Below, in pieces: positions 1 to 64,000 of a DNA stretch of 64,000 nt. How positions within the stretch are numbered: position 1 is the first letter of the stretch; each line of letters begins with the position of its first letter. The stretch comes from a virus. The translations under genes were made by a program, and so were the position numbers. The stretch is from positions 625-64,624 of the IMG/VR virus record IMGVR_UViG_3300019487_000032, one strand, 5' to 3'. The notes beneath the pieces were generated by a model. That model did no database searches. It was not told the origin of the DNA and saw nothing but the letters and a program-made list of their open reading frames with translations.

Positions 1-1325
1 ACGTGCAACGCGACCTCGGGATGTTCGTGACGGAAGCGCTGGATCATGCCGTGGATGACGCGGCGTAGACTCGGGTGCACGGTCTTGCCCGAGCGCAGTT
101 CCAACACGTAGAGCAATGCAGGCAGCGCGTACGTGACCGAGCACGGCACGCGGAAGCCGAGCGCGTTATAGTACTGGCGCTTCACTTCGCGATTGTGCTC
201 GCCTGCACCAAGACGCATCGCGATCGTGTGACGCTGCTCCTCGATCAGGGTCTCGGCTTCACCTCGTAGCTCGCCGAGCTGTTCGAGGTACCACGGCTCG
301 AAGCCCCAGCTCGTATCGAGCAGCGGCATGCGGCACACACCGTTGCGATGACGTTGGATGTCGCGGAACGATCCGAAGTCGAGCAGGAAGTCGAACGTGA
401 ACGACGCGAGGTCGCTCATGAAGTGCGGCAGTACGCAGCCGCGCGGGCGCGTCCTGATGAAGTCGTAGCGGTCCTGCTTCACGATCTCCGAGAGCGGCAT
501 CCCCGGACGGTTCCATGCTGGGTACATCTGTACCGGTTCGTCATCGTTGAGACGATGGTGGTAGCGATACTCAACCGAGTACGTGAATCGCTGCGCGACG
601 CGATGTTCCCAGTCCTGACGTACATCGCGAGCGTCGCGATCCTTGTTGTTGTCGACGCCGCTGACCGCCGCCAGCGAACGATCAAAACCGCTCGACGCGT
701 ACTTCTCATGAAGCGCGTCGCGCATCTTGAGCGCCGTCTGCGAGATCTCCGGCACTGGGTGCGCGAGCATCCACTCCAAGTGATCAGAAGCCTGGCGCAG
801 GTTCGTGTGCCACGAGAGCTGCGTCGTGATGCCAGCAGGTAGAAAGCCGCGCAGGATGTCGAACGTGCGCGCTTTGACCGCGCGGTCGTACGTCTCGGGC
901 TTCTCGTTGTCGCGGCGCGGATAACGGGCACGGATGATCTCGCCGACGGAGCCCTGCTTGCTCGTGTAGAACGCCATCCAGCGGTCGAGCACCTCCTTCG
1001 ATTCGTGCGTCTTGAACGGGTCGATGATTGGCTGCTTGCCCATGTCGATGTAACGCGTGCTGGTTTCCTGTCCGCTGTAGAGCGGCCAGTCCTGGATCGC
1101 CTTCGCGGCGAGTAGCGACACGCCCTCGATGAACATCGTCGTCGAGCCGCAGTCGGCGATGCTCTTGTGGCCGTAGCCAACGTAGTAGTTCGACATGAAC
1201 TTGCCCGAACCGGATTGCTTCACCTTTTCCAGGTGCACATCGACGCTCTCGGCAGAACGCGAGTAAAGCGCCTGCAGCATGGCGACGTCTTCGGGGGTCA
1301 GGTCATCAACGATGCGTAGCTTCAT
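1..1325 (-). CDS. thyX: FAD-dependent thymidylate synthase, long ThyX type; 3' end runs off the window
   Basis: Not in the ORF track; translated by hand from ATG 1325: MKLRIVDDLTPEDVAMLQALYSRS...YYVGYGHKSIADCGS...QETSTRYID...LSWHTNLRQ...YVLELRSGKTVHPSLR. Both ends were checked open and in the same frame, with no stop at position 1. GGAG RBS upstream. Confidence 0.85.
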   Translation of the reverse strand, partial: MKLRIVDDLTPEDVAMLQALYSRSAESVDVHLEKVKQSGSGKFMSNYYVGYGHKSIADCGSTTMFIEGVSLLAAKAIQDWPLYSGQETSTRYIDMGKQPIIDPFKTHESKEVLDRWMAFYTSKQGSVGEIIRARYPRRDNEKPETYDRAVKARTFDILRGFLPAGITTQLSWHTNLRQASDHLEWMLAHPVPEISQTALKMRDALHEKYASSGFDRSLAAVSGVDNNKDRDARDVRQDWEHRVAQRFTYSVEYRYHHRLNDDEPVQMYPAWNRPGMPLSEIVKQDRYDFIRTRPRGCVLPHFMSDLASFTFDFLLDFGSFRDIQRHRNGVCRMPLLDTSWGFEPWYLEQLGELRGEAETLIEEQRHTIAMRLGAGEHNREVKRQYYNALGFRVPCSVTYALPALLYVLELRSGKTVHPSLRRVIHGMIQRFRHEHPEVALH

Positions 1326-1327
1326 GA

Positions 1328-2287
1328 TCAGATCTCCACGGACTTGTTAGTGGCGGCGGCTTGATTGGTACGGTATTCGGTCAACCACGCCTGGAACTTG
1401 TTTCCGAGCATGACGTGTCGAATTTCAGCGCGCTCCAAGGTTGCAGCATCGAGTTGCGAGATCGGAAATGTCGTAGCGATCACCCAGTGGCCGTCGACGT
1501 ACCCGCGATACAGGTTGATCTGACGCAACAACTCTCCGGCACCAACAGGTGTTGTCTTTACCTCGACGTAGACACTCCCACCCGGCGCATGTTTAGTCGT
1601 GAGGTGCGGTCCGCTATGTATCAGCGGCGTGCTGCGCGCCGTTGCGATTTCGTTCAGGAGCTTTCGACACGGACACGTATCGCGGCAGCAACGACAGTAC
1701 GGGTAGCAGATCGCGTGACGGCTCGGATTTTCGTGCGACGAGAAGGCGGCTGACCTCGGATCGTGTACGTAGTGATGCTCGATCGTCATCACGTTCATTT
1801 CGATTTCGGCGATCCGGTCACGGGCCGCTTGTCCTTGCTTTAGCAACTGCACCGTGCCGGACGTTTTTAGATCTTGGCGTTCTTGATACCACCTGAACTC
1901 TAGGGGCCCCCATTCGCCCCAGTGTTCCATTTGATTCAAGGTCGCCACCCACTCCTTGTTACCTTCTTCGACAGTCGCGTAATCGAAGCGAAGAGCGACA
2001 TCCAAGAATCCAATAGTCGTTTTGTACTGTCCTTCACCCTTGCTGATCGGAACTTCCAGTTCAGCGCGGCTGAACTCGGGCGTCATCGTTACAGTACCTT
2101 TCAGTTTGCAGTGGTCGGTATAGGTGCGCGCAACCGGAACCTGACGCACCAAAACAGTGTGCGCGACCAGTGCAGTTGCGTTCTCCGGCAGCGCCACGTA
2201 CTGGCATGCGAGATCGTGGATCGGATTTTTCTTGTCGGGGTCAGCGAAGCCGAGCCTCGCCAGCATCGTTCGATCGTGTGAGTGCAT
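1328..2287 (-). CDS. Hypothetical protein, probable PD-(D/E)XK nuclease fold with a large insertion
   Basis: IGFLDVAL ... YVEVKT ... GELLRQINLY (D, ExK, QxxxY motifs), with a Cys-rich insert in between. Confidence 0.55.
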   Translation of the reverse strand: MHSHDRTMLARLGFADPDKKNPIHDLACQYVALPENATALVAHTVLVRQVPVARTYTDHCKLKGTVTMTPEFSRAELEVPISKGEGQYKTTIGFLDVALRFDYATVEEGNKEWVATLNQMEHWGEWGPLEFRWYQERQDLKTSGTVQLLKQGQAARDRIAEIEMNVMTIEHHYVHDPRSAAFSSHENPSRHAICYPYCRCCRDTCPCRKLLNEIATARSTPLIHSGPHLTTKHAPGGSVYVEVKTTPVGAGELLRQINLYRGYVDGHWVIATTFPISQLDAATLERAEIRHVMLGNKFQAWLTEYRTNQAAATNKSVEI

Positions 2288-2299
2288 AGCTCTGTCTCC

Positions 2300-2632
2300 C
2301 TAGATGTTCCCGATCAGAACGAGGATCGGTCGCTCGACTTCGTCGTACGTAATCTTCTCGACCCACGGTCCGGGCTGACGGCAGTACCAGCGCGCGGTGC
2401 CATCCCAGTCTTCGTTGCACCACGCCTTGAGGCGTTCGCGCCGCGCGATCATGTCGGCCTTGATCTTCGCGTAGTCGTCGGCGTGCTTGACGGGATCGAA
2501 CACGTACCAGCACACCTGCGTCGCGAACGCGGCCGGTGGTCCTTTCCAATCTACGGGCACGAAGCGGTACTCCATGACGCCCTTGACGTCACTGAGCTTC
2601 GTCACCCTGCCTAGTTTCCCTGTTGCTGTCAC
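2300..2632 (-). CDS. Hypothetical protein
   Basis: 110 aa ORF co-oriented and tightly packed with its neighbours. Confidence 0.6.
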   Translation of the reverse strand: MTATGKLGRVTKLSDVKGVMEYRFVPVDWKGPPAAFATQVCWYVFDPVKHADDYAKIKADMIARRERLKAWCNEDWDGTARWYCRQPGPWVEKITYDEVERPILVLIGNI

Positions 2633-2689
2633 ACGCTCTCCCTGGTCTGCACGCTCACGCGTCCCTACGCAGACCTGCTCATCACGTTG

Positions 2690-2893
2690 CTAGCCGAGTA
2701 GCTCAGCTCCAGTCAACTTCAACGGGCCACCGTTGATTTTGGTGATCTGATCCGCGACACGCTTCTGCTGCTTGCGAATGCTCGCAGCGAGATCGAGTTC
2801 GCCGTGGTTCCGTGCAAGGTTGAACGCACGCGCCAACGCGGCCGAAGCCTGGTTCAATTCTTTCGTCAGCAACGCTCGCTGTGGCGGTGTCAC
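2690..2893 (-). CDS. Small hypothetical coiled-coil protein
   Basis: AAGGAG RBS precedes GTG at 2893 (MTPPQRALLTKELNQ...). Confidence 0.55.
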   Translation of the reverse strand: MTPPQRALLTKELNQASAALARAFNLARNHGELDLAASIRKQQKRVADQITKINGGPLKLTGAELLG

Positions 2894-2895
2894 GG

Positions 2896-3162
2896 TCAGC
2901 TCCTTGGGGGCCAAGACCAACCGGGAACAGACGGGTTGGACGGGTTGTATGGGCGCACGAACATCTGGTTCTGTGCAGGTGGACGGTAGGGGTCAGCCGT
3001 CAGATCGTTCGGCTCGAAGAACACGAACAGATTGACGACGTCATCACTCGCACCAATCGACGTCACCATGGCAGGCCGCGAAAGGTGCACAGGCTTGTGA
3101 TCCTCACCCATGAACGTGAAGTGGTAGAGCACGATGCGACACGGCGTGGGGTTCGGGATCAT
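2896..3162 (-). CDS. Small hypothetical phage protein
   Basis: GGAG RBS, then MIPNPTPCRIVLYH...RPAMVT...VNLFVF; coupled to the upstream gene. Confidence 0.65.
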   Translation of the reverse strand: MIPNPTPCRIVLYHFTFMGEDHKPVHLSRPAMVTSIGASDDVVNLFVFFEPNDLTADPYRPPAQNQMFVRPYNPSNPSVPGWSWPPRS

Positions 3163-3719
3163 GCGAGCCTTCTCCATCCGCGACATGCAGCACGCGCACC
3201 GGTCAACGTGCGGTACAGACCGCTGTCGCTCATGTTGTGTTTCGCAAGCCATGCACCGATATCAGTAGTCGTCTCGATGCATCCGCTCTCGATGTGCTGG
3301 ATCTTGAAGACGTGATCCTTGACGGACTCGTAGCCCTTCAACAGTTCGCGGATGCGCGCTTTACGCCGTATACCCATCAGCGGCAAGAGTTGCTTCATGA
3401 GTTGATAGGCCGCTGGGCCACTGACCTGGAACATCCAACGCGGTTTGCACTTGACGGGGCGAACGCCCTTCTTAGGACGTCGCGTGAAGCCGTTGGCGTA
3501 CGGACCACGAACATGCCCAACGCCTACCTTGCGGTGAAGACGCTTGAGCACATCTAAATCCGTCATGTGACACTGCACGGAGACACCGCGTGGTGAACTC
3601 GCACCGCTCTTATGTGAGAAGCAACCTTCGCCTTCTAGTAGCCCCGCGACCCACGCGAGATCAGTAGTATCGAGCTGCCGTCCGTGCACTGCTGCGTTTC
3701 GCGTGTGCTTACTGATCAT
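3159..3719 (-). CDS. Free-standing LAGLIDADG homing endonuclease-like protein
   Basis: DLAWVAGLLEGEGCFS motif, SVQCHMTDLDVLKRL, RWMFQVSG; short C-terminal HTH-like segment. Confidence 0.8.
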   Translation of the reverse strand: MISKHTRNAAVHGRQLDTTDLAWVAGLLEGEGCFSHKSGASSPRGVSVQCHMTDLDVLKRLHRKVGVGHVRGPYANGFTRRPKKGVRPVKCKPRWMFQVSGPAAYQLMKQLLPLMGIRRKARIRELLKGYESVKDHVFKIQHIESGCIETTTDIGAWLAKHNMSDSGLYRTLTGARAACRGWRRLA

Positions 3720-3999
3720 GTTTCGCCAACCATTCGGCGATGATCATGCCATGACACAGTTTTGGGGCGCAATGGCAGCCCAAGCGCTTACCGCGCAACT
3801 GCATCACGCGTCGACGGAACTCGGGGTCCTTCTCGACGCGCGCATAGAAGTACTCCTTGTACTTCTGCAGCACGACTTGCCGATCCCCGTCCTTGCCGAG
3901 GTGATACGGATTGCCGAACGGCGACGAACGATCGATCGCGACGTCGTAGTTGCTGGTCGTTCGCATGTTGACGACGACCGTATCGACGATGGACGCCAC
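3709..3999 (-). CDS. DUF4326-family protein
   Basis: IDRSSPFGNPY ... LRGKRLGCHCAPKLCHGMIIAEWL. Confidence 0.85.
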   Translation of the reverse strand: MASIVDTVVVNMRTTSNYDVAIDRSSPFGNPYHLGKDGDRQVVLQKYKEYFYARVEKDPEFRRRVMQLRGKRLGCHCAPKLCHGMIIAEWLAKHDQ

Positions 4000-4002
4000 G
4001 AA

Positions 4003-4284
4003 CTACGCCGCCGTTGGACGGTTCGCAGTCGACTCGCGATGCGCTTCGACGAGCTGCTTCGCATGTTGCGCTTGATTCGGTCCGGGACCGACGACGCCCA
4101 CGTAGTTATCGACGATCGTCGCGTCACAGACGTCACCGCCGAGCGCGCAGATCGGATGAACCTCTTCGATCGTATTGACGATCGTCACGATCCAGCACGC
4201 GATCGGTTCGGTGGTGTACCCGTCACCGTCGATTTGTCCAAACACTGCTGCCCAACCTGGCTGACATGCGATCAAATTGCTCAT
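4003..4284 (-). CDS. Hypothetical protein
   Basis: 93 aa ORF in operon packing. Confidence 0.6.
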   Translation of the reverse strand: MSNLIACQPGWAAVFGQIDGDGYTTEPIACWIVTIVNTIEEVHPICALGGDVCDATIVDNYVGVVGPGPNQAQHAKQLVEAHRESTANRPTAA

Positions 4285-4323
4285 GGAACCGCTACCCCTA
4301 GGTGAAACGTCTGGTCTACATCA

Positions 4324-6036
4324 CTACGTGCGCCGGAACGTGTACAGCATGACGTCGCCCGCCCCGGTTTGCCGGGTGACGTCGAAGTGTCGTCCAAGAG
4401 CGCCGCCTGCTTCACGCAACCGCGCAGCGAGCCCCTTGGGTGACTTGAAGAACGTCTGGTTGCCCGTCACCTTCGCGATCATCGCTAGCTCGCGATGAAG
4501 ATCGGCGACACGCATCTCGCGTCCTTGATTCGAGACGACGTCGAGCCACTTGTCGAGCAGCTCGATCAGTTGATCGCCCTCGCCGATAACGAGCGCGTCG
4601 CGCTCGGCTTGCATAGCCGCGAGCATCTCGTCGATGGCCTCGGGCGACCAATCGCCTGGCGGTCCGGCGGGCTGGTTCAGCACACGGCCGATCACATGCG
4701 CAACGCGCGCGAAGTCGGCCATGCGGTACGGCGACGTCGACAACGGCTGCGGCTTACGCAGCTCGCGGACGATTTCGTTGAGCCAGTACAGCCACTCGCC
4801 TTGCAACTGTGGACGCCAGCTCTGCGCGTGTTCGAGTAGTTGATCAGCCGAACCGAAGTTGTCGGTGCGCCGTTCGAGTCGGATGATCAAGCACCGGTCA
4901 GCGAGCTGTCCCTGGCGGAACGTCGTCGGATTGTTGCTCGTGATCTGCAGGAAGCTCTGTGGCCTGATCACGTGTTCGGTGTCGTCGGTGAACAGCTTGC
5001 GCTTGGACCACGTACCGCCGGTCGCGTACGAGCACAACGTGTCCTGCAGCCACTCGATCGTTGTATTGACGTCGTCGATGATCGCGAGCGGCGAGCGGAG
5101 GATCTTCACGCCGAAGTCGGGGTCCTCCTTCTTCGCGATCGTCAGCGGCGCGCTCTTGCCGTGCAAGGTCATCGCAATGCGCTGCAGTGCGAACGTCTTG
5201 CCCGATCCGGGCATACCCTCGACGAGCATGATGGGTTTGGTCGGCATCAGATCGGGGAAGGCCACCGCGAACAGCCAGATGCCCAGGCACGTCTTCTGTG
5301 TCTCGGGCGACATGCTGCCCGACGTCGTCGGTACGTAGTTGAGATCGTCGATGAGCTGCTTCATCAGCTCATGATGGTTGCCGACGATCGGTCCGTCGTC
5401 TGGCGGCGCGTCGCAGTTGAAGCCGCCGTCGTCGTCGAGGAATACCGCCGAGCCGTAGCCGTTGTTGCGGATCTTCACCTCGTCGCCGTCGATCTCGTAG
5501 CAGGTACCGTCGTACCGCGAGATGTAGAGCGTCTGCCGGGCACGGTCCCAGTATGAGAACCGGCGCACGTCGCGCGGCAAGCCCGTCGCGATCGTTGCGT
5601 TCTGCAGCGCCGACATCACGTGGCGCGTGAGCTGCTCGCTGGAGTTGAGACCGTACGCGAGCTGCATGTAGCCCCGGAACTCGGGGTCACGCTCGTCGAT
5701 GCGGTAGAGCTTGCACGCTCGGCCGTCGAACAGGTACGCGCGCTTGTCGGTCGTCTTGAGGAACGCACCGTGCGGCGTCTTTCGGTTCTCGTGCGTCGTG
5801 ATGAAGTTGAAGAGGATGCGGCGCTTCTGATCCTCGTTGTACTTCTTGTGATAGCGGATCGCCCAGACCTGCTGGCGCGTCCACGTATGCGGATCGCTGA
5901 TGGGACTACCACCGCCGCCACCGCCGCCGCCGCCCGTCGAGGGCGTACTGGATCCGGACGAGCTACTCGCGCTCGCAGTCGCTGCGTTCGCGCTCGTTCC
6001 AGGGAACGGGATGATGTTGTTGTTGCCGCCAGCCAT
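4324..6036 (-). CDS. SF3-like helicase/ATPase (resembles the C-terminal part of P4-type primase-helicases)
   Basis: Walker A EGMPGSGKT, Walker B LAIIDD, motif C ITSNNP, GTWSKRKLFTDD. Start re-called to ATG 6036, just after the stop of the HTH gene. Confidence 0.75.
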   Translation of the reverse strand: MAGGNNNIIPFPGTSANAATASASSSSGSSTPSTGGGGGGGGGSPISDPHTWTRQQVWAIRYHKKYNEDQKRRILFNFITTHENRKTPHGAFLKTTDKRAYLFDGRACKLYRIDERDPEFRGYMQLAYGLNSSEQLTRHVMSALQNATIATGLPRDVRRFSYWDRARQTLYISRYDGTCYEIDGDEVKIRNNGYGSAVFLDDDGGFNCDAPPDDGPIVGNHHELMKQLIDDLNYVPTTSGSMSPETQKTCLGIWLFAVAFPDLMPTKPIMLVEGMPGSGKTFALQRIAMTLHGKSAPLTIAKKEDPDFGVKILRSPLAIIDDVNTTIEWLQDTLCSYATGGTWSKRKLFTDDTEHVIRPQSFLQITSNNPTTFRQGQLADRCLIIRLERRTDNFGSADQLLEHAQSWRPQLQGEWLYWLNEIVRELRKPQPLSTSPYRMADFARVAHVIGRVLNQPAGPPGDWSPEAIDEMLAAMQAERDALVIGEGDQLIELLDKWLDVVSNQGREMRVADLHRELAMIAKVTGNQTFFKSPKGLAARLREAGGALGRHFDVTRQTGAGDVMLYTFRRT

Positions 6037-6038
6037 CC

Positions 6039-6245
6039 CTAGCCTGCGGCCAACTGACGACGCTTTTGCGCCAGTGTATCGATGCTCGTCTTCATGAAGA
6101 CGGTGCGACCGAGCACGCGCTTGGGCGCGAGTGTTCCTGCCTTGACCCATCGCCACAACGTCGCGATGGAAATGTCAAGGGCTGCTGCCGACTGCTCGGG
6201 GGTCAGGATGTCAGCGATGCGTTTCGTGCGACTCACTGTGCTCAT
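6039..6245 (-). CDS. Excisionase/MerR-like HTH DNA-binding protein
   Basis: LTPEQSAAALDISIATLWRWVKAGTLAPKRVLGRTVF. Confidence 0.8.
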   Translation of the reverse strand: MSTVSRTKRIADILTPEQSAAALDISIATLWRWVKAGTLAPKRVLGRTVFMKTSIDTLAQKRRQLAAG

Positions 6246-6458
6246 AATTCTCACCGAGCGTGTTCGCCCGGATTACAGTAGCGAAACTACGTAGTCAAGG
6301 GTCCCGAAGTTATGCACAGGGATCACTCGTCGAGAAACTGAAACTCCTCGCGCAGATCAACGCGATCAATTCACAGCCGTTCACAAGCACGATGATCCGG
6401 AGCAGATCTCGATACGTAAATTCGCGTACGATCGCGTGACATCGGCGCACATCCGGGC

Positions 6459-6488
6459 TTGACAGTTTCGGTGACCGCGACTTAGCGT
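6459..6488 (+). promoter_or_regulatory. Sigma70-like promoter for the replication operon
   Basis: TTGACA (6459-6464)-N18-TAGCGT (6483-6488), upstream of ATG 6522. Confidence 0.55.
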
Positions 6489-6521
6489 GCGACCTTCGAG
6501 TTACGAGCTAGGGGCTGAAAA

Positions 6522-8309
6522 ATGAGAGCTGCTACGGCGGGCCAGGGAAGAGCAACCCTGGTCGCGCACCCGACACGACGCGACTGGTTTGCGATCCCAC
6601 CGGCATGGACGCCGGAAGTGTCGCGCGCGCCCGTGGTCCAGCTCGACGGACGCTGGGGTCCGCTCGTGCATCGATCGCACTTGCCGATCCTTGCGCAGAA
6701 CCATCCTGACGTCGAAAATTTTTTGTCCACGTACGGATCGCGGCAGCGACTAGATTCTGATCGCATCAGCGATCGAGCTGACTTCGACATGGGGACGACG
6801 GCCAACGGCTGGAATCTCCGTGGATATCAGCACGACGGCCGCGACTTCATCCGTGACCGTCGCGGCACGCTACTCGCCGATCAGATGCGGCTCGGCAAGA
6901 CGGCGCAGCTCGTCGCCTCACACGAACTCGACGATGGTCCGCTGATTGTCGTCGCGCCACTCGCGACTCGCGAGGTCTGGCTCGGCTGGTTCCGCCGTCG
7001 CTGGCCGGATATCCGCCCCCTGGTGCTGCAGGGCAAGACCGTCGCGTACATCAATCCGAAGACGAAGAAGCCGTCGACGCGGCGCAAGGATCGCGGCTAC
7101 GACCTGCTCGAAGGCGACTACTTCGACGAGACGATGCTCAAGAACGCGCAACTCGTGTTCATGAACTACGACATCCTCGCCGGCTGGAAGAACTTCGGCA
7201 ACCGGCGCATCGGCACGCTGATCTTCGACGAGATCCACCTGCTCTCGAACAAGGCGAGCCACCGCAGCAAGGCTGCGCTGTTCATGTCCACGGTCGCCGA
7301 CCGTGTTATCGGCGCGACCGGCACGCCCGTGTGGAACAAGCCCGCCGGGCTCTACACGACGCTCGCGAGTATCACGCCGGGCGCGTGGGGCAAATACTAC
7401 GAGTACGCCGCGCGCTACGCAGGTGGCCGTATGGGCGCGCACGGCTTCGTCGCCGACGGTACCTCGCACGAGGAAGAATTCCGCCTGCGCATGCAGGAAG
7501 TGATGATCCGACGCACGTGGCAGTCGGTCATCGGCCAGGTGCCGCCGATCACGCGCACCGTCGAGGTCGTCGAGATCACCGAGCGCCAAGCGTTCGCCGT
7601 CGAGAAAGAGGCCGAGCGCGTTCGCGATCACGCGCACAAGTCGACGGTGATCGGCGCGACCGCACGGTTCCGTCGGTTGCTCGCGCAGCTCAAGCTCGAA
7701 GGTTCCATCGACGCCGCCAAGCGTGTTCTCGACGGCGGTGAGCGCGTGATCGTCTGGACCTGGCACCGCGATATCGCGCTTCGAATTGAAGAAGCGCTCG
7801 CGAAGCAGGGTTACCCCGGCTTCGTTGTCTCGGGTGCTACGCATCAGGACATCCGCGAGACGATCTACAACCGGTGGCGCGCCCACCCGTGTTCGCCGTT
7901 GTGCATCACGCTCTCCGTCGGGCAGGTCGGCATCGACCTCAGCGCCGCACGCCAGGAAGTCTTCGCCGAGCTGGACTACACGCCCGCGATCGTCGCGCAG
8001 GCCGAGATGCGTCCGTTCAACGGACAGCAGCCCGTCGCCGCGACGTACGTGATCATCGATCACGACATCGAGCGGAAGATCCTCGAAGCGCTGCAGACCA
8101 AGTGCGAGTTGGCATTCCGGCTCGGTGTTCCTGCAGCCGAGAGCGCGATCGATGTCATCGCCAGCGGCTTCACCGGCATCGGCGGCGGCGATCTCACACC
8201 CGACGATCTCGATGCGCTTGCATCGGCCGTGCTCGCGGATCACCCCGAGGACGAGGACGACAACGACTACCACGGCACGCTGTGGAACTTCGACTGGGAG
8301 AAGGAATGA
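6522..8309 (+). CDS. SNF2-family (SF2) helicase
   Basis: LLADQMRLGKT, LIFDEIH, GATGTPVWN, VMIRRT, GQVGIDLSAA, QAEMR. Confidence 0.9.
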   Translation: MRAATAGQGRATLVAHPTRRDWFAIPPAWTPEVSRAPVVQLDGRWGPLVHRSHLPILAQNHPDVENFLSTYGSRQRLDSDRISDRADFDMGTTANGWNLRGYQHDGRDFIRDRRGTLLADQMRLGKTAQLVASHELDDGPLIVVAPLATREVWLGWFRRRWPDIRPLVLQGKTVAYINPKTKKPSTRRKDRGYDLLEGDYFDETMLKNAQLVFMNYDILAGWKNFGNRRIGTLIFDEIHLLSNKASHRSKAALFMSTVADRVIGATGTPVWNKPAGLYTTLASITPGAWGKYYEYAARYAGGRMGAHGFVADGTSHEEEFRLRMQEVMIRRTWQSVIGQVPPITRTVEVVEITERQAFAVEKEAERVRDHAHKSTVIGATARFRRLLAQLKLEGSIDAAKRVLDGGERVIVWTWHRDIALRIEEALAKQGYPGFVVSGATHQDIRETIYNRWRAHPCSPLCITLSVGQVGIDLSAARQEVFAELDYTPAIVAQAEMRPFNGQQPVAATYVIIDHDIERKILEALQTKCELAFRLGVPAAESAIDVIASGFTGIGGGDLTPDDLDALASAVLADHPEDEDDNDYHGTLWNFDWEKE

Positions 8310-9418
8310 CGAAAACAGCCGAGCTAGAAGACTTCGAGGTCGAGGGTGGCACACGCGAACCCAACATGATCGTGCCACCGCCGATCGCGCAGCCCGACTA
8401 CTTCACGATGAACGGAGATCCCAACCGCATCTACTTCGAGGATGCGATGAACGAGATCTTCAAGCACCACAACATCGAGAAGATGGGTGGCGCGTCGGGT
8501 CGCGGCTGGTCGAGTCACGCCACGTTTCAGCGTTGCCCGTACCTGTTCAAGCTGACGTACCTTGAAGGGCAGCGCGGCGCGCCTGCAACCGCGCTGGAGA
8601 CGGGCTCGGCGTTCCACACGTTCCTCGCGCTCCACTACACGTGGATGCTCAACGGCGATCTGACGCTGACGCCGTTCGTCGCGAAGGACTCGCTGCTCGC
8701 GATGAACGTTGATGCGAAGGCCGTCATCGAAGCGTTCCGGCTCTACGAAGCGTACGCCGATCGCTACGAAGGCGATTACCTGCATCCGATCGAGATGGAA
8801 GCGTGGGCGCAGGATCCCGACGGCAATACGTGCCGCTTCGATATGATCGCCGAGATCAAAGAAGCGCAGCCGGGTCTCATGCCCGGCGTGTACATCATCG
8901 AGCACAAGACCGCAGCACGTTTCACTGCCGACGCGCTCGAAGGTTGGCGCAACGACGGTGAAATCTTGGGCCAGATCATGGTCTGGAAGCGCGCCAAGCT
9001 CGACAAGAAGTACGGCAAGCTGCGCGGCACCATCGTCAATATCGTTGGCAAGCAGAAGGTCATCCAATTCCACCGCACGATCGTGCCCGCACAGAAGTGG
9101 CACGTAACGCAGCACATGGAAGACCTCAAGATGTGGTCCGCGCTACAGCAGATGTACGCGGCCACGGGAGTCTGGCCGAAGGCACGCGCGAACTGCGTGA
9201 CCAAGTTCGGCATGTGCAACTTTTTTGATCACTGTGCCGAGAACCAAAAGCTCGTGCCTATTCGCAAGCGTGAGTGGGCTCCGCAGGCTCGCCCAGCGAT
9301 CGCTGATCCGACTACGTCGCAAGAGGGACTTGCGATTACCGACCCGATCGGGCAAACGTCGTCAGCTCCGGCTGGTGGCGTGAGTGACAACGCAGAGAAC
9401 ACAGGGAGCAACGCATGA
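8306..9418 (+). CDS. Cas4/RecB-like PD-(D/E)XK exonuclease
   Basis: ATG overlaps the helicase stop (ATGA); SHATFQRCPY, GSAFH, RFDMI, IIEHKTA, C-terminal CVTKFGMCNFFDHC. Confidence 0.85.
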   Translation: MTKTAELEDFEVEGGTREPNMIVPPPIAQPDYFTMNGDPNRIYFEDAMNEIFKHHNIEKMGGASGRGWSSHATFQRCPYLFKLTYLEGQRGAPATALETGSAFHTFLALHYTWMLNGDLTLTPFVAKDSLLAMNVDAKAVIEAFRLYEAYADRYEGDYLHPIEMEAWAQDPDGNTCRFDMIAEIKEAQPGLMPGVYIIEHKTAARFTADALEGWRNDGEILGQIMVWKRAKLDKKYGKLRGTIVNIVGKQKVIQFHRTIVPAQKWHVTQHMEDLKMWSALQQMYAATGVWPKARANCVTKFGMCNFFDHCAENQKLVPIRKREWAPQARPAIADPTTSQEGLAITDPIGQTSSAPAGGVSDNAENTGSNA

Positions 9419-10320
9419 AGGTCATTGACGTCAGCAAGCCCGGCCGGATCCAGCGCATCACTGCGCTCTCGTACGGGCAATCTCGCGCGGGCAAAACCCG
9501 CTTCGCCGGGTCGTGGCCTCGTCCGCTGTTTCTCAGCGACGCGACCGAATCCGGTTGGACCACTCTCTCGAACATGGATCACAACGCGCGCTTCGAAGAA
9601 GGCCGCGCGCCGATCGTGTGGGCGATCGAGAAGGCCCAGGACATGATGCAGGGTGTGCACGACGCCGAGCCGCTCGTGAAGCGCGGCGATGTGCACACCG
9701 TCGTGATCGACTCGCTCACGTTCTACGCCGATCTGTTCTTCAACACGCTCGACGCTGCTGGTGGCAACCGCGCCGACGGCCGCCAGCTCTACCAGAAGCT
9801 CGGGCAGCACCTGAAGAACCTGCGCGAGCAGATTCACCTGCTCGGCTGCAACGTCGTCTGGCTCGCGCTGGAGAAGCCACCGGGCGAGGACACGCCGATC
9901 GGCGGTCCGATGTTGTCGGGCCAGAACGCCGCGAAGTTCGCCGCTGGTTGCGACTACGTGTTCTATCACCGCAGCTTCCAATCGCAGCCGAACCAGCCGC
10001 TGCAGTTCGAGATCCGCACGCGCAAGTATCAGCACTACCAAGCCGGCGGTCGCGACGAAGGTCGTCTGCCGGATCCGCTCGGTTACATGCAAGCCGTCGA
10101 AGGCGGCACCGACATCTTCGTTCCCGATTGCACGTACCGTACGCTCGCCGAGGCGTTGGGCATTCTGCCTATCGCTGACGGTGTGTCGATCGCTGCTGGG
10201 ACTGGAATCGATGAAGCAGTCGCAGCAGCGACTGCGCCCAGCAACGGCAAGGGCAAGGCTGTCACCGGCCGCCCGACGCCGCCAACCCCGTCTCAACCTG
10301 GTCGGAGCACGACCAGGTAA
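9415..10320 (+). CDS. AAA_24 / Sak4-like ATPase (ssDNA-annealing protein)
   Basis: YGQSRAGKTRF, TVVIDSLT; lies between an exonuclease and an SSB. Confidence 0.8.
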   Translation: MKVIDVSKPGRIQRITALSYGQSRAGKTRFAGSWPRPLFLSDATESGWTTLSNMDHNARFEEGRAPIVWAIEKAQDMMQGVHDAEPLVKRGDVHTVVIDSLTFYADLFFNTLDAAGGNRADGRQLYQKLGQHLKNLREQIHLLGCNVVWLALEKPPGEDTPIGGPMLSGQNAAKFAAGCDYVFYHRSFQSQPNQPLQFEIRTRKYQHYQAGGRDEGRLPDPLGYMQAVEGGTDIFVPDCTYRTLAEALGILPIADGVSIAAGTGIDEAVAAATAPSNGKGKAVTGRPTPPTPSQPGRSTTR

Positions 10321-10359
10321 ATGTTCGAGTCACTGCAACCCTAGAAAGAGAGCAATCCG

Positions 10360-10920
10360 ATGGCCGAGTTTGTCGATTACATCAGCAACATGGGTCTCAA
10401 CGACCCGAGCCTCATCCCGCACGACGGCCGCAACCAGCGCGTCGAGCCTGGCACCTACGACTGGGAGATCACCAAGGCGGTGTTCGATCAGTCGAAGAAG
10501 GGCAACCGCACGCTGCGCGTCACCGCGATCGTGAACACCGAGGACAGCCCGATGAAGGGCCGCTCGCTGGTAGGCACGTACGTGATCAGCGAGGACGACT
10601 TTGCTCGTCGTCGTATGAAGGCGCTCGTCGAGGCGACGGGCGTACAGGTCGACGCGAACGGCGGTCTCTCCAAGGACGCGTTCGTGGGCACGCACTTCAC
10701 GGCCGATGTCGTCGTCGACACGTTCGACGACATCGACTCGAAGACGGGCCAGCCGGTGACCAAGGACTTCACGAAGTGGATCGGCGAGCGCCCCTACGAG
10801 GGTTCCGCGCCGGCCGCCGCTGCGTCGAAGCCTGCGGCTCCGGCAGCAACGGCTGCAGCACCGCGCCGTCCGGCCGCTCCGGCGACCAACGGCAACGGCG
10901 CCGCGCGCCCGCGCAGCTAA
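10360..10920 (+). CDS. DUF669-like single-stranded DNA-binding protein
   Basis: VEPGTYDWEITKA..QSKKGNRTLRV; Ala/Pro-rich tail; Sak4 gene context. Confidence 0.75.
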   Translation: MAEFVDYISNMGLNDPSLIPHDGRNQRVEPGTYDWEITKAVFDQSKKGNRTLRVTAIVNTEDSPMKGRSLVGTYVISEDDFARRRMKALVEATGVQVDANGGLSKDAFVGTHFTADVVVDTFDDIDSKTGQPVTKDFTKWIGERPYEGSAPAAAASKPAAPAATAAAPRRPAAPATNGNGAARPRS

Positions 10921-11035
10921 CGCACCCGCGTTAGTCGCCGCAGTCGTTTGCTCAACGGCAAGTCACCAGACTCGTGCGGGCTAGCTGCCCGCGCTGCGGC
11001 CCAACGTCGATCGTTGACAGTCCAACACGAGGGGA

Positions 11036-13479
<2,444 letters not shown>

Positions 13480-13486
<7 letters not shown>

Positions 13487-13917
13487 TCACTCCGTGCATC
13501 GTCTGGTCGGGTGCCAAGGACCGTGATGGGTATGGCGTCACTTCTCGCAATGGGAAGTGGACACGTGCGCATCGCGCCGCTTGGTCTGACGTGCACGGAC
13601 CGATCCCCGAGGGACTGCTCGTAATGCACGAGTGCGACAACCCGCCGTGTATCAACGTCGAGCATCTCAAGCTGGGTACGATCCTCGACAATAACCGGGA
13701 CGCGATCACGAAAGGTCGTCGCGCACGTTTCTCGGGACGTCGTCTCGACTGCACGGGTGTTCGCGGCGAACAACACCCTGTCTCGAAGGTCACAGACAAG
13801 CAACGCGAAGAGATCTTCGCGCTGTATCACGGCGAGCGGCTCTCACAGGCTGCGATCGCCAAGCGGTACAACATCGGCCAGACGGGGATCTCAAAGATCC
13901 TTCGGACCTGGTGCTAG
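13480..13917 (+). CDS. HNH homing endonuclease
   Basis: CIVWSG..DGYG..AHRAAW..VMHECDNPPCINVEHL..N; C-terminal HTH. Confidence 0.9.
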
Positions 13918-13925
13918 GAGTCGCC

Positions 13926-14432
13926 ATGCAGAACGGCAACGGTAAGCGTCACGTGATCGAGCGGTCTCCTTTCAATCGTAGTGGCGAGGTGATCGTCAAG
14001 GCGAACGAGAGAGGCGTCGTTCCCGAGAGCGGCACAATCCACAACATGGATCGCGACTTCGAGGTTCCGTACCTCACGTTCAAGCTGACCGCGCTCGCAG
14101 ACGGCGCGGTCTGTGATCCGCAGCCGGACGTGCTCGATCGCTTCATCAAAATCGACATACTCGACGCAAGTCGCAACGAGCCCGTCGGTCCCATCGTGCT
14201 GACGGCCATCGGCGACGGTGTCTACCGCTGGACACCGCGCGCACCGATCACGCTCCGTCGCGGCGACTACTGGCGCGTCCAGGTCTACGGTCGCGAATCG
14301 TTCGACGTCGCGTTCGACGGCCAGCGCAAGCGTCTTGATGCGATCCGCGTCGAGGTCACGTTCGAGGGTGAGCTACTCCGGTACGCGATCGTCGTCGAGA
14401 AGGGCGCAGGCGTCGAAGCACCGCTGGGCTGA
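13926..14432 (+). CDS. Hypothetical protein (beta-rich)
   Basis: TAGGAG RBS before ATG 13926. Confidence 0.7.
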   Translation: MQNGNGKRHVIERSPFNRSGEVIVKANERGVVPESGTIHNMDRDFEVPYLTFKLTALADGAVCDPQPDVLDRFIKIDILDASRNEPVGPIVLTAIGDGVYRWTPRAPITLRRGDYWRVQVYGRESFDVAFDGQRKRLDAIRVEVTFEGELLRYAIVVEKGAGVEAPLG

Positions 14433-14485
14433 GCGGCACTTCGACCGAGAGCACCGACAACCTCGTCAGTAGGGAGACGAGATAC

Positions 14486-16222
14486 ATGACCAAGAATCCA
14501 TCACTGGCACCAGACTGCCTGATCAACGTCGAGCGGCTCGTCGAGAGCAAGCTGCTCGTCCAGGCGAACAGCGGCGGCGGCAAGAGCTGGACGATCCGGC
14601 TCCTCGCCGAGCAAACCTACGGCAAGGTCCAGCAGATCATCATCGACCACGACGGCGAGTACCACACGCTCGCTGAGAAGTTCGATTACGTGATCGCCCG
14701 TAAGGGCGGCGAAGCGCCCGCCGACATCAAGAGCGCAGCGCTACTCGCGCGCCGGCTCTTGGAGCTGGGTGTCTCGGCGATCATCGACATCTACGAGCTG
14801 GGCACGCAGCGCGCCGAGTTCGTGCGACGGCTCCTCGACGCGATCACCAACTCGCCGCGCGACCTGTGGCACCCGTGCCTCGTATTCATCGACGAGGCGC
14901 ACCTGTACTGCCCCGAGAAGGGCAGCTCGATCGCGTCCGAGGCGGTCAAGCAGTTCATGTCGCTCGGGCGCAAGCGCGGCTTCGCTGGCATCCTCGCTAC
15001 GCAGCGGATCGCGAAGCTCGACAAGGACGCCGCTGCCGAATGCAACAGCAAGCTGATCGGCCGCTCGGCACTCGACGTCGACATGAAGCGTTCCGCCGAC
15101 GAGCTGGGGTTCTCCTCGAAGGAAGACGCCCGCTCGCTGCGTACGCTCAAGCCCGGCCAGTTCTATGCGTTCGGGCCGGCATTCACCGACGAGGTCACGC
15201 TGATCCAAGTCGGCGACGTCAAGACGACGCACCTACGCGCCGGCCAGCGCGCGATGGCGCCGCCTGCGCCGCGTGAGAAGGTCAAGAAGATCCTCGCGCA
15301 GCTCAAGGATCTCCCGCAGGAAGCGGAACAAGAGGCCAAGACGATCATCGAGCTGCAGGCACAGGTGAAGCAGCTGCGCAGCGCGCTCAAGAAGGCCGAG
15401 AGCGGCGCGCCCGCACCTGTCGAGAAGATCGTCGAGAAGCCGGCGTTCAAGGACAGCGACTTCAAGCAGCTCGACGCGCTCTGCAGCAAAGCATTCTCTG
15501 TCGCGGAGAAGCTCGCGCCACACCTCGAATCGTTCGCGGCCGGTGCCGCGTCACTACGTGCTCAGGTGACCAGCCTGCAGACGTTCACGCTCAGCCAGAA
15601 TCGCGCGCCTGTGCGTCCGATCGATCCGCTGATCAAAGGCACGGCGCAGCAGCTCCGCGATCGCGATCGCGATCGCAACCGCGAGCGTGTCGAGCGGTCA
15701 CCGTCCAAGGGCGACCCGCTGCATCACCAGTACGTCTCGCACCCGCCCGACGACAGCGGTGAGTTGCCGCCGGGTGAGCAGGCCGTCCTGCGTGCGCTGA
15801 TCCAGTTCCCCAAGGGCCTGCAGCGCTCGCAGCTCACGGTGCTCACCGGCTACGCCCGCAGCTCACGCGACGCGTACATCAGCCGTCTCAAGGCCAAGGG
15901 TTTGGTCGAGGTCAATCTCGTCTACGTGTTCGCGACTGATGCAGGCATCGCCGCGATGCCGCACGCTGAACCACTGCCGACCGGTGACGCGCTCCGCGAC
16001 TACTGGTACCGCGAGCTGCCCGACGGCGAGCGCAACGTGCTGCGAATTCTGGTCGATGCGTACCCTGATGCCGTCGAGAAAACGTCGGTCGACGAACAGA
16101 CCGGCTACGCACGCAGCTCGCGCGACGCATACATCAGCCGCATGCGTGCGAAGCAGCTCGTCGTCGATGTCGGTCGCGGTGCCGTCAAGGCCAGCGAAGT
16201 GTTGTTCGAGATCGACGCATGA
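14486..16222 (+). CDS. HerA/FtsK-superfamily ATPase (DUF87-like) with coiled coil and duplicated C-terminal wHTH-like repeats
   Basis: QANSGGGKS, LVFIDEAH, RKRG..ILATQR; TGYARSSRDAYISR occurs twice. Confidence 0.8.
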   Translation: MTKNPSLAPDCLINVERLVESKLLVQANSGGGKSWTIRLLAEQTYGKVQQIIIDHDGEYHTLAEKFDYVIARKGGEAPADIKSAALLARRLLELGVSAIIDIYELGTQRAEFVRRLLDAITNSPRDLWHPCLVFIDEAHLYCPEKGSSIASEAVKQFMSLGRKRGFAGILATQRIAKLDKDAAAECNSKLIGRSALDVDMKRSADELGFSSKEDARSLRTLKPGQFYAFGPAFTDEVTLIQVGDVKTTHLRAGQRAMAPPAPREKVKKILAQLKDLPQEAEQEAKTIIELQAQVKQLRSALKKAESGAPAPVEKIVEKPAFKDSDFKQLDALCSKAFSVAEKLAPHLESFAAGAASLRAQVTSLQTFTLSQNRAPVRPIDPLIKGTAQQLRDRDRDRNRERVERSPSKGDPLHHQYVSHPPDDSGELPPGEQAVLRALIQFPKGLQRSQLTVLTGYARSSRDAYISRLKAKGLVEVNLVYVFATDAGIAAMPHAEPLPTGDALRDYWYRELPDGERNVLRILVDAYPDAVEKTSVDEQTGYARSSRDAYISRMRAKQLVVDVGRGAVKASEVLFEIDA

Positions 16223-16404
16223 AGTCGCCAATCGCGAACAAGGTGAGCGTGCTCGAAACGCTCCGTATCCGGCTGCACATCGCCGAAGTCGTCGTACAGC
16301 ACAGTGTCTCGAACGGAGAGCCGCCGGCCTGTCAGGTCAACGGTAACACGGCCTCGGCCGATCTACGCGAAGCGATGCGCTTCATCGAGGAGCATGCGGA
16401 GTGA
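16219..16404 (+). CDS. Small hypothetical protein
   Basis: Overlaps both neighbours by 4 nt (ATGA/GTGA). Confidence 0.55.
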   Translation: MKSPIANKVSVLETLRIRLHIAEVVVQHSVSNGEPPACQVNGNTASADLREAMRFIEEHAE

Positions 16405-16829
16405 CTCTCGGCAGCGTCCTGACTGAAGGCATCGGCATCGTCGCGTTCGCGACCAACGTCTGGGCCAACATTCTCATCGCGCGCAAGAGCGAGACCGGCT
16501 GGATTGTCCGACTGGTCTCGAACGTGTTCTGGCTCGCGTTCGGCATCGTCGCACTCAGCATCGCCAACATGCTCAACGCGGTCACGTTCGCTGCGATCAA
16601 CGTCTACGGCCTGCGCCGCTGGCGCAAGGAGCGACTCATGCCGCCCGCGTGCGACGACCACTACCGGATCGACTGTCGCTACTGCACCAATATCATCCGG
16701 CAATGCCATTGCCACATCGGCACCGACAAGCCGATCACGCGCGACGGTATCTGCAGCACCTGCGTCAAAATGTTGCCGCCGACCGCCGATGACACCACGA
16801 CGCCGTTCATCAAGGAGCCCGTCGCGTGA
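16401..16829 (+). CDS. Short PnuC-like membrane protein with Cys-rich tail
   Basis: Three hydrophobic segments (GWIVRLVSNVFW..AINVYGLRRW), then CRYC..CHC..CSTC. Confidence 0.55.
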   Translation: MTLGSVLTEGIGIVAFATNVWANILIARKSETGWIVRLVSNVFWLAFGIVALSIANMLNAVTFAAINVYGLRRWRKERLMPPACDDHYRIDCRYCTNIIRQCHCHIGTDKPITRDGICSTCVKMLPPTADDTTTPFIKEPVA

Positions 16830-19441
16830 CCGGTATGGCTGCGCCCGCGCCTGCGCCCGTCGAGGAAGCATGGGAGCCGCCGCTGATCATACGCGGCAAG
16901 GTGGACGGCGCGCAGTGTGCGACGTGCCCGTTTTCGTCGCACGGCAAGCCGCGTCAGCCAGTCGTCGCTGAAGGTCCCGAGCGTCCGATCTGGATCGTCG
17001 TCGGTGAAGGTCCCGGCCACAACGAAGTGATCCAGGGCCGTCCGTTCGTCGGACAATCCGGTCGCATGGTGTCGGATGCGCTCCTGCGTATTAGGACGCG
17101 CCGCGAGAGCGTCTGGATCACGAACGCGACGCTGTGTCAGCCGCCGAGCGGCGCCACCGACGCACAGAAGAAAGAGGCGCGCCGATGTTGCGCGCCGCGT
17201 TTGCAACGCGAGCTGGCCGAGTTCCCGGGCCGACCCATCGCGGCACTTGGTGCCATCGCCGCGCAGGGATTCTGCGGCGAGAAGTTTTCGATCACGCAGA
17301 TGGCCGGCTCGCTGCACAAAGTCGATTTCGACGGCACGGGCGTACGTGAGGTGATTCCGACCACGCACCCCGCCGCGATTCTCCGCGGCGGTGGTGGTTC
17401 CGGCGGCGGCGCGCACACCAGCGATCTCGGTTTTTGGTCGCTGCTCTACGATCTTCAGAAGGTCAACCTGCTCGCGCGCAACGTCGACATCCGGTTCACC
17501 GACGACATCGAGTACGAGACGGCTGATCCTGCGCGTGCCGAGAAGCTCGTCGAGGACATGGTCCGTGACATCCGTGTCAAGCGCGAGTTCGCGTGCGATA
17601 CCGAGACCTACGTCGACGATCCAAAGAAGCACTCCGCGTTGCAGGCGGCACACGCCAAGCTCAACGCGATCGGCCTCGCGACTGTTGATCGCGCTGTCAG
17701 TGTCGCGTGGCAGATCCTGACCCAGCGCGCGAAGCGCCTGATCGCTGCGGTCCTCGCCGACAGCAGCATCACGAAGTGGTTCCACAACGGTCTCTACGAC
17801 GTCCCGGTGCTGAATCGCCACGGCTTCGAGGTCAACGGCCCACGCGAGGACACGCTGCTGATGCACCACAGCGCGTTTCCCGGTCTACCGCATGACTTGC
17901 AGCGCGTGACGACGCAATTCCACGCGATCACGCCATGGAAGGCCGAGTACCGCCACGGGCAGGGCTCGCTCGAAGAACTGTTGCCATACAACGCGCGCGA
18001 CACGCTCGCGACGATGCGCGATGCCGCACCGCTGACCATCGCGATCAAGAAGTCCAACTCGGAGAAGACCTACGAGGTCGACAAGGCGATGGCCCGGGCA
18101 GCGGCCATCATGCACGTCAAGGGCGTGCCGATCGACCGCGAGGTCAACGAGCAGCTCCGCGTCGGCTTCAAGGCGCACATCGATCGCAATCGCAATGAAC
18201 TGAACGCGAAGGTGTTCGAGCCCGGCATCAACGCACGTTTCCGTGAACGGCTCGCGCTCGAACAGGCGCGACGCCCGCGCAAGCACGACTCCCTCGATCT
18301 CGAAGAGCGCATCACCAAGCGCCTCGCCGAGATGGACAACCCGAAGAAGCCGTTCCGCTTCATGCTCGACTCTGGCGATCACGTCGTGTCGTTCCTGAAG
18401 GCGTGCGGCGTCCCACTGTCGATCCAGACCGCCAGCGGCAAGATCTCGACGAAGAAGGACATCCTAGAGAGCTTCGTGCACTACCCCGAGGTGCGCGCTC
18501 TCCTGACCTATCGCGAGAACGCGAAGCTGCTCAACACGTTCGTCGAGCGCATGTTCACGCGCGAGTACGGCGACAAGATCGTCTACGGCTTCGCCGACGA
18601 AAACGATCGCGTACACCCGCGCTGGAGCGTCCACAAAATCACCGGCCGTTGGGGCTCCGAAGCACCGGGCTCGCAGAACTGGCCCAAGGCCGATAAGAAG
18701 AAGGGCCGCCCGAACCTGCGCAGTCAGGTCATTGCGCGTCCAGGCCGTGCGCTCGTCGCGTTCGACGCCAAGCAGCTTGAAGCGCGCATCATCGCGCTGC
18801 TGTCGGCCGATCCGTTCCTGCTCGACATCTTCAACAACGACAAGGACATCCACAGCGAGTTCGCTCGCATCGTGTGGCCGGACTTCGACACGCGTCCCGT
18901 CGACGAACGCAAGGTGCTCCGCGACATGATCAAGCGGCCCGAGTACGGCGCGTTCTACGGCGGTGCCGTCGACACGCTGTGGAAGGCCGTCGTCCGCGAC
19001 TACCCAAACGTCACGATCGGCATGATCGGCAAGATGGTCGCGACGATGAAGGTGAAGATGCCTGCCGTCACGGCATGGCACCAGCGCATGATGCGCACCG
19101 CCGAGGAAGTCGGCGAGGTGCGCAGTGCGATCCTCGGTCGCCGTCGCTGCTTCCCGCTCAAGCAGTTCGAGCTGTCCGAGGTCGTCAACTTCCCGGTGCA
19201 GTCGACCGGCGCCGACATCATCAACCTGGGCCTCATGGACTGCATGCCACGTCTACCGGCGACGGCATTCCCGATCCTGCAGATCCATGACGCCGTCGTG
19301 TTTGAGTGCGACGAGGACGACCAGGAGCTAGTGAAGCGCATCGTCGTCGAGAGCTTCACGCGCGAAGTCACGCACGAGGGTGTCACGGTGAATTTCCCCG
19401 TCGACGCGCGCTCGGGCAAGAGCTGGGCAGAGGTGAACTGA
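16826..19441 (+). CDS. polA: Family A DNA polymerase with N-terminal family 4 uracil-DNA glycosylase and 3'-5' exonuclease domains
   Basis: UDG4: CATC, VGEGPG, RPFVG.SG, TNATLC, HPAAILR. Exonuclease: CDTET, HNGLYD, YNARD. Polymerase: DAKQLEAR, KRPEYGAFYG, QIHDAV. Confidence 0.93.
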   Translation: MTGMAAPAPAPVEEAWEPPLIIRGKVDGAQCATCPFSSHGKPRQPVVAEGPERPIWIVVGEGPGHNEVIQGRPFVGQSGRMVSDALLRIRTRRESVWITNATLCQPPSGATDAQKKEARRCCAPRLQRELAEFPGRPIAALGAIAAQGFCGEKFSITQMAGSLHKVDFDGTGVREVIPTTHPAAILRGGGGSGGGAHTSDLGFWSLLYDLQKVNLLARNVDIRFTDDIEYETADPARAEKLVEDMVRDIRVKREFACDTETYVDDPKKHSALQAAHAKLNAIGLATVDRAVSVAWQILTQRAKRLIAAVLADSSITKWFHNGLYDVPVLNRHGFEVNGPREDTLLMHHSAFPGLPHDLQRVTTQFHAITPWKAEYRHGQGSLEELLPYNARDTLATMRDAAPLTIAIKKSNSEKTYEVDKAMARAAAIMHVKGVPIDREVNEQLRVGFKAHIDRNRNELNAKVFEPGINARFRERLALEQARRPRKHDSLDLEERITKRLAEMDNPKKPFRFMLDSGDHVVSFLKACGVPLSIQTASGKISTKKDILESFVHYPEVRALLTYRENAKLLNTFVERMFTREYGDKIVYGFADENDRVHPRWSVHKITGRWGSEAPGSQNWPKADKKKGRPNLRSQVIARPGRALVAFDAKQLEARIIALLSADPFLLDIFNNDKDIHSEFARIVWPDFDTRPVDERKVLRDMIKRPEYGAFYGGAVDTLWKAVVRDYPNVTIGMIGKMVATMKVKMPAVTAWHQRMMRTAEEVGEVRSAILGRRRCFPLKQFELSEVVNFPVQSTGADIINLGLMDCMPRLPATAFPILQIHDAVVFECDEDDQELVKRIVVESFTREVTHEGVTVNFPVDARSGKSWAEVN

Positions 19442-19887
19442 TGCTGCTACCGCGCCCGCTGATCGTGTCGTTCGTCGGCCTCGGCCGCCCCGAGTCGCTC
19501 GCTGAGCTTGCCGAGCTTGCAGGCCGCAAGCTGATCAGCGCACGCGAGGTTGACACGTCGGTGTTCAAGGGTGTGCTCGTGTCCGGCACCAAACCGCTCT
19601 GGCAGTACGCGCTGTCGGTCTCAGCATCCGAACTGCGGCTCGGCACGAGCTACTTCCTGGTGCTGATCCCAGACGGTGCGACGTTCGCGCTCATCATGGG
19701 CTGCGCGTCGCACTTCTCTGCACCAGTCGACGACATGCACACGGTACCGGTGCCGCGCTTGCACTCGTGCACGTCACGCAACGGCATTCGTTTCGCCGAC
19801 GAAGCACAGATCGCCGTCATTGAAGATGCGCTCGGCGTAGCACCGCACGAGCGTTGGGCCACTGTCACCACTAGGGGAATCACATGA
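19441..19887 (+). CDS. Hypothetical protein
   Basis: TGATG overlap with the polA stop; GTGA/ATGA-type coupling downstream. Confidence 0.65.
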   Translation: MLLPRPLIVSFVGLGRPESLAELAELAGRKLISAREVDTSVFKGVLVSGTKPLWQYALSVSASELRLGTSYFLVLIPDGATFALIMGCASHFSAPVDDMHTVPVPRLHSCTSRNGIRFADEAQIAVIEDALGVAPHERWATVTTRGIT

Positions 19888-21845
19888 GCAACATCGACGA
19901 GGTATTTGACCAATCAGGCGCACTCGCACGCGCGATCCCCGGCTACGAGCGCCGCGAGGGTCAAGTGCAGCTCGCGCGCGACATCTGGAACACCGCCAAC
20001 CGGGGCGGCATCCTGCTCGCCGAAGGCCCGACGGGCATCGGCAAGTCGTTCGCGTACGCGATTCCAGCGATCCTGCGCGCGGTCGCGACCGGCGCACCGT
20101 CGCTGATCGTGACCGCGAACAAGGCGCTGCAGGATCAGCTCGCCGAGAAAGATTTGCCGCTGCTCGCAGAGATTCTGAAGGACACCGTCGCCGCGAACTT
20201 CCGGTTCAAGCTGCTCAAGGGCCGCTCGAACTACATCTGCCAGCGCGAGCTGATACTCCGCGAATCGCGGAGCCTGAACTGGCCGATGGGATCCGAGAAC
20301 GAAGGCGACGCGCTGTCTGCGTGGGTGGCTGCGCCACCGTGCTCTGGCGATCGTAACGACGCGCCTGTGGTCAGCGATCAGACCTGGCGCGCGGTGTCGA
20401 TCTCGGGCGACGACTGCGACCACAACGCGTGTGTGAACTACTCGACGTGCTTCGCCGAGCTTGCCGCCGAAGAAGCCGAGCGCGCCCACGTCGTGATCGT
20501 CAACTACGACCTGTTCTACTCGAAGCTCCAGCACAGCAACGATCCGTTCTGGCACAAGTTCGGCTTCGTTGTGTTCGACGAGGCGCACGAGGCCGCATCG
20601 ATCGCGCGTCGCTGCTTCGGCACCGAGATCACCGAGTGGGGCATCCGGCGGCTCGCGACCGCGGTCAGCGACAAGGTCGGCGAGCGCGAGCTGGCCAAGA
20701 CGCTGCGCAACGTCGCCGCGCCCGTGTTCGAGAAGATCGCCGACTACGCGCTGCAGTACCGCAGTAGCGGCCGATTGAAAGACCCGGGCTTCGTCAACGT
20801 CGACGATCTCTGCGACACGCTCCGCGAGGTCGTGTCGGCCGCGAGCGGTGGCTGCGGTGCGTGCATGGTCGACGAGATCTGCGCGGCCTGTAACAACCGC
20901 AAGAAGATCCAAGAGCGCGCACAGGAGATGTCCGACAACATTCGCGCGTTCGTCGACCAAACCAATGACATGACCGCGTACTGGCTCGACAAGCCGATGG
21001 ACACCGCACGCGTCACAGGCGCGACGATCAAGCTGTGCGCGGCGCCGTACCACGTCGGTGACGTACTCAAGCGGCTCGTGTTCGACAAGTACGAGTCGAT
21101 CGTCTGCGTCTCGGCGACGCTCGCAGCCGGCGGTGGCTTCGACTTCATTCGTGGCGAGCTGGGCCTGACCGATCCCGTGATGACAGCCAAGACGCAGGTC
21201 ACACGCGTCGCGAGCCCGTTCGACTACGCCAAGCAAGCCAAGTTCGTCATCCCGCTCGGCATCCCGTTCCCGACCGGCGAGAACGAGGCCATCTTCGACG
21301 CGGCAGCGTCCGACGCGCTCGTGCAGCTCATCCAGGAGTGTAAGGGCCGCACGCTCGCGCTGTTCACGTCGTGGCGCCGACTCAAGCACATCGCCGAGTC
21401 GATCAAGGACCGCATCGACTACCCGCTGCTCGTCCAGGGCGAAGCGCCGAACAAGATGCTCGCGCAGATGTTCCGCGAGCAGACTGACAGCGTGCTGCTC
21501 GCGACGCGCAGCTTCTGGATGGGCCTCGACGTCTCTGGTGAGTCGTTGTCGTGCCTCGTGATCGACAAACTGCCGTTCGAGAGCTTCGACGATCCCTTCG
21601 TCGACATGATGAAGGAGAAGCACCCGGACACGTTCTACGAGGACTTCTACGTACCGCGCGCAACGATCACGCTCGCGCAGGGTGCAGGACGCCTCATCCG
21701 CAGCGTCACCGACCACGGCGTGTTCGTGCTGCTCGACCAGCGCATCAAGACGAAGCGCTACGGCCGACAGTTCCTCGCGAGCTTGCCATTCAAGGGCTAC
21801 TCCCAGGATCTCGCCGATGCCGGCAAGTTCCTCGCGAATCACTAA
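19884..21845 (+). CDS. dinG: DinG/YoaA-family Fe-S SF2 helicase
   Basis: EGPTGIGKS, LKGRSNYIC, Cys cluster, VFDEAH, VSATL, SPFDY, LFTSW, CLVIDKLPF, QGAGRLIRS. Confidence 0.92.
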   Translation: MSNIDEVFDQSGALARAIPGYERREGQVQLARDIWNTANRGGILLAEGPTGIGKSFAYAIPAILRAVATGAPSLIVTANKALQDQLAEKDLPLLAEILKDTVAANFRFKLLKGRSNYICQRELILRESRSLNWPMGSENEGDALSAWVAAPPCSGDRNDAPVVSDQTWRAVSISGDDCDHNACVNYSTCFAELAAEEAERAHVVIVNYDLFYSKLQHSNDPFWHKFGFVVFDEAHEAASIARRCFGTEITEWGIRRLATAVSDKVGERELAKTLRNVAAPVFEKIADYALQYRSSGRLKDPGFVNVDDLCDTLREVVSAASGGCGACMVDEICAACNNRKKIQERAQEMSDNIRAFVDQTNDMTAYWLDKPMDTARVTGATIKLCAAPYHVGDVLKRLVFDKYESIVCVSATLAAGGGFDFIRGELGLTDPVMTAKTQVTRVASPFDYAKQAKFVIPLGIPFPTGENEAIFDAAASDALVQLIQECKGRTLALFTSWRRLKHIAESIKDRIDYPLLVQGEAPNKMLAQMFREQTDSVLLATRSFWMGLDVSGESLSCLVIDKLPFESFDDPFVDMMKEKHPDTFYEDFYVPRATITLAQGAGRLIRSVTDHGVFVLLDQRIKTKRYGRQFLASLPFKGYSQDLADAGKFLANH

Positions 21846-21860
21846 CCAGGAGCGACGATT

Positions 21861-22082
21861 ATGATGACCCCGACCAAGTACGAGTACACCCCGCCCGTCC
21901 AGACCGCCGGCATGGCGAAGGACTTCACCACCAAGATCGAGATCGCGCAGGGCGCGAACGGCTGGGTCGCGACGTTGCACATCACGTCGAGCCCGTTGCA
22001 CTCGGCGGGTGACGCACAGGCCAAGCTGCGCGGGGAGCTGCTGCGCCTTGCCGAGACGCTCGGCGGATCGGCCACGAAGTGA
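21861..22082 (+). CDS. Small hypothetical protein
   Basis: AGGAG RBS; coupled to tmk. Confidence 0.6.
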   Translation: MMTPTKYEYTPPVQTAGMAKDFTTKIEIAQGANGWVATLHITSSPLHSAGDAQAKLRGELLRLAETLGGSATK

Positions 22083-22708
22083 AAACGCGCGGCAAGTACG
22101 TGCTCTTCGAGGGCCCGGACGGCTCCGGCAAGTCGACACTCGCGAAGATGCTCGCGGACGCGATCGAACGCGTCGACACACGCGTACGCCGCATGGCGTT
22201 CCCGAGTCGTGTGTCTGTCGTCGGCGGTCTGATCCGCGACACCTTCGAGTCCAAGGTCATGGTCAATCCCAAGGCCATGATGTGGCTGTTCGTCGCCGAG
22301 GGCGTCGACATGGAACCGCAGATCCGGCGCGCCGTCACCGACGGTGACTGGATCGTCTGCGATCGTCACACGATGGTCTCGGGCCTCGTCTACCAGGCCG
22401 AAGTCCACGGCATCGATCACGTCACGGCGGTCACGTCGCGCGCCAACTTCATCGTGCCCGATCGCGTCTACCTCGTCGATGTCCCTGCTGAGGTTGCGAT
22501 GAAACGGCGTGAAGCGCGCGGCGAAGCGCGCAATGTGCTCTACGAACCGGAGAAACTCGACCGGTTGGAGAAGATGTGTCAAGCGTATCGTGACCTGCGA
22601 TCACGATTCGCATCTAGCGTGATTATCGACGGAACCAAACCGTTCGATCAGAACCTACGCTGGATGTGGCAGGATCTCGGCCTTCCCGGCGAGTTACACC
22701 TGCCATGA
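22079..22708 (+). CDS. tmk: Thymidylate kinase
   Basis: FEGPDGSGKST, VCDRH..S..VYQ, PDRVYLVDV. Confidence 0.9.
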   Translation: MKTRGKYVLFEGPDGSGKSTLAKMLADAIERVDTRVRRMAFPSRVSVVGGLIRDTFESKVMVNPKAMMWLFVAEGVDMEPQIRRAVTDGDWIVCDRHTMVSGLVYQAEVHGIDHVTAVTSRANFIVPDRVYLVDVPAEVAMKRREARGEARNVLYEPEKLDRLEKMCQAYRDLRSRFASSVIIDGTKPFDQNLRWMWQDLGLPGELHLP

Positions 22709-23004
22709 CAACCGAATCCGACCTCATTACGCGCGTCCACGAAGAACATCTGATGGCGGCCTTTGCAGTGGTGCTCACGCACCCTGCAGGGTACGGCATC
22801 GAGTTGTTCGCCGACCTGTGGCTCGATCGTCTTGAGGACGGACGGTTCCGCGTCTCGCAGCACGACGCGAAGGGCACAATGACGTCCGAAGAGCTATTCG
22901 ATGACGTCCGAGAAGCAATCAGCTTCTACCTCGACCTGCGCGACCAACGGCAGCTCGGGCTCGACTACGAAGGCGAAAAACCAACCAACGATGCTAAGGC
23001 GTGA
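22705..23004 (+). CDS. Hypothetical protein
   Basis: ATGA overlap with tmk. Confidence 0.6.
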   Translation: MTTESDLITRVHEEHLMAAFAVVLTHPAGYGIELFADLWLDRLEDGRFRVSQHDAKGTMTSEELFDDVREAISFYLDLRDQRQLGLDYEGEKPTNDAKA

Positions 23005-23140
23005 GACCGAGAAACAGCTGATGCGCGATCTGATCGCGCGCGGCGCAGCATCCGACCAACGTCGCCCGTTGTCGGTGCTTGCTGTGGGCCTGACGCTGCT
23101 GTTTGTCAGCGTCGCACTGTTCTGGCTCACGCGAACCTAG
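22991..23140 (+). CDS. Small membrane protein
   Basis: C-terminal hydrophobic helix LSVLAVGLTLLFVSVALFWL. Confidence 0.5.
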   Translation: MLRRETEKQLMRDLIARGAASDQRRPLSVLAVGLTLLFVSVALFWLTRT

Positions 23141-23149
23141 GGGAGCTAC

Positions 23150-24052
23150 GTGATGTCGACCAATACCGAAACCAACGGCGTGCACCAGATCGAGGTGCCG
23201 AACACCGAACCACTACTGCCACCGCGCGCCAATTGTACGGCGCCGATCAAGTGGGTCGGCGGCAAACGCTGGCTCGTGCCGACGGTGGCACCGTCGATCT
23301 ACGAGCGCCTCGGCGCGACGCAAGGCCGCTACATCGAGCCGTTCATGGGCTCGGCCGCGATCGCGCTCGACCTCGGCCTGCCTGGCATGATCCTCGCTGA
23401 TGTCTGCAAGCCGCTCGTCGCGACGTACCAGGCGATCCGCAAAACACCCGAAGCCGTTGCGTGGGCGCTCAGCACGCTCGTCGAGAAGGGCACCGACAAG
23501 GACAGCTACCTCGCTGTACGGGCATCGGAGCCGACGAGCGTCGTGTTCGCGGCGGCGCGCTTTATCTATCTCAACAAGTTCGGTTTCAACGGACTCTACC
23601 GTGAGAACCGTCAGGGCAAGTTCAACGTCCCGCACGGCGGCGATCGTTCGAGCGCTGGCATCCCTGGGATCGACGAGCTGAATGCGGTCGCGAAAGCACT
23701 CAAGGAAGCCGAGATCCGCGTCGCCGACTTCCGCTCGACGATCTTTCGCGCAACGGCCGGCGACGTGCTCTACGTCGACTCGCCGTACTACGAGACGTTC
23801 AGCGACTATACGGCCGGTGGCTTCACCGACGAGGATCACCTCGATCTCGCGACCGCATTACGTGAAGCGCACGAGCGCGGCGCGGCGGTCATCGCCTCGA
23901 ACAGCGACCACGAGCGCGTCCGCGAGCTGTACACCTGGGCCACGGTCGTGCCGGTGCACGAGCGTCACGCTGTCGGCGCGACCGCCGAGCGCCGTGGTAT
24001 GAAGCCGGCGGTGCTGATTCTATCCGACGACACGCTTCTGCGAGGGGCCTAA
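23150..24052 (+). CDS. dam: Dam-like (D12 class) DNA adenine methyltransferase
   Basis: PIKWVGGKRWL, YIEPFMGSAA, AARFIYLNKFGFNGLYRENRQGKFNVP; catalytic motif reads DSPY. Confidence 0.88.
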   Translation: MMSTNTETNGVHQIEVPNTEPLLPPRANCTAPIKWVGGKRWLVPTVAPSIYERLGATQGRYIEPFMGSAAIALDLGLPGMILADVCKPLVATYQAIRKTPEAVAWALSTLVEKGTDKDSYLAVRASEPTSVVFAAARFIYLNKFGFNGLYRENRQGKFNVPHGGDRSSAGIPGIDELNAVAKALKEAEIRVADFRSTIFRATAGDVLYVDSPYYETFSDYTAGGFTDEDHLDLATALREAHERGAAVIASNSDHERVRELYTWATVVPVHERHAVGATAERRGMKPAVLILSDDTLLRGA

Positions 24053-24054
24053 TC

Positions 24055-24330
24055 GTGGCGCGTAACCGGAAGCTCTACACGTACAAGCCCGACCACGTGT
24101 TCGAGGACGGCGTCGCGCTCAAGACGGTGCGCGACGCGATCATCGCTGCGGGCGCCACCGGCATGTGGCACGTCGCGTGGGACATGGCAAAGCGCTACAA
24201 CCTGCAGGAAGCGATCTGCATGAAGTGCGCGAATCCAATCCACGCGTCGCAGGGTACGTATCTCATGCGCAGCGGAATCGCGATGCGGTTCTGCAAGAAG
24301 TGTCCGTCCGAGCTGCCGCGCAATCACTAG
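24055..24330 (+). CDS. Hypothetical protein with two CxxC pairs
   Basis: CMKC ... CKKC. Confidence 0.6.
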   Translation: MARNRKLYTYKPDHVFEDGVALKTVRDAIIAAGATGMWHVAWDMAKRYNLQEAICMKCANPIHASQGTYLMRSGIAMRFCKKCPSELPRNH

Positions 24331-25037
24331 CTGCGGCGCTTGTCCTGACGCAGCCACCAGAAGCTGGTGATGCTGTCGAGCGACGCCGGGTTGACCTGCC
24401 CGCGCGACGCCGCTTGGCGCGTACCGTTCTCGGACAGATCGAACAGGTCGGCGAGTTCGCGGTAGCCGTACGACCAACGGTTGCGCCGCGCCGATCGCAC
24501 ATCACCGTCTACGGGCACAGCGAGGTTGTCGGGATGGTTGTTCCATGGATTCTGATCGATGTGCTCGACCGCGCCGCCGCCGATGACGCCGAAGATCACA
24601 CGGCACAGCGGCGTGTAGTCGCGCCCGGTCAGGATCATGAAGTGGTCGTCTACGATCTTCGCGAACGGTTGCAGCGGTCCACCGTGCTGCTCGCAGAGCC
24701 CCGGCTGGAGCATCGTTGCGCGACAGCCCGGGAAGCCGCACTCGTACAGATCGAATCGTGGCCATCGCGCACGCCACTGCGCAAGCGTCGCGCCGGGCAA
24801 TGCTTGTGCAGCCTGTTCGTCCGTGAGCCGGACCGAACGCCCCGCGAGTGCATCAATGATGTAACGCGCTGCAGTGCGCGCATCCGTCGACGTCCGCAAC
24901 CGTGATCGTGTTGTAGCTGGCGCTTCGTCTGCAGCGACTGCAAGATCATCGAACGTGAACAGCTTGCTCGGGCCGCGCTCGCGATGCCGCGCCCGAAACA
25001 CCTTCCGTGGATTCTCGCCCCGTTTGAGGATAGGCAT
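24327..25037 (-). CDS. Hypothetical protein containing an HNH-like motif
   Basis: AVEHIDQNPWNNHPDNL; CGFPGC..GLCEQH Zn-like motif. Confidence 0.6.
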   Translation of the reverse strand: MPILKRGENPRKVFRARHRERGPSKLFTFDDLAVAADEAPATTRSRLRTSTDARTAARYIIDALAGRSVRLTDEQAAQALPGATLAQWRARWPRFDLYECGFPGCRATMLQPGLCEQHGGPLQPFAKIVDDHFMILTGRDYTPLCRVIFGVIGGGAVEHIDQNPWNNHPDNLAVPVDGDVRSARRNRWSYGYRELADLFDLSENGTRQAASRGQVNPASLDSITSFWWLRQDKRRS

Positions 25038-25097
25038 CGCGCGCTGACCGCGAGTGTACTTCAAACATGGTCGAAACGCGCCGATCGCCATGACGGC

Positions 25098-25113
25098 GAT
25101 CGCGGATGCGATC
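25098..25113. promoter_or_regulatory. GATCGC-N4-GCGATC palindrome (candidate operator)
   Basis: GATCGCGGATGCGATC in the divergent intergenic region; a degenerate copy lies at 25128-25143. Confidence 0.5.
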
Positions 25114-25206
25114 GTCTTGACGCCGAGGATCGCTCATGGGATCGTTCTCAACACAACCCCGAGAGAAGGCATGTCGCCAACTTCAGGGTCAACTTTCACA
25201 AAGGTC

Positions 25207-25437
25207 ATGAAGATGAACATCGAGAACCTCTCGGGTGATGGTCTCGGCAAGCGCCGCCGCCGTCGTCGTCGCCGCCTCGGTTCGAGCGGCGTTACCCTCG
25301 TCGGTCGCCGTCGGCGCCGGGCGAAGGGCTGCAGCGCCGCGGGCGTCAAGGCCAACGGTCGGCTCCGCAAGGGCTACCGCTGGGCCAAGGGCCGTGCGGG
25401 CTGCGCCGTCAAGGCGCGCCGCCGCCGCCGGAAGTAG
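25207..25437 (+). CDS. Protamine-like Arg-rich protein (probable DNA-condensing core protein)
   Basis: MKMNIENLSGDGLGKRRRRRRRRLGSSG...ARRRRRK; followed by a UUCG hairpin and a terminator. Confidence 0.7.
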   Translation: MKMNIENLSGDGLGKRRRRRRRRLGSSGVTLVGRRRRRAKGCSAAGVKANGRLRKGYRWAKGRAGCAVKARRRRRK

Positions 25438-25441
25438 GACC

Positions 25442-25501
25442 AGCGGCTTCGGCCGCTAGCCTGAGAGAAGGCCGCGTGCGATTTCGTACGCGGCCTTTTT
25501 T
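25442..25501 (+). terminator. cUUCGg hairpin followed by an intrinsic terminator
   Basis: AGCGGC-TTCG-GCCGCT (25442-25457); AAGGCCGCGTGCG-ATTT-CGTACGCGGCCTT plus T-run (25468-25501). Confidence 0.85.
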
Positions 25502-25526
25502 CGTCTACCCCATTCCCGAGGTCGCT

Positions 25527-25820
25527 ATGCCGCGTAAGCACCACCTCTCTCTGATCATCAAGGGCCCCGTCAAGAGCGCCAAGCGTGCCGCGTCACGCCA
25601 CGGCATCTCGACCGTGTCGTGTCGCGCCGTCTCCGGCGACGTGCAGTGCTACGCGCCGTGCAGTGGCAGCGCCACGCACAAGACAGCCGCGTGGTACAGC
25701 GAGCGCAGCCGCACGAAGGCTGGGCGCGGCTACCCGCCGGGCACGCTCCTCTACTACTCGGGGTCGTGCCCCACCGGACTCGGCAAGCGCAAGCGCCGCC
25801 GCTCGAAGCGGAGCCGCTGA
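25527..25820 (+). CDS. Basic Cys-containing protein with GLG/poly-Arg tail (paralog of 26875-27180)
   Basis: SLIIKGPVKS..DVQCY..PGTLLYYSGSCPTGLGKRKRRRSKRSR; GAGG RBS. Confidence 0.75.
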   Translation: MPRKHHLSLIIKGPVKSAKRAASRHGISTVSCRAVSGDVQCYAPCSGSATHKTAAWYSERSRTKAGRGYPPGTLLYYSGSCPTGLGKRKRRRSKRSR

Positions 25821-25822
25821 CC

Positions 25823-26005
25823 ATGCCGAAGCAACGCTGCCAGGACATGCTCGAAGATCTGCTCTACGACGCCGTGGATGCAGGCGCCGCGAACCGCGTC
25901 GTCAATCCACGGAAGATCGGGCATTTCGTCGACGTCTGCGTTCGTCCGAACGCGGCCGGGCTCGGTCGCCGTAAGCGTCGTGCGCGGCGCAGGGGTCGTC
26001 GGTGA
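25823..26005 (+). CDS. Small protein with GLG/poly-Arg tail
   Basis: Ends ..NAAGLGRRKRRARRRGRR. Confidence 0.7.
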   Translation: MPKQRCQDMLEDLLYDAVDAGAANRVVNPRKIGHFVDVCVRPNAAGLGRRKRRARRRGRR

Positions 26006-26235
26006 GCAAGCGGACCACGTTTGATCGTCTGCCTGTCGGCGCGTGCTTCGCGTACGACGCAGGCACGAAGCAAGCGACACGTCGCAAGGTCGACGCGTCC
26101 CACACGGCGCTCGTGCCTGCTACCAGCAAGCGCTCGTACCGTGTCGACGACATCGAGATGCGCGTGTTCGAGAAGGCCTGCCCAGTCAGCTTTGGTCGCC
26201 GTCGTAAGCGGCGCCGCAACAAGAGGAGTCGCTAG
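26002..26235 (+). CDS. Small protein with FG/poly-Arg tail
   Basis: GTGA overlap; ends ..CPVSFGRRRKRRRNKRSR. Confidence 0.7.
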   Translation: MSKRTTFDRLPVGACFAYDAGTKQATRRKVDASHTALVPATSKRSYRVDDIEMRVFEKACPVSFGRRRKRRRNKRSR

Positions 26236-26237
26236 TC

Positions 26238-26522
26238 ATGGCGAAGAGGAAATCATCCCGTCGTCGGCGCAAGAATCTCGGTTCGAGCGATCGGTTCGTC
26301 GTCAGCGGCCCCGCCACGTGGCGGCGCAGTGTCCATACGACCAAGAGCGCCGCCGTCGATCAGGCGAAGGCATGCTCGAAGCGGCACCCGAACGCGATCT
26401 GCAAGGTCACCGAAGGCCTGCCCGGCATGCAGCGCACGATCGCTGAGTGCAACCGTAGCGAGTGCTACGCGGTCAGCGGCGGCATGGGCAAGCGTCGGCG
26501 CCGTCGCAAGGCGAGGCGCTAG
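26238..26522 (+). CDS. Small protein with basic N-terminus plus NLG and a GMG/poly-Arg tail
   Basis: MAKRKSSRRRRKNLGSS ... SGGMGKRRRRRKARR; GAGGAG RBS. Confidence 0.75.
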   Translation: MAKRKSSRRRRKNLGSSDRFVVSGPATWRRSVHTTKSAAVDQAKACSKRHPNAICKVTEGLPGMQRTIAECNRSECYAVSGGMGKRRRRRKARR

Positions 26523-26524
26523 TC

Positions 26525-26875
26525 ATGGCGACGAAACGCAAGCGTCGTCGTTCGCGTCGCGGGCTCGGCGATTCTCCGGCGATCCACACCAAAAAGATGG
26601 CCGAAGCGTCGACGATGATCGGTTACTCGATCGCCGAAATGACCAACCGTGTACGCCACGGCAAGTGCGGCGCAGCCTCGGCCGTATACGCCGAGATGAT
26701 GATGGGCTACGGCGAGTACACCGCACACCAGAAGGCTGGCGGTACCTCGACGGCACCGCTGCACGAAAAGTTGGTCCACAAAGCGATCAACGAGTTCAAC
26801 GAGAAGTGCCTCGTCAACCGCGACTATCGCAGCGGGCTCGCGCGTCGTCGTCGTCGACGGAAAGCACGCCGCTAG
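26525..26875 (+). CDS. Small protein with basic N-terminus plus GLG and a GLA/poly-Arg tail
   Basis: MATKRKRRRSRRGLGDS ... RSGLARRRRRRKARR. Confidence 0.75.
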   Translation: MATKRKRRRSRRGLGDSPAIHTKKMAEASTMIGYSIAEMTNRVRHGKCGAASAVYAEMMMGYGEYTAHQKAGGTSTAPLHEKLVHKAINEFNEKCLVNRDYRSGLARRRRRRKARR

Positions 26876-27180
26876 TGGCGAAGCGCAAGCGTCGCGAGCA
26901 CGTCTCGCTGATTGCCAAAGGACCCAAGAAGAGCGTGCAGCGCGAAGCCGCTCGCTACGGCATCCCGATGTCGTCGTGCGTGACGCACGGCAAGGACGTG
27001 CAGTGTTTCACCGCCTGCACGCCATCGACACGCGACCGCCTCGATCAGTGGTTCCGGGCAAGCAAGCCCAACCGCTCGACGCAGCGGACGTGGAGTCGGC
27101 CCGGCGCACTACTGTACGTCGGCGGCTCATGCCTGAGCGCGCTCGGTGCGCGCTCGCGTCGGCGCCGGAAGGCACGGTAG
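26875..27180 (+). CDS. Basic Cys-containing protein with ALG/poly-Arg tail (paralog of 25527-25820)
   Basis: GTG start; SLIAKGPKKS..DVQCF..PGALLYVGGSCLSALGARSRRRRKAR. Confidence 0.75.
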   Translation: MAKRKRREHVSLIAKGPKKSVQREAARYGIPMSSCVTHGKDVQCFTACTPSTRDRLDQWFRASKPNRSTQRTWSRPGALLYVGGSCLSALGARSRRRRKAR

Positions 27181-27189
27181 AGTCCCGTC

Positions 27190-28479
27190 ATGGCCGCGAT
27201 CATCCCGCACCTCGAAGTCCCCAGCGACGTCACCGCGATCGAGCGTGCCTACGACATGTGCGTCGGCTCGTTGAGCGGACCGAACCTCGGCGAAGACCAC
27301 CACGCGTGCCCTGCACCGCAATCGGTCCTCGCGGACGCCCACGCTGGCCTACTCGGCATGGTGTTCGTGCGTGAGGCGGTATTCGACAGCCTAAAAGACC
27401 TGCAGTTCATCGTCCGACCCGGCAACGCTGAGGGCAAGGACACGAAGAAGGTCTTCCTCGTGCTCGACCGTCCGATCGGTCCGGGTCCGGCCTGGAACCC
27501 GGCGACGAATCCCGACGTCTCGCAATACAAGCTCTTGTCGTGGACGTCGAAGATGAACGCGCCGTCGTGGTCGCTGCCAGCTGGCGCACCGCAGATCGGC
27601 GGCGCGTGTCCGGGCGCCGTCGCGGGTCAGAGCGTTGTGCCCGAGAAGGCGCTTGATGCAGGCGCACGGCTCGTCAACATCGGTCTCGGTCGACCTGCGA
27701 ACACGCCGGTCAACCTCGCGCAAGCGATCTGCGAGCACTGCTACGCGACCGGTGGCCAGTACTCGACGGGCCAGGTGCAGTTCGCGCAGATCCTTCGCTT
27801 CCTGTGGGCGCGTCAGGCGATCAACTTCCACCTGCCGAACGGTTCGACAGCGTTCGTCGAGGCGATGGTCTATGCGATCGACAACGCCGACTACAAGCTC
27901 AACGGCGGCACGGTGCAAGGTGAAGGCGCCGAAGCGACGCAAGATCTTCCACCGGAGCCGACCGGTCGGCGATTCTTTCGCATCCACGACAGCGGTGACT
28001 TCTTCGAGGAAGAGTACCTGCGCCAGTGGAAGATGATCGCGGACCGGCTCCCGGACATCACGTTCTGGGCACCGTCACGCATCTGGGCGACGAGTTGGGG
28101 CACGGCTGCCGTCAACAAGATCAACCGTGACCCGCGCAACCTGATCATTCGTCCGAGCGCATACGAAGTGAACGAACCCGGCCCCGTCGATCTCGGTCCA
28201 GGCTGGGCCGGCCCGACGACGGTGATCGCGGTTTCGCAGAACCTCGGCATGACGCCCGAACGCGAGCGCTACGTCTACGAGCACGCACACCGCTTCCCGC
28301 CCAAGCTCACCGGTCCGGATCCGCGCTACACGTGGAACTGCCAGGCGTACGCCACCGACGACGCGAAGCACACGTGCCGCAAGGCTGTCGCGCCGCCCGG
28401 TCTCGGCGATGCGAACGGTAAGGGCTGTCGCGCGTGTTGGATCGCGCCGACGGAGATCGTCAACTACTCGCTCCACTGA
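27190..28479 (+). CDS. Phage GP88-like protein (radical-SAM-like Fe-S fold) with insertions
   Basis: SKMNAPSWSLPAG, ACPGA, CEHCYA.GG.Y, FRIHDSGDFF, FWAPSR, NLIIRPS, C-terminal C..C..CRACW. Confidence 0.7.
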   Translation: MAAIIPHLEVPSDVTAIERAYDMCVGSLSGPNLGEDHHACPAPQSVLADAHAGLLGMVFVREAVFDSLKDLQFIVRPGNAEGKDTKKVFLVLDRPIGPGPAWNPATNPDVSQYKLLSWTSKMNAPSWSLPAGAPQIGGACPGAVAGQSVVPEKALDAGARLVNIGLGRPANTPVNLAQAICEHCYATGGQYSTGQVQFAQILRFLWARQAINFHLPNGSTAFVEAMVYAIDNADYKLNGGTVQGEGAEATQDLPPEPTGRRFFRIHDSGDFFEEEYLRQWKMIADRLPDITFWAPSRIWATSWGTAAVNKINRDPRNLIIRPSAYEVNEPGPVDLGPGWAGPTTVIAVSQNLGMTPERERYVYEHAHRFPPKLTGPDPRYTWNCQAYATDDAKHTCRKAVAPPGLGDANGKGCRACWIAPTEIVNYSLH

Positions 28480-28487
28480 GGAACGTC

Positions 28488-28946
28488 ATGCCGAAGAAGA
28501 AGCCATCGACCGCAAAGGGCGTCGTCAGCAAAGACGACGTACCGTGCCTGCGCGTCGTCGTCGGCGGGAAGCCCGGCAAGACCGGACAGACCGACTCGAA
28601 GGCGTGTGCGATCGTCGGCGAGAGCCGTGGTGGCGTCAGCAAGTTCAACCTCGGCAAGAAGTACAACTCGACGAGCAAGACGGTCGCGACGCCCAAGAAC
28701 AACAAGCCGTGTCTCGGTGCGCTCAAGCGCACCGGCTGTCCGGTGCAACTCGCGTTCGAGAACGGGCAACCATTCCTGCGCTTCTGTACGACCGAGAAGC
28801 AACCCGGCTACCGTGTCAACGTCGACAACCCGGCCGAGGCCGTAGCGCAGGCAAGCGCCGCGTGCGCAACCTGGAAGGCCAAAGGCAAGTTCGAGTTTCC
28901 GCCGGGGACACCGCTCCGGGGCACCCCCAAGCGCAAACGCAAGTAA
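28488..28946 (+). CDS. Lys-rich, Cys-containing hypothetical protein
   Basis: GAGG RBS; basic termini (MPKKK..., ...PKRKRK). Confidence 0.7.
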   Translation: MPKKKPSTAKGVVSKDDVPCLRVVVGGKPGKTGQTDSKACAIVGESRGGVSKFNLGKKYNSTSKTVATPKNNKPCLGALKRTGCPVQLAFENGQPFLRFCTTEKQPGYRVNVDNPAEAVAQASAACATWKAKGKFEFPPGTPLRGTPKRKRK

Positions 28947-28949
28947 CCC

Positions 28950-28975
28950 GATCGCGCACGCGATCGTGGTAAGCT
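28950..28975 (+). promoter_or_regulatory. Palindrome plus extended -10 element
   Basis: GATCGCGCACGCGATC-GTGG-TAAGCT. Confidence 0.6.
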
Positions 28976-28995
28976 ATTGACCAAGGAGCTGCCCT

Positions 28996-29439
28996 GTGCC
29001 CCACGTTTTCACCCTCGAAGGCAATACCCCCGCGCAGCTCGCAGGCCTGAGCGCAAACGTAGTGGCGTACCCGCCGGCCGGCTCGGCGATCTCGCCGCAC
29101 GCGGCCGTCATCGGCCCTACGCGCGTCGCCACGCAGGTGTTCGGACCCGGCGGCACGCCCGTCATGTACCGTCGGCGCTACCCGGCGCGTGGTCCGGTCT
29201 GCGACTACTGCGACCCGAGCTACTTCACCGTGATGAACGGCGGCCTGCAGGTGTTGCCGGCACAGCGGCAACAGTTCGGTGACGTCGTCGATTTCCTGCG
29301 CGAGCGTAATCCCGTCGTCGCTGGACTCATGGTCCTCGGCGGCTCGCTCGCGACCGGCGCCATCCTCGGCGGCCTCGCGATCTTCCTCATGCGCAAGGCC
29401 GGCTACCAGACGCCGAAGGCCTACGACCACGACTGGTAG
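28996..29439 (+). CDS. Membrane-anchored hypothetical protein
   Basis: AAGGAG RBS; C-terminal transmembrane segment VVAGLMVLGGSLATGAILGGLAIFLM. Confidence 0.7.
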   Translation: MPHVFTLEGNTPAQLAGLSANVVAYPPAGSAISPHAAVIGPTRVATQVFGPGGTPVMYRRRYPARGPVCDYCDPSYFTVMNGGLQVLPAQRQQFGDVVDFLRERNPVVAGLMVLGGSLATGAILGGLAIFLMRKAGYQTPKAYDHDW

Positions 29440-29442
29440 CCA

Positions 29443-29528
29443 GCGTTGATCGCTCACGCGATCGCTAGTAGCCTCGGGGGTACCTCATCGCATTTCGCGA
29501 TGCCGGCTACGGCAAAGGGGCTACGTCA
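29443..29528 (+). promoter_or_regulatory. Palindrome, -10 and structured leader, copy 1
   Basis: GATCGCTCACGCGATC-N5-TAGCCT, then CATCGC-N5-GCGATG and GCCG-GCTA-CGGC hairpins; near-identical to 31852-31934. Confidence 0.65.
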
Positions 29529-29915
29529 ATGGGAACGAAAGCAGGAGCACTTCTCTGGAACCGGCAGCACCTCACGCTGCTCGCCGGTCTGACAGAAGTC
29601 GATACAGGCATCCGCCAGGTCAATCAGGGATTCGGCAGCATGTCGCCGAACGAGCCGCCGATGGGCCTTCTCATCGCACCACCCGGACCGCCTGACGGCG
29701 CGTTGCCCGCGTCGCGCGTCATGGTCATTCCACAGGCGCCGACGACCACGTGGCTCAACATCACGCACAGCGAGCCGTACGTGAATCCGGCAACGGGAAC
29801 GATCTTCGTGACGTTCAACAACGCCGACAAGACGCCTGCCACCATCAACGTGCTGTTCTGGGATCCGCACTCGCTGGTCGGTCCCGGTGACGCTGACGCC
29901 TACAACGAGGTCTAA
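29529..29915 (+). CDS. GALLWNR-family beta-rich protein, paralog 1 (probable virion protein)
   Basis: KAGALLWNR, DTG, H.EPY, TI.V.F.N, INVLFWDPHSLVGPG.AD.YN. Confidence 0.8.
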   Translation: MGTKAGALLWNRQHLTLLAGLTEVDTGIRQVNQGFGSMSPNEPPMGLLIAPPGPPDGALPASRVMVIPQAPTTTWLNITHSEPYVNPATGTIFVTFNNADKTPATINVLFWDPHSLVGPGDADAYNEV

Positions 29916-29918
29916 GTC

Positions 29919-30299
29919 ATGAGCAAAAAAGCAGGCGCGCTTCTCTGGAACCGCATGCGCGTCGAGATCCTCGACGGCGTGATCGACATCGACACCGGGC
30001 TGACGCAGCCGAATCGCAGCTTCCCGGACTACTCGCCGAACGAGCCGTTCCTGGGCATCCCGGGCGCAGCACCGCCGGTTGCCGGTACGCCGCCCGCGTC
30101 GCGTATCCAGGTCATTCCGCTCGCACCGCTCGACGTCTGGGTGACCGTTACGCACGGCGAGCCCTACTTCAACACGACGACGAACACGATCCACGTGCAG
30201 TTCTCAAACGGCCTCACCACGTTCATCAACGTGCTGTTCTGGGACCCGCACTCGCTGATCGGTCCGGGCGACGCTGACACGTACAACGCAGCGCCGTAG
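29919..30299 (+). CDS. GALLWNR-family paralog 2
   Basis: Same conserved motifs as paralog 1. Confidence 0.8.
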   Translation: MSKKAGALLWNRMRVEILDGVIDIDTGLTQPNRSFPDYSPNEPFLGIPGAAPPVAGTPPASRIQVIPLAPLDVWVTVTHGEPYFNTTTNTIHVQFSNGLTTFINVLFWDPHSLIGPGDADTYNAAP

Positions 30300-30854
30300 T
30301 TACGACGCCGCCGCGCGAGCGGTGCTTCGGGCAATACGTGCGCGGATCGCGAGGACCCAACGCACGTACTTCGAGTCTTGGTAGTTCGCGACGGCCGCGT
30401 TACCGCCGTTGTAGCCGGCCAGAGCGCAGCGTAGGCGATCGTCGTCCGCGAGCCGCGCACAGCGCCTGTCGTCGAGCCACTTCGTGATCTCGTAGACGCC
30501 GACCGTGTACGCGTACGCGACGTCCGTGCGCATCCGCTGGCACTCGGCCCACGACACGTAGCCGCCGGTCCGCATCGGACCGCAATACCAGCTTTGCTTG
30601 GCCTTCGGCGGCATCGTGGCTCTAGGCCACACGCCTGTCTTGCGGACGCAGCTCTCCGGATCGGCAGTCTCACACTCGTTGCGGCTGAGCGCGCGTGGGT
30701 CGTAGCGCGACTCGATGTACGCGACGCTGAGCAGCAGATCAGCAGGCAGTTGTGCTGTCGCGACTGCCATTGCTGCTTCGACGTGTTCACGGGCTTGTCC
30801 CGGCGACAGCGACGTGACCAGGGCGGTGATAGCGACGATCAAGGGTTCCAGCAT
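30300..30854 (-). CDS. Lytic transglycosylase (SLT/lysozyme-like) with hydrophobic N-terminus
   Basis: LLSVAYIESRYDPRA, CGPM, ALAGYNGG. Confidence 0.75.
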   Translation of the reverse strand: MLEPLIVAITALVTSLSPGQAREHVEAAMAVATAQLPADLLLSVAYIESRYDPRALSRNECETADPESCVRKTGVWPRATMPPKAKQSWYCGPMRTGGYVSWAECQRMRTDVAYAYTVGVYEITKWLDDRRCARLADDDRLRCALAGYNGGNAAVANYQDSKYVRWVLAIRARIARSTARAAAS

Positions 30855-30926
30855 CGCCGGAACCTACTACGGGTTTCGTCAAGAGGAATCTGTGATCGCT
30901 CGCGCGATCGATGGTAGGCTGGACCC
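30855..30926. promoter_or_regulatory. Divergent leaderless-type promoters flanking a palindrome
   Basis: Minus strand: TAGGTT-N6-ATG(30854). Plus strand: GATCGCTCGCGCGATC (30894-30909)-N5-TAGGCT-N6-GTG(30927). Confidence 0.6.
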
Positions 30927-31349
30927 GTGCTGACCCTTCAACGCGCCGACGGACTCGGGGACACGATCTCGGATCTCTCGTCGTTGCTCTCGAAGGGCGG
31001 GACGATTCTGCAGAAGGCTGGCCCGTACCTCGACACGGTGCTCGAAGTCGTACAGGACCCCGCACTGCCGCAGCTGGTCTCGCGCATCAAGACGCTCAAG
31101 GCGCTCGACGCCGGCACGTCCAAGCCGAGTGTACCGAGTGCGCCAGGCGCGCCCGCAAAGGCTGGCGTCGGCCTGAGTCGCACGTTGCCGTTGTGGGACG
31201 CCGCGATTTTCTACATGAGGTATCCGTGGGCCCCGTGGGTCATCGGTGCCGGCACGATCGTCGTGCTAGGTGGCATCGGCTTCGGTATCGGCCGCGCGAC
31301 CAAAAAGTGTCGTACGGGCATGGGACGCTCGTATCGTAGGAGACGCTGA
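30927..31349 (+). CDS. Membrane protein with N-terminal GLG and C-terminal GMG/Arg tail
   Basis: DGLGDT; transmembrane WVIGAGTIVVLGGIGFGIG; ends GMGRSYRRRR. Confidence 0.75.
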   Translation: MLTLQRADGLGDTISDLSSLLSKGGTILQKAGPYLDTVLEVVQDPALPQLVSRIKTLKALDAGTSKPSVPSAPGAPAKAGVGLSRTLPLWDAAIFYMRYPWAPWVIGAGTIVVLGGIGFGIGRATKKCRTGMGRSYRRRR

Positions 31350-31351
31350 AC

Positions 31352-31858
31352 ATGCCGCAGACCCGCTCTGACAAGATCAACATCGACGCGCTCGCGAAGC
31401 TCTTTGGGTTGCCCGATTGGGAACGCATCGACGAGATGAATCAGGAGTACTACTGGGAACACGCGCGCAACGTCGAGTCGGACCCCTACGAAGGCGGTAC
31501 CGCCGAAGATGACGCACGTGATGAAGTCTTCGCGAAGTGGTACGACGCCGTCGAAAGCGTTGCTGACAAGCTGTTCGGCGAGCACGGGCTCGAACTCGTG
31601 CCGGTGCGTAAGAAAGATCGGCGCTCGTACGAGCTACGCATCATCCCGACGTACTCGTGGAAAGACGCCGCCGACAAGATCCGCGAGACGGTGAACGGCG
31701 TCGGCGACTTTCACTTCAACAACCTGCGCGAGTTCCTCGACTCGGGCCCGTACACGGCGCGCCAGGCGGTGCTTTCGCACCTCGGCTGGATCAAGCACTA
31801 TCCGGCCGTCTACGGCGGACGCGGCGCGCACCAGATGTACGAAGCAGCCTGGCGTTGA
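31352..31858 (+). CDS. Hypothetical protein
   Basis: AGGAG RBS; 168 aa. Confidence 0.75.
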   Translation: MPQTRSDKINIDALAKLFGLPDWERIDEMNQEYYWEHARNVESDPYEGGTAEDDARDEVFAKWYDAVESVADKLFGEHGLELVPVRKKDRRSYELRIIPTYSWKDAADKIRETVNGVGDFHFNNLREFLDSGPYTARQAVLSHLGWIKHYPAVYGGRGAHQMYEAAWR

Positions 31859-31934
31859 TCGCTCACGCGATCGGCAGTAGCCTCTAGGAACCTGATCGCA
31901 CGTTGCGATCCCGGATACGGCAAGGGGCTACATT
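31852..31934 (+). promoter_or_regulatory. Palindrome, -10 and structured leader, copy 2
   Basis: GATCGCTCACGCGATC-N5-TAGCCT, then GATCGC-N5-GCGATC and CCG-GATA-CGG hairpins. Confidence 0.65.
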
Positions 31935-32300
31935 ATGGGACTCAAAGCAGGCGCACTTCTCTGGAACCGGATGCGGGTGAACATCCCCGGTGCGGCGAAC
32001 GGTGGCGGACCTGGCATCCTTGATGTCGATACCGGCATCACGCAGGTGACCAAGTCGTTCGCAGACATGTCCAAGGACGAGCCCGATTTCGGCGATCCGT
32101 CGCGTATCCAGGTGATGCCGATGATGCCCATTTCAGCTTGGGACGTCATCACGCACGGCGAGCCCTACTTCGATCCCGCGACGGGGACGATCCACGTCGA
32201 GTTCCTCAACGCGTCGTTCGGCACGTCGATCATCAACGTGCTGTTCTGGAACCCGCACTCGCTTGTGGGTCCGGGCGAAGCGGACCCGTACAACGACTGA
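31935..32300 (+). CDS. GALLWNR-family paralog 3
   Basis: MGLKAGALLWNR...HGEPYF...INVLFWNPHSLVGPGEADPYN. Confidence 0.8.
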   Translation: MGLKAGALLWNRMRVNIPGAANGGGPGILDVDTGITQVTKSFADMSKDEPDFGDPSRIQVMPMMPISAWDVITHGEPYFDPATGTIHVEFLNASFGTSIINVLFWNPHSLVGPGEADPYND

Positions 32301-33006
32301 CGAGCAGTTGCTCGACGTCGATGCTGGACCAACCGACATCGACGTCCGGTGTCCACAATTTGGGATGGAACCGCTTCGGCAACATCCCCGCCGTGTGATT
32401 GCTAGCGTGCCGTACGACGACGTAGTCGCGCTCGCCTGGGATGTCGATGATTCGATCGACAGGCTCCTGCATCCAGCGCCAGCATGCGTTCGGATCGACG
32501 TTCTCGTCCCACGGCAAGCGTTCCCAGAGCTGCCGGCGAAACGCGAGAGTTGCATCGGTGAAGACGCGAACCGGCAAGCGGTGCAGCGTCGCTTTGTTCA
32601 GGCGTGCGAGGCGCCGCGTCTCGACGTCGTACGTCAGATACGGACAGAAGATCACGCCGTCAGCGTATCGGTTCGTCTGTAGCGCCGCGACCTGGCGCGC
32701 AATGCGTGTCGGGCCGTTGTAGTCGTCGTCGTCCCACACGAAGTAGATCGCGTCCGGATCGCGAGCGATTGCGGCGCGCATCATCGCGTTGCGCTTCACC
32801 GGCAGCTTGATCGGCGGCACGTTCGCGACGACGACGTCTTCACCTGCGAACGCTTCACACAGCGCGAACGACGTCGTGCTGTCATCGTAGATCAACAGCG
32901 TCTTGGGGCCGTCGTAGCACTGCTCGAAGAACAAGTGCGCGGCGTGGTGTGCCTGCTCGTGACGGTTTCGCGTCGCGAGTAGTCCAATCGCGCGCGGCGG
33001 CGTCAT
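32233..33006 (-). CDS. Glycosyltransferase family 2 (GT-A fold)
   Basis: LLATRNR, LLIYDDS, KRNAMM, FVWDDDD, RIARQV. Confidence 0.8.
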   Translation of the reverse strand: MTPPRAIGLLATRNRHEQAHHAAHLFFEQCYDGPKTLLIYDDSTTSFALCEAFAGEDVVVANVPPIKLPVKRNAMMRAAIARDPDAIYFVWDDDDYNGPTRIARQVAALQTNRYADGVIFCPYLTYDVETRRLARLNKATLHRLPVRVFTDATLAFRRQLWERLPWDENVDPNACWRWMQEPVDRIIDIPGERDYVVVRHASNHTAGMLPKRFHPKLWTPDVDVGWSSIDVEQLLVSRCTGPLRPDPQASAGSRTAR

Positions 33007-33362
33007 GCCGCGACGGAGTGACGGAATTCGAGCGCGACGATCGCGACCGCGTTCGGTTCGGCCATGATCTTCACCGCGGCGCTCGTCGTCGGGCCGTGCA
33101 CGATGCCGTCAACAGCAACGCGCGGGAACGAGCGCGGCGTCACGAACGAGCGCATCTGCGGGTTGCAGAGCAGGTACCGGCACGCCGTAGCGTCGTCGTT
33201 AAGACGCACTCCGCGACCGATGTAGTCGCGAAGCGGGCCGCGGACACTGTCCCGAACCAAGTCTTCTTGGCTCAGGATGATCTCGCCGCCTTCTGCATCG
33301 GCGACGACGCTGTACTTGAGCAAGTTCGGCGTCGCGCCTTCACGTTTGACTTGGAGCGCCAT
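33003..33362 (-). CDS. Hypothetical protein (paralog of 33378-33839)
   Basis: ATPNLLKY..D..G..DLVRD..GPLR. Confidence 0.7.
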   Translation of the reverse strand: MALQVKREGATPNLLKYSVVADAEGGEIILSQEDLVRDSVRGPLRDYIGRGVRLNDDATACRYLLCNPQMRSFVTPRSFPRVAVDGIVHGPTTSAAVKIMAEPNAVAIVALEFRHSVAA

Positions 33363-33377
33363 CGCGCTCCGAGCCTA

Positions 33378-33839
33378 TCAGACTCCTGCCGGGCCCGGAA
33401 TCGCGACGTCGAGGTAGACCTGCGCGGCGGCGGCCGGAGCCGTGATCGCGATGACCATGTTCGAGCCCGACACGTTGGCGTCGACCGCGAAGCCTGCGGT
33501 CGTGTCGCCACCGCGCGCGGTGAGCGCGCAGCGAGCGGTCGGGGCCGCTGCCGAGTTCGCCGGGGTCGAGCCCGACGGCGACGCACCCGAGTAGTCCGAG
33601 AGCAGGACCGCACGGGCCTTCGCTTGGGTCATCGGCGTCGCGATCGCGCCGTAACCGTCAGTGTTCGCCTTCGCGAGCTTGCGAATCGGCCCCTGGCGAC
33701 CGGCGGTGTCGGTCACGAGGTCGGGCGACGCAGCACCCGTGGCAGTGATGTTGAGGGTGGTGCCTGCGGCACCGTCCTGCGCGAGCAGGTACGTGAGGCG
33801 GTTGCCGGTGGCGCGAACGAGGGTAGCGGTGACAGCCAT
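33378..33839 (-). CDS. Ala-rich hypothetical, probable structural protein
   Basis: AAGGAG RBS; ATGNRLTY..D..G..DLVTD..GPIR. Confidence 0.75.
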   Translation of the reverse strand: MAVTATLVRATGNRLTYLLAQDGAAGTTLNITATGAASPDLVTDTAGRQGPIRKLAKANTDGYGAIATPMTQAKARAVLLSDYSGASPSGSTPANSAAAPTARCALTARGGDTTAGFAVDANVSGSNMVIAITAPAAAAQVYLDVAIPGPAGV

Positions 33840-33894
33840 GGTGATTCTCCTTGCCGTGGGCCGGACTCGGGGGATCCGAGTGAGGTGTCCCAGA

Positions 33895-33952
33895 ACCGTA
33901 CCGGCGATCGCTCACGCGATCAAGCAACGGAATCGGTGTTACTATCGCCGAC
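33895..33952. promoter_or_regulatory. Palindrome between divergent promoters
   Basis: GATCGCTCACGCGATC (33906-33921). Minus strand: N5-TACGGT. Plus strand: TACTAT (33940-33945)-N7-ATG. Confidence 0.6.
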
Positions 33953-34342
33953 ATGGCGAGCCAGCACGAGTACGAGACGCGCGAGCGTCGCGAGGCGGAA
34001 CGGCACCTCGACGAGATCCGGAAAGCCCCGCTCGCCGATCGTAAAGACGCGCAGCTCGACTTCTTCAAGGCGATGCGCGATTCCCCGCGACTCGTCGGCG
34101 AGCGCGTTGGCTGGCTACTCGACGGCAACTACGGCTACGGCTCGATGCTGCTCGCGAAGCAGATCTTGCACAGCCCGCGCATGAACCGCGTCGCTGCGCT
34201 CACGCAGATGGTCGGTGCGTTCGAGTGGCAGTGTCCCGAGGACATGACGCGTCAAGCGTGGAAGCGGCTGACGCCCGGCGAGAAGCACGAGCTTGCACGC
34301 GCCGTCGAGCACGAGATCGAAAGCGCCGAAGACGCTGACTAA
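33953..34342 (+). CDS. Hypothetical helical protein
   Basis: 129 aa with a leaderless-type start. Confidence 0.7.
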   Translation: MASQHEYETRERREAERHLDEIRKAPLADRKDAQLDFFKAMRDSPRLVGERVGWLLDGNYGYGSMLLAKQILHSPRMNRVAALTQMVGAFEWQCPEDMTRQAWKRLTPGEKHELARAVEHEIESAEDAD

Positions 34343-34908
34343 CCGTTGTTCTTGCCGAACGAGTGCGGCACGAACATGTCTTCGAGCCGCCGCGGGTAGA
34401 CGAGCTGTGGGCCACCGTTCGAGAGCTTCTCGACGGCAGCGGCACACGTCTGACGCAACGCACGGCACACTGGCACGCTCGGGAAGTCGAGCAGGAACCG
34501 ACGCTGCAGGTACGGCCCGCCCGTGAATCCCTTCTCGATGCCGACGACGACGCGCGCGAGCCCGAGCGTCGCCTTCACCATCCATTCGCCCAGCTCGAAT
34601 CGCATCTGTGCGGCGTAGGTGCGATTGCAACGATGGTTGGTTTCGCGCGCACACCAGAACAGAATCACACCATCGCGTGCTGCGCGATCGATACACGCAC
34701 GCTCCCAGATGAGCTGCTTGTCCATGCCGCCCTTGAAGTTCGCGCCGCGCTGACTCGCGACGTGAACGTCCGGTGCGAGATCACCAAGCATGACGATCGC
34801 TTCGGTCTGCCAATCGTCGGCGCCCTGAATCGGGCCCGCAAGATAGATCAGAGGCCCGTCGAGCTGTCGAAGTGCGTCGAGCTGCGGCGCGATGATCACG
34901 TGACGCAT
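34339..34908 (-). CDS. Nucleoside 2-deoxyribosyltransferase-like protein
   Basis: IYLAGPIQGADDWQ, QLIWE, ILFWC, RFELGEW; TGGTATGAT-N6-ATG start. Confidence 0.75.
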   Translation of the reverse strand: MRHVIIAPQLDALRQLDGPLIYLAGPIQGADDWQTEAIVMLGDLAPDVHVASQRGANFKGGMDKQLIWERACIDRAARDGVILFWCARETNHRCNRTYAAQMRFELGEWMVKATLGLARVVVGIEKGFTGGPYLQRRFLLDFPSVPVCRALRQTCAAAVEKLSNGGPQLVYPRRLEDMFVPHSFGKNNG

Positions 34909-34924
34909 CTCCGCATCATACCAT

Positions 34925-35803
34925 CTACTTGAGAATTGCCTCGAAAGCCTCGACGACACGCGTCGCCGAGATCTTCTGTGCTTTATGTCGCTGCGAGTTG
35001 ATGCGACCCATGCGTGGTACGACGACAGGGTTGACGTTGATCTCCCAGATCTGCGGCTTGCCTTTGTACATGCCGTAGTCGATGCGGCCGTACTCGATGT
35101 TCGCCGTCTCGAACGCAGTGACGACCTCGGGCAAGATCGGCGTCTGACGCCTGAGCCCGACGAACGCAGCATCCTCGGCGGCAAATGCGGTCTCGAAAAG
35201 ATCCGACGTCTTCGTCACCCAGTTCTTGCTGAAGATGACATGGCGCGCGATGTACCGATCGCCAACACGCTGCACACTGTACTTGCGAAAGACGCCGTCG
35301 TGCACGCCACCCTTCTCGACGGTGTCGACGTATTCGGTGACCATCGAGTCTGGACCCGAGAGCTGTGGATGTTGTGCAAACAGGCGCTCTGCATCAGCCG
35401 GATGCCGCAACAGGATCGACGAACCTTCGTGCTCGTGACGTGGACGCACGAACACGGGGAAACGCCACGCCTTGAGCTGCGTCGGATCCGCGTCGTGCAC
35501 GTCGTACGTATTGATGCCGAGCGCCCGTAGCTTCTTGAGCAGCTCGAAACGCCCGAGCACACGCGACGGCAGATTGAACACGCGCTGCTCTTCGTTGCGG
35601 AGCTTGGCTTCGACCGCGAGCATCTGCGAGCGACTCTTGGGATCGGTTGCCTCGTCGTGACCGACAAAGATCCACGTCTTCGCGTTGACACTCTCGCCGT
35701 TGGCAATGCGCGCGACGTCGATGAACCGAATCTTCGGCACCATCTTCGGCGCGTACTCGAACAAGAACTCCGCGATCGTGAAGCGGTTCGTCCGCGGCGC
35801 CAT
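34925..35803 (-). CDS. ATP-grasp domain protein
   Basis: FPVFVRP, MVTEYVDT, FRKYSV, YGRIDY, IWEINVNP. Confidence 0.7.
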   Translation of the reverse strand: MAPRTNRFTIAEFLFEYAPKMVPKIRFIDVARIANGESVNAKTWIFVGHDEATDPKSRSQMLAVEAKLRNEEQRVFNLPSRVLGRFELLKKLRALGINTYDVHDADPTQLKAWRFPVFVRPRHEHEGSSILLRHPADAERLFAQHPQLSGPDSMVTEYVDTVEKGGVHDGVFRKYSVQRVGDRYIARHVIFSKNWVTKTSDLFETAFAAEDAAFVGLRRQTPILPEVVTAFETANIEYGRIDYGMYKGKPQIWEINVNPVVVPRMGRINSQRHKAQKISATRVVEAFEAILK

Positions 35804-35814
35804 GAGAAAACAAA

Positions 35815-36171
35815 TCATGTGGGCTCCAGGGATAGATGGGTGTGCAGGGCGAACCAGCGGTTGTCGATCCGGGTCAACAAAATCGTCGCGCGACCATAGC
35901 GCGGCGAGTCGTCAGATGCGCGTCGTGACGACCACTGCGCGATGATTGCGCAAAGTGATCCCGCCTCGATGACCTTCGGCGCCTGGAACGTGAAACCGTA
36001 CGTCGTCGCCCAGACCCGCCGCCACTGCGCCGCTTCGAGCTGCTCGATCCCATTCGCGACTGGCAGGCGCGTGCCGAACGCCCGAACGTCAGGGCAGAAC
36101 AGGCTGCGTGCGGTCGTGTAGTCGCGATTGCGGACTGCCGCTGCGAACGCTTCCAACCATTCCAGGGGCAT
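35815..36171 (-). CDS. SnoaL/NTF2-like domain protein
   Basis: WLEAFAAAVRNRD..LF.PDV..FGT ... RATILL..W..HTHLS; TGGTATGGT-N6-ATG start. Confidence 0.7.
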   Translation of the reverse strand: MPLEWLEAFAAAVRNRDYTTARSLFCPDVRAFGTRLPVANGIEQLEAAQWRRVWATTYGFTFQAPKVIEAGSLCAIIAQWSSRRASDDSPRYGRATILLTRIDNRWFALHTHLSLEPT

Positions 36172-36217
36172 CTCGGGACCATACCAAAGGGCCCCCAGTT
36201 CACGGTACGCTGAACCC

Positions 36218-36808
36218 ATGCTCGCAGCCGCCTACCTCGGTGACGTCGAACCGTACCAGCAGATCGAGAAGTACAGCTGTGGCGCGGCCACGCTCAAGGC
36301 CGTGCTCGGTCACTGGAACGAGCGTGTTCCCGAGCGGAAACTGATCAAGGAGATCGGCATCGATCCCGAGAACGGTTCGACGGCGCTCCAGGTTGCCGCT
36401 GCGGCACGCGCTCGCGGCTACAACGCCAACGTGAAGCTGTTCGGCTCGATCGCCGAGCTGGGTCGCGTCACGTCGCAAGACACGCCAGTCATCCTCGCGA
36501 TCCAGAGCTTCACGCGGCCGAACCAGGGCCACTTCGTCGTCGCGACCGAGGTCAAGCCGACCGTCGTCGAGATCATGGATCCAAACGTCAAGGGCAACCG
36601 CCGCACGCTCACGCACCGCGAGCTGGACAAGCGCTGGAAGTTCCGCGATCGCGTCGGCGTGATCATCACGCCCAAGAACAAGGCGGCGCAGTTCGGCGGC
36701 ACGGCGTGGACCTCGCGCTCGACGTCGTTCGCCCTCGCGGGCGCGACTCTGGCTATCGCTGGCGCGGTGATCGGCGTCGTGATCTGGCGCCGCAAGCGCG
36801 CAGCCTAG
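36218..36808 (+). CDS. C39-like (papain-fold) cysteine peptidase with C-terminal transmembrane anchor
   Basis: QQIEKYSCGAATL, GHFVV, IMDP; transmembrane FALAGATLAIAGAVIGVVIW then RRKR; TACGCT-N6-ATG start. Confidence 0.85.
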   Translation: MLAAAYLGDVEPYQQIEKYSCGAATLKAVLGHWNERVPERKLIKEIGIDPENGSTALQVAAAARARGYNANVKLFGSIAELGRVTSQDTPVILAIQSFTRPNQGHFVVATEVKPTVVEIMDPNVKGNRRTLTHRELDKRWKFRDRVGVIITPKNKAAQFGGTAWTSRSTSFALAGATLAIAGAVIGVVIWRRKRAA

Positions 36809-36944
36809 ATCCAGAACGATGCATCGCACGACGCGATCACCCACTTCTTGGCGCCGGCCCGCGCAGGCAACCACACGAACCAGCGCACGCCGTCACGGCG
36901 CACGCACGCTCGTGCGAGCGCGTGCACAGTAGGCGGCGGGGCCA

Positions 36945-37202
36945 CTAGGCGCTGCCTCGCGCTTCCATCGCCGTGATCATTGCCTCGATCGGACACGGCC
37001 GGGGCCGCGTGCCGTTGAGCCACAGCACCCAGTTATCGATGCGGCCGTTGATCAGGTTGCGCGCCTCGATGACCGACTCGACCTCGCACATCGCGATGTC
37101 AGACAGGATCTCGTCCATCTTTGAGCCCTGGATCATCTGGAAGTAGTCGGGCAACCACTCGCAGACCTTTTTGAGCGTGGAAACAGCACGCTTGCGGGGC
37201 AT
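36945..37202 (-). CDS. Hypothetical protein
   Basis: Operon packing. Confidence 0.6.
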   Translation of the reverse strand: MPRKRAVSTLKKVCEWLPDYFQMIQGSKMDEILSDIAMCEVESVIEARNLINGRIDNWVLWLNGTRPRPCPIEAMITAMEARGSA

Positions 37203-37204
37203 GG

Positions 37205-37645
37205 CTACTTGGTCTCCTTCCGGGTTGCGATCGCGATGTCACGTGCCCACCGCATAGCGACGGCGGTCAGCTCTTTGTAGTGCGCGGCCTCAGCTTGAAG
37301 TCGCGCCAGTTCTTCGTCGAGCGGCTTGGAGTCGTCGAACTGTCCGCGCGTTGCCATGTGCACGAAGCGTGTATCGAACTCGGGGCGGTTCGGCTGCTGC
37401 AGCTGCGCCGAGAAATCCCAGCGGAACCGGAAACACGCTTCGTAACCGTCCCAGTCCCAGTCGACGATGTGCATGCCGCACATGTGCTCGACGAACGCTT
37501 CGAGCGCGTTGCTGTACTTGTCGAACGCGTCGAGGTAGTGCTGGCTGACGCCTGCGATGCCGACCTTCGGCTCGATGTCGCGCATCGCGACAAGCGTCGC
37601 CATGATGGCCTCGCGGAGCTTCTGCTCTTGGCTGCGGCGCTTCAT
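37205..37645 (-). CDS. Hypothetical protein
   Basis: ATGA overlap with the upstream gene (MKRRSQEQ...). Confidence 0.65.
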   Translation of the reverse strand: MKRRSQEQKLREAIMATLVAMRDIEPKVGIAGVSQHYLDAFDKYSNALEAFVEHMCGMHIVDWDWDGYEACFRFRWDFSAQLQQPNRPEFDTRFVHMATRGQFDDSKPLDEELARLQAEAAHYKELTAVAMRWARDIAIATRKETK

Positions 37646-37887
37646 CGCTTCACGCTGTGCGTCTTGACGTTGTCGAACGAGAACTTGACGAGCCAGCTCG
37701 GCCCGAACGTGTTGCGGACTTGCTGCAAGAGGCCGTACTCGTTCGTGCCACGGTACTCGCGGTAGCGGCCGGACATCCACGCGTGGTTGAGCTTGAACTT
37801 CCAATCGCGGCCGTTCGCATCGGCGAACGTACGCAGCGCGGCGAGCTGATCGGCGTTGAGCGTGATGACTTGCTTGGGCGTGGGCAT
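37642..37887 (-). CDS. Hypothetical protein
   Basis: 81 aa; operon packing. Confidence 0.7.
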   Translation of the reverse strand: MPTPKQVITLNADQLAALRTFADANGRDWKFKLNHAWMSGRYREYRGTNEYGLLQQVRNTFGPSWLVKFSFDNVKTHSVKR

Positions 37888-37889
37888 GA

Positions 37890-38198
37890 CTACCGGGTCC
37901 TTTCCATCTCGGGGAGATCAGAAACATCGAAGGCGTAGGTGCGGATGACGTACTTGGTGACGTAGCGGCACGAAGCGCCGCCGTGCATGTAGACGTATTC
38001 GTTCGGTGCGATCTGGTAGAGCACCGCGTCGCGACCGTCGATCTCGATGAAGCCGCGCAGCAGCTGCACCGGGAACGCGCTCGACGTGCGCTCGTCGGTG
38101 AGGTTGTCGATCTCGATCTTCATGACGCGCGTGGACGCGTCGAGGATCGCGGCGATCCACGCGCGGCCGGCCTTCGTGCGTGCCTTGTATTCGGTCAC
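37890..38198 (-). CDS. Hypothetical protein
   Basis: GTGA overlap; GGGGG RBS-like sequence. Confidence 0.65.
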   Translation of the reverse strand: MTEYKARTKAGRAWIAAILDASTRVMKIEIDNLTDERTSSAFPVQLLRGFIEIDGRDAVLYQIAPNEYVYMHGGASCRYVTKYVIRTYAFDVSDLPEMERTR

Positions 38199-38782
38199 GA
38201 CGTACCCCCGGCGAGCGCGCGGTTCATGCGCGCCTGCGCCTGCACCCGCGCCGCGATCAGGTGGACCGGGATCAGCTCGTCGAAGACATAGCCGCGCACC
38301 GTGAACGCAACCGGCACGAACGCGAGCGGCGGCGTCACGGTGACCGACGCAACCGTCGCGACCGGCGCGGACAGCGCGAGCGCCTTGCGGGCGACCGCAC
38401 GAGTGGCCCGGCGCAGCGCCGCACGAACGAGGCCCGCCGCGAGACGCGCCGCCTTGCGCGCCGCGAGGGCAGCCTGCGCCTTGCGCAGCGCGGCCTGCGT
38501 CACGAGCGCCCGAGCGACCGCCCGACCGACCGCCGCGAGCGCTGCGAACGCGCCGCGGGCGAGGTTCTTCGCCGTGCGGGGCGCCGGGGCGACCGGCAGG
38601 GGCAGGCCCGCCCGAGCGGCCTGCAGGCGACGGAGCGCACGCTCCGAGGCCTTCGCCAAGCGCCAGGCCTTCGTCTCAGTCTCCGCGGCCTCTTCGGCGC
38701 GGATCGCAGCGTTGTACGCGCGCTCGCAGCTGCGAACGAGGCGAGCGTTGATCGGGGCGGCGGCCGGGGCGTTGTTCTTCAT
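38195..38782 (-). CDS. Ala/Arg-rich helical hypothetical protein
   Basis: First gene of the leftward transcription unit. Confidence 0.6.
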   Translation of the reverse strand: MKNNAPAAAPINARLVRSCERAYNAAIRAEEAAETETKAWRLAKASERALRRLQAARAGLPLPVAPAPRTAKNLARGAFAALAAVGRAVARALVTQAALRKAQAALAARKAARLAAGLVRAALRRATRAVARKALALSAPVATVASVTVTPPLAFVPVAFTVRGYVFDELIPVHLIAARVQAQARMNRALAGGTS

Positions 38783-38819
38783 GGTGAACGACAGACGACC
38801 GACCGGCGCGGCTATTCAA

Positions 38820-39009
38820 ACAAAGCAAGAGTAAGCTGCGAACGATCCCAGGAGCGATCCGGCCCTCTATAGAGGGGTTTCGACGGGACGCCCCTCAGAA
38901 AAGCCCCCGGAACCGGGCAGATCCCGCCCCCGGGCCCGGCCGGGGCCCCCGGGACGTCCCCCGGGAACCGGCCTATTTCCGCACACTTAGCATGTTACTC
39001 TTGCTTTGT
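38820..39009. repeat. 15-bp inverted repeat flanking a GC-rich, palindrome-dense core
   Basis: ACAAAGCAAGAGTAA (38820-38834) / TTACTCTTGCTTTGT (38995-39009); internal perfect palindromes CCCTCTATAGAGGG (38863-38876) and GGGACGTCCC (38951-38960). Confidence 0.85.
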
Positions 39010-39030
39010 GAATAGACCGGGCGGTACAAC
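38997..39030 (+). promoter_or_regulatory. Early-type promoter ACTC-TTGCTT-N18-TACAAC
   Basis: 17 nt identical to 42353-42369, with the same spacing to TACAA. Confidence 0.65.
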
Positions 39031-39044
39031 GTCTCACAAGGGCC

Positions 39045-41015
39045 ATGAAGAACAAACACCCCGGAAAGTGCAACACCTGCCAGACGCCGGTCGCCTCGGG
39101 CGCGGGCGACCTCATCAAGATCGACGGCCGCTGGGCGGTCCTCTGTGCGGCTCACGCGGGCGGCGTTTCGACGGCCGCCGCTGCTCTGGCACTGGTCCTA
39201 CGCCTCTGGGTCGAGGCCGGCCGCGTGCTCTGCGCGCCGGTCAGCCGCCTGAACGGCAAGTTCGATACGTACCTGTCGGTTACCCGCGGCGCGGGCTTCT
39301 TCTACAGCAAGGCCGACAACGCGCAGGCCGGCACGCTCGACAAGCTCCCCGCGTTGATCACGGCGCTCCGCAGCGCGGGCTTCACGCTCGACGTCGCGCC
39401 GGAGCTGGTCGCTACGCTGCAGGCAATCGAAGCACGCGCGGCAAGCGACGTCACCGCCGCGGACGCACGCGCCGCCGAGATCGACGCGATGCTCCGCGCG
39501 ACGGGCAAAGCGCTCTACCCGTTCCAAGGCTCCGGCGTCAGCTGGCTCGCACCGCGCAAGAAGGCCGTGCTCGGCGACGACATGGGCCTCGGCAAGACAA
39601 TCCAGGCGCTGCTCGCGGCCCCTGTCGGTGCGCCGCTCGTCGTCGTCTGCCCCGCCGTCGCCAAGGGCGTGTGGGCCCGCGAAGCGAAGCGCTTCCGTCC
39701 TGACCTCAACCCGATCGCACTCGAAGGTCGCGACTCGTTCCGCTGGGCGCAGCCGGGCGAGCTGATCATCACCAACTACGCGATCCTTCCCGGCGAGAAG
39801 GCCGAGCAGAAGGGCTACTCCGCGACGCTGCCCGCGGACCTCGCGGTCGCGCCGGCCGGCACCGTGCTGATCTCCGACGAGGCGCACGTGCTCAAGGCGA
39901 GCGGCACGGCGCAAACCAGCCGGTTCCGCGCGCTCCGTGACGCTGCACTCGCGGCCGACGGCCGCGTGTGGCTCCTGACGGCGACGCCGATGCTCAACGA
40001 CGCGCCCGAGCTGTGGGCGGTGCTGCAGGCGATGGGCTCCGCGCGCGACGTGTTCGGCTCGTACGACAACTACAAGCGCCTCTGGAACGCGTACGACGGT
40101 CGCTTCGGGATCGAATGGGGCGAGCCGTCGCCCGAGATCGCGCGCCGCTTGCAGACGGTCATGCTGCGCCGCATGAAACACGAAGTGCTCACGCAGCTGC
40201 CGGCCAAGACGTTCCGTGATATCGAGGTCAACGGTCTGTCGGCAGCGACCAAGAAGCTGTGCGACGCGACGCTCGCCGCGCTCGACGAGCTAGACGCAGA
40301 TCTGGAGAAGGCGCTCGCGAAGGCCGAGGGCACGGCGAACAAGCGGATCTCGTTCCGCCAGTTTTCCGAGGCGCGCGAAGCGCTCGCGCTCGCGAAGCTC
40401 CCCTCGGCGATTGAGCTGGCTAAGGCGTTCGAGGACGCGAACGAGCCCGTCGTCGTGTTCTCCGCGCACCGCGCGCCGATCGACGTGATCGGCCAGCGCG
40501 TTGGCTGGGCGGCCATCACGGGCGACACCCCCGCGCACGTTCGCACCGAGATCGAGAACGCGTTCCAGGCCGGCAAGCTCAAAGGCGTCGCCTGCACCAT
40601 CAAGGCTGGCGGCGTTGCGATCACGCTGACCCGCGCGAGCAACGTGATCTTCATCGACGAGGATTGGACTCCGGCGCTCAACGCGCAGGCGCAGGATCGC
40701 TGCAACCGCATCGGCCAGACCCGTGGCGTCGTCATCACGCGCCTGGTCGCGAAGCACGCGCTCGACCGTCGCATCGCGCAGCTCCTCGCCGAGAAGGCCG
40801 CACGCATCGCGCAGGCCGTTGACGCGGCAGCGCGTGACGCAGCGCCGGTCAAGAGCACGACGGTGACGGTGGACGCGGCAGCGCTCGCCACGGACGCGAA
40901 GCGTGCGCAGGACGCGCGTGACGCGATGACGGCAGCGACGGTGCCGCTCGCGGCGATGCTGCAGCAGCCGGCCGGCGACGTCGAGATCGCGGTCGCCGAG
41001 GAGTGCCCATTCTGA
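39045..41015 (+). CDS. SNF2-family helicase with Zn-finger-like N-terminus
   Basis: LGDDMGLGKT, ISDEAH, LLTATPMLN, MLRRMK, GVAITLTRA, QAQDRCNRIGQ. Confidence 0.92.
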   Translation: MKNKHPGKCNTCQTPVASGAGDLIKIDGRWAVLCAAHAGGVSTAAAALALVLRLWVEAGRVLCAPVSRLNGKFDTYLSVTRGAGFFYSKADNAQAGTLDKLPALITALRSAGFTLDVAPELVATLQAIEARAASDVTAADARAAEIDAMLRATGKALYPFQGSGVSWLAPRKKAVLGDDMGLGKTIQALLAAPVGAPLVVVCPAVAKGVWAREAKRFRPDLNPIALEGRDSFRWAQPGELIITNYAILPGEKAEQKGYSATLPADLAVAPAGTVLISDEAHVLKASGTAQTSRFRALRDAALAADGRVWLLTATPMLNDAPELWAVLQAMGSARDVFGSYDNYKRLWNAYDGRFGIEWGEPSPEIARRLQTVMLRRMKHEVLTQLPAKTFRDIEVNGLSAATKKLCDATLAALDELDADLEKALAKAEGTANKRISFRQFSEAREALALAKLPSAIELAKAFEDANEPVVVFSAHRAPIDVIGQRVGWAAITGDTPAHVRTEIENAFQAGKLKGVACTIKAGGVAITLTRASNVIFIDEDWTPALNAQAQDRCNRIGQTRGVVITRLVAKHALDRRIAQLLAEKAARIAQAVDAAARDAAPVKSTTVTVDAAALATDAKRAQDARDAMTAATVPLAAMLQQPAGDVEIAVAEECPF

Positions 41016-41206
41016 TGTTCATCGTCGTGCAGCCCACCGGGTTCATGTCGCACTTCCTGTACGGCTTCGACGAGTACGGGCCTCGGTGGCTCACGCGCAA
41101 AGACCTCGCCAAGAAGTTCACGCGCCGCGAGGCGCAGCAGATCGCTGACCAGCTCAACGCCAAGCATCCGCAGCAAGTCAATCCCGTCACCATCCAGCCC
41201 GTCTAG
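41015..41206 (+). CDS. Small hypothetical protein
   Basis: TGATG coupling. Confidence 0.6.
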   Translation: MFIVVQPTGFMSHFLYGFDEYGPRWLTRKDLAKKFTRREAQQIADQLNAKHPQQVNPVTIQPV

Positions 41207-41216
41207 GAGTCTCACT

Positions 41217-41477
41217 ATGCGCGCACGTCCCGTCGGCGGTTACGAACCTGATGATCGCGAGCAGAACGAGCTGCACGAGCTGTGGCACACGTCGCGGACC
41301 GCGATCGCGTTACCCGCTGCCGAGCGTCAGGCGCTATTCGACAAGCACGGCGGTGAGCGCGGCGCACGCGTCGCGTGGATCGTCGACGAGTTCATGAAGG
41401 CCCACGCAGGCGAGCCGAACGTCGGCCGCAAGTGGGTCTACGTCTGGTGCGTCGAGCACCTCGGCCGTCACGTTTAG
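41217..41477 (+). CDS. Hypothetical protein
   Basis: AGGAG RBS. Confidence 0.65.
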   Translation: MRARPVGGYEPDDREQNELHELWHTSRTAIALPAAERQALFDKHGGERGARVAWIVDEFMKAHAGEPNVGRKWVYVWCVEHLGRHV

Positions 41478-41487
41478 GAGCACGAAA

Positions 41488-41871
41488 GTGGGCAAGCACG
41501 GACCGCAACCGAAGGTCACGCCGTATCTGAAGATCGGCGAGGAGCGTGCGCACCGCGTTCTACTGCGACAAAAGATCGGAACAGGAAAGCAACGCTGCTA
41601 CTGGTGCGATCGACTTCTCTATTGGAACGGCAACGGCATCAACAAGCTCTGCGTAGATCACCTCGACGGTGACACCTGGAACAACAAACGAAAGAACCTG
41701 GTGGCAGCGTGTCGTCGCTGCAATTCAACGCGCACGAAACGCACCGACTTCCTGACGCACTGTCACAACGGCCATCGATTTACACCAAGGAACACGTATC
41801 AGCGTCCCGACGGAAAAGGCCGTCAGTGCCGCACGTGCAACCGCAAACGCGAGCAACGGAGAATCCGATGA
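41488..41871 (+). CDS. HNH endonuclease
   Basis: AHRV, CYWC, VDHLDGDTWNN..NLVAACRRCN, THCHNGH..TPRNTY..RQCRTC. Confidence 0.88.
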   Translation: MGKHGPQPKVTPYLKIGEERAHRVLLRQKIGTGKQRCYWCDRLLYWNGNGINKLCVDHLDGDTWNNKRKNLVAACRRCNSTRTKRTDFLTHCHNGHRFTPRNTYQRPDGKGRQCRTCNRKREQRRIR

Positions 41872-42353
41872 ACTATCGACCGCCAGTCCCCCAGGTTTGC
41901 AATGACTGTCCCTTCAGGCGCAAGGCGATGCCGGGCTGGCTCGGTGCCAGCTCGCCCGAGGGCTTCATCGATTGTATGGAGCGCGACGAACCGCTGCCGT
42001 GTCACCAGACGATCGACTACGACAACAATCCGCATTGGCTCGTCGAGTGGCTGCACCAGAAGACCGGCCACATGTGCGCGGGCGCGCTGCAGTTCATGGC
42101 GAACAAGGTGCAGCAGCACCCGTTCCAGCGGATGGAGAAAGACCACGACAACGTGTTCTCGAACACCGTCGAGTTTGTTCGCTTCCATCGCGAGTCGGCC
42201 GTGCACAGCTGGGACGAGGACGATCAGACCGAGGGCGCGAAGATGCGCCGACAGCTGATCGCCGACACGGCTGCGCGCATGAAGCAACCGATCGTCGACT
42301 TCAAGAATCGCAAGTCGCGTCCCGCTGCGAAGCGCAAAGCGCGACGCAAGTAA
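41868..42353 (+). CDS. Cys/His-rich hypothetical protein (DUF6283-like)
   Basis: CNDCPFRR..GWLG, LPCH, MCAGAL. Confidence 0.6.
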   Translation: MNYRPPVPQVCNDCPFRRKAMPGWLGASSPEGFIDCMERDEPLPCHQTIDYDNNPHWLVEWLHQKTGHMCAGALQFMANKVQQHPFQRMEKDHDNVFSNTVEFVRFHRESAVHSWDEDDQTEGAKMRRQLIADTAARMKQPIVDFKNRKSRPAAKRKARRK

Positions 42354-42386
42354 CTCTTGCTTTGTGAATGCCAACAACGCTACAAG
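42353..42386 (+). promoter_or_regulatory. Early-type promoter
   Basis: ACTCTTGCTTTGTGAAT; TTGCTT-N18-TACAAG. Confidence 0.6.
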
Positions 42387-42408
42387 CGTCAATCAGGTGG
42401 AACCCGCT

Positions 42409-42837
42409 ATGTCCGACAAGGTCACGCTCATCAAGAATCCGCACAGCACGTTGCCGGCGGCGTTGACCGTCGTCGAGGATCCGACGCTGGAACCGCACGT
42501 GCTCGTGCTGCGCACCGAGAACCACGAGGTCATCGTCGACGCGAAGCTCGGCACGCTGCACAAGCGCAGGCGCGTCAAGTTCGAGGCGCTGCCCAGCTAC
42601 GGCGACCACATGACGTGGCGACGCTTCTGCAAGCTGGTCGCTGAGGGCGGCATCGACGACGAGGACGGCTCCGGCACGTACGCGACGGCGACGCAGGTCT
42701 CGGACGTTGACGTCTCGATGGGCAACCTGATGGAGAAGATCTTCCACAGCAAGTCCATCGACGACGCTGAAGCCGTCGCGAAGAAGTTCAAGCCCCCGCA
42801 CGACTGGGTCACGCACGTCGTCTGGTTCAACAAGTAG
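42409..42837 (+). CDS. Hypothetical protein
   Basis: AGGTGG RBS before ATG 42409. Confidence 0.7.
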   Translation: MSDKVTLIKNPHSTLPAALTVVEDPTLEPHVLVLRTENHEVIVDAKLGTLHKRRRVKFEALPSYGDHMTWRRFCKLVAEGGIDDEDGSGTYATATQVSDVDVSMGNLMEKIFHSKSIDDAEAVAKKFKPPHDWVTHVVWFNK

Positions 42838-42845
42838 AGGCTGTC

Positions 42846-43181
42846 ATGGGACACATCGCACGCGCATATCCGAAGGCTCCGAAGCCGCCGAAGCAGAAGT
42901 GCCAGGCGCAGATCGAGAACTACCGCGACGGCACGAGCTACAACCTCGCGCGGGCGTTCACCGTCCCCAAGCATCAGCAGTGCAGCCGCTACGCCACGTC
43001 CAAGGTCGGCAAGTTCTGCTTCTGCGCGCTGCACACCAAGCTCGCGCTCGAAGGGCTCGTCGACGAGGGCGGCGCGGTCGCGACGCGTAGTGCGCTCGCC
43101 GACGTTCGCCGCTACCCGGAGAAGTTCCGCGACGGGCTCTATAGCTGGGCGCGCAACCTCAAGCCCGAGGAGATCAAGTAG
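42846..43181 (+). CDS. Hypothetical Cys-containing protein
   Basis: GAGG RBS; C..C..CFCALH. Confidence 0.7.
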   Translation: MGHIARAYPKAPKPPKQKCQAQIENYRDGTSYNLARAFTVPKHQQCSRYATSKVGKFCFCALHTKLALEGLVDEGGAVATRSALADVRRYPEKFRDGLYSWARNLKPEEIK

Positions 43182-43183
43182 TC

Positions 43184-43492
43184 ATGGGGAAGCGTCTGCC
43201 ACGGTGCACGAAGAACGCGCACGACTGGAAGCCGATGAAGCGTGGCGGTGCACACGAGCAGTGCACGAAGTGCCAAGACGTCTTCCCGTGCCGTCACGAG
43301 TGCGAGCACCTCGACTGCATCGCCGCGACGGGTCGGCCGCTGACGCCGTACTTCCAGGACGTGCTCGTCGATCCCGAGGCCGCACTCGACGGAATGCGCG
43401 AGGAACTCGCGATCATTGCGCCGACGGTCTACGCCGCGATCGACAAGCCCAAAAAGACGCGCACACCGTGCGCACTCCCCGAGGCCGCATGA
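43184..43492 (+). CDS. Hypothetical Cys/His-rich protein
   Basis: CTKC..FPCRHECEHLDC. Confidence 0.65.
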   Translation: MGKRLPRCTKNAHDWKPMKRGGAHEQCTKCQDVFPCRHECEHLDCIAATGRPLTPYFQDVLVDPEAALDGMREELAIIAPTVYAAIDKPKKTRTPCALPEAA

Positions 43493-44238
43493 CCATGAAG
43501 GGCACACCGGCTGCGAAGCCACAGAAGGTTCTGCCGCTCGTCGTCGACATCACGTACGAAGCTGTGCGCTCCGTCGTGATCAAGTACGCCGAGCAGCACG
43601 GCGGCAAGCACTGGCTGTCGACCAAGTCCGTTGCGCTGCTGATGAACGGTTGGGACGGCGTGAGCCAGTTCCAGAACAAGTCATACGGGCGCGCTTGCGA
43701 CAAGCTGCAACACGCACCGGGCTACACCCACCACCTGTCGCTGACATCGGCGCAAGCGATGGCGATACGTAAGCGGCTCGACAAACTCGTCGAGGAGAAG
43801 CTCGTCGAGAAGGCGCGCGGCCACACCGACGGCAATAACAGTTGGGGTTACCGCTGGATCACCGACGGCATGAAAGCTCGTCGCGTGACGATTGCCACCA
43901 ACGGCGCTTCTGCACGTGACCTTGCACGTCGACTCTCGCTTGCGCTTGGCGGCGACGGTGAATCGGGCGTGACACCGTTCCTGACGCCAGATGACACGTA
44001 CGGCATCCGCGTGAACCTGTACGGCTCGACAGCCGAACGAATTCTCGAAGCGATTCACATGGCCGGCGTCAGTCCCGACTTTTTCACCAACAAGCACTGG
44101 GAGATTCTCACGTCGCACGGCGAGGTCACGGGCTGCTGTGCTGATCGCGCCGACGTGCGGCGTGAAGAACCTGATGCGACGTTTCGCGAGGTCGCAATCG
44201 AGAAGTGCCGTGGCTGCAAGGGCGGACTCGACACATGA
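43489..44238 (+). CDS. Hypothetical protein, possible winged-helix domain
   Basis: AIRKRLDKLVEEKLVEK..WGYRW; ATGA coupling. Confidence 0.6.
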   Translation: MTMKGTPAAKPQKVLPLVVDITYEAVRSVVIKYAEQHGGKHWLSTKSVALLMNGWDGVSQFQNKSYGRACDKLQHAPGYTHHLSLTSAQAMAIRKRLDKLVEEKLVEKARGHTDGNNSWGYRWITDGMKARRVTIATNGASARDLARRLSLALGGDGESGVTPFLTPDDTYGIRVNLYGSTAERILEAIHMAGVSPDFFTNKHWEILTSHGEVTGCCADRADVRREEPDATFREVAIEKCRGCKGGLDT

Positions 44239-44486
44239 ACATCCACATCGGCAACAACCGTTGGGTCAAGTTCACACGCACCGTCACACGTACCGGCGAC
44301 GGCGAATGGCGCGGGCGCGGCTTCGGACTTCGCTTTCGTGTCAGCCGTGTCGGTGGCGCGTGGTTCTGCACCGTGTGGCGTGACGGCGGCGCTGTGCTCG
44401 CGACCTGCCAGTTCCACAAAATGAAGTCCTCAATCCAAGAAGGCGCGCGTCTCGCTGACGTCGCGACGGTGCCATGCCCTACGTAG
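44235..44486 (+). CDS. Hypothetical protein
   Basis: ATGA coupling. Confidence 0.6.
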   Translation: MNIHIGNNRWVKFTRTVTRTGDGEWRGRGFGLRFRVSRVGGAWFCTVWRDGGAVLATCQFHKMKSSIQEGARLADVATVPCPT

Positions 44487-44740
44487 CTATCGACTCGCGC
44501 GACGGTACGTTCAAAGTCACGCCGATCTCCAACGAGAGCGCCGACGCGCACATGCAGCAGGGCGGCGACCCGCTCTACATCGAGGACGCCATCTACGAGG
44601 CGTGGCTTGCACACGAACGCGAGCGCGCGACGTTCAACAAGCTCTGGATCTCGATCCAGAACGAAGCCGCCCACAGGCGCGAGATCTACGAGCTGCGCTC
44701 CAAGGTCGACGTCATGGAGCGGTTCGGAAAGAAGCCATGA
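44474..44740 (+). CDS. Hypothetical protein
   Basis: Operon packing. Confidence 0.65.
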   Translation: MPYVAIDSRDGTFKVTPISNESADAHMQQGGDPLYIEDAIYEAWLAHERERATFNKLWISIQNEAAHRREIYELRSKVDVMERFGKKP

Positions 44741-45285
44741 GTCAGCGACTGACTATTACGTGTGAGAACTGCAAGGCCGAACTAGACCACCGTTGCAACG
44801 TCGATCTGCTGACTGCGATCGTCGATTTGCACACGTGGGGCCCCGAGCAAGGCATGCCCGACTACATGATCCGTGAGGGCAAGCGCGCACGCATGTACAG
44901 CCAGGGCGACGAGGACGCGCCGTTCATGACCGAGGGGTTTCTGTACACTGCGCTCGGCAAGGAAGACGCGCGCACGCTGCTCGCGCTCGTCAACGCTGTC
45001 GTCGCCGCGTGCGGACTCGATCAGATGGGCATCTACAAGGCCATCAACGAGCGCCTCGAATCGATCAAGGCCGACCGCGAGCGCGCTGCACAGATGCGTC
45101 GTCGACAAGAGCTGCTGCGCGACATCCATCGCGCGAAGCCCGACGGTGTCGGTGTCGCCGAGGACGAGTGGCACCTGCTCGATCACCTGGCGAAGTACAC
45201 CGACCGCTGGCAGATCGGCGAACCGTACGAGCGCGGTGGCAAGCGCTGGAAGAAGTTCACCGACATCGACAAGCGCACGCCATGA
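44737..45285 (+). CDS. Hypothetical protein
   Basis: ATGA coupling. Confidence 0.65.
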   Translation: MSQRLTITCENCKAELDHRCNVDLLTAIVDLHTWGPEQGMPDYMIREGKRARMYSQGDEDAPFMTEGFLYTALGKEDARTLLALVNAVVAACGLDQMGIYKAINERLESIKADRERAAQMRRRQELLRDIHRAKPDGVGVAEDEWHLLDHLAKYTDRWQIGEPYERGGKRWKKFTDIDKRTP

Positions 45286-45722
45286 AGCATTATCCCTACG
45301 CACCAGGTTCCATCTCGGACGTGTACAAGCGCGTCGGTTCCACGCTGCGCAACGTCGTGCACGAGCTGTCGCGCGAGCACCAGGTGCCGCTGACGTCGCG
45401 TGTTTTACTGAAGCTCGCACGCGGTGTCGCGCTCAACGCGCAAGCGGCGCGGATCGCACCCGCGCAGTTCGACGGCGAGAACGGTCGCGACGCGCTCTCG
45501 GCGATCGCGCACGCGACGTCGCAACGCGAGCTGATCCAGCTCGCCGACAGCAACGTAACCACACTCGACAGGCGCTGGTCGCAGGTTACCTACGTCGCGA
45601 TCCTGGAACTGTCAGCGGCCAGTACGTCGGTCGCTGAGCTGCGCCGCATCGTCGACATCCAAGAAGATCCACCACGCTCAACCTACAGCTCCAAGCTCTT
45701 CGACAAGTGGACGCCAAAATGA
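45282..45722 (+). CDS. Hypothetical protein
   Basis: ATGA coupling. Confidence 0.6.
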   Translation: MKHYPYAPGSISDVYKRVGSTLRNVVHELSREHQVPLTSRVLLKLARGVALNAQAARIAPAQFDGENGRDALSAIAHATSQRELIQLADSNVTTLDRRWSQVTYVAILELSAASTSVAELRRIVDIQEDPPRSTYSSKLFDKWTPK

Positions 45723-47440
45723 CAACCGAATCGACGACGACGATCGCCCACTTCCGGATCTCCGGCGCTGACTTCACGCGCATCGTGCGCGAGCGCCTAC
45801 TCGAAGACGCGCCCGGCCACGCGTGGCGTATCGCGAGCAGCTTGCTCAACGACGCCGAGAGCGATCGCCAGGACGGCATTGCTGATCTTGCGCTCAGCCT
45901 GCTCAATGGCACCAAGAAGCTCGTCGGCAGCGAGCGCGACATGAAGGCCGTGAAGGAGCCGAAAGCCGTGACCGAGAGCCACATGACGCGCGTGCGCGAG
46001 GTCTACGCCGGCCGGATCCGCATCCGCGACACGTGGTACCGGCCGTACGCGTACGTCAGCAACATGGGCCCGCGCGACATGCGGAACGACCACGGCATGC
46101 CCGTGTATCGCAAGGGCACGAACCGCGGCTACGAGAACCGCGCGTGGCACTACTGCGGCAAGGACGAGATCGTCGTCGACAACACGAGCTTCTCCGATCC
46201 CACGTACCCGAGCATCAAGCGCGAAGTGATCTTCCGGCGCTGCGGTGAGCGTCCGCACTGGATGGACGTGCCACTCTCGCCGCAAGCCGCGCTCGACGAG
46301 TACTTGACCTTCCACGGGCTCGAAGAACGCAGCCACAGCGACTGGTACGGCGACGATGTGCCGCGTCACTGGAGTGATGCATCCGACGACGATCTCACCG
46401 ATTCGGTCTACGCCGAGCGCGTCACGCGTGAGCGCAACGAGCTGAAGAAGGGCAACCTGCTGCCCATGAACGCGCGCATCAACGCCGAGCTGGAACTGGC
46501 GCAGGAACTCGACGAAGACGATCGCCCCGAGGTGCAGGCGCTGCGCAACGATCCTCAGAGGATCGTAGAGCAGGCACACGCGATCGCCCCCGGTCTCGGT
46601 GTACTTGCTGAGATGCTCGACGAGCATGACCCGACAGCGCTCGCGAAGATCCAGCCCGAGACGGCGTACGAGCAGGAAGCTGCGCGACTGCGTGACGAGT
46701 ACCGGCTCGCGCAAGAGATCGACGACGAAGATGCGCGTGAGGACGCCGAGGAAGCCATCGAGCGCGACCAGGAAGCGCTCCGGCTCAAGCGGCTCGGACA
46801 GCTCCGTGAGCAGATCCTGAAGCAAGCGGGCGACGACCTGCTCGATCTCACCTGGCCGGCGACCGAACGCACCAAGGCCGGTAGCGCGAAGGTTCCCCGC
46901 GCGCCGTTCCTGCACTGGGCGTTCGCGCGCATGAAGCTGTTCGAGGCGCAGCTGCCACCGTGGCAGACGGTGAGCCCCATCGGGCTCAAGATGATGAACG
47001 ACGACCCGTTCCATACCGACTGGGTGATCGGCGCTGGACTCGATCCGGACGATCGCTCGCTGCTCTACTACCCGGGCCCCGTTGCCGACGCGGCGATGAA
47101 ACTCTCACACGAGCTGCAGGACAAGTTCGACGAGCCGTCCGACGTTCACGTGCTCGTCGACGGACCGTACGCGAGCGGCACCGTCTACCACGGTCGCAAG
47201 AAGAAGCCCTCGCCCGACGGCGCGATCGTCGTGCTGCCGAACCTGCACCCCGACTATCTCGAAGCGATCGCCGACGCCGCCGCAGTCATCACCGAGGAAG
47301 GCGGTGCTGTCGCACATCTGGCTCAAGTCGGGCGCGAGCGGAATCTGCCGATCGTCCGGATCGCTGGAGCGATCGAGCGTTTCGACGCGGGTGGCGAGGT
47401 CAGCGTCGACACGGCGACGCGCACGGTGCGGGGGTACTAG
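45719..47440 (+). CDS. Large hypothetical protein with C-terminal PEP-utilising enzyme mobile (phospho-His swivel) domain
   Basis: IVVLPNLHPDY..AVITEEGGAVAHLAQVGRERNLPIV..GEVSVD. Confidence 0.8.
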   Translation: MTTESTTTIAHFRISGADFTRIVRERLLEDAPGHAWRIASSLLNDAESDRQDGIADLALSLLNGTKKLVGSERDMKAVKEPKAVTESHMTRVREVYAGRIRIRDTWYRPYAYVSNMGPRDMRNDHGMPVYRKGTNRGYENRAWHYCGKDEIVVDNTSFSDPTYPSIKREVIFRRCGERPHWMDVPLSPQAALDEYLTFHGLEERSHSDWYGDDVPRHWSDASDDDLTDSVYAERVTRERNELKKGNLLPMNARINAELELAQELDEDDRPEVQALRNDPQRIVEQAHAIAPGLGVLAEMLDEHDPTALAKIQPETAYEQEAARLRDEYRLAQEIDDEDAREDAEEAIERDQEALRLKRLGQLREQILKQAGDDLLDLTWPATERTKAGSAKVPRAPFLHWAFARMKLFEAQLPPWQTVSPIGLKMMNDDPFHTDWVIGAGLDPDDRSLLYYPGPVADAAMKLSHELQDKFDEPSDVHVLVDGPYASGTVYHGRKKKPSPDGAIVVLPNLHPDYLEAIADAAAVITEEGGAVAHLAQVGRERNLPIVRIAGAIERFDAGGEVSVDTATRTVRGY

Positions 47441-47599
47441 GTGAACGAGTTCATGATCAGCGGCTGGATCGAGCGGCACGTACCGCCGGGCAAGTATCTG
47501 ACCGAGGTCCAACGCGAGATCCTCAAGTCGGCGCTGATGCGCGACGACACGAAGAAGGCCAAGCAGATGTTGATCGACTGGAAAGTGATCAAGCCATGA
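47441..47599 (+). CDS. Small hypothetical protein
   Basis: GTG right after the upstream stop; ATGA overlap downstream. Confidence 0.5.
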   Translation: MNEFMISGWIERHVPPGKYLTEVQREILKSALMRDDTKKAKQMLIDWKVIKP

Positions 47600-47898
47600 C
47601 CCTCGACGAGATGAAGCTGCTCTACACCAAGACGATGGGCGCCGTCGCACGCATGGACCTGACGACGTCGAAGACGTTCACGTTGCGTGTGTGGGACGGC
47701 ATGGACGGCGTCTGGTGTGACGTCGTCGCGAACGTCGAACTCGGATTCGCGCTGCGCGAGTGGTGCAAGCAGACCGAGGACGGTACGAAGCGCACGTGCT
47801 ACGACGACATCGACTACTACAAGATCTTCCCCGCAGATCGTCACATGCTGTTCAGCGACGGTTTCACGATGCGTGACATGGGAGAGGACGACCGATGA
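47596..47898 (+). CDS. Hypothetical protein
   Basis: ATGA overlaps on both sides. Confidence 0.65.
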   Translation: MTLDEMKLLYTKTMGAVARMDLTTSKTFTLRVWDGMDGVWCDVVANVELGFALREWCKQTEDGTKRTCYDDIDYYKIFPADRHMLFSDGFTMRDMGEDDR

Positions 47899-48749
47899 AG
47901 GTTCTGAAGGGCTACGTCAACTGGATGGAAGGGCGCGAGAACCGCCCGAACATGTATCTGCTCGTCGACAAGATCCCCGCGCTCGACGCGATGCGGTTCC
48001 GTCTGCACGACAAGGGCGGCACGATCAACGGCGGGCTCTACTTCGCCGAGAACGACGGCTACTGCCGGTTCTTTTCGCACTACAGCAACACGCCCGACGG
48101 CAACGGCGGCGGCTTCGGTGGGCGCTCGTTCGACCTCACGATGATCGATGGCACACCCAAGACGTTGCGCGGGCCGTGGTCCTCGAACGCAGGCGAGATG
48201 AACGAACGCGGCTTCGGACCGTGCACCGAGGCGTATCTGACGATGGACGCCGATGCGTTCGCGCGCGGTCACGCGTTCACACACGGCGCTGTGCTGCTCT
48301 CCAAGCTCCGCGAAGCTGCCGATCGGATCGCTGTTGGGACTGGGTACACGTGGCGTCCCGGCGCGATGTACGCGTCCGAGGTCACGTTCCCGACCGGTTC
48401 GCGGTTCGCGCTCGCCTGCAACGGCCACGTCACGACAGCGCACCGTGAGGGCCGTGAGCAGAAGTTCGTCGCGCGGCCCGAGGTCTTCCCCGACGGAGCG
48501 CTGATCGAGAACATCCGTGAGGCGTTGCAGGCAGCGCTTGCGCTTGATGGTCATACGCGCCGCTCGCCCTGGGATCAGGCAGCTTCGGGCTCGAAACTCG
48601 TCGGCCACGAGCTAGCCTACGAGATCGGCGAGCGCTACCGCCGGCACGTGCCCTACGAGCCGATCGACACCCTGCTTTCGTTGTCAAGTTACGAGGCCGC
48701 GGTTCAGTTTCCCGACGGAGAATACTGGGTCAAGCCGGCTACGACCTGA
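47895..48749 (+). CDS. Hypothetical protein
   Basis: GGAGAGG RBS; 284 aa. Confidence 0.75.
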   Translation: MKVLKGYVNWMEGRENRPNMYLLVDKIPALDAMRFRLHDKGGTINGGLYFAENDGYCRFFSHYSNTPDGNGGGFGGRSFDLTMIDGTPKTLRGPWSSNAGEMNERGFGPCTEAYLTMDADAFARGHAFTHGAVLLSKLREAADRIAVGTGYTWRPGAMYASEVTFPTGSRFALACNGHVTTAHREGREQKFVARPEVFPDGALIENIREALQAALALDGHTRRSPWDQAASGSKLVGHELAYEIGERYRRHVPYEPIDTLLSLSSYEAAVQFPDGEYWVKPATT

Positions 48750-48754
48750 AGGTC

Positions 48755-48806
48755 GATCGCTCTTGCGATAATACTCTTGACTTAGTCCCAGCAGCGATCG
48801 TACAAC
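48755..48806 (+). promoter_or_regulatory. Degenerate palindrome plus early-type promoter
   Basis: GATCGCTCTTGCGATA, then TACTC-TTGACT-N18-TACAAC. Confidence 0.65.
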
Positions 48807-48855
48807 TGGGGTACAAGATCGCTGAACCGAGCAACCACTAGGGAGTCAAGAGAAC

Positions 48856-49938
48856 ATGGCACTGTCATTCGCCCAAGCTAAGAAGGCCCTGATCGCGTGC
48901 GTCGAGGCCGGCATCACCCCATTGCTCGTCGGGCCGCCCGGCGTCGGCAAGACCGCGCTCATGCGCGTTGTCGCGGCCGAGGTCAACAAGCCCTGCCACG
49001 AGCTGCTGGCCAGCAACTGCGACGCGGTTGACATCGCGGGCCTGCCCTACGTCGTGAACGGCGTGCTGATGCGGGCGCTGATCCAGCAGATCAAGGCTTG
49101 CGTGGATGCCCCGGGCATCCTGTTCCTGGACGAGCTGACCAGCGTGCCGCCGAGCGTTCAGGCGCCGCTGATGCGGCTCCTGCTCGAACACGTTGCGGGC
49201 AATGACCGGCTGCACCCGGAGAGCTGCGTCGTCGGCGCCGCGAACCGCCCCGAGGAGTGTCCCGGCGGCATCGAGATGTCGGCTGCGAGCATCAACCGCG
49301 TCATCAAGCTGATCGACTACATCCCGACGATCGACGAGCTGCGCGGGTTCTACGAGACGGTCGGTGACGAGGGCTCGCGCATGCGCGAGGAGTTCCTCGA
49401 CTTCTCCGCGACGCTCACGGTCAACGCGGACTTGCTCGACATGAGCCCGCCCCGTGCGTCGATCGACGCGGGCGTGCCGTTCGGTTCGCCGCGCGCGTGG
49501 GAGCGTGGGCTCCGCGCGTACTCGCACTACTGCGACAAGGCCAACATCGGCTTCAACGTCGGCAAGGACGAGGACGACATCGGCTACGCTATTCTCGGCG
49601 GCGCTGTCGGCGAGCACAAGGCGAGCATGTTCCTCGGTATCCGCAAGCTCCGTAAGTACCTGCCGTCGATCGACGAGATCATCGCGGAGCCGACGAAGGC
49701 AAAGGTGCCCGAGCAGAAGGATCGCCAGATCGCGGCCGTCGGCCTGCTCTCGCGTGTCGCCGAGAAGGATCTCTGGTGCGCGTGGCTCTACACCGAGCGC
49801 CTGCTACCCGAGATCAGCGCCGCCTGCGCACGTGTTCTCATGACCCGCCAGGGCACGCCCGGCTCGTCGAAGTGGTTCCAGGCAGGCAAGAAGGCCCAGA
49901 TCGACGCGCTCGCCAAGGTGCGTCGGGCAATGCAGTAA
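48856..49938 (+). CDS. MoxR/dynein-related AAA+ ATPase
   Basis: VGPPGVGKT, ILFLDEL, GAANRP, SPRAW. Confidence 0.88.
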   Translation: MALSFAQAKKALIACVEAGITPLLVGPPGVGKTALMRVVAAEVNKPCHELLASNCDAVDIAGLPYVVNGVLMRALIQQIKACVDAPGILFLDELTSVPPSVQAPLMRLLLEHVAGNDRLHPESCVVGAANRPEECPGGIEMSAASINRVIKLIDYIPTIDELRGFYETVGDEGSRMREEFLDFSATLTVNADLLDMSPPRASIDAGVPFGSPRAWERGLRAYSHYCDKANIGFNVGKDEDDIGYAILGGAVGEHKASMFLGIRKLRKYLPSIDEIIAEPTKAKVPEQKDRQIAAVGLLSRVAEKDLWCAWLYTERLLPEISAACARVLMTRQGTPGSSKWFQAGKKAQIDALAKVRRAMQ

Positions 49939-49974
49939 CATCCGAAGCAGCACACTCCGTCGAGGACAACGACC

Positions 49975-51261
49975 ATGGCACGCTCCAGCAACACCTCAGC
50001 CGAGCCCCAAACCAACGGGCACCGCCGCATCGACCCTGACGTCGCTGCTGCGCTCGTCAAACGCTGTAAGGCGCAGGCGATGTCGCTCGGTTGGAAGTCG
50101 CCGTTCTTCTTGCCCGCGATCGCGCGCATCGAGTTCATCGCTGCGAACTTCCCGCCGACGGCGTGCGTCGACTTGCGTGGACGCATCCGCGTCAACCCGG
50201 AGTTCGCCGCGACACTCAAGGACACCGAGTTGCAGTTCGTGATCGCGCACGAGCTGATGCACTTGCTGATGCTCCACCACGACCGCCGCGCGAACCGTGA
50301 GCCCGTGCGCTGGAACATCGCGACCGACCTGATCATCAACCGCACGCTCAAGAACGCGTCGGCAGCGATGGGTGCGGGCGCGTTCACGATGCCCTCGGTT
50401 GGAATCATTGCCGACGAAAGCCAGGCCGAAATGACGGCCGAGCAGCTCTACAGCGAGATCCCCGAGCCGAGCGCGCAGCAACGCGCCCAGGCGCAGGCCG
50501 GTCAGACGCCGGTCGGCGCCGGCTGCGGCCCCGTCCCCGGCGACGGCAGTGACGGCCAGGACGACGACGGGGATGGCGGCGGCGGCAAGACCGAAGATCA
50601 ACTCAAGCGCGATTGGCGTGAATGCGCGGCGCAGAGCCAGATGTCGGGCCGCCAGGCCGGTACGCAGGACGGCAACCTGCTCGCCGACATCCTCGACATT
50701 CCGCCGCCGAAGGTCCGCTGGGCCGAAGTGCTCCGCGGCGCGCTTCACCGCGCGATCGCCGAAGCAGGCCGTGACGACGTCTCGTGGTCGCGCCGATCGC
50801 GCCGCTCGGGCACCGAGATCATTCTGCCCGGTGGCATCACGTACCGCTGCAAGGCTTCGGTCGTGATCGACTCGTCGGGCTCAATGTCCGACGAGGATCT
50901 CAGCCGCTGCGTTGCCGAGACCACAGCCATCGTTAACAACTGCCGCGTGCCGGTGTTCCTCGTCGTGCATGACCACTGCGTCCAAGAGGCATGCTGGATC
51001 CGGCCGGGTGCGCGCAACGTCGTCCACTCGAACATCAAGAAGAAAATGAAGGGGCGCGGCGGTACGAGCTTCGACGAAGCCTACGATCGCGTCGAGAAGG
51101 AACCGGGCAAGTTCAACGTCATGGTCCACCTCACCGACGGTGAGGTCTATGACTGGCCCGAACGTCCGAGTAGTGTTCGTCGCCTCGTCGTCGCCCTGCT
51201 GGGCTCGGCGAACGAGACGCACGCACCCGCGGACGCGCGTATCATCGAAGTCGAGCTGTGA
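49975..51261 (+). CDS. DUF2201-type putative metallopeptidase with VWA domain
   Basis: FVIAHELMHLL, WNIATDLIIN; MIDAS VVIDSSGSM, GGTSF, TDG. Confidence 0.85.
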   Translation: MARSSNTSAEPQTNGHRRIDPDVAAALVKRCKAQAMSLGWKSPFFLPAIARIEFIAANFPPTACVDLRGRIRVNPEFAATLKDTELQFVIAHELMHLLMLHHDRRANREPVRWNIATDLIINRTLKNASAAMGAGAFTMPSVGIIADESQAEMTAEQLYSEIPEPSAQQRAQAQAGQTPVGAGCGPVPGDGSDGQDDDGDGGGGKTEDQLKRDWRECAAQSQMSGRQAGTQDGNLLADILDIPPPKVRWAEVLRGALHRAIAEAGRDDVSWSRRSRRSGTEIILPGGITYRCKASVVIDSSGSMSDEDLSRCVAETTAIVNNCRVPVFLVVHDHCVQEACWIRPGARNVVHSNIKKKMKGRGGTSFDEAYDRVEKEPGKFNVMVHLTDGEVYDWPERPSSVRRLVVALLGSANETHAPADARIIEVEL

Positions 51262-51305
51262 CACTGGCGCCCGCCAGCGTCGGTGACTACTAGGGGAGAA
51301 GAGCC

Positions 51306-52142
51306 ATGTCGAAGAGCAAGAAGAGCAGCGTCAAGAAGTCCGAGGGCGTTTTCCACTTCCGGCCGGGGTGGATGATGGTCGATTGTTCGTCGGCCAGCGG
51401 CGGTATCAGCTACGACCGCGAGCTGCTCGGCGAGGAGCCGATCAACCGCAAGCGCGGTCTGCAGGTTGACCACAAGACGCGCAAGACCGTCGACAACGTC
51501 GAGTTTTGCGCGGCGGTCGACGCCGTCGTCAAGAAGGTTGACTACGTGCTGCGCAAGCACTGTGCGCGTACCGACATGGGCTGGTTCGCCGACGACAGCG
51601 TGCTCCACAAGGTCAAGGCCGAGGTCGCCGAGATCATGAAAGAGGCCGAGGAGCTGAACACGAACGGCGCAAAGAAGGCCAAGAGCGCTCGCCGCGCGAA
51701 GATCCGCGTCGTGCCGCTCAAGCTCGACCTCGCGAAGCCCGAAGCCGTCCAGGAGATCGCTGGCACGATCCGCAGCGTGCTGATCGAGCTGCGTGACGCG
51801 CTCAAGGCCGGTGACCTCGCATCTCTGCACAAACTCCGCATCCGGTCGCGCAACTTGGAGAAGCTCGCTGTCGGCTTCCAGAGCGACGCAATCAAGTTCG
51901 CACTGGAGCGCGTGCCGCTTGCCGCTGCCGAGATCCGCGAGGCTGTGAAGCACGCGACCCGCGCCGCGAAGAACGACGGCGAGGACAAGGACAAGGTCAC
52001 TGAGGTCGGCGAGATCGCCGCGAAGCGTGCGGGCGGCAAGGTCGACGTCGAGTCGATCGAGGCAGCGATCGCCCACTTCGAGGAGTCGCCGCTCGCGGGC
52101 ACGACCACCGATAGCGAAGACGACGTCGACGAAGCAGCGTAA
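51306..52142 (+). CDS. Hypothetical helical protein (third gene of the AAA/VWA module)
   Basis: GGGGAG RBS; 278 aa; acidic tail. Confidence 0.75.
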   Translation: MSKSKKSSVKKSEGVFHFRPGWMMVDCSSASGGISYDRELLGEEPINRKRGLQVDHKTRKTVDNVEFCAAVDAVVKKVDYVLRKHCARTDMGWFADDSVLHKVKAEVAEIMKEAEELNTNGAKKAKSARRAKIRVVPLKLDLAKPEAVQEIAGTIRSVLIELRDALKAGDLASLHKLRIRSRNLEKLAVGFQSDAIKFALERVPLAAAEIREAVKHATRAAKNDGEDKDKVTEVGEIAAKRAGGKVDVESIEAAIAHFEESPLAGTTTDSEDDVDEAA

Positions 52143-52145
52143 GCC

Positions 52146-52286
52146 GTGCCGTTCATCTACGTCGGCGCCGGGCTGATGTTGATCGGCTACGGCGGCCTAG
52201 CCTTCCTGCGCGTGCGAGACGTTGTCCGCGAACGTCGAGCCCGCAAGACCTGTCCACAGCTACCGCCTGCGAGGGTTCAGTCATGA
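52146..52286 (+). CDS. Small membrane peptide
   Basis: GTG start, MPFIYVGAGLMLIGYGGLAFL...; ATGA overlap downstream. Confidence 0.45.
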   Translation: MPFIYVGAGLMLIGYGGLAFLRVRDVVRERRARKTCPQLPPARVQS

Positions 52287-52627
52287 GCGACGAGGAGCAT
52301 CAACAGGGCGCGTGGTTGCAGGACGCGATCAAGAACGCGAAGCAGAGTGCGTTGCCGATCCTGATCCAAGACTTCGACATGGGGTTCGATCCAGACAACC
52401 CGCTCGACGTCGAATCGTATGTCGATGCCATCGAGCTTGCGCTGCTGGCCGTCACGGGCGACGTCACCGAGGCCAAGCTGCGCGAAGCGCTCAGGCCGAT
52501 CGCTGAGATGTTCGCCGAGCCGATCGGCGCCGAGTGGCAGAAAGTCGCGGACGCGATCATCGGCACGCTCGAATGGTCCCCGCCCGACAAGAAGGCGCAC
52601 GTGCTCGACTCGTGGGGCGGCCGATGA
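52283..52627 (+). CDS. Hypothetical acidic protein
   Basis: Operon packing. Confidence 0.65.
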   Translation: MSDEEHQQGAWLQDAIKNAKQSALPILIQDFDMGFDPDNPLDVESYVDAIELALLAVTGDVTEAKLREALRPIAEMFAEPIGAEWQKVADAIIGTLEWSPPDKKAHVLDSWGGR

Positions 52628-52923
52628 GCACCGAGGGCGCTCCGTCGGCGCAACTTCTCAATGAGCTTCGCGAGGTGCAGGTCACGCTCGCGTTCTTCGA
52701 GTACTGGCTGTCGGTCGGCAAGTTCGAGTACGTCGACGAGATGCTGCAACGCTTCCCTGTCGAAGCTGCTGTGCCCGCGACGTCGCTCGCCATCCTGACC
52801 GTCACCTTCGACGGCAAAGACATGCTCAAGCATCGCGCAGCGTTCCTCGCGCGCGTTGCAGACAAGCTCGCCACAACGCTCGGTGTCGAACGCGCTGAGC
52901 GTCTCCTGGAGTACCGACGATGA
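52624..52923 (+). CDS. Hypothetical protein
   Basis: ATGA overlaps. Confidence 0.65.
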   Translation: MSTEGAPSAQLLNELREVQVTLAFFEYWLSVGKFEYVDEMLQRFPVEAAVPATSLAILTVTFDGKDMLKHRAAFLARVADKLATTLGVERAERLLEYRR

Positions 52924-53282
52924 TGACCAAGCAGCGCCTCTGCGCGATCCTCGCCGAGATCAAGATCTTCGATCGCACGTTCAAGGTAACCGGCCCCGTG
53001 ACGGTGCAGGACGACGAAGACGTCACGTGTGGCTGGCACGTCCAGATCTGCTACTTCGAGCCCGACATCTCCAAGCCCAACGGCGACGCCGAGCTGCAGG
53101 AGTCGCGGCCGTGGTTCATCGCCGAGAGTGCGAGCGACACCGAGGTCGTGCACACGGTGTTTGCTGCAGTAATGCGCAGCTACGACCACGTGGTGCAAGA
53201 GCACTTCACGTACAAGGGCAAGCGCGTGTACTCGCCGCACTTCGCGCTCGAACAGCGCCTCAAGATGGCCGAGGACGCGTGA
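52920..53282 (+). CDS. Hypothetical protein
   Basis: ATGA overlap; HFTYKGKRVYSPH. Confidence 0.7.
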   Translation: MMTKQRLCAILAEIKIFDRTFKVTGPVTVQDDEDVTCGWHVQICYFEPDISKPNGDAELQESRPWFIAESASDTEVVHTVFAAVMRSYDHVVQEHFTYKGKRVYSPHFALEQRLKMAEDA

Positions 53283-53473
53283 CGTTCAAGAAGAAAGTCG
53301 CGGCACACTTCCCACTCGCACGCGCGATCGCGCTCTGGGTGTTCGCGATCTTGTTCGTCGGTTACAACAACGATCCCGAGCCTGATTTTGTCGTCGGTGT
53401 GCTCGTTCTCGTGTTCGGCGCGCTCGCCATCCTCGGCATTTTTCTCACGCCGACGACGCGAGGTGACACATGA
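53279..53473 (+). CDS. Small two-transmembrane protein
   Basis: Two hydrophobic segments; GTGA/ATGA overlaps. Confidence 0.6.
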   Translation: MTFKKKVAAHFPLARAIALWVFAILFVGYNNDPEPDFVVGVLVLVFGALAILGIFLTPTTRGDT

Positions 53474-53775
53474 AGAACGCGATCACTGTTGCAGAGTTCA
53501 TGGACAACATCATCACGTCCAAAAAGAAACGCGTACGCAAACCGCGTCCGCTGTCGCGCACGCAGCTCAAGATGCTGCGCAACGTTCGCGACGGCCGCGA
53601 CGCGTTCGACCACTGCCACAACATGTCCGAGTACGGCGGCGCCGACGGAACGTGGCGCTCGCTCGTACGGCTCGGCCTGCTCGTGTGGGAACAGAACGAT
53701 TTGGTGATCACCGCTGCGGGCCGCGATCGGCTTCGTGAACTGGAGATCCCCAAGGGTGGTGTACGAAACTCTTGA
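53470..53775 (+). CDS. Hypothetical protein, possible wHTH
   Basis: LSRTQLKML..TWRSLVRLGLL..ITAAGR. Confidence 0.65.
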   Translation: MKNAITVAEFMDNIITSKKKRVRKPRPLSRTQLKMLRNVRDGRDAFDHCHNMSEYGGADGTWRSLVRLGLLVWEQNDLVITAAGRDRLRELEIPKGGVRNS

Positions 53776-53810
53776 CTTGCCGTACAAAACGAACGTAACT
53801 CGGGGGAACC

Positions 53811-54065
53811 ATGCCAGGGACATTGCGGATCGAGACCAACACGCTGATGCCGCCGTTCGGCGTTGCAGAGGCGCTCGCACCCGTCAGCGGGACCGAGCTG
53901 TTCTTGTTCTGGCTGCAGACGCACACCGACCCGCTCGGCGCCAAGTTCTGGCGCACGGCGGTGATGCGCGAGTGCTTGCCCAACCCCGACGAGCTGACGT
54001 TCGTCGCGCTGTCGCCGGTCGTCCGTGAGCAGCCCCGCACCGCGCTCGTGAGGATCGCACTGTGA
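53811..54065 (+). CDS. Hypothetical protein
   Basis: GGGGG RBS; ACTCTTGACTT motif upstream (53768-53778). Confidence 0.6.
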   Translation: MPGTLRIETNTLMPPFGVAEALAPVSGTELFLFWLQTHTDPLGAKFWRTAVMRECLPNPDELTFVALSPVVREQPRTALVRIAL

Positions 54066-54343
54066 CTCTCGCGTCTCGACAGAAGGTTGCCGAGGCGCTC
54101 GCCAAGATCGTGCAGGCCGAGTACGTGCGCGCGCACGGTGTGCCGGCCCTCGTGCGACGTGGCATCCAGATCATGGCCGAGCAGGCCGAGCAGATGGGCC
54201 TCGCGCCCGAGGACATCCTGACCGTCGACGGTCGCGACGCGTTCATCACAATCGCTCGCGCGATCTTCGCTCCGTACCGCCCCAAGGCGCCGCGCAATCA
54301 GCTCGGCGCCGAGTGGCAGACCGTCATCCAACTAGCAGCGTGA
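54062..54343 (+). CDS. Hypothetical protein
   Basis: GTGA overlap. Confidence 0.65.
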   Translation: MTLASRQKVAEALAKIVQAEYVRAHGVPALVRRGIQIMAEQAEQMGLAPEDILTVDGRDAFITIARAIFAPYRPKAPRNQLGAEWQTVIQLAA

Positions 54344-54346
54344 GCC

Positions 54347-55075
54347 ATGACCTGCGAGCGCGACACACGCACCGGCATGTTCGGGACACACCTCTGGCTG
54401 GTGGATCTAAAGCAGGCTAGGAACCGCGACGGCCGTCCGCGCCGGCTCGTGATCGAGCCGTACTCGCCGCTGTCGCTCGGCACCGCGACGCGGCTCGATG
54501 CGTGGATCGAGGAGCAGCACCCGATCTACTTCTGGGAAACGAAGCACCCGAACCAGAAGCCGAAAGGGCCGCCGTCGTTTCGCCAGGAGTGGAAGCGCAT
54601 CGACGAGTCGTATCGTTCGGGCTGCACCGGCCTGCCGAGCGTCGGCTTCGCGATCATTCGCGCGCTCGCACGCGGTGAGCTAGTCGGCGAGTCTGCGAAG
54701 GAAGTGATGCACGACCTGTTCTGGTCGTGCTTCGTCAACGACGTCGACGGGCTCAACTACCTCGTCAAGTACGCCGACGCCGAGACCGGCGCGTTCTACG
54801 CACGGCAGCGCCTCGACTGGCAGCTCAACCAGCTCTCACGCGTCTCGTACGAGCGCACCAAGCCCAACGGCGACAAGGATCCGGTCGTCGAGCTGCTCAA
54901 GGCCACCGCACACGGCGACCACCCGCTGCTCGCTCTACGCGCGTGGGAACGCGCCGTCGTCGAGGACGGCTTCTACGAGGCGCTCGCGGCTATCGCCGCA
55001 CTGGCTGACTCGGACGAGCGCACCGCCAGCACGATCGCGTTTCTGAAGCTCCACAAGTCGAAGAGGACCCCGTGA
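54347..55075 (+). CDS. Hypothetical protein
   Basis: 242 aa; operon packing. Confidence 0.7.
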   Translation: MTCERDTRTGMFGTHLWLVDLKQARNRDGRPRRLVIEPYSPLSLGTATRLDAWIEEQHPIYFWETKHPNQKPKGPPSFRQEWKRIDESYRSGCTGLPSVGFAIIRALARGELVGESAKEVMHDLFWSCFVNDVDGLNYLVKYADAETGAFYARQRLDWQLNQLSRVSYERTKPNGDKDPVVELLKATAHGDHPLLALRAWERAVVEDGFYEALAAIAALADSDERTASTIAFLKLHKSKRTP

Positions 55076-55713
55076 CCGACGATCCGCTCTTGATCCACAT
55101 GCGGCAGCTCCGCGAGCAAGGCATGTCGGGCATCGGACCGCGCCTCGACGAGTTCCAAGTGCCGTGGTGCGACGTGATGTGTCCGTACTACGCGCAGCCG
55201 ATCTCGACGATCACGCTCAAGATCGTTCCGTACTGCATGTTGCTCGACGCGGCCCCCGCGAGCATCTGCGTCCCCGGTGTCCGCATCCTCGTCGACATGG
55301 CGAACCAGTTCGCTTGCCTGCAGCACGGAGAACCTATGCCCGACCCGATCAATCACAGCACCCGCGAACCGCACCAGCCCACGTACGCCATCGTCGTCGA
55401 GGGCGACATCACGATCGATCATCTCGACGACGCAAGGAACACCGAATATCAGGTCCGACTCGATCGCACAGGTCCCAGTGCCGTCGAGTTCACATTGACC
55501 ATCAACGGCAAGATCTGCGGCAAGCTGCCGTTCGACAACTTGGTCAAGGCCGCGACGCGCATCGATCCCGAGCACGCCATCGGGGCCGAGAAGCAGATCC
55601 AGCAGCTCCGCAAGCAACTGTCCGAGGCCCGCGCCGAGAAGTTCGACTGGCAGGCGCGTGCCGAACAGCTCGAAACGAAGATCGCCGCGTACGAAGCGTC
55701 GACGAAGGCCTGA
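55072..55713 (+). CDS. Hypothetical protein with C-terminal coiled coil
   Basis: GAGG RBS; GTGA overlap. Confidence 0.7.
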   Translation: MTDDPLLIHMRQLREQGMSGIGPRLDEFQVPWCDVMCPYYAQPISTITLKIVPYCMLLDAAPASICVPGVRILVDMANQFACLQHGEPMPDPINHSTREPHQPTYAIVVEGDITIDHLDDARNTEYQVRLDRTGPSAVEFTLTINGKICGKLPFDNLVKAATRIDPEHAIGAEKQIQQLRKQLSEARAEKFDWQARAEQLETKIAAYEASTKA

Positions 55714-55716
55714 GCG

Positions 55717-56373
55717 ATGCGCACGTTCGATACGACACCGGTTCGAGATCCGCGCAACGCGGCCGGCATGATGACCGACGTGCTCGCACTCGCGCTCGTC
55801 GGGCCCGCGTGGACCAAGTACGCCCCTGGCGGCGATGGCAACGTCGATGCGTGCGTGAAGGTCAGCCGCGAGTTCTCGAAGATGCCGCGCCACTTCACCA
55901 ACGGCTACAAGCGTCGTGGCGGGTCATCAGAGCTGTATCAGCGCATCAAGAAGATCAGCGAGGCGTTGCCGTACGATCCCAACTGGGTCGTACGCGACAA
56001 CGCGAAGCGCGAGGTCTACGGCAACGTGACAGCGCTCGGCGGACGCATCCTAGGGATTGCGCTCGACGCACTCGAAGACGAGCGACGCTGGGAGAAGTGC
56101 ATCTGCGAGACGCGCGAGCCCGCGAACACGTTCATAGGCACGCCAGCGCGCATCAACCCGCCCGAGTGGCTCAAGATCTGGCACGACTTCGTCTCGGGTG
56201 CGGCACGGCTCGGTGCAGACCTCGGCGAGATTGCCACCGTCGAGTGCGCGTGGCGCTTCCGCGACCTCACCGATCGTAGCCACCGGGGGCGCAACGTGCG
56301 CGCCGCGTGGGAAGCCGCGTGGCTGTCGGGCAACTACAAGTTCGCTACTGAGCTGATCGAGAGCATCCGATGA
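55717..56373 (+). CDS. Hypothetical protein
   Basis: Operon packing. Confidence 0.7.
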   Translation: MRTFDTTPVRDPRNAAGMMTDVLALALVGPAWTKYAPGGDGNVDACVKVSREFSKMPRHFTNGYKRRGGSSELYQRIKKISEALPYDPNWVVRDNAKREVYGNVTALGGRILGIALDALEDERRWEKCICETREPANTFIGTPARINPPEWLKIWHDFVSGAARLGADLGEIATVECAWRFRDLTDRSHRGRNVRAAWEAAWLSGNYKFATELIESIR

Positions 56374-56843
56374 CCCGAGGCAAGCCCAAAACGCCGTGGC
56401 AGCTCTACGTCGAGAAGCGCGCCGGCCGCAACCGGCGCCTTGTCAGCATGGCGACGTCGCGCCTGCAGCGTGAATACGACGAGATGAGCATGCTGCCGGC
56501 ACAGACGCAGCTCGGGATCCACCTCGGTCTCATCACGCTCACGAACTGCTCGACGAAGATCGTCGACATCCGCTCGCGTGCGCGCTGGATGCTGCACTGG
56601 ATGCTCGGCTACCTGCTCGACCAAGGGTTCACCGTCGAGGAAGCGTCAACCGACAACGCGCTCGATGCGATCGAAGCGCTCGTGATCGCGGCGGCACAAG
56701 TGCGCGAGAAGCAACCACCGCACATGCTCCACCTCAAGAGCAGCGTGCTGCTACACGCCGACGGCACACCGGTCCCGAACACGTGGACCACTGTCTACAA
56801 CACGGCGTGGAAGTTCATCGCCGCACTGGACAACATCGCATGA
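56370..56843 (+). CDS. Hypothetical protein
   Basis: ATGA overlaps. Confidence 0.7.
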   Translation: MTRGKPKTPWQLYVEKRAGRNRRLVSMATSRLQREYDEMSMLPAQTQLGIHLGLITLTNCSTKIVDIRSRARWMLHWMLGYLLDQGFTVEEASTDNALDAIEALVIAAAQVREKQPPHMLHLKSSVLLHADGTPVPNTWTTVYNTAWKFIAALDNIA

Positions 56844-57061
56844 AGACCAGGCTCGAATACCACTTGTACGCGGTGTTCCCGTCGAACGGCGGCACGGTAC
56901 GTATCGGCGTGTTCCTCAGCGAGCGGACAGCGCGCGACATCGGCAACGCGATCTTCGAGTTCGCCGACGAGGTCTACTACAAGGTCAAGCCACGCCGCCC
57001 CGACACCAAACCATACCGCAAGCCGCGCCACTGGCCGCGCACACCGACCTGGCCCTCGTGA
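56840..57061 (+). CDS. Small hypothetical protein
   Basis: ATGA/GTGA overlaps. Confidence 0.6.
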   Translation: MKTRLEYHLYAVFPSNGGTVRIGVFLSERTARDIGNAIFEFADEVYYKVKPRRPDTKPYRKPRHWPRTPTWPS

Positions 57062-57834
57062 GCAGACTCGACCTCGAAGAAGCAGCCACCTGGTTGGAGC
57101 TGGCCGCGACGGTCGCGCGCCTTCCAGCGACTGGCTTACTCGCACGACTACGCAACGGTGACGAGGGGCTCGCTGAAGCGATCGTCGCGATCATGGAAGC
57201 GGAGCGTTCACCGTCGCAGCGGCTCGACGCTGTGCGCGACTTTCTGGTGATGCACACCCTCGGTGAGACATGGGATCCGGCGACCGACGTCCAGCAAGCG
57301 CTGTGGCGCCCCGAGACGTCGCCGTTCCAGGTTCCGCCGCGGTTCCTCGACGTTTGGTTCAAGCCGACGCCGGACGAGATGCAACGCGGGAAGGGTATCG
57401 AGGCGTCGATGCGCATCCGCCAGTATTACGATTCGCTGGATCTGAGTCTGGACATGCTCAACTCGACGCGTCTGTTCGGCAACTCGAACATCGGCAACGC
57501 ACGACAGACCAACCTGCAGGCGTCGGGACAGCTGACGATCGACGACACGCCGACGCTCCTCACGTCGTGGTGGATCACGACGGCACCGTGGCCACGCGCC
57601 GACGAGTTCTTCGCGAAGACGTGGCTGACGATGGTCGTCGGTGGCCGCCCCGAGGCGATGACAATCGGGCTCGAACTGCTACGCCGACGGCAGACCGTGC
57701 TCGTGCCGGTCCCCGAACGTCAGAACTTTGAGGTGCGGTTCGATCTCAGCTACGCCCACGAAGACGTCTACCCCAGGCACGCGCCGCCGCTCTACGTATT
57801 CGTCGAGGGCTGGGGCCGTCGGAGAACACAATGA
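57058..57834 (+). CDS. Hypothetical protein; C-terminal half possibly a jelly-roll capsid-like domain
   Basis: YYDSL..STRLFGNSNIGN..TNLQASGQL..VVGGRP..VPVPERQNFEV..VFVEG; the fold call is from recollection only. Confidence 0.6.
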   Translation: MSRLDLEEAATWLELAATVARLPATGLLARLRNGDEGLAEAIVAIMEAERSPSQRLDAVRDFLVMHTLGETWDPATDVQQALWRPETSPFQVPPRFLDVWFKPTPDEMQRGKGIEASMRIRQYYDSLDLSLDMLNSTRLFGNSNIGNARQTNLQASGQLTIDDTPTLLTSWWITTAPWPRADEFFAKTWLTMVVGGRPEAMTIGLELLRRRQTVLVPVPERQNFEVRFDLSYAHEDVYPRHAPPLYVFVEGWGRRRTQ

Positions 57835-58073
57835 GCTGGGATGACAAGACGTTCATGGCGCGCGGGCTCTATGTCCGGCACGCGTACAAGCGCCGCCGTG
57901 GCTGCCACGGCGTCTGCGTGCGGTGTGGCGTGAAGCGTCGCTCGACGTCGAGCGGATACGAGTACTACGATCCGAAGCGACAGCCTCGTTACGCACCACC
58001 GAATCAGGCCAAGAAGTGTCCACCGTACTGGACCATTGCTAATCCACCTTGCGTCGCACGACGTGTTTCATAA
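57831..58073 (+). CDS. Small Cys-containing protein
   Basis: CHGVCVRCG; ATGA overlap. Confidence 0.55.
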   Translation: MSWDDKTFMARGLYVRHAYKRRRGCHGVCVRCGVKRRSTSSGYEYYDPKRQPRYAPPNQAKKCPPYWTIANPPCVARRVS

Positions 58074-58088
58074 CCAGGAGCTTTGTCC

Positions 58089-58769
58089 ATGGCGTTTACA
58101 TCCCGTCCTATTTCTCGCAATGATCGCGGTCAAGGCAGCACCTACCGGCGGAAGTACACCATCAGTGTTCACGCTGTAGAACGGTATCGCGAACGGGTTG
58201 ACGAAGAATTTCGACACCGCGACGATCAAGACCTCGGGAACATGCTCGACGAGAAGTTGCAGCATCCCGAGAGTACTCAGACAGTCCGCGATCCGCGGGC
58301 GCCTGAGGAAGTCACGCAGCTGTTCGAGATCGTGATGCGCACAGGCTCGAACTACTACGTGGTCATGCGCAACGACACGGCGATTACCGTGCTCGATCCC
58401 AGCATGGTGAAGATCAACTTCAAAGAGGGCACGTGGAAACAGGCACTCAACACGCCGTTCGCGAACGACGCACTCAAGAAGACGATGCACGACATTCAAG
58501 TCAACGGTGCCAAGAAGCCGACGCCGATCGAACAGGCGAAGGCCGAGATCGCGTTGCCCGTAGCTGACGCAGCGCCCGCGTTCTCGCCGTTGGAGCTTGC
58601 CGGCCTGACACACGCGCGGTCGCTGCGGCGCTGTCGCGAGGTTGACGTTGCCCTCGAACGGGCGAAGCGCGAAGTCGAGCGCCTCGAAGCCGACAAGCTG
58701 ACGGCGCAGACCGAGTGCGAGACGGCGCGGCTCACGTTGTTCAAGCTCGCCGAGGAAGGTGACGTATGA
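58089..58769 (+). CDS. Hypothetical protein with coiled coil
   Basis: AGGAG RBS; ISVHAVERYRER motif. Confidence 0.7.
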   Translation: MAFTSRPISRNDRGQGSTYRRKYTISVHAVERYRERVDEEFRHRDDQDLGNMLDEKLQHPESTQTVRDPRAPEEVTQLFEIVMRTGSNYYVVMRNDTAITVLDPSMVKINFKEGTWKQALNTPFANDALKKTMHDIQVNGAKKPTPIEQAKAEIALPVADAAPAFSPLELAGLTHARSLRRCREVDVALERAKREVERLEADKLTAQTECETARLTLFKLAEEGDV

Positions 58770-59098
58770 CGATCCCGACCACCAAAGGCGAGTGGATCAC
58801 GAGCGAGGAGCAGACCACGCGCTGGGTCAACGGCGATTCCGTGCACCGCCAGTTCAAGCTGGAGATCGTCGACGATGATGGTGTCACCGTCGTACGCACG
58901 CAGGACATGGACGAGTGCACGCCCGACTTCTCGTGCTGCCGTCCGAACCTGCTCGTCGATCGCGAGATCCGCGAGGCGTTCGCCGCTGCGTCCGAGCGCG
59001 AGCGCTACAAGTTCCTCGGCACGTTCCTGCGCGCGATGCTCGCCGATGTGCATGAACTGCCCGCGACGCACGTCTCTACCGGTGAGGTGCCAACGTGA
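58766..59098 (+). CDS. Hypothetical protein
   Basis: ATGA overlap; CTPDFSCC. Confidence 0.7.
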   Translation: MTIPTTKGEWITSEEQTTRWVNGDSVHRQFKLEIVDDDGVTVVRTQDMDECTPDFSCCRPNLLVDREIREAFAAASERERYKFLGTFLRAMLADVHELPATHVSTGEVPT

Positions 59099-59394
59099 GC
59101 GAGTCCATGTACACGACCGAAGAACGCAAAGCGATCCTCGCCAAGATGCGGGCGGCGTCGAACCTGTTCTACAGCGCCGCCGCAAGCGCCGGCTGCCATG
59201 CCTTCATCGAGTTCACGGGGCTGATGAACGAGTTCATCAAGCTCTGCGAGACCGCCGAGGCGCAGGGCCTACCGTGGGTGCATGCGAACGTCCACGGCGA
59301 CGTGCATCTACCGTTCAAGCCGCACCACGTCGAGTACCTGAGCGAGAAGCTGGAGTGCATCTACGGCTGTCGGCTCAAGCTCGTCGACGAGTGA
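59095..59394 (+). CDS. Hypothetical protein
   Basis: GTGA overlap; HAFIEFTGLMNEFI. Confidence 0.7.
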   Translation: MSESMYTTEERKAILAKMRAASNLFYSAAASAGCHAFIEFTGLMNEFIKLCETAEAQGLPWVHANVHGDVHLPFKPHHVEYLSEKLECIYGCRLKLVDE

Positions 59395-59609
59395 TGGGCA
59401 CGCTCTCGAACACGCTCCGACGTGGTGGTGGGCCGCGACCACGTAGCAACGGCTCCAAGAGCGGGCCGCTGCGTAAGGTCATTTCCGTCGAGTACAAAGG
59501 CGACGTGCCCTTCGAGACCTACGAGTGCGGGCACATCGCGATCGCGAAGCGCGACCTCATGGGCTACACGAACGCGACGCGGCGCCGTTGTCGGAAGTGC
59601 AAAGCGTGA
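59394..59609 (+). CDS. Small Zn-ribbon-like protein
   Basis: YECGH ... RCRKC; TGATG coupling. Confidence 0.6.
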   Translation: MGTLSNTLRRGGGPRPRSNGSKSGPLRKVISVEYKGDVPFETYECGHIAIAKRDLMGYTNATRRRCRKCKA

Positions 59610-59956
59610 TGCCGCCGAACCTGACAGACCGCATCGCGATGCAGATGTTCCGTGTGGCCACGGGGCACCTGCAAAACGAATCGATCATGCTCAACAAGGC
59701 GGGACGCGTCGTACCCAGCACCGTTCTGCAGTCGGGGGTGTACCAGCTCGCATTCCAGCTCGCGAAGCAGGGCTTGGCGCCGAGCGATCTCGATCGTCCC
59801 GAGGGTCGTGACGCGCTCGAAGCGGTCGCGTCCACGATCTTCCCGAAGCGGCTCACCACCGTGATCAGCCTCGTGCGGCTCCCTGACGAGTGGAAGCACG
59901 TCGTCAACGCCGCCCACCGTCACGCTGAACACTTCGCGCGACAGGTGCGCACGTGA
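59609..59956 (+). CDS. Hypothetical protein, QGLxPxD family paralog 1
   Basis: QGLAPSDLDRPEGRDALEAVA. Confidence 0.65.
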   Translation: MPPNLTDRIAMQMFRVATGHLQNESIMLNKAGRVVPSTVLQSGVYQLAFQLAKQGLAPSDLDRPEGRDALEAVASTIFPKRLTTVISLVRLPDEWKHVVNAAHRHAEHFARQVRT

Positions 59957-60372
59957 GAGAAGTGCGCCGCTACTCGGACAGGACCGTCACGACGGCAGCG
60001 CGACGCGTTCGCCGCGCGATGCGCCACATCCCGCACAAGGGCCTGTCGATGCGCGATCAGCTCGACATGCTCGTGTGCCAGTTGATTCGCCAAGGCCTCG
60101 AACCGATCGATGTTGCACGTGAGCGCGGTGCCGACGCACTGGTGATCATCGCGAGCGCGTTGCCCGCGAAGACGGCGATCGACACCGAGACGACCGGCCT
60201 CAAGCCCGGCTGGATCGTCGTCGACAGCTACGTGTCCGAGGTCGAGATCGCGCCCGGCAAGTTCATGCACCTGCCGACGCCGACACGCATTCGCACGACG
60301 AAGGAACCGTCGTCGACGTGGCAACGCGTGATCGATCGTGTGCTACAAATGCCGGAGCGACAAACGCCTTGA
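59953..60372 (+). CDS. Hypothetical protein, QGLxPxD family paralog 2
   Basis: QGLEPIDVARERGADALVIIA. Confidence 0.65.
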   Translation: MREVRRYSDRTVTTAARRVRRAMRHIPHKGLSMRDQLDMLVCQLIRQGLEPIDVARERGADALVIIASALPAKTAIDTETTGLKPGWIVVDSYVSEVEIAPGKFMHLPTPTRIRTTKEPSSTWQRVIDRVLQMPERQTP

Positions 60373-60800
60373 CGCGCGGCATCCCGCAAAGCCGCCGCCA
60401 CCAAGACGTCAACGCGTCTGGTGTCGGATGGCGTGTCGCCGATGCCATCAATCGCGCGGTGCATCGATGGCAGCATCAGTTGAATAACGCCGCCGCCCGC
60501 GACTGTCTCGACGAGGGTCGCGTCGATATCCAACTCGCGTTGATCGTGATCGCGAGCGCGCACTGCCAAGGGCTCTCGCCCGCCGACTTCGACACACCCA
60601 ACGGCCAACCGGCGCTCCGCGCCTTGGCTGAAGCTCTCGCGAGCGATCGCGAGCTGCGCGGTATCGCCAAGCGCGAAGTCATCAACGCGTCGTACGGCGG
60701 CAAGAGCACGCTGCTGATCGGTGAATGGGCCGAGGTGCAACGCGCGTCGCAGTACCTGCTGGAGAAGCAGCCCCGCCGGTACGAGGTCGAGTACAAGTGA
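60369..60800 (+). CDS. Hypothetical protein, QGLxPxD family paralog 3
   Basis: TTGA overlap start; QGLSPADFDTPNGQPALRALA. Confidence 0.6.
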   Translation: MTRGIPQSRRHQDVNASGVGWRVADAINRAVHRWQHQLNNAAARDCLDEGRVDIQLALIVIASAHCQGLSPADFDTPNGQPALRALAEALASDRELRGIAKREVINASYGGKSTLLIGEWAEVQRASQYLLEKQPRRYEVEYK

Positions 60801-60801
60801 C

Positions 60802-60832
60802 GATCGCGCGAGCGATCAGCTAGGATGGGCGC
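60802..60832 (+). promoter_or_regulatory. Palindrome plus leaderless-type promoter
   Basis: GATCGCGCGAGCGATC-N3-TAGGAT-N6-ATG. Confidence 0.65.
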
Positions 60833-61063
60833 ATGGCGAAGCGGCAACGGAAGAAGATCGATCTGTACGCGCGCAAGAAGCTCTGGTGCATCTTCACGCT
60901 GAAGGGCCGCAAGAAGCAGCTCCAACGCTGCACAACGCGGCTGCGTGAAGCACTCGCGATCCGCAATGAAGCTGCCAAACGACACCCGCAGTCGGGTCGC
61001 TGGGTGGTAAAGCGCCCGACACGTGCCGAGGCCAAGCAGTTCGGCATCCTGCACAAGTTCTAG
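60833..61063 (+). CDS. Small basic protein
   Basis: 76 aa, Lys/Arg-rich; ends QFGILHKF. Confidence 0.65.
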   Translation: MAKRQRKKIDLYARKKLWCIFTLKGRKKQLQRCTTRLREALAIRNEAAKRHPQSGRWVVKRPTRAEAKQFGILHKF

Positions 61064-61066
61064 TCC

Positions 61067-61095
61067 GATCGCGCGAGCGATCGTAGAATCGTCCG
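61067..61095 (+). promoter_or_regulatory. Palindrome plus leaderless-type promoter
   Basis: GATCGCGCGAGCGATC-N1-TAGAAT-N6-ATG. Confidence 0.65.
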
Positions 61096-61740
61096 ATGCC
61101 GACCTGGCCCAAAGGTGGACGAACTACAGAACGCTGGCGCAAGAAGCTCGAACGCGTCGCGACGTGGGTTCCTGTCGACGCACTGCTTGCATGGATCGAC
61201 ACCGAATCCGGCGGGCGGCCCGACGTCACTACGAGCCTCGGTGAGCGCGGGCTGTTCCAGGTGCATCCGGCCGAAGTCGAGATGCTCGGGCTCACGCAGG
61301 ACGAGTTCATGCGGCTCACGACCGACACTGATCTCGCGCTGCGCTACGGCGTGAAGGCGGCCAAGCTGTTCGCGTACCAGGCCAAGAAGGATCTCGGCAA
61401 GGTCGGTGTCGCGTGGCACGGCCGTGACTTCTGGAAGCTCGTGAAGCTCTACCACGGCGCGTACGCGATGCCGTCGAGCGCGCTCAACGCGTTCATGCGC
61501 GTGAACGGTCGCGGGCCGGAGAACTGGGCCGAGCTGTACGCGTTCACGCTGCAGGAAGCGCACGCTGGCCGCGACCTCGTGCCAACCAATCCACAGCTGT
61601 CGAAAACCCTACGCCAGCTCACCAACTTCATCATGTCGAACGCCGAGAAGACCGGCGAAGCGTCCGAGTTGCCCGTGTACAGCCGCGACAAGGTTGCAGT
61701 AGTTACAGGCCTGCTGCGCCAGGCCGGGTTCCCGATCTAA
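61096..61740 (+). CDS. Lytic transglycosylase/lysozyme-like protein (candidate endolysin)
   Basis: WIDTESGGRP..GERGLFQV. Confidence 0.75.
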   Translation: MPTWPKGGRTTERWRKKLERVATWVPVDALLAWIDTESGGRPDVTTSLGERGLFQVHPAEVEMLGLTQDEFMRLTTDTDLALRYGVKAAKLFAYQAKKDLGKVGVAWHGRDFWKLVKLYHGAYAMPSSALNAFMRVNGRGPENWAELYAFTLQEAHAGRDLVPTNPQLSKTLRQLTNFIMSNAEKTGEASELPVYSRDKVAVVTGLLRQAGFPI

Positions 61741-61749
61741 GCTCGACGC

Positions 61750-61914
61750 ATGGCCTTCATCTTCCTCGTCGCTTTCATTGCTGGTCTGTTCATGTACCTC
61801 TTGCCTTCGTCCAACGCGAAGATCACCCGCATCGGCGAGATGCTGCTGTTCTCGTGCATCTTGTCGGCGTTGATCGCTGTCGCGCCCGCCGCAATCACGA
61901 AGCTCGTCCACTGA
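61750..61914 (+). CDS. Small two-transmembrane holin-like protein
   Basis: MAFIFLVAFIAGLFMYLL..IGEMLLFSCILSALIAV; directly after the SLT gene. Confidence 0.5.
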   Translation: MAFIFLVAFIAGLFMYLLPSSNAKITRIGEMLLFSCILSALIAVAPAAITKLVH

Positions 61915-62546
61915 TGGGCGTGTTAGGGTGGCCGCGCACGGGCGACCTCGTGCGCGATCTGGAGAGCTACATGCGGAAGGAACGAGAGCTAGGGGTCTGG
62001 GGCTTCCCGCACTTCGTGCGGTACCTGCGCGCGATCATCGTGCGCCTGACGCCACAACCGCACCGCTGCACCATCGAGGTGCTTGACGCCGCCGAGCAAT
62101 GTCTCGCGGCGAACACGGGCGGCCTGCTCAACGCGCTCATCACGACACCACCCGGCGGGTCGCGCCCTGTGCGCATGGGCACGCAGGCCCAATCGCGTGC
62201 GCACCTCTCGCGTTGCGCCGCGAACGCGATCTGCGAAGTCATCGGCTGTTGGGCCGGTCACGATCCACAGCCAGGCTTGTCCGCGGGCGTGAAGTTTCAC
62301 GACACGTCCGACGCACAGGCTGCAAGCCACGCGTACGAGCGCGCCAAGTCGATCGTGCGCGCGATCGAGAGCAATGCGCTCGACATCGGCATGACCATGA
62401 ACGACCTCTTGGAGTGCGCTGTCGATGCGTTTTCCGACACGGACCTCGACGCCAACCGTCGCGATGCAGCCGTGGCTGCGATGCAGGCTGGACACTTCAA
62501 GCTCGGCCACGAGATTGTCACCGACGCGCCCCGCGACAAGAACTAA
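61914..62546 (+). CDS. Hypothetical protein
   Basis: TGATG coupling. Confidence 0.65.
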   Translation: MGVLGWPRTGDLVRDLESYMRKERELGVWGFPHFVRYLRAIIVRLTPQPHRCTIEVLDAAEQCLAANTGGLLNALITTPPGGSRPVRMGTQAQSRAHLSRCAANAICEVIGCWAGHDPQPGLSAGVKFHDTSDAQAASHAYERAKSIVRAIESNALDIGMTMNDLLECAVDAFSDTDLDANRRDAAVAAMQAGHFKLGHEIVTDAPRDKN

Positions 62547-62600
62547 TCCCGGGCGCAAGTCGCTCTTGACAAGTTCGGCCCGAACCGGCTACGTACGTTC

Positions 62601-62734
62601 CCGACCAAGGAGAACGAACGAGCCTCGGGATACAGCAAGCGGACACAGCCCACGGAGTCGACGCCGTGTTGGCGCAGTCCGATTTGCAAAACAGGTTGAT
62701 TGGTCGACGCCCGGAACAGTTCGTGACAGGTCGG
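62601..62734 (+). ncRNA. Candidate structured RNA or leader
   Basis: ORF-free; downstream of TTGACA (62566-62571); four nested helices CCGACC/GGTCGG, ACGAAC/GTTCGT, CGGG/CCCG, GTCGAC/GTCGAC. Confidence 0.3.
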
Positions 62735-62759
62735 AGAGTACGGCCCCCTACGGGTTCAC

Positions 62760-63422
62760 ATGAACGAAGACGAGATCGACTGGCTCAAGGGTATGGTGCA
62801 ACTCGAAGACGAAGCCGGCGGCTTCCCGGGTGTGACGAGTGGCGTACGCCAGCATCGCGACTGGCGTAACGTCATGCGGCCGGGCTACTTCGGTCGACGT
62901 CGCGATCTCAAGCACGCGCAGTTTGATCAGCAGTACGGCGCCGGCAACTGGCGCCTCGCGTGGGTCGTCACCGGCAACGCGGTCAGTGGTCCCGCGGCCG
63001 ACGTCGTGTTCCCGTTCGTGCGCGCGTGCAAGCAGTTCTACGAGGAGAGCTACTACGTGCACCTCAAGGACCGCCCCGACGCGATCGACTTCATCTGTGA
63101 GTTCACCGAGTGCATGGACAACGCACCGACCAATGTGCACTCGGGCTGCGACTACGCCGCGCAGGAAGCGTACTCGACGCACATCCAAGACATTGCCGTG
63201 CGCAACGTGCTCGCGCGGCTCGGCCGTTCGTTCACCGGCAAGCGCACCGAGCTGCTCGTGATCCGTTCATCAGATTCGAACGGCTACAGGTTCGGTCCCG
63301 GCAACGTGCCGTTCTACTTGCCCGAGTGGATCACGCGCCCGTCACTGTGCCCGACATGGGCGAGTGCGCGCAGCGTCGAGGACTTCTGGCAGAGTAACAA
63401 GTGGTTGCAGATCGCCGCTTGA
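62760..63422 (+). CDS. Hypothetical protein
   Basis: 220 aa; GGAG upstream. Confidence 0.7.
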   Translation: MNEDEIDWLKGMVQLEDEAGGFPGVTSGVRQHRDWRNVMRPGYFGRRRDLKHAQFDQQYGAGNWRLAWVVTGNAVSGPAADVVFPFVRACKQFYEESYYVHLKDRPDAIDFICEFTECMDNAPTNVHSGCDYAAQEAYSTHIQDIAVRNVLARLGRSFTGKRTELLVIRSSDSNGYRFGPGNVPFYLPEWITRPSLCPTWASARSVEDFWQSNKWLQIAA

Positions 63423-63493
63423 ACGAAAATTTGAATCTGTCGGTCGGACCTTAAAGATCCAGGCCGATCTCTTGAATGTGCTACCGTCCTGCG

Positions 63494-64000
63494 ATGCGCA
63501 ACGCGGTGATCATCGAGATCCGCGCCGCCGAGGGTGGCGCAGATGCCAAGCTCCTGGTCGTGGAGCAGACCAAGATCTATCTCCGGCTCGCCGGTCGGAG
63601 ATGTCTTTGACGTCGAACTCGTAGAAGAGCGCGCGGGTCTCACGATCCTTCGCGTGCTCGGGAAGCACGCTGCCGAGACGTTCAAGGACGAAGCCGGCGG
63701 CCATCGGTGGCAGCGGATTCCGCCCACCGAGAAGCGCGGTCGCGTCCAGACGTCGACGATCACGGTCGCGGTGCTCGCCGAGCCCACCGCCGTCGAAGTT
63801 GTGCTCCACGAGCGTGATCTCGACTTCAAGTTCTGTCGCGCGAGCGGCAACGGCGGGCAGAACGTCGCGAAAACGGACAGCGCCGTGCAACTCACGCACA
63901 AGCCGACGGGGATCAGCGTCCGCTGCGAGACCGAACGATCGCAGCACGACAACAAGGCCACGGCGGTCGCAGTGCTGCGCGCGCGGATCTGGGAAGTCAC
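63494..64000 (+). CDS. Class I peptide chain release factor homolog lacking domain 1; needs a +1 frameshift at 63605-63611; 3' end outside the window
   Basis: Frame 0: MRNAVIIEIRAAEGGADAK...RRCL-stop. +1 frame: DVELVEE...EAGGHRWQRIPPTEKRGRVQTSTITVAV...RASGNGGQNVAKTDSAVQLTHKPTG..CETERSQHDNK. Confidence 0.9.
63596..63611 (+). other. prfB-type programmed +1 ribosomal frameshift cassette
   Basis: CGGAGA-TGT-CTT-TGA-C, compared with the canonical prfB AGGGGG-TAT-CTT-TGA-C. Confidence 0.8.

Follow-up and report, generated by a model that had tools for sequence, protein, structure and literature searches.

A recurrent GATCGC-N4-GCGATC palindrome as a putative promoter-embedded operator in a lineage of jumbo phages

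The 16-base palindrome GATCGC-N4-GCGATC, which holds two GATC sites, is a part of the core promoter at the -35/spacer position in uncultivated phages of one family, with genomes of ~200 kb and ~40 palindrome-bearing promoters in each. Almost certainly it is the docking site of one putative protein which switches many phage genes together. In our judgement the chances are about even that the palindrome is an operator embedded in the promoter and bound by one dimeric, most likely phage-lineage-encoded regulator, with repression by occlusion being slightly favoured over activation. An activator role at promoters lacking a -35 element is a serious rival. The window, i.e., the entire 64-kb stretch of DNA which was analysed, corresponds to about half of one jumbo-phage genome.

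Abundance and conservation of the palindrome

The window contains 11 exact copies of the palindrome. Dinucleotide-preserving shuffles predict 0.08, the counts of GATCGC and GCGATC in the window itself ~0.26, and synonymous-codon shuffling 0.32 copies over all window coding sequence. Eight of the 11 are intergenic (25098, 28950, 29448, 30894, 31857, 33906, 60802 and 61067), and non-coding DNA accounts for roughly 7% of the window. These are precisely the eight exact copies which the earlier note had listed, and its near copies at 25128, 38844 and 48755 are present with one arm mismatch each. The other three exact copies are in coding sequence (6759, 15659 and 47359). The codon shuffles which it had proposed predict 0.3-1.7 coding-sequence copies per genome; the real copies are mostly intergenic. 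It had also cautioned that CGATCG is common, which is correct, yet the frequency of CGATCG does not explain the motif. The fuller consensus reads Y-GATCGC-KCGM-GCGATC-R. Chance composition does not account for the palindrome, which is a selected recurrent element.

Exact copies number 44 and 36 in two near-complete relatives of 196 and 221 kb (G001 and G002); about 80% of them are intergenic. In each of the three records, i.e., the window (G000), G001 and G002, GATCGC-N4-GCGATC ranks first among the intergenic palindromes. Taken together, 71 of 91 exact copies are intergenic at a non-coding share of 7-16%, based on crude gene calls of the relatives made for the present analysis; the tally was 72 until the copy at 6759 was reassigned to the helicase ORF with its start at 6522. 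The complete genome of a relative from a sister lineage, G003, has no copy at all. Judged by these sequences, the regulon is lineage-specific. Tyrosine recombinases are encoded in G001, G002 and G003, not in the window, and leave room for a temperate lifestyle, hence for an immunity repressor; a search for ParB and resolvase in these three relatives and the window found neither.

At syntenic sites the arms are invariant, while flanks and centre have diverged. The 72 intergenic exact copies of the initial tally compare with 26 intergenic one-mismatch copies, in which the mismatches are distributed over the half-site as G 5, A 0, T 1, C 0, G 14 and C 6. A true RNA hairpin nearby shows compensatory changes, which the palindrome arms do not. 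The invariant arms, the excess of exact over one-mismatch copies and the different behaviour of this hairpin argue for recognition of sequence rather than of structure.

Promoter architecture

All -10 assignments, like the host, were deduced from sequence. Of 182 palindrome sides, 31 are followed by a TAnnnT box after 4-5 nt, where 0.7 would be expected, and this box often carries a TGn extension. In terms of copies, 36 of 91 are located 3-6 nt upstream of a TAnnnT -10, 31 of them at 4-5 nt. A stereospecific contact with the polymerase, instead of genome compaction, could be the cause of this fixed gap. About 17 of the 36 linked boxes are 5-9 nt ahead of a start codon, which implies leaderless mRNAs. 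The palindrome occupies 28 of 55 divergent intergenic regions vs 34 of 297 codirectional ones. A TGn extension is found in about 68% of the palindrome promoters vs about 33% of the others, and promoters of similar make without a palindrome are present in the same genomes. The sites in the window are as follows.

6736-6774, plus strand: tandem pair 7 nt apart in the helicase ORF (6522-8309); the copy at 6736 has two mismatches, that at 6759 is exact
15659-15674, no strand: exact match produced by a tandem GATCGC run within coding sequence; probably incidental
25098-25113, no strand: exact, without TAnnnT; a TTGACG -35 (25117-25122) follows after 3 nt
25128-25143, no strand: one-mismatch copy GATCGC-TCAT-GGGATC spanning the spacer and reaching 4 nt into the -10
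28950-28975, plus strand: exact, gap 4 (gtgg), -10 TAAGCT (28970-28975), then RBS and GTG 28996
29448-29474, plus strand: exact, gap 5, -10 TAGCCT, structured leader, ATG 29529
30894-30929, plus strand: exact, in a divergent intergenic region, gap 5, -10 TAGGCT (30915-30920), 6 nt, leaderless GTG 30927
31857-31883, plus strand: exact, gap 5, -10 TAGCCT, leader, ATG 31935
33895-33955, no strand: exact palindrome (33906-33921) common to two divergent promoters, with TACGGT (33895-33900) at gap 5 on the minus strand and TACTAT (33940-33945) at gap 18 on the plus strand, the latter followed after 7 nt by a leaderless ATG 33953
38844-38859, no strand: one-mismatch copy GATCCC-AGGA-GCGATC in the divergent region 38783-39044
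47359-47374, no strand: exact, inside the ORF 45719-47440, next gene 66 nt on
48755-48770, plus strand: one-mismatch copy GATCGC-TCTT-GCGATA directly upstream of the -35-like box CTCTTGACT
60802-60835, plus strand: exact, gap 3, -10 TAGGAT, 6 nt, leaderless ATG 60833
61067-61098, plus strand: exact, gap 1, -10 TAGAAT, 6 nt, leaderless ATG 61096

Seven exact copies had been described as followed by a TAnnnT box after 1-5 nt, and the gaps are indeed 4, 5, 5, 5, 3, 1 and 5, the last one on the minus strand at 33906. At 28950 the arms, TGG-TA..T and the RBS are invariant in 6 genomes. The promoters at 29448 and 31857 are near-duplicates; in the former TTGATC, 17 nt and TAGCCT are readable as a -35/-10 pair, in the latter the palindrome overlaps the upstream TGA stop. 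The intergenic gap which holds the 60802 copy measures 32 nt in full.

Across the predicted promoters, palindrome positions relative to the predicted -10 boxes range from about -54 to +20. Copies are also placed upstream of a TTGACG -35, over the -10, at about +4 to +19, and in tandem with a spacing of 3 or 7 nt. In all relatives the TTGACG promoter carries a pair of copies with a distance of 30 bp, one upstream and one over the -10, and the arrangement of the 25098 palindrome and TTGACG is conserved in all palindrome-bearing relatives. The 25128 copy overlaps the extended -10 of this promoter, TGG-GATCGT (25140-25145), which drives Arg-rich small-protein genes from 25207. The order -10 TAGCTT, 10-11 nt, palindrome, RBS and ATG is conserved between G001 and G002 at orthologous promoters. 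The promoter at 48755 has a further degenerate copy in its spacer and drives an AAA-ATPase operon from 48856. Within the helicase ORF, the 6759 copy encodes D-R-x-S-D-R of a conserved SDRxSDR peptide, and the tandem pair resides in the surrounding Gly-Ser...Phe-Asp stretch; six genomes have the pair, whose centres vary.

Pfam and PHROG gave no match for the palindrome-driven genes of the window save one, the SLT-domain protein starting at 61096. One palindrome-driven gene of G002 is tail-fibre-like. The replication genes and the gene of an HTH_17 protein have TTGACA/TTGACT promoters whose core is free of the palindrome, and a canonical -35/-10 pair, when sought between 24.5 and 34.5 kb, was not found.

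Mode of action and candidate regulators

The dyad symmetry, the invariant arms and the half-site spacing of 10 bp point to a dimeric regulator. We propose that one dimeric, sequence-specific protein encoded by the phage lineage binds the palindrome; some 40 transcription units in each ~200-kb genome may thereby come under common control. The promoters would be read by the host polymerase with its housekeeping sigma factor, having a TAnnnT -10, frequently TGn, no -35 and, in many cases, leaderless mRNAs. The regulator would be a global silencing or timing repressor which blocks the polymerase by occlusion. Repression is favoured by the positions of the sites, which are centred at about -25, -31 or -38, precede a -35, span the -10, fall at about +12 or form tandems; all of these positions are within the footprint of the polymerase, and at several of them a bound protein could not activate. 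In addition, the core promoters look self-sufficient in view of their frequent TGn extension. Against repression stands the dominant class of sites, which with a centre near -25, no -35 and a 4-5-nt gap has precisely the layout of activator-dependent hybrid promoters such as those with P1 Lpa boxes or the PafBC -26 element.

An activator must be weighed, although we regard it as rather unlikely. An early phage protein bound to the palindrome near -25 would recruit the sigma-A polymerase of the host, or adapt it, to middle or late promoters which lack a -35, acting like P1 Lpa, T4 MotA or PafBC, and the same protein would repress at the few sites overlapping -10/+1. The gap preference, the lack of canonical pairs from 24.5 to 34.5 kb and the palindrome-free core of the TTGACA/TTGACT promoters are in line with this. 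Further, G001 and G002 encode a GerE/LuxR-type regulator, outside the window; members of this family often activate from sites overlapping the -35. In G003 the motif TGTCA[GT]CCC is fixed 6 nt upstream of the -10, which matches the PafBC geometry tGTCgg-N10-tAnnnT (PMC8635444). In P1, 11 late promoters carry a 9-bp inverted repeat which is the Lpa-binding site, and late phage genes, among which the tail-fibre-like gene of the relative may be counted, are usually under positive control (PMC10695390). However, sites at +4 to +19, over the -10, upstream of a consensus -35 or in tandem cannot activate, and one and the same palindrome is used by a divergent promoter pair, at -25 for one promoter and at -38 for the other (gap 5 on one side, 17-18 on the other). 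TGn-extended -10 promoters usually need no -35 in the likely actinobacterial-type host, and the palindrome-free promoters of similar make speak against an activator as well.

Two proteins of the window have to be considered here.

6039-6245, minus strand: 68-aa HTH_17 (Xis/BldC-like) protein, candidate binder, with its own TTGACT/-10-type promoter and no palindrome
23153-24052, plus strand: D12-class, Dam-type N6-adenine methylase, the nearest solved relatives of which (DpnM, E. coli Dam and T4 Dam) are all GATC methylases

The HTH_17 protein had been named as a candidate binder before. Its ortholog does co-occur with the regulon, being present in each of the seven records that bear the palindrome and absent from both records that lack the regulon; yet dozens of lineage-specific genes display the same pattern, and the GerE/LuxR-type regulator is at least as good a candidate. 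HTH_17-type proteins of 68 aa are best known as binders of direct repeats.

The Dam-like methylase, also noted earlier, is confirmed and could act on both GATC sites of each palindrome. The Dam state of these sites may gate the binding of regulator or polymerase, so that activity would track methylase expression or, through hemimethylation, replication. We consider such gating improbable and, if real, a modifier of the repressor or activator model, not an exclusive alternative. It would fit the two GATC sites 12 bp apart in every copy, the A, T and C of GATC in the arms, which almost never vary in one-mismatch intergenic copies, and a GATC excess of 1.5-1.6 times over the codon-shuffle expectation. 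On the other hand the half-site reaches beyond GATC, and the palindrome-free G003 equally has a Dam-type methylase and a GATC excess, so neither is regulon-specific. Of the earlier interpretation, the promoter-embedded element with a dyad and half-site spacing fitting a dimeric regulator stands, and control of late genes, methylation sensitivity and the HTH protein as the binder are conjecture. Still more doubtful is a methylation-timed promoter code in which the affinity of the regulator follows the methylation state of the GATC sites in ~40 operators. If true, all promoters of one temporal class would switch together as the phage DNA replicates. In the palindrome-free sister lineage PafBC-like -26 boxes would provide the same coupling, because PafBC senses single-stranded DNA.

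That a host transcription factor recruited by the phage lineage binds the palindrome is quite improbable. The binder from the phage is still at the candidate stage, and G003 seems to use a host-type PafBC-like element at the same place. Yet a scan of 185,579 bacterial species, one genome each, yielded no regulon of palindrome plus TGGTAnnnT, just 35 scattered single matches; the 8-kb loci fetched around them had no clusters and at most two copies. We know of no actinobacterial regulator with a GATCGC-N4-GCGATC site.

A 6-bp RNA hairpin acting as terminator, processing site or stabiliser, or a mere by-product of GATC-rich composition, is very improbable: a GC-rich hairpin can form, and some copies begin at the upstream stop codon or are in 5' leaders, but no T-tract follows the stem, no copy was called as a terminator, the invariant arms show no covariation, Rfam gave no match, the copies are commonest in divergent intergenic regions crossed by no transcript, and composition predicts < 0.4 copies.

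Comparison with known systems

The likeness to P1 Lpa promoters consists of a -10 hexamer with a short inverted repeat which has a fixed position and stands in for the -35, and of many sites across a large phage genome, all of which are controlled in P1 by one phage protein. The differences are 6+6 arms with a 4-nt centre near -25, compared with the 9-bp repeat of P1, which is reportedly positioned near -22, and 36-44 copies per genome vs 11. Further, conserved copies at +4 to +19 (e.g., at +12), over the -10 or in tandem are not compatible with activation at every site. No Lpa homolog was recognised.

PafBC hybrid promoters have no -35; besides a canonical -10 they contain an element specific to the factor, located between -33 and -17 (PMC8635444). 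The palindrome promoters share this layout. The PafBC element, however, has an asymmetric sequence (tGTCgg) to which a WYL-domain heterodimer binds, while the palindrome is dyad-symmetric without a GTC core. The tGTCgg-N10-tAnnnT element is absent from the palindrome, has 0 matches in the window and is represented only by the TGTCAG-N10-TAnnnT of G003.

In Mu mom/OxyR, IS10 pIN and pap, GATC sites are within the contact region of regulator or polymerase. The two GATC sites per copy and the encoded D12 methylase resemble these Dam-sensitive promoters.

Global repressors are represented by P1 C1, L5 gp71 and phiC31. P1 C1 operators and the conserved inverted repeats of phiC31 are each bound by one silencing phage repressor. 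Likewise, via the stoperators of L5 one phage repressor, gp71, silences lytic genes (PMC9283540). Common to these sets and the present one are tens of near-identical sites in or near promoters; here, the three records have 11, 44 and 36 exact copies, and sites overlap with predicted core promoters. Neither stoperators nor C1 operators are symmetric, and the former act in transcribed regions in one orientation; the palindrome, in contrast, is a perfect dyad, mostly 4-5 nt from a -10.

Finally, Cluster O mycobacteriophages contain > 30 copies per genome of the 17-bp repeat TGTTCGG-N3-CCGAACA, with invariant inverted arms, a variable centre, no orientation bias and a predicted dimeric binder (PMC4351075), all as in the palindrome. 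The tight link to -10 boxes and leaderless starts sets the palindrome apart. Sites of this kind are already known in other phages, and the present set adds another member.

The palindrome and the phages that carry it

Eleven exact copies of GATCGC-N4-GCGATC are present in the window. Chance would yield 0.08 copies according to dinucleotide-preserving shuffles and about 0.26 when calculated from the observed hexamer counts. Intergenic enrichment, for which the earlier note had proposed a codon-shuffle test, is borne out: 0.32 copies are expected in all coding sequence, and eight of the 11 observed copies are intergenic. Genes were called by a simple codon-bias model (105 genes, 93% coding). The eight intergenic copies recognized in that note turn out to be the complete set, and its three near copies have one arm mismatch each. 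The remaining exact copies (6759, 15659 and 47359) fall in coding sequence. That 6759 is an intergenic operator adjoining an HTH gene was considered and ruled out, as this copy is located within a helicase ORF.

The window covers bases 625-64624 of a single virus record of 64,848 bp, with 64% G+C and a CheckV completeness of 53%. A close isolated phage was not found: megablast gave no match and protein searches reached ≤34% identity. A search with the 429-aa GP88-family protein (window 27190-28479) yielded eight IMG/VR contigs of 31-221 kb, among them G001 (196 kb, 90% complete), G002 (221 kb, complete) and the palindrome-free sister G003 (138 kb, complete, terminal repeats present). Because these near-complete or complete relatives measure 138-221 kb, the window is a piece of a jumbo phage.

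When all 6-mer palindromes with centres of 0-8 nt were scanned, GATCGC-N4-GCGATC was far ahead in the non-coding DNA of the window, G001 and G002; the same scan of G003 non-coding DNA returned nothing comparable. Exact copies number 44 in G001 and 36 in G002, 10, 20, 4 and 4 in the fragments G005, G006, G007 and G008, one in G004 (95 kb) and none in G003. In the window, G001 and G002 taken together 71 of 91 exact copies are non-coding (72 before a helicase start was corrected), and non-coding DNA constitutes only 7-16% of these genomes. Here, 72 non-coding exact copies stand against 26 with one mismatch. At syntenic sites the arms never vary, in contrast to centre, flanks and even the codons nearby; the extended consensus is Y-GATCGC-KCGM-GCGATC-R. 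Clearly, the motif is real, a selected and invariant dyad within predicted core promoters.

Genes for replication and nucleotide metabolism are clustered:

window 6.5-24 kb: helicases, exonuclease, ribonucleotide reductase, DNA polymerase A, thymidylate kinase, D12 methylase

The Terminase_6N, Phage_capsid (HK97) and tail-sheath families had no match in the window, G001, G002, G003 and G006, two complete genomes included; therefore the palindrome promoters are not assignable to a structural module. The sole packaging-like gene seen encodes a Zot/terminase-like P-loop ATPase (window 14486-16222). A conserved trio (window 48856-52142) comprises an AAA (MoxR-like) ATPase and two further proteins, one of 428 aa that matches phrog_1314 and one of 278 aa; at another locus, the relatives encode a vWA-type 769-aa protein (phrog_2426, shared with Ackermannviridae). 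Tyrosine recombinases of the Phage_integrase family are encoded in G001 (63650-64168, 101505-102005), G002 (123219-123638, 151941-152438) and G003 (34742-35269), from which a temperate lifestyle appears possible; neither ParB nor a resolvase was found in these three long relatives. Pfam and PHROG gave no match for the palindrome-driven proteins or for most small lineage-specific proteins of the window. This is a lineage of deeply divergent, uncultivated phages of about 140-220 kb whose proteins mostly escape annotation, and the motif provides a ready-made promoter/operator map.

Position within predicted promoters

In the commonest class the palindrome extends from about -33 to -17 with its centre near -25, and the distal half-site occupies the place of the -35. 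In some copies a -35/-10 pair can be read, TTGATC and TAGCCT with a 17-nt spacer. Orthologous promoters of G001 and G002 consist of TAGCTT, 10-11 nt, palindrome, RBS and ATG, i.e., the site is at about +4 to +19. Tandem palindromes, 3 or 7 nt apart, are also present. Individual layouts in the window are:

25098: flanked promoter; 3 nt separate the exact copy from a consensus TTGACG downstream
30 bp from 25098, centre to centre: second copy of this promoter, one mismatch, covering the spacer and the TGG-GATCGT -10
33906: shared site; minus-strand promoter at a gap of 5 nt, leaderless plus-strand promoter at a gap of 18 nt; layout kept in G001
6736/6759: tandem pair inside the SNF2-type helicase ORF 6522-8309
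6459-6488: helicase ORF promoter TTGACA-18-TAGCGT, preceding the start at 6522
30927 (GTG), 33953, 60833 and 61096 (ATG): start codons in leaderless layout

The two-copy layout at 25098 is kept in all palindrome-bearing relatives, and the 48755 promoter is similarly built. Six genomes preserve the pair 6736/6759, with rare GAT codons and centres that vary; the N-terminal 90 aa of the helicase, which carry both palindromes, are conserved in these genomes, and within an SDRxSDR peptide the residues D-R-x-S-D-R are encoded by the second palindrome. Under the consensus TTGACG promoter are genes of small proteins in which G-L-G precedes runs of Arg (window 25207-27180). A gene for a Peptidase_C39 (double-glycine protease), located 9 kb downstream, has a TACGCT promoter of the leaderless type (window 36218-36808); protease and small proteins may be a processing pair.

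Read downstream from the palindrome on either strand, the first TAnnnT, the predicted -10 box, follows after a gap of 4-5 nt at 31 of the 182 palindrome sides compared to about 0.7 expected; minor groups have gaps of 9-11 and 17-18 nt. Commonly the box is preceded by TG, e.g., gTGgTAnnnT, which is the extended -10 of mycobacterial promoters (PMC6212719). At about 17 of 36 sites with a gap of 3-6 nt an annotated start codon is positioned 5-9 nt past the box, a signature of leaderless mRNA (PMC3898074). Copies reside in 28 of 55 divergent, 34 of 297 codirectional and 4 of 21 convergent intergenic regions. The motif marks the starts of transcription units and leaderless genes and suggests that the host has a transcription apparatus of the actinobacterial type. 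A -35/-10 scan of 24.5-34.5 kb, which used an E. coli-type consensus, detected no pair.

No palindrome copy was called as a terminator, and Rfam had no match for it. A leader hairpin follows the 29448 and 31857 promoters (window 29475-29528 and 31884-31934; G001 26392-26440; G002 173560-173620). It retains the pairings ATCGC/GCGAT, GTCGC/GCGAC and GTCCCGC/GCGGGAT with compensatory changes between genomes. The palindrome has no such changes; hence it is its DNA sequence that is recognized.

Sign of control and candidate binders

The palindrome is an operator embedded in predicted promoters, and we infer that it is bound by a dimeric protein with half-site centres 10 bp apart. A single repressor is favoured: one dimer would bind the palindromes and block polymerase by occlusion. 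This is so because all position classes lie within the polymerase footprint, because several fit repression only, and because a TGn-extended -10 box is expected to function in the absence of a -35. Genome compaction would then account for the constant gap of 4-5 nt, given that an entire intergenic gap can be as short as 32 nt.

A strong alternative is an activator site which replaces the -35. A palindrome plus -10 without -35 is the very build of the Lpa-dependent late promoters of P1, in which an inverted repeat stands in the -35's stead (PMC10695390), and the sister G003 has boxes with the geometry of PafBC 'sigma adaptation' promoters. However, for sites over the -10, at +12, in tandem or flanking a consensus -35, repression is the only fit. 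A dual regulator, activating at -25 and repressing elsewhere, would fit all data.

As to the identity of the putative binder, the HTH protein at 6039-6245 to which the earlier note had pointed is a 68-aa member of the HTH_17 family. Orthologs exist in 7 of 7 palindrome-bearing records and are absent from G003 and G004; the recognition helix (S-x-A-T-x-W-R) and the wing (VLGRTVF) are invariant. This presence/absence profile is common to many lineage-specific genes, and phylogenetic profiling leaves 119 candidates that G001 and G002 share and G003 lacks. HTH_17-family proteins of 68 aa (Xis, BldC) usually bind direct repeats. The homodimer prediction for the HTH_17 protein (alignment A2) scored 0.02, a value that favours neither side. 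A GerE/LuxR-type HTH protein is encoded in G001 and G002 and absent from G003 and G004; the other palindrome-bearing records are fragments.

G001 99352-99756: GerE/LuxR-type protein, Cys-rich N-terminal part
G002 148310-148723: GerE/LuxR-type protein, Cys-rich N-terminal part

Upstream of the G001 gene, 26 nt from the start codon, is an exact palindrome. Typically, the GerE/LuxR family binds palindromes of 16-20 bp as dimers. The sigma-70 region 4 matches belong to a GerE-type HTH rather than to a phage sigma factor. Palindrome plus TGGTAnnnT had only 35 scattered single matches in 185,579 bacterial and archaeal species (one genome each), which argues against either a host regulon or prophages within this set. 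With its 18-bp site and only two or three candidate proteins, the system is a compact test case for silencing versus firing of about 40 promoters by one factor of a large phage, and for a part played by the phage's own Dam methylase.

GATC sites, further boxes and known systems

The Dam-like methyltransferase of the earlier note is the D12 methylase, Dam-type by homology. GATC occurs 670 times in window genes versus 426 ± 13 expected by codon shuffling. With about 11 per kb it exceeds the codon-usage/protein expectation 1.5-1.6-fold in the window and G001-G003. Most sites read G/ATC or GAT/C (slash, codon boundary), and palindrome-free G003 is no exception. Since G003 shares methylase and excess, these are family traits, not traits of the palindrome regulon; an effect of Dam methylation on the putative operator is possible.

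A second promoter-region repeat, CTCTTG[AC][ACT], is located in the window at 30878(-), 38824(-), 38998, 42354, 48774, 48845(-), 53769, 62563 and 63469, often as TTAGCAA..TTACTCTTGCTTTGTGAATAG or as a dyad CTCTTGAC..GTCAAGAG. Non-coding copies number 9 in the window, 20 in G001, 17 in G002 and only 2 in G003, with total matches of 24, 65, 47 and 22, respectively.

G003 has 15 copies of TGTCA[GT]CCC, 14 of them non-coding (e.g., 12932, 17759, 86071, 109916). Where a -10 is recognizable, often ahead of a leaderless gene, 6 nt lie between the motif's end and the TAnnnT downstream, and five non-coding sites match TGTC[AG]G-N9-11-TAnnnT outright. The genes at which G003 boxes and palindromes would be compared mostly lack orthologs. 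The PafBC 'sigma adaptation' promoter reads tGTCgg-N10-tAnnnT (PMC8635444); TGTCAG-N10-TAnnnT of G003 has the same geometry as this PafBC/RecA-NDp hybrid promoter of actinobacteria. The swap of palindrome and PafBC-like box in sister lineages indicates that such phages exchange promoter-specificity elements. The system adds a further member to the known class of phage-wide operator or activator boxes.

Follow-up and report, generated by a model that had tools for sequence, protein, structure and literature searches.

A modular arginine-rich tag on seven small viral proteins and its putative processing by a C39 peptidase

Introduction

Why do seven neighbouring and mostly unrelated viral proteins carry the same arginine-rich peptide next to a hydrophobic-Gly motif, and could this junction be a site of proteolytic processing? 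The array that raises this question was found in a stretch of 64,000 nucleotides (hereafter, the window), which represents about 53% of a genome and comes from an uncultured large virus from a cave. An earlier note on this DNA had proposed that the arginine runs are a DNA-binding or packaging address and that the hydrophobic-Gly site is cut by a virion-anchored C39 peptidase. We analysed the tag, its conservation among related viruses, and its possible recognition by the peptidase.

Array genes and their tags

The array consists of seven tightly packed genes on the plus strand (25207-27180), encoding proteins of 60-116 residues. The seven reading frames and the seven junctions quoted in the earlier note are all present as it described them. 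Each protein carries the motif [small]-[L/F/M]-G followed by a Lys/Arg run of 8-14 residues, with Ala in place of Gly in P6. The tag takes two forms. The C-type, body-[small]-[L/F/M/V/I]-G-(K/R)n-stop, ends P2 (25527-25820, +; 97 aa; TGLG-KRKRRRSKRSR), P3 (25823-26005, +; 60 aa; AGLG-RRKRRARRRGRR), P4 (26002-26235, +; 77 aa; VSFG-RRRKRRRNKRSR), P5 (26238-26522, +; 94 aa; SGGMG-KRRRRRKARR), and P6 (26525-26875, +; 116 aa; SGLA-RRRRRRKARR). The N-type, Met-Ala-(K/R)n-x(0-2)-[L/F]-G-[S/D]-body, stands at the start of P5 (MAKRKSSRRRRKNLG-SS) and P6 (MATKRKRRRSRRGLG-DS), in both of them in the form Met-Ala-(K/R)n-x-LG-[S/D]. P7 (26875-27180, +; 101 aa), which has a GTG start, comprises a ferredoxin-like body, a linker with L90-G91, and a basic tail.

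P1 (25207-25437, +; 76 aa) has a protamine-like composition, with 30 Lys/Arg residues (39%) and two Cys. Its GLG-poly-Arg junction had been taken for a tail tag but actually follows an N-terminal leader: a neutral leader of 14 residues ending with GDGLG is succeeded by a Lys/Arg run of nine residues, LG-SS, more Arg runs, and a poly-Arg C-terminus, with both tag forms arranged around one Lys/Arg run. The leader and the hydrophobic-Gly motif on both sides of the run are kept in the P1 orthologues of all relatives.

The description of the seven proteins as mostly unrelated holds for all pairs except P2 and P7, which are paralogues (42% identity, E 1e-20). None of the seven had a significant match in Pfam or PHROG. 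The AF2 model of P7 (mean pLDDT 74) shows a ferredoxin-like beta-alpha-beta-beta-alpha-beta fold for residues 9-84 and a disordered poly-Arg tail (pLDDT <50). A Foldseek search with this model returned only generic ferredoxin-like matches (PII, ACT, acylphosphatase), and a homologue search only seven close relatives. L90-G91 is invariant throughout the P2/P7 family (38-96% identity), even though it lies within a linker that is disordered in the model, which points to a linear motif.

The tag at the protein level

The array holds eight C-type and three N-type matches against one of each in 83 other genes (17,899 aa), counted on a gene list into which P1, P3, P4, and P7 had been put by hand. Composition-preserving shuffles of the seven proteins reached the observed counts in 0 of 2000 trials for the C-type and 3 of 2000 for the N-type, and only array proteins have at least nine basic residues among their last 12. 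At 64% G+C, many spurious Arg-rich reading frames arise in alternative frames, and the array could thus be suspected of being a wrong-frame reading of GC-rich DNA, or its tags of being repeated regulatory DNA at gene junctions. This artefact reading is already refuted, and we give it practically no weight: the array frames have GC3 values of 0.74-0.90, the genes show dN/dS of 0.12-0.56 against their orthologues, and these orthologues are kept in at least seven genomes. The Arg codons of the tails are mixed (CGC 22, CGT 14, CGG 10, AGG 3) and column identity in the alignment of junction DNA is only 59%; therefore the tag is not a DNA repeat, and we ruled out such an origin. The tag is a shared, selected, and transferable module that acts at the protein level.

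Tags in related viruses

The tag is kept in orthologues on at least seven contigs of related viruses. In these relatives, the points at which unrelated domains are joined or separated coincide precisely with the tag, and fusions retain the hydrophobic-Gly pair. An SH3-like domain, which we call domain X, has a different fusion partner in each of three relatives (P7 in L003, P6 in L006, and P5 in L027) and is a stand-alone protein in G003. A helical module is fused to P5 in L004. If the linker were cut, fused and split genes would yield the same products.

G003 is a complete genome of 137,914 bp with direct terminal repeats. It has an array of poly-Arg-tailed reading frames upstream of the GP88 gene and no C39 peptidase, and we looked for a second protease near this array and found none. 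Most junctions in G003 have shifted from hydrophobic-Gly to L-x-G-x (L-x-G-[A/P/AS]), and its P2 orthologue bears an insertion at the junction.

A stand-alone C39 peptidase

The C39 peptidase reported at 36218-36808 (+) proved to be a genuine enzyme of this family, with an intact catalytic triad of Cys21, His105, and Asp121. The protein of 196 residues matches PF03412 with 57 bits (cut-off 22; E 2.3e-15) and also PF13529 with 37.5 bits, and Q15, C21, H105, and D121 are invariant in an alignment of 10 homologues. Its nearest solved structure is LahT150 (6MPZ; E 1e-4), with which the Q...C-G-A-A block aligns. The protein ends in one transmembrane (TM) helix followed by RRKRAA and does not form part of an ABC (PCAT/AMS) exporter, in which C39 would be the N-terminal domain; no ABC transporter was found when the larger reading frames in the window were scanned with Pfam and PHROG.

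The earlier note had seen the tag motif at both edges of the catalytic domain. At the C-terminal edge the motif is real: the linker K-N-K-A-A-Q-F-G-G precedes the TM helix, and basic-x-[F/L]-G-[G/E/D/S] is conserved within the otherwise variable linker down to homologues of 37% identity, with [F/L]-G or [F/L]-A kept by orthologues and distant homologues. At the other edge, YLGD consists of the invariant Leu and a near-invariant Gly of the fold, even where homologues begin with Met-Leu-Gly, and is therefore unlikely to be a cleavage site. Most distant homologues have no TM anchor, whereas L038 retains it.

The C39 peptidase accompanies the hydrophobic-Gly tags in every relative that has such tags and whose contig extends to the C39 position (W, G001, G002/G008, G004, G009, and L027), a co-occurrence that is phylogenetically confounded because it opposes essentially one clade to one outlier, G003. 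The expected pairing of tags and peptidase was thus found in the clade, but the tagged array of G003, of the kind named beforehand as evidence against the proposal, stands without the enzyme.

Predicted complex between P5 and the C39 domain

P5 was the array protein used for complex prediction with the C39 domain. The predicted complex scored 0.81, compared with 0.32 for the best of three controls, and passed a mark that 51 of 78 solved complexes, but also 2 of 108 mismatched pairs, attain. The runs shared at least 63% of contacts, with a partner pLDDT of at least 61. In the model, P5 residues 77-85 (YAVSGGMGK) lie in the groove of the peptidase, and S80/G81 contact Cys21, Gly22, and His105. 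The P5 junction thus docks at the active site in the model. Because the model is centred on S80/G81, the scissile bond may follow the GG doublet of P5, two residues upstream of the M-G site proposed earlier. A small-small doublet two residues upstream of hydrophobic-Gly is found only in the P5 and P3 families. Because P5 has GG two residues before M-G, the prediction may also have passed through the model's memory of complexes between C39 domains and double-glycine leaders.

Neighbouring genes and virus lineage

GP88 (PF17338; 27190-28479, +; 429 aa) always lies immediately downstream of the array. Its best fold matches are radical-SAM enzymes, including the RiPP maturases SuiB, ChlB, SkfB, and PqqE, with weak Z-scores of 4.3-6.1 (below 8), and it weakly resembles the partial TIM barrels of this group. 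Its invariant Cys residues, C140 and C181-x2-C184, differ in spacing from the canonical CxxxCxxC. GP88 is widespread among phages devoid of such arrays, and a literature search on PF17338 found nothing. A basic Cys-rich protein of 152 residues ending with KRKRK (28488-28946, +) accompanies GP88 even into otherwise unrelated viruses. The recurrence of the tag motif in a membrane protein of 140 residues (30927-31349, +) is real and conserved; its N-terminus ends with DGLG-D and its C-terminus reads TGMG-RSYRRRR. SLT transglycosylases and small membrane proteins also lie near the array. The ESM Atlas was uninformative for a family of 126-residue paralogues at 29919-30299.

Searches for terminase (PF03237, PF17289, PF03354, PF04466) and HK97 capsid (PF05065) gave no match in the record of the window or in related records, of which up to six were searched, some of them complete. 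Neither a capsid nor a portal was identified in the window or among complete relatives, and no prohead protease was recognised. The largest proteins of unknown function in G003 and G002, scanned with PHROG and Pfam, matched RIIA/RIIB-like proteins, VWA, glycosyltransferase, and primase, and no structural proteins. BLAST searches of the replication block, GP88, and a HerA-like ATPase against isolate phages gave no close isolate. Literature searches gave no precedent for poly-Arg-tagged phage proteins or C39 maturation proteases of phages.

Discussion

We consider that the array encodes seven small, mostly unrelated proteins with a modular terminal tag whose junction is a putative C39 processing site, cleavage of which would free the bodies from oligo-arginine. 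This is our best explanation, which we hold tentatively and rate at somewhat less than an even chance. The hydrophobic-Gly junction would be cut by the co-conserved, membrane-anchored C39 peptidase of double-glycine type, releasing folded bodies from oligo-arginine peptides, and P1 would shed its 14-residue leader to become a protamine-like polycation of about 60 residues. In the simplest view, the poly-Arg run would be an address for a polyanion, which could be DNA, RNA, or the acidic inner face of the membrane in which the protease is anchored. The bodies might end up as co-packaged or DNA-condensing proteins or as host-directed effectors. We favour processing because the motif is non-random and conserved, because L90-G91 of P2/P7 is invariant within a disordered linker, because fusions sit exactly at the tag and retain hydrophobic-Gly, because the complex prediction placed the P5 junction in the C39 active site, because the peptidase's own linker carries a matching motif, because the enzyme is present in all relatives with hydrophobic-Gly tags whose contigs extend to its position, and because the junction has drifted in G003, which has no C39. 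Several observations stand against it. The complete G003 genome keeps Gly-containing poly-Arg tails in the absence of any C39; known C39 substrates have GG, GA, or GS, for which a bulky P2 residue is atypical; and distant C39 homologues (36-45% identity) are found in contigs that are either short or contain no poly-Arg-tailed reading frames within up to 10 kb. A further point against it is that part of the tail ending (K-R-S-R, K-A-R-R) doubles as the ribosome-binding site of the following gene. The final codons of P4, AAG AGG AGT, provide P5 with a Shine-Dalgarno-like site.

Some of the same observations would suit tails that are never cleaved. Small accessory proteins, for example condensate clients or proteins that bind the nucleoid or RNA, could use them as lasting arms with affinity for DNA, RNA, or membranes; hydrophobic-Gly would then be just a domain cap or hinge, and the C39 peptidase would have other substrates. 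The tails of G003, the C39 homologues found elsewhere apart from such tags, and the disorder modelled for the tails are consistent with such arms, as are the distant GP88 modules (G006, L029), in which small and very basic Cys-rich proteins occur with neither the hydrophobic-Gly tag nor C39. A mere binding arm would explain less readily the conservation of hydrophobic-Gly at either end of the basic run and across otherwise unrelated bodies, the invariance of the motif inside a disordered linker, its presence in the peptidase's own linker, the location of fusion and fission at the tag, and the docking prediction. We regard permanent arms as possible but, on balance, doubtful. More doubtful still is the original proposal that the tagged proteins form the virion core, with poly-Arg as a DNA-packaging address and a virion-anchored C39 maturing the core as in adenovirus, poxvirus, and ASFV. 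The protamine-like P1, the hairpin of its own that resembles a terminator and would allow P1 to be a transcription unit by itself, possibly one of high output, and Gly sites flanking basic peptides, as in adenovirus pre-Mu, are in line with this proposal, and the evidence for cleavage applies to it equally. However, no observation puts either the protease or any tagged protein inside a virion, the window and complete relatives yielded no recognisable gene for a capsid, portal, terminase, or internal membrane, and a rough scan of G002 (221 kb), in which the GC3 filter dropped most array frames, found tags only in the array region and a few other small reading frames and on no large protein; we therefore consider a core role unlikely.

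The leader of P1, which ends with G-D-G-L-G and precedes a cationic core with two Cys, also invites comparison with bacteriocins and RiPPs. P1, and perhaps other array proteins, would then be a precursor modified by GP88 and relieved of its leader by C39, the canonical leader peptidase, and the cationic products would act on membranes for lysis or competition. The radical-SAM matches of GP88 and the nearby SLT transglycosylases and small membrane proteins would fit, but the logic is inverted, since here the tag is conserved and the "leaders" are folded domains that have no relationship to one another. In addition, no ABC transporter was found, and GP88 has weak matches, lacks the CxxxCxxC motif, and is widely distributed in phages devoid of arrays. 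Double-glycine leaders comprise 15-30 residues ending with GG before a variable core, whereas the array has a short conserved leader in P1 only. We judge this origin improbable.

The C39 processing that we favour can be compared with known systems. The viral enzyme belongs to the same family as the PCAT/AMS C39 peptidases (LahT150, PDB 6MPZ; ComA; PCAT1), sharing the Q...C-G-A-A, G-H-F-V-V, and M-D-P motifs. Cleavage by these enzymes is set by P-side residues ending with Gly, and in the model the P5 junction occupies the groove as a leader does. Unlike them, the viral peptidase is a separate protein that has a single TM helix at its C-terminus and is not attached to an ABC transporter, and its putative sites have a bulky hydrophobic P2 residue instead of Gly, Ala, or Ser. 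An entire folded miniprotein would take the place of the "leader", and the "cargo" would be oligo-arginine. Internal proteins IPI-III of phage T4 and the hyperplastic IP locus carry an N-terminal capsid targeting sequence of 10 residues, which is cut at L/I-x-E by the serine protease gp21, the prohead protease, and their location in the virion is proven. The array resembles this system in uniting unrelated small proteins in one variable locus under a common terminal tag, with modules swapped between relatives; the T4 tag is a protease site, as is putatively the present one. It differs by having poly-Arg and hydrophobic-Gly at either end and by the cysteine-type C39 enzyme. In adenovirus, pVII and pre-Mu are cut by adenain at (M/I/L)-x-G-x|G or (M/I/L)-x-G-G|x. 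Arg-rich peptides flanked by Leu/Gly sites are common to both, those of adenovirus being DNA-condensing, P1 with its leader resembles a pre-protamine, and the L-x-G-x junctions of G003 fit the adenain consensus, but adenain belongs to clan CE (C5) and not to C39, and virus realm and host differ. A bolder form of the proposal is that in a lineage of large (83-221 kb) uncultured dsDNA viruses, for which the families searched gave neither terminase nor HK97 capsid, a membrane-anchored C39 peptidase cuts a cassette of miniproteins at hydrophobic-Gly joints, releasing domains and oligo-arginine; such "protamine by proteolysis" combined with cargo addressing would be like adenovirus core maturation or the T4 tag, built from different parts. 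We consider this form unlikely. Baculovirus P6.9 and ascovirus P64 are small, contain more than 35% basic residues and Cys, and are single dedicated proteins of eukaryotic viruses (PMC12159748, PMC6163548). P1 is alike in size, basic content (30 Lys/Arg in 76 residues), and Cys, whereas in the array the charge resides in a portable tag carried by seven different bodies.

Should the tag prove to be a cleavable address, about 12-15 residues would make a compact and portable signal that delivers arbitrary small proteins to a polyanion or protease and can then be removed. C39 peptidases, so far associated with the export of bacteriocins, would gain a role in processing viral proteins and a new P2 specificity. 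The system would also offer a way into a viral lineage in which profile searches still fail to reveal the morphogenesis genes. Among its products, the variable cargo domains would be candidate host-takeover or anti-defence effectors.

DNA elements around P1

A strong hairpin followed by a U run, resembling an intrinsic terminator, lies directly 3' of P1 (25467-25503, +) and separates it from P2-P7. It was missed by a consensus terminator scan, and the stretch of 91 nucleotides holding it (25436-25526) has a folding energy of -49.9 kcal/mol (z -6.0), with none of 200 shuffles as stable. The divergent region upstream of P1 contains two copies of the palindrome GATCGC-N4-GCGATC, one exact and one with a single mismatch (25098-25143). 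With 24 matches at up to one mismatch in the window against 1.33 expected, this palindrome is a candidate operator, which P1 would have in common with other genes located at 28-34 kb.

Array proteins and their tag

The genes P1–P7 (window 25207-27180, + strand) form a tightly packed array flanked by a divergent HNH gene on one side and the gene for GP88 (PF17338; 27190-28479) on the other, with stop and start codons from P2 to P7 overlapping or 2–3 nt apart; the sole exception in the array is a 90-nt gap after P1 (25207-25437). They encode proteins of 60–116 aa with 16–30 Lys/Arg apiece, few acidic residues, and even numbers of cysteines throughout (2, 4, 2, 2, 4, 2, and 4), which would fit disulfides or a zinc site; the four cysteines of the P2/P7 family are all invariant. 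The frames are coding, because GC3 is 0.74–0.90 and dN/dS against orthologues is 0.12–0.56. The seven junctions quoted in the earlier note, in which a hydrophobic-Gly pair (Leu-Ala in P6) adjoins a Lys/Arg run, are all present. Its description of the ORFs as mostly unrelated needs one correction: P2 is a paralogue of P7 (42% identity, E 1e-20), but no other pair reached E < 1 after tail removal.

The tag takes two mirror forms flanking the basic run. The C-type reads body-[small]-[L/F/M/V/I]-G-(K/R)8-14-stop, and the N-type, found in P5 (26238-26522), P6, and many orthologues, reads Met-Ala-(K/R)n-x(0-2)-[L/F]-G-[S/D]-S-body; P1 carries both around a single run (leader-GDGLG-K-R8-LG-SSG). In the array the C-type matches 8 times and the N-type 3 times, whereas each matches once across 83 genes elsewhere (17,899 aa); shuffles equalled the observed counts in 0 of 2000 (C-type) and 3 of 2000 cases (N-type). 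Because the tail Arg codons are mixed and the column identity of the aligned junction DNA is only 59%, the tag acts at the protein level. In several tails the final codons (AAG AGG AGT; AAG GCG AGG; AAG CGG AGC) double as the purine-rich ribosome-binding site of the next gene, which may be the reason for the K-R-S-R and K-A-R-R endings; this role does not account for the CGN-rich tail core.

With GP88 and the C39 peptidase gene as queries, we retrieved eight IMG/VR contigs (30–221 kb), later joined by a 151-kb NCBI contig (L027). The Gly motif is conserved in homologues, as the earlier note would have it: orthologues of P1–P7 keep the tag, with the junctions G-L-G and N-L-G in the P2 family, G-L-G in P3, S-F-G, N-F-G, G-V-G, and L-L-G in P4, G-M-G, G-V-G, G-L-G, A-L-G, and G-F-G in P5, G-L-A, G-L-G, V-S-G, A-I-G, and V-D-G in P6, and A-L-G-A, L-D-G-A, and L-D-G-T in P7. 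L90 and G91 of the P2/P7 family are invariant across 38–96% identity, yet they fall in a stretch that is disordered in the AF2 model of P7 (26875-27180; pLDDT < 50 from residue 88), a pattern that marks a linear motif and not an element of the fold. The family body is modeled by AF2 as a ferredoxin-like beta-alpha-beta-beta-alpha-beta domain with generic structural neighbours only.

The tag is also where fusions and splits fall among relatives. One module, the small and beta-rich "domain X", is joined to P7 in L003/L008 via ...S-R-G-L-G-, to P6 in L006 via ...K-R-S-G-L-G-S-S, and to P5 in L027 via ...R-T-G-R-M-L-G-, and in G003 it occurs unfused, with an N-type tag. The P5 of L004 meets a helical module at K-R-R-R-R-G-A-F-G-S-S, and L007 has a P4-P5 fusion with the basic run deleted. 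The basic/hydrophobic-Gly linker is thus the joint for module recombination, an arrangement that cleavage of the linker would make easy to tolerate. Near distant GP88 genes, small and very basic proteins (L005 3915-4301, L021 11684-12318, L029 12178-12354) have in common a repeated knuckle, C-K-[F/Y/H]-G-V-[A/N/S]-K-x-x-G-x-C-L-K, to which the middle portion of P1 may be related.

The C39 peptidase and its predicted complex with P5

The gene at 36218-36808 is indeed a C39 peptidase: its PF03412 match is far above the cut-off, and Gln15, Cys21, His105, and Asp121 are invariant. Among solved structures, the double-glycine protease domain LahT150 (6MPZ) is the nearest relative. Whereas classical C39 domains are part of an ABC exporter, this one is not, and its single TM helix lies at the C-terminal end with RRKRAA after it. 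Of the two motifs that the earlier note placed at the domain edges, YLGD is probably structural rather than a cleavage site, since its invariant Leu and near-invariant Gly lie at the very start of the domain and are kept even in homologues starting Met-Leu-Gly. The motif before the TM helix is conserved. In an otherwise variable linker, basic-x-x-[F/L]-G or [F/L]-A, then G/E/D/S/A/T, is kept in orthologues as well as in homologues with as little as 37% identity; it reads as an N-type tag, which suggests self-recognition or self-release. A second viral C39 subfamily (36–40% identical; L039-L046, IMG/VR contigs of 21–210 kb) has the peptidase C-terminal in proteins of ~180–350 aa, without TM anchor, Leu-Gly start, or poly-Arg-tailed neighbours.

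We predicted the complex of C39 domain residues 1-161 with full-length P5, together with three controls. The pair passed (0.81 versus 0.32 for the best control, n=3) at a mark that solved complexes attain in 51 of 78 cases and mismatched pairs in 2 of 108, although solved C39-leader complexes exist and the pass may therefore be partly model memory. Contact agreement between runs was at least 63%, and partner pLDDT at least 61. The predicted P5 interface comprises residues 54, 66-70, 72, 75, and 77-85 (YAVSGGMGK), with S80/G81 contacting Cys21, Gly22, Gly104, His105, and Phe106. P5 has a GG doublet two residues upstream of M-G, and the model does not discriminate between the GG|MG and MG|K bonds. 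The doublet preceding the hydrophobic-Gly pair is always small-small in the P5 family (GG, GG, AG, GG, GA, SG) but not in the P4, P2, and P6 families, so the pair itself remains the general feature of the tag.

Distribution and possible function of the tag

The co-occurrence of tag and peptidase in related contigs held in part. Both are present in all six hydrophobic-Gly genomes with sufficient reach (the window's own record, G001, G002/G008, G004, G009, and L027), but G003 has poly-Arg tails without C39. This complete genome (137,914 bp, terminal repeats; GP88 76% identical) carries a poly-Arg-tailed ORF array upstream of GP88 with the junctions L-S-G-A (twice), L-H-G-P, L-T-G-A-S, L-D-G, and one G-L-G; it yielded no C39 by PF03412, PF13529, or a custom profile (best E 0.31), and no other protease was found near the array. 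G006 (complete, 82.7 kb) and L029 have only the GP88 module in common, with very basic Cys-rich miniproteins, and neither tag nor C39 was found in G006 or within 10 kb either side of GP88 in L029. Around distant viral C39 homologues (36–45% identical), up to 10 kb of neighbouring sequence showed no poly-Arg tails; the TM anchor is missing from most of these homologues but kept in L038. The link between tag and C39 is thus consistent, not strict either way, with few independent events behind it.

We tentatively favour, at somewhat below an even chance, a cleavable address in which C39 would cut at the hydrophobic-Gly junction and the poly-Arg run would be a handle for polyanion binding. The main rival, a poly-Arg run that serves as an uncleaved binding tail, is somewhat less likely. 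The virion-core version of the cleavable address put forward in the earlier note is improbable, because nothing places the array proteins or the protease in the particle. In the 221-kb G002, a rough scan, with an ORF filter that removed most array ORFs, found tags within the array region and on a few further small ORFs, not in large proteins. As a DNA condenser, P1 is the strongest candidate, being 39% basic with two cysteines, a conserved short leader, and its own terminator-like hairpin. C39 peptidases, Gly-based viral maturation sites, protamine-like tails, and tagged internal proteins are known parts; their combination is new, and no precedent for the tag or for a phage C39 maturation system was found among Pfam/PHROG families, isolate phages, or the literature.

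Genomic context

The window (64% G+C), from a cave metagenome, makes up almost the whole of a 64,848-bp viral record estimated at ~53% completeness. It encodes ThyX, two SNF2 helicases, ribonucleotide reductase, a HerA/FtsK-like ATPase, a PolA-UDG fusion, an XPD-like helicase, Dam, two SLT transglycosylases, and a MoxR/DUF2201 pair besides the C39 peptidase. Searches of G000-G006 (L005+L012-L017, L022-L026, L047-L058), among them two terminal-repeat genomes (138 and 83 kb) and a record of 221 kb with a completeness rating of 100%, found neither terminase large subunit (four Pfam families) nor HK97 capsid (PF05065), and PHROG and Pfam scans matched no structural protein among their largest unknown proteins. 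RIIA-like (HATPase_c_3) and RIIB-like genes adjoin in G003 (138 kb; L013 12699-16247).

Directly 3' of P1 (25436-25526) lies an intrinsic-terminator-like hairpin of ~19 bp with a U6 run (z -6.0), which a consensus terminator scan did not pick up; P1 thus probably forms a short transcription unit by itself. The palindrome GATCGC-N4-GCGATC has 24 copies in the window (<=1 mismatch) versus 1.3 expected, at 25098, 28950, 29448, 30894, 31857, 33906, 60802, 61067, and other sites. Exact intergenic copies lie upstream of P1 and of several genes of the 28–34 kb block, which suggests one regulon with the array as a member. Three beta-rich paralogues of ~125 aa (29529-29915, 29919-30299, 31935-32300) are kept in all relatives beside membrane proteins; they had no family or fold match (Atlas model pLDDT 0.34).

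The array always directly precedes GP88, which is much better conserved (74–84% identity) and belongs to a large family (285 matches) with inteins in some members (two homologues among P0008-P0127). Its AF2 model is confident (pLDDT 84, pTM 0.87). Foldseek found no match to it in the PDB, and an exhaustive structural scan placed the partial TIM barrels of radical-SAM enzymes on top (Z 4.3–6.1): spore photoproduct lyase (6.1), QueE (5.3), SuiB (5.0), and ChlB (5.0), with PFL-AE and viperin among further matches. As all lie below Z 8, the modeled resemblance is only a lead. The invariant cysteines are C140, C181-x2-C184, C384, C396, and C413-x2-C416. GP88 and a basic 150-aa Cys-rich protein form a module that also occurs in otherwise unrelated viruses. 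Close to this module, G003 encodes a prolyl-hydroxylase-like 2OG-Fe(II) oxygenase and a dual-specificity phosphatase (L005 12254-12925, 14562-15209), and L027 has a weak 2OG-oxygenase match (8146-8649); these are possible protein-modifying enzymes near basic proteins.

Follow-up and report, generated by a model that had tools for sequence, protein, structure and literature searches.

A putative prfB-type +1 frameshift in an RF1-like release-factor gene shared by phages and myxobacteria

Near the 3′ end of a 64,000-nt stretch of viral DNA (here called the window; bases 625-64624 of a 64,848-nt linear IMG/VR viral contig), two reading frames appear jointly to code for one RF1-like body without domain 1. 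We consider it rather probable, from the sequence and its relatives, that this gene specifies an RF1-derived class-I factor (223 aa, domains 2, 3 and 4) which is made only via a prfB-type +1 frameshift. About 150 related genes, from phages and from myxobacteria, conserve the shift cassette. The CUU-UGA-C +1 shift is the textbook case of translational autoregulation and has been regarded as an RF2 peculiarity. An RF1-type family alters this picture with three novelties: a new position of the site, the use of UGA, UAG and rarely UAA, and an occurrence in viruses as well as on bacterial chromosomes.

RESULTS

Organization of the gene and its joined product

The features of the gene are collected in Table 1. 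ORF1 codes for the first strand and the alpha-5 helix of release-factor domain 2 and, in alignments to solved structures, pairs with RF1 residues about 87-121. ORF2 runs 165 nt past the window end, and the parent contig (CheckV completeness estimate 53%) itself ends 56 nt 3′ of the release-factor gene. The best-matching public run for the window DNA was a cave metagenome, and no matching run was found among the RNA runs searched for this DNA.

Table 1. Features of the release-factor gene (window coordinates)
Feature	Position	Strand	Remarks
TGC-TACCGT-N6 element	63479-63493	+	abuts the start codon; might be the -10 element of an mRNA with a short leader or none
ORF1, frame 0	63494-63607	+	ATG 63494; 38 codons (MRNAVIIEIRAAEGGADAK...GRRCL)
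Alpha-5 tip AAEGGADA	63524-63547		in ORF1
SD-like GGAGA	63597-63601	+	3 nt (TGT) before CTT; weak version of an internal Shine-Dalgarno
+1 shift site CTT TGA C	63605-63611	+	CTT 63605-63607 (codon 38), TGA 63608-63610, C 63611
ORF2, +1 frame (DVELVEER...)	63609-64000	+	rest of domain 2/4 and domain 3
PPT of the codon-recognition loop	63720-63728		in ORF2
GGQ of GNGGQNV	63852-63860		in ORF2
Stop codon TGA of ORF2	64166-64168		window-equivalent position, in the parent contig

When CTTT was taken as one step, the parent contig gave a joined product of 223 aa. Among solved structures its best matches were RF1 chains (E 4e-43), and the match was colinear across the junction (RRCL/DVELVE against RKGWNLEVAE). 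The joined product also aligned with P0011, an uninterrupted natural homologue, at 69% identity over 219 residues with zero gaps, the junction RRCL/DVELVEE pairing gaplessly with RRGLDVELVEE. Homology resumes in the +1 frame, which rules out readthrough or stop reassignment at the window site. Concerning a possible downstream RNA stimulator, positions 63611-63700 folded no better than shuffled sequences (z = +0.35).

Both class-I release-factor Pfam domains exceeded their gathering scores: PCRF aligned residues 3-91 of the product with profile positions 100-194 of 194 (67.7 bits, cut-off 24), and RF-1 covered residues 100-207 (E 2e-29, 102.2 bits, cut-off 35). The NCBIfam RF1 model matched residues 4-210 at positions 105-317 of 347. 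Domain 1 is thus absent, since the RF1-model match begins at position 105 and the PCRF match at position 100. Domain 1 is the part of RF1 and RF2 that contacts RF3. The NCBIfam scores of the product were 213 bits for RF1, 140 for RF2, 90 for PrfH and 45 for ArfB, all below the curated cut-offs (RF1, TIGR00019 / NF001859, 210.6 against 423.25 and 213.4 against 400; PrfH, TIGR03072, 90.1 against 166.65; ArfB, NF006718, 45.4 against 100, with a match confined to residues 101-135); no curated NCBIfam model exists for the joined product. The codon-recognition loop in ORF2 (QRIPPTEKRGRVQTST) has the form Q-R-I-P-P-T-E-x-x-G-R-x-Q-T-S and, together with a GG-x-D tip, retains the RF1 elements. Like RF1, the product carries a PxT tripeptide (PPT) and a GGQ motif.

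The initial annotation had placed the ATG, the CTT, the TGA, the following C and the GGAGA with its 3-nt spacing exactly where we find them, base for base. It had also remarked that the ORF track misses the gene, and indeed the default ORF list lacks it, while calling with open ends returned only a 44-aa ORF and a 3′-open +1 ORF. Its assignment to the RF1 type, with domain 1 missing, agrees with the scores and loop described above and with the phylogeny below.

An AlphaFold model was made for P0011 (mean pLDDT 86.8). It superposed on ribosome-bound RF1 with a TM-score of 0.90-0.91 (rmsd 2.0 Å), on RF2 with 0.82-0.85 and on PrfH with 0.68. The segment equivalent to ORF1 is modelled as a strand (residues 3-11) and a helix (14-33), and the junction falls in the loop between this alpha-5 helix and the next strand. 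From the position of the junction in the model, ORF1 would supply the helix at whose tip RF1 recognises the first base of the stop codon, and ORF2 alone would be incomplete as a factor.

Conservation of the shift cassette

A protein search gave about 120 close relatives of 170-235 aa, which fell into two groups. The first consists of uninterrupted ORFs of about 222 aa and the second of +1-frame fragments with spurious N-termini, GG-x-F-D (some F-S, F-N or F-E), as result from translating the SD and CTT TGA C in the +1 frame. Existing gene callers truncate these genes, and databases name the fragments "peptide chain release factor 1". A single-protein scan of viral contigs yielded no close relatives; the loci were found by an alignment-based scan. 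We thereby assembled 163 loci: the window's contig, 2 phage-database records and 160 scanned loci, 80 of them viral (IMG/VR, out of 499 matching stretches) and 80 bacterial (out of 205).

The arrangement read in the window, an SD followed at N3 by CTT-TGA-C, recurs in these relatives. A +1 shift was needed at the same codon in 142 of the 163 loci; 12 were uninterrupted, 7 had an in-frame stop and 2 were cut off. At the 135 non-redundant shift sites, the P-site codon was CTT and the next base T without exception (135/135 for each). The stop was TGA in 96 (71%), TAG in 36 (27%) and TAA in 3 (2%), TAA being the stop that both host release factors read. The base after the stop (+4) was C in 112, G in 21 (16%), A in 1 and T in 1. 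An SD-like run of some form preceded 114 sites (84%), as GGAGG (84), another G-rich 5-mer (14) or a 4-mer as in the window (16), and was missing from 21; the consensus over the relatives at -12 to -7 was CGGAGG, with N3 before CTT. Low-GC relatives had C 10, G 10, A 1 and T 0 at +4, and TAA at 1 of their 21 shift sites. A further scan added 11 shift sites, with CTT in all, and a huge-phage homologue that is 48% identical (LR745208.1) carries GGAGGGG-T-CTT-TGA-C at the same codon. The uninterrupted relatives, on the other hand, have CTC, CTG, TTA or Phe codons at the site and no SD; the nucleotide pattern thus tracks the frameshift state and not the protein.

Taken alone, the window offers a single-base frame break beside a short T run, and this is also how a defective gene, a misassembly or a pair of separate polypeptides would look. 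We find such an origin hardly credible: some 150 diverged genes, assembled independently, are interrupted in the same way and with identical codons. In wetland/soil and bog metagenomes, independent contigs of relatives run through 63605-63611 with no indel and retain CTT TGA, and close relatives carry 63601 A>G, which turns the SD into the improved GGAGG. This check was made on assembled contigs, where the one identical contig is probably the source sample and the support comes from the relatives. Conservation across relatives and independent contigs rules out an assembly error or a private indel. A three-T run is moreover too short for transcriptional slippage. As to two polypeptides, the frame-0 protein is conserved across more than 140 loci and ORF2 has no conserved start codon of its own among the relatives; both frames appear to be under protein-level selection.

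Phylogeny and origin of the cassette

In an IQ-TREE tree of 63 family members with myxobacterial RF1 and RF2, the release-factor family was monophyletic (SH-aLRT 99) and sister to RF1 (SH-aLRT 99). Its earliest branch was a pair of uninterrupted genes (97-98), and a FastTree analysis of 154 non-redundant members with an RF1/RF2 outgroup gave the same basal order. In the RF2 model of 353 positions, residue 38 of the product falls near position 150, some 125 residues away from where prfB has its site. Given this non-homologous position and the uninterrupted state of the earliest-branching members, the cassette was not inherited with prfB, in line with what the initial annotation had argued from its location in domain 2. 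The shift device most likely arose inside the RF1-sister lineage, so that a prfB-type cassette can evolve more than once. Frameshifted members are present in both major clades, which leaves the number of its origins unsettled.

The stop codon of the site was mobile on the tree, with at least 28 switches between TGA and TAG, and differed even between near-identical genes (L129 and L136, L107 and L086). One clade of relatives has in-frame TGA at conserved positions, one of which is a conserved Trp of canonical release factors. The window gene itself grouped with L004 and a Deltaproteobacteria MAG among the Myxococcota copies (SH-aLRT 98-99).

Gene start, genomic context and host

The start codon of ORF1 is backed by the alignments of relatives (M-x-x-[IV]-I-[IV]-E-I-R) and has no SD before it. 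An upstream ATG at 63476 is not conserved in L176, a 157-kb relative whose factor is 95% identical. The 17 nt at 63477-63493 (TGTGCTACCGTCCTGCG) are identical in L176, and what lies upstream of them is a tRNA gene in L176 versus an ORF in the window (62760-63422, with zero Pfam or PHROG matches). L004 carries TGC-TAGCCT at the same distance from its start. In addition, TAnnnT-N6/7 precedes at least 6 other plausible gene starts of the window, against 0.5% of all ATG/GTG. These similarities are consistent with the leaderless-type start proposed earlier, while a sigma-70 consensus promoter scan before the gene found nothing to add to it. Alternatively, the element could reflect processing of a tRNA-mRNA co-transcript. 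In L176, two tRNA-like genes end 26 nt before the ATG.

No neighbour family of the gene occurred in more than 9 of the 163 loci, and no conserved partner (RtcB, ligase or other) was found among them. The PrfH arrangement is ruled out by this absence of RtcB. The window neighbours and four myxobacterial neighbourhoods gave no informative Pfam or PHROG matches; elsewhere in the window a helicase, an ATPase and an HNH endonuclease are encoded. Among 60 viral loci, 28 have same-strand tRNA genes beside the gene (as many as 25 tRNAs), and a tmRNA adjoins it in 3 of these 28. A terminator of their own, independent of RF3, seems to be carried by many phages together with tRNAs and tmRNA. In the 64-kb window no tRNA, suppressor or other translation gene was found, but the contig stops 56 nt past the release-factor gene.

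The bacterial copies belong almost all to Myxococcota; Minicystis rosea (DSM 24000) and Archangium gephyra carry theirs on complete chromosomes, and Pyxidicoccus fallax has a chromosomal copy as well. In four myxobacterial genomes the resident prfB keeps the canonical CTTTGA shift; hosts of this kind can therefore use the shift signal. As the window gene is nested among Myxococcota copies, the host of the window phage is probably a member of this phylum. Rough gene calls gave a stop usage for the phage of TGA 35, TAG 18 and TAA 14.

A release-factor homologue without domain 1 recalls PrfH, and we considered whether a stop-independent rescue factor of the PrfH/ArfB kind is switched on here by frameshifting when termination or decoding fails. 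The adjoining tmRNA genes in 3 viral loci would suit such a factor, as would the deletion of the recognition loop in a few members (L002, L025/L027, L030 and P0113). In most members, however, this loop is near-invariant, and the product falls well short of the PrfH and ArfB cut-offs, the P0011 model fits PrfH only at the TM-score of 0.68 given above and no RtcB or other conserved neighbour accompanies the gene in the 163 loci. We judge a rescue function to be quite improbable; the conserved recognition loop favours a codon-dependent factor.

DISCUSSION

What the shift site may sense

A simple model of expression would follow prfB. The P-site tRNA-Leu would re-pair from CUU to UUU while UGA-C waits in the A site, and the SD-like GGAG three bases upstream would assist slippage. 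Termination at UGA would release a 38-aa dead-end peptide and slippage would lead to the full factor, the yield of which would be the outcome of a race between the two. Should the product be confined to UAA and UAG, as the RF1-type loop predicts, the terminator at the window's UGA would be host RF2. Output would rise as RF2 activity per ribosome drops, with no self-limiting. We infer that frameshifting happens and responds to RF2, and that the product is specific for UAA/UAG.

The initial annotation had likewise seen in the gene a sensor of host RF2. For the UGA copy of the window this is a reasonable reading of the sequence. It does not extend to the family, in which 27% of the sites carry TAG and the stop has switched repeatedly: with TGA 96, TAG 36, TAA 3 and at least 28 switches, the device is not RF2-specific. 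The feature under selection seems rather to be a weak stop read by one release factor. Members with UAG could be self-regulated by their RF1-type product, whereas members with UGA would be regulated in trans. The near-exclusion of TAA, together with that of A or T at +4, points to a tuning of termination strength.

Against the model as a whole it must be said that the SD of the window is the weak GGAGA form, that 21 of 135 sites have none and that about a third of the members have PPN where the model assumes PPT. RF2 sensing in particular makes doubtful physiological sense, since a shortage of RF2 could not be remedied by a factor of the RF1 type. The frequent TGA/TAG switches may mean that selection acts for a single-factor stop or for plain attenuation and not for RF2 sensing as such.

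Classic autoregulation, in which the product reads UGA or all three stops and terminates at its own site like RF2, had been dismissed in the initial annotation. A factor of that breadth would explain naturally why TGA and TAG interchange freely, why 71% of the sites are TGA and why TAA is avoided, as host factors would dominate there; the loop is also variable to a degree, with SPT and other variants, and with PPN in place of PPT in about a third of the members. Yet the loop of the family (Q-R-[IV]-P-P-T-E-x-x-G-R-x-[HQ]-T-S) is that of RF1 element for element, and its type does not follow the stop used: PPT and PPN stand at 51:28 with TGA and at 21:5 with TAG, so that the recognition tripeptide does not co-vary with the shift-site stop (Fisher p = 0.15). 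The clade with in-frame TGA in its own gene is also hard to square with a UGA-reading product and makes one unlikely. That dismissal was thus reasonable for the window copy, given the RF1 recognition elements and the in-frame TGA of relatives, and we regard autoregulation of the RF2 kind as unlikely.

A fixed attenuator was considered as well, by which the shift would give a low and roughly constant yield of a factor harmful in excess, with the choice of stop being neutral. An excess of release factor does lower fitness (PMC12421855), and the frequent changes of stop identity, the sites lacking an SD and the coexistence of uninterrupted and frameshifted members are all as such a device would leave them. 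Against a neutral choice stands the near-exclusion of A/T at +4 and of TAA, the latter holding also for low-GC genomes, in which TAA would be expected to be the most frequent stop; and a stop of any kind in the A site is mechanistically open to release-factor competition. We rate fixed attenuation as improbable.

As for the role of the product, an RF3-independent extra terminator at UAA/UAG, acting in a phage translation module, seems to us most likely. The window speaks against such a module insofar as it holds no tRNA or translation genes and the neighbours of the gene have no recognisable function.

A wider and more tentative reading, which we would put forward as possible but below even chances, is that the family represents a third class-I lineage, RF1-derived, lacking domain 1 and hence RF3-independent, which is gated by a convergent prfB-like device and monitors and tops up termination capacity in infection. 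The gate would differ by member: UGA with host RF2, UAG with RF1 and the product itself, or an in-frame stop. If true, this would be the first cross-regulation between release-factor classes. The series of stop variants provides a natural test of what the device senses.

Comparison with known systems

Phages of the recoded Jade, Lak and Agate groups also carry release-factor genes, often beside tRNA genes (bioRxiv 10.1101/2021.08.26.457843). Those are described as ordinary RF1 or RF2 in code-change modules with no frameshift reported, whereas in the window phage neither recoding nor, over 64 kb, a tRNA gene is apparent. An eRF1 gene of giant viruses likewise specifies a viral termination factor gated by recoding, through readthrough and frameshifting, but it is of eukaryote type, belongs to amoeba viruses and uses unrelated signals (PMC3521657).

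Compared with RF1 (prfA), the best match in sequence and structure, the window product shares the PxT-type loop, the alpha-5 tip GG-x-D/E and GGQ. It differs in its length (223 aa against about 360), in having no domain 1 and a shorter C-terminus, and in a loop His replaced by Gln (RVQT); frameshifting is not known for prfA, and the window gene needs a +1 shift. PrfH also belongs to the class-I release-factor homologues, measures about 200 aa and lacks domain 1, yet it has its own decoding region and always follows rtcB (PMC1586002, PMC9304027), unlike the RF1-type loop and the missing RtcB here.

The closest parallel remains prfB, with which the family shares CUU in the P site, a stop in the A site and a preference for C at +4, an internal SD with 3 nt between its end and CUU (6 nt to the stop), and the remainder of a class-I release factor in the +1 frame. 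The prfB site occupies domain 1 of RF2, around codon 26, and the site described here domain 2 of an RF1-type factor, at codon 38. G at +4, at about one site in six in this family, is a further difference. The stop of prfB is that of its own product, UGA and never UAG, whereas this family uses all three; at its UGA sites, termination is probably due to a factor other than the product. In a full-text literature search neither this family nor a prfB-like frameshift in an RF1-type gene came to light, and a 2016 recoding review called an RF1 counterpart of the RF2 frameshift unknown. In a 2025 survey that covered more than 12,000 genomes, programmed frameshifts were not found in prfA, nor was UAG found in the prfB motif, which had TGA in 98.6% and TAG never across 8,164 genomes (PMC12421855). 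Set against that survey, the present family is a real departure from the prfB system.

Changes of stop at the shift site

The stop at the shift site differs, TAG versus TGA, between near-identical release-factor genes in two pairs of loci (L129 versus L136 and L107 versus L086), with branch lengths of 0.01-0.16. The change takes two base substitutions and presumably passes through the rare TAA state.

In two related homologues from IMG/VR huge-phage contigs, L009 and L019, an in-frame stop at codon 39 replaces the frameshift, and both genes are nested among frameshifted clades in the tree. No in-frame TAG or TGA was found in the ORFs of about 300 aa flanking the two homologues. The stop may be read through in a gene-specific manner at the same gate position as the frameshift; in L009, with an ATG directly after the TAG, termination-reinitiation may operate instead.

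In-frame TGA in distant homologues

Further, more distant viral homologues carry in-frame TGA in 30 of 47 cases, at conserved aligned positions (38, 40, 45, 47-49 or 53). These genes (L213-L256, L003, L069, L079, L080 and L158, viral apart from one bacterial locus) range from 0.30 to 0.61 in GC and, among the members sampled for the tree, form one clade (SH-aLRT 85). In canonical RF1 and RF2, position 38 is occupied by the conserved Trp (GW), which makes recoding of TGA as Trp likely for some homologues. The terminal stop is TAA in most of these genes; L069 and L243 also terminate with TGA, which argues for readthrough of their in-frame TGA.

Neighbouring RNA genes and start sites

Same-strand phage tRNA arrays contain or adjoin the release-factor gene in L005, L012, L024, L031, L060 and 23 other viral loci, with up to 25 tRNAs in 6.6 kb. 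L005, L016 and L049 have a phage tmRNA gene next to the release-factor gene. In L176, a 157-kb relative whose release factor is 95% identical, two odd tRNA-like genes lie upstream; one combines the anticodon ATG with a G at position 33, and in the other the anticodon loop (GATG) spans 8 nt. L007 and L028 have ARAGORN predictions of tRNAs with four-base anticodons, taag and tgaa respectively. A CTA tRNA occurs in L079, a phage contig of 34% GC whose release-factor gene has two in-frame TGA codons.

Several plausible starts lacking an SD in the window are preceded at 6-7 nt by TAnnnT boxes, which suggests that leaderless transcripts are common in this phage; overall, 20 of 3,805 window ATG/GTG show the pattern.

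Positions of stops, tRNA-like genes and boxed starts
Feature	Locus	Position	Remark
In-frame stop, codon 39	L009	3106-3108	TAT TAG ATG
In-frame stop, codon 39	L019	3109-3111	CTA TGA CTG
Two tRNA-like genes	L176	9771-9923	end 26 nt before release-factor ATG
tRNA, anticodon CTA	L079	5781-5853	amber suppressor type; ~2 kb downstream of release-factor gene
Starts with TAnnnT box	window	27190, 30854(-), 30927, 33953, 36218, 61096, 63494	

Comparison with prfB

Myxobacterial prfB in L164-L167 (Kofleriaceae, Nannocystaceae, Archangium and Minicystis) keeps the canonical CTTTGA frameshift, seen in the +1 frame as GG-x-F-D. The same device thus occurs, at different positions, in two release-factor genes of these genomes.
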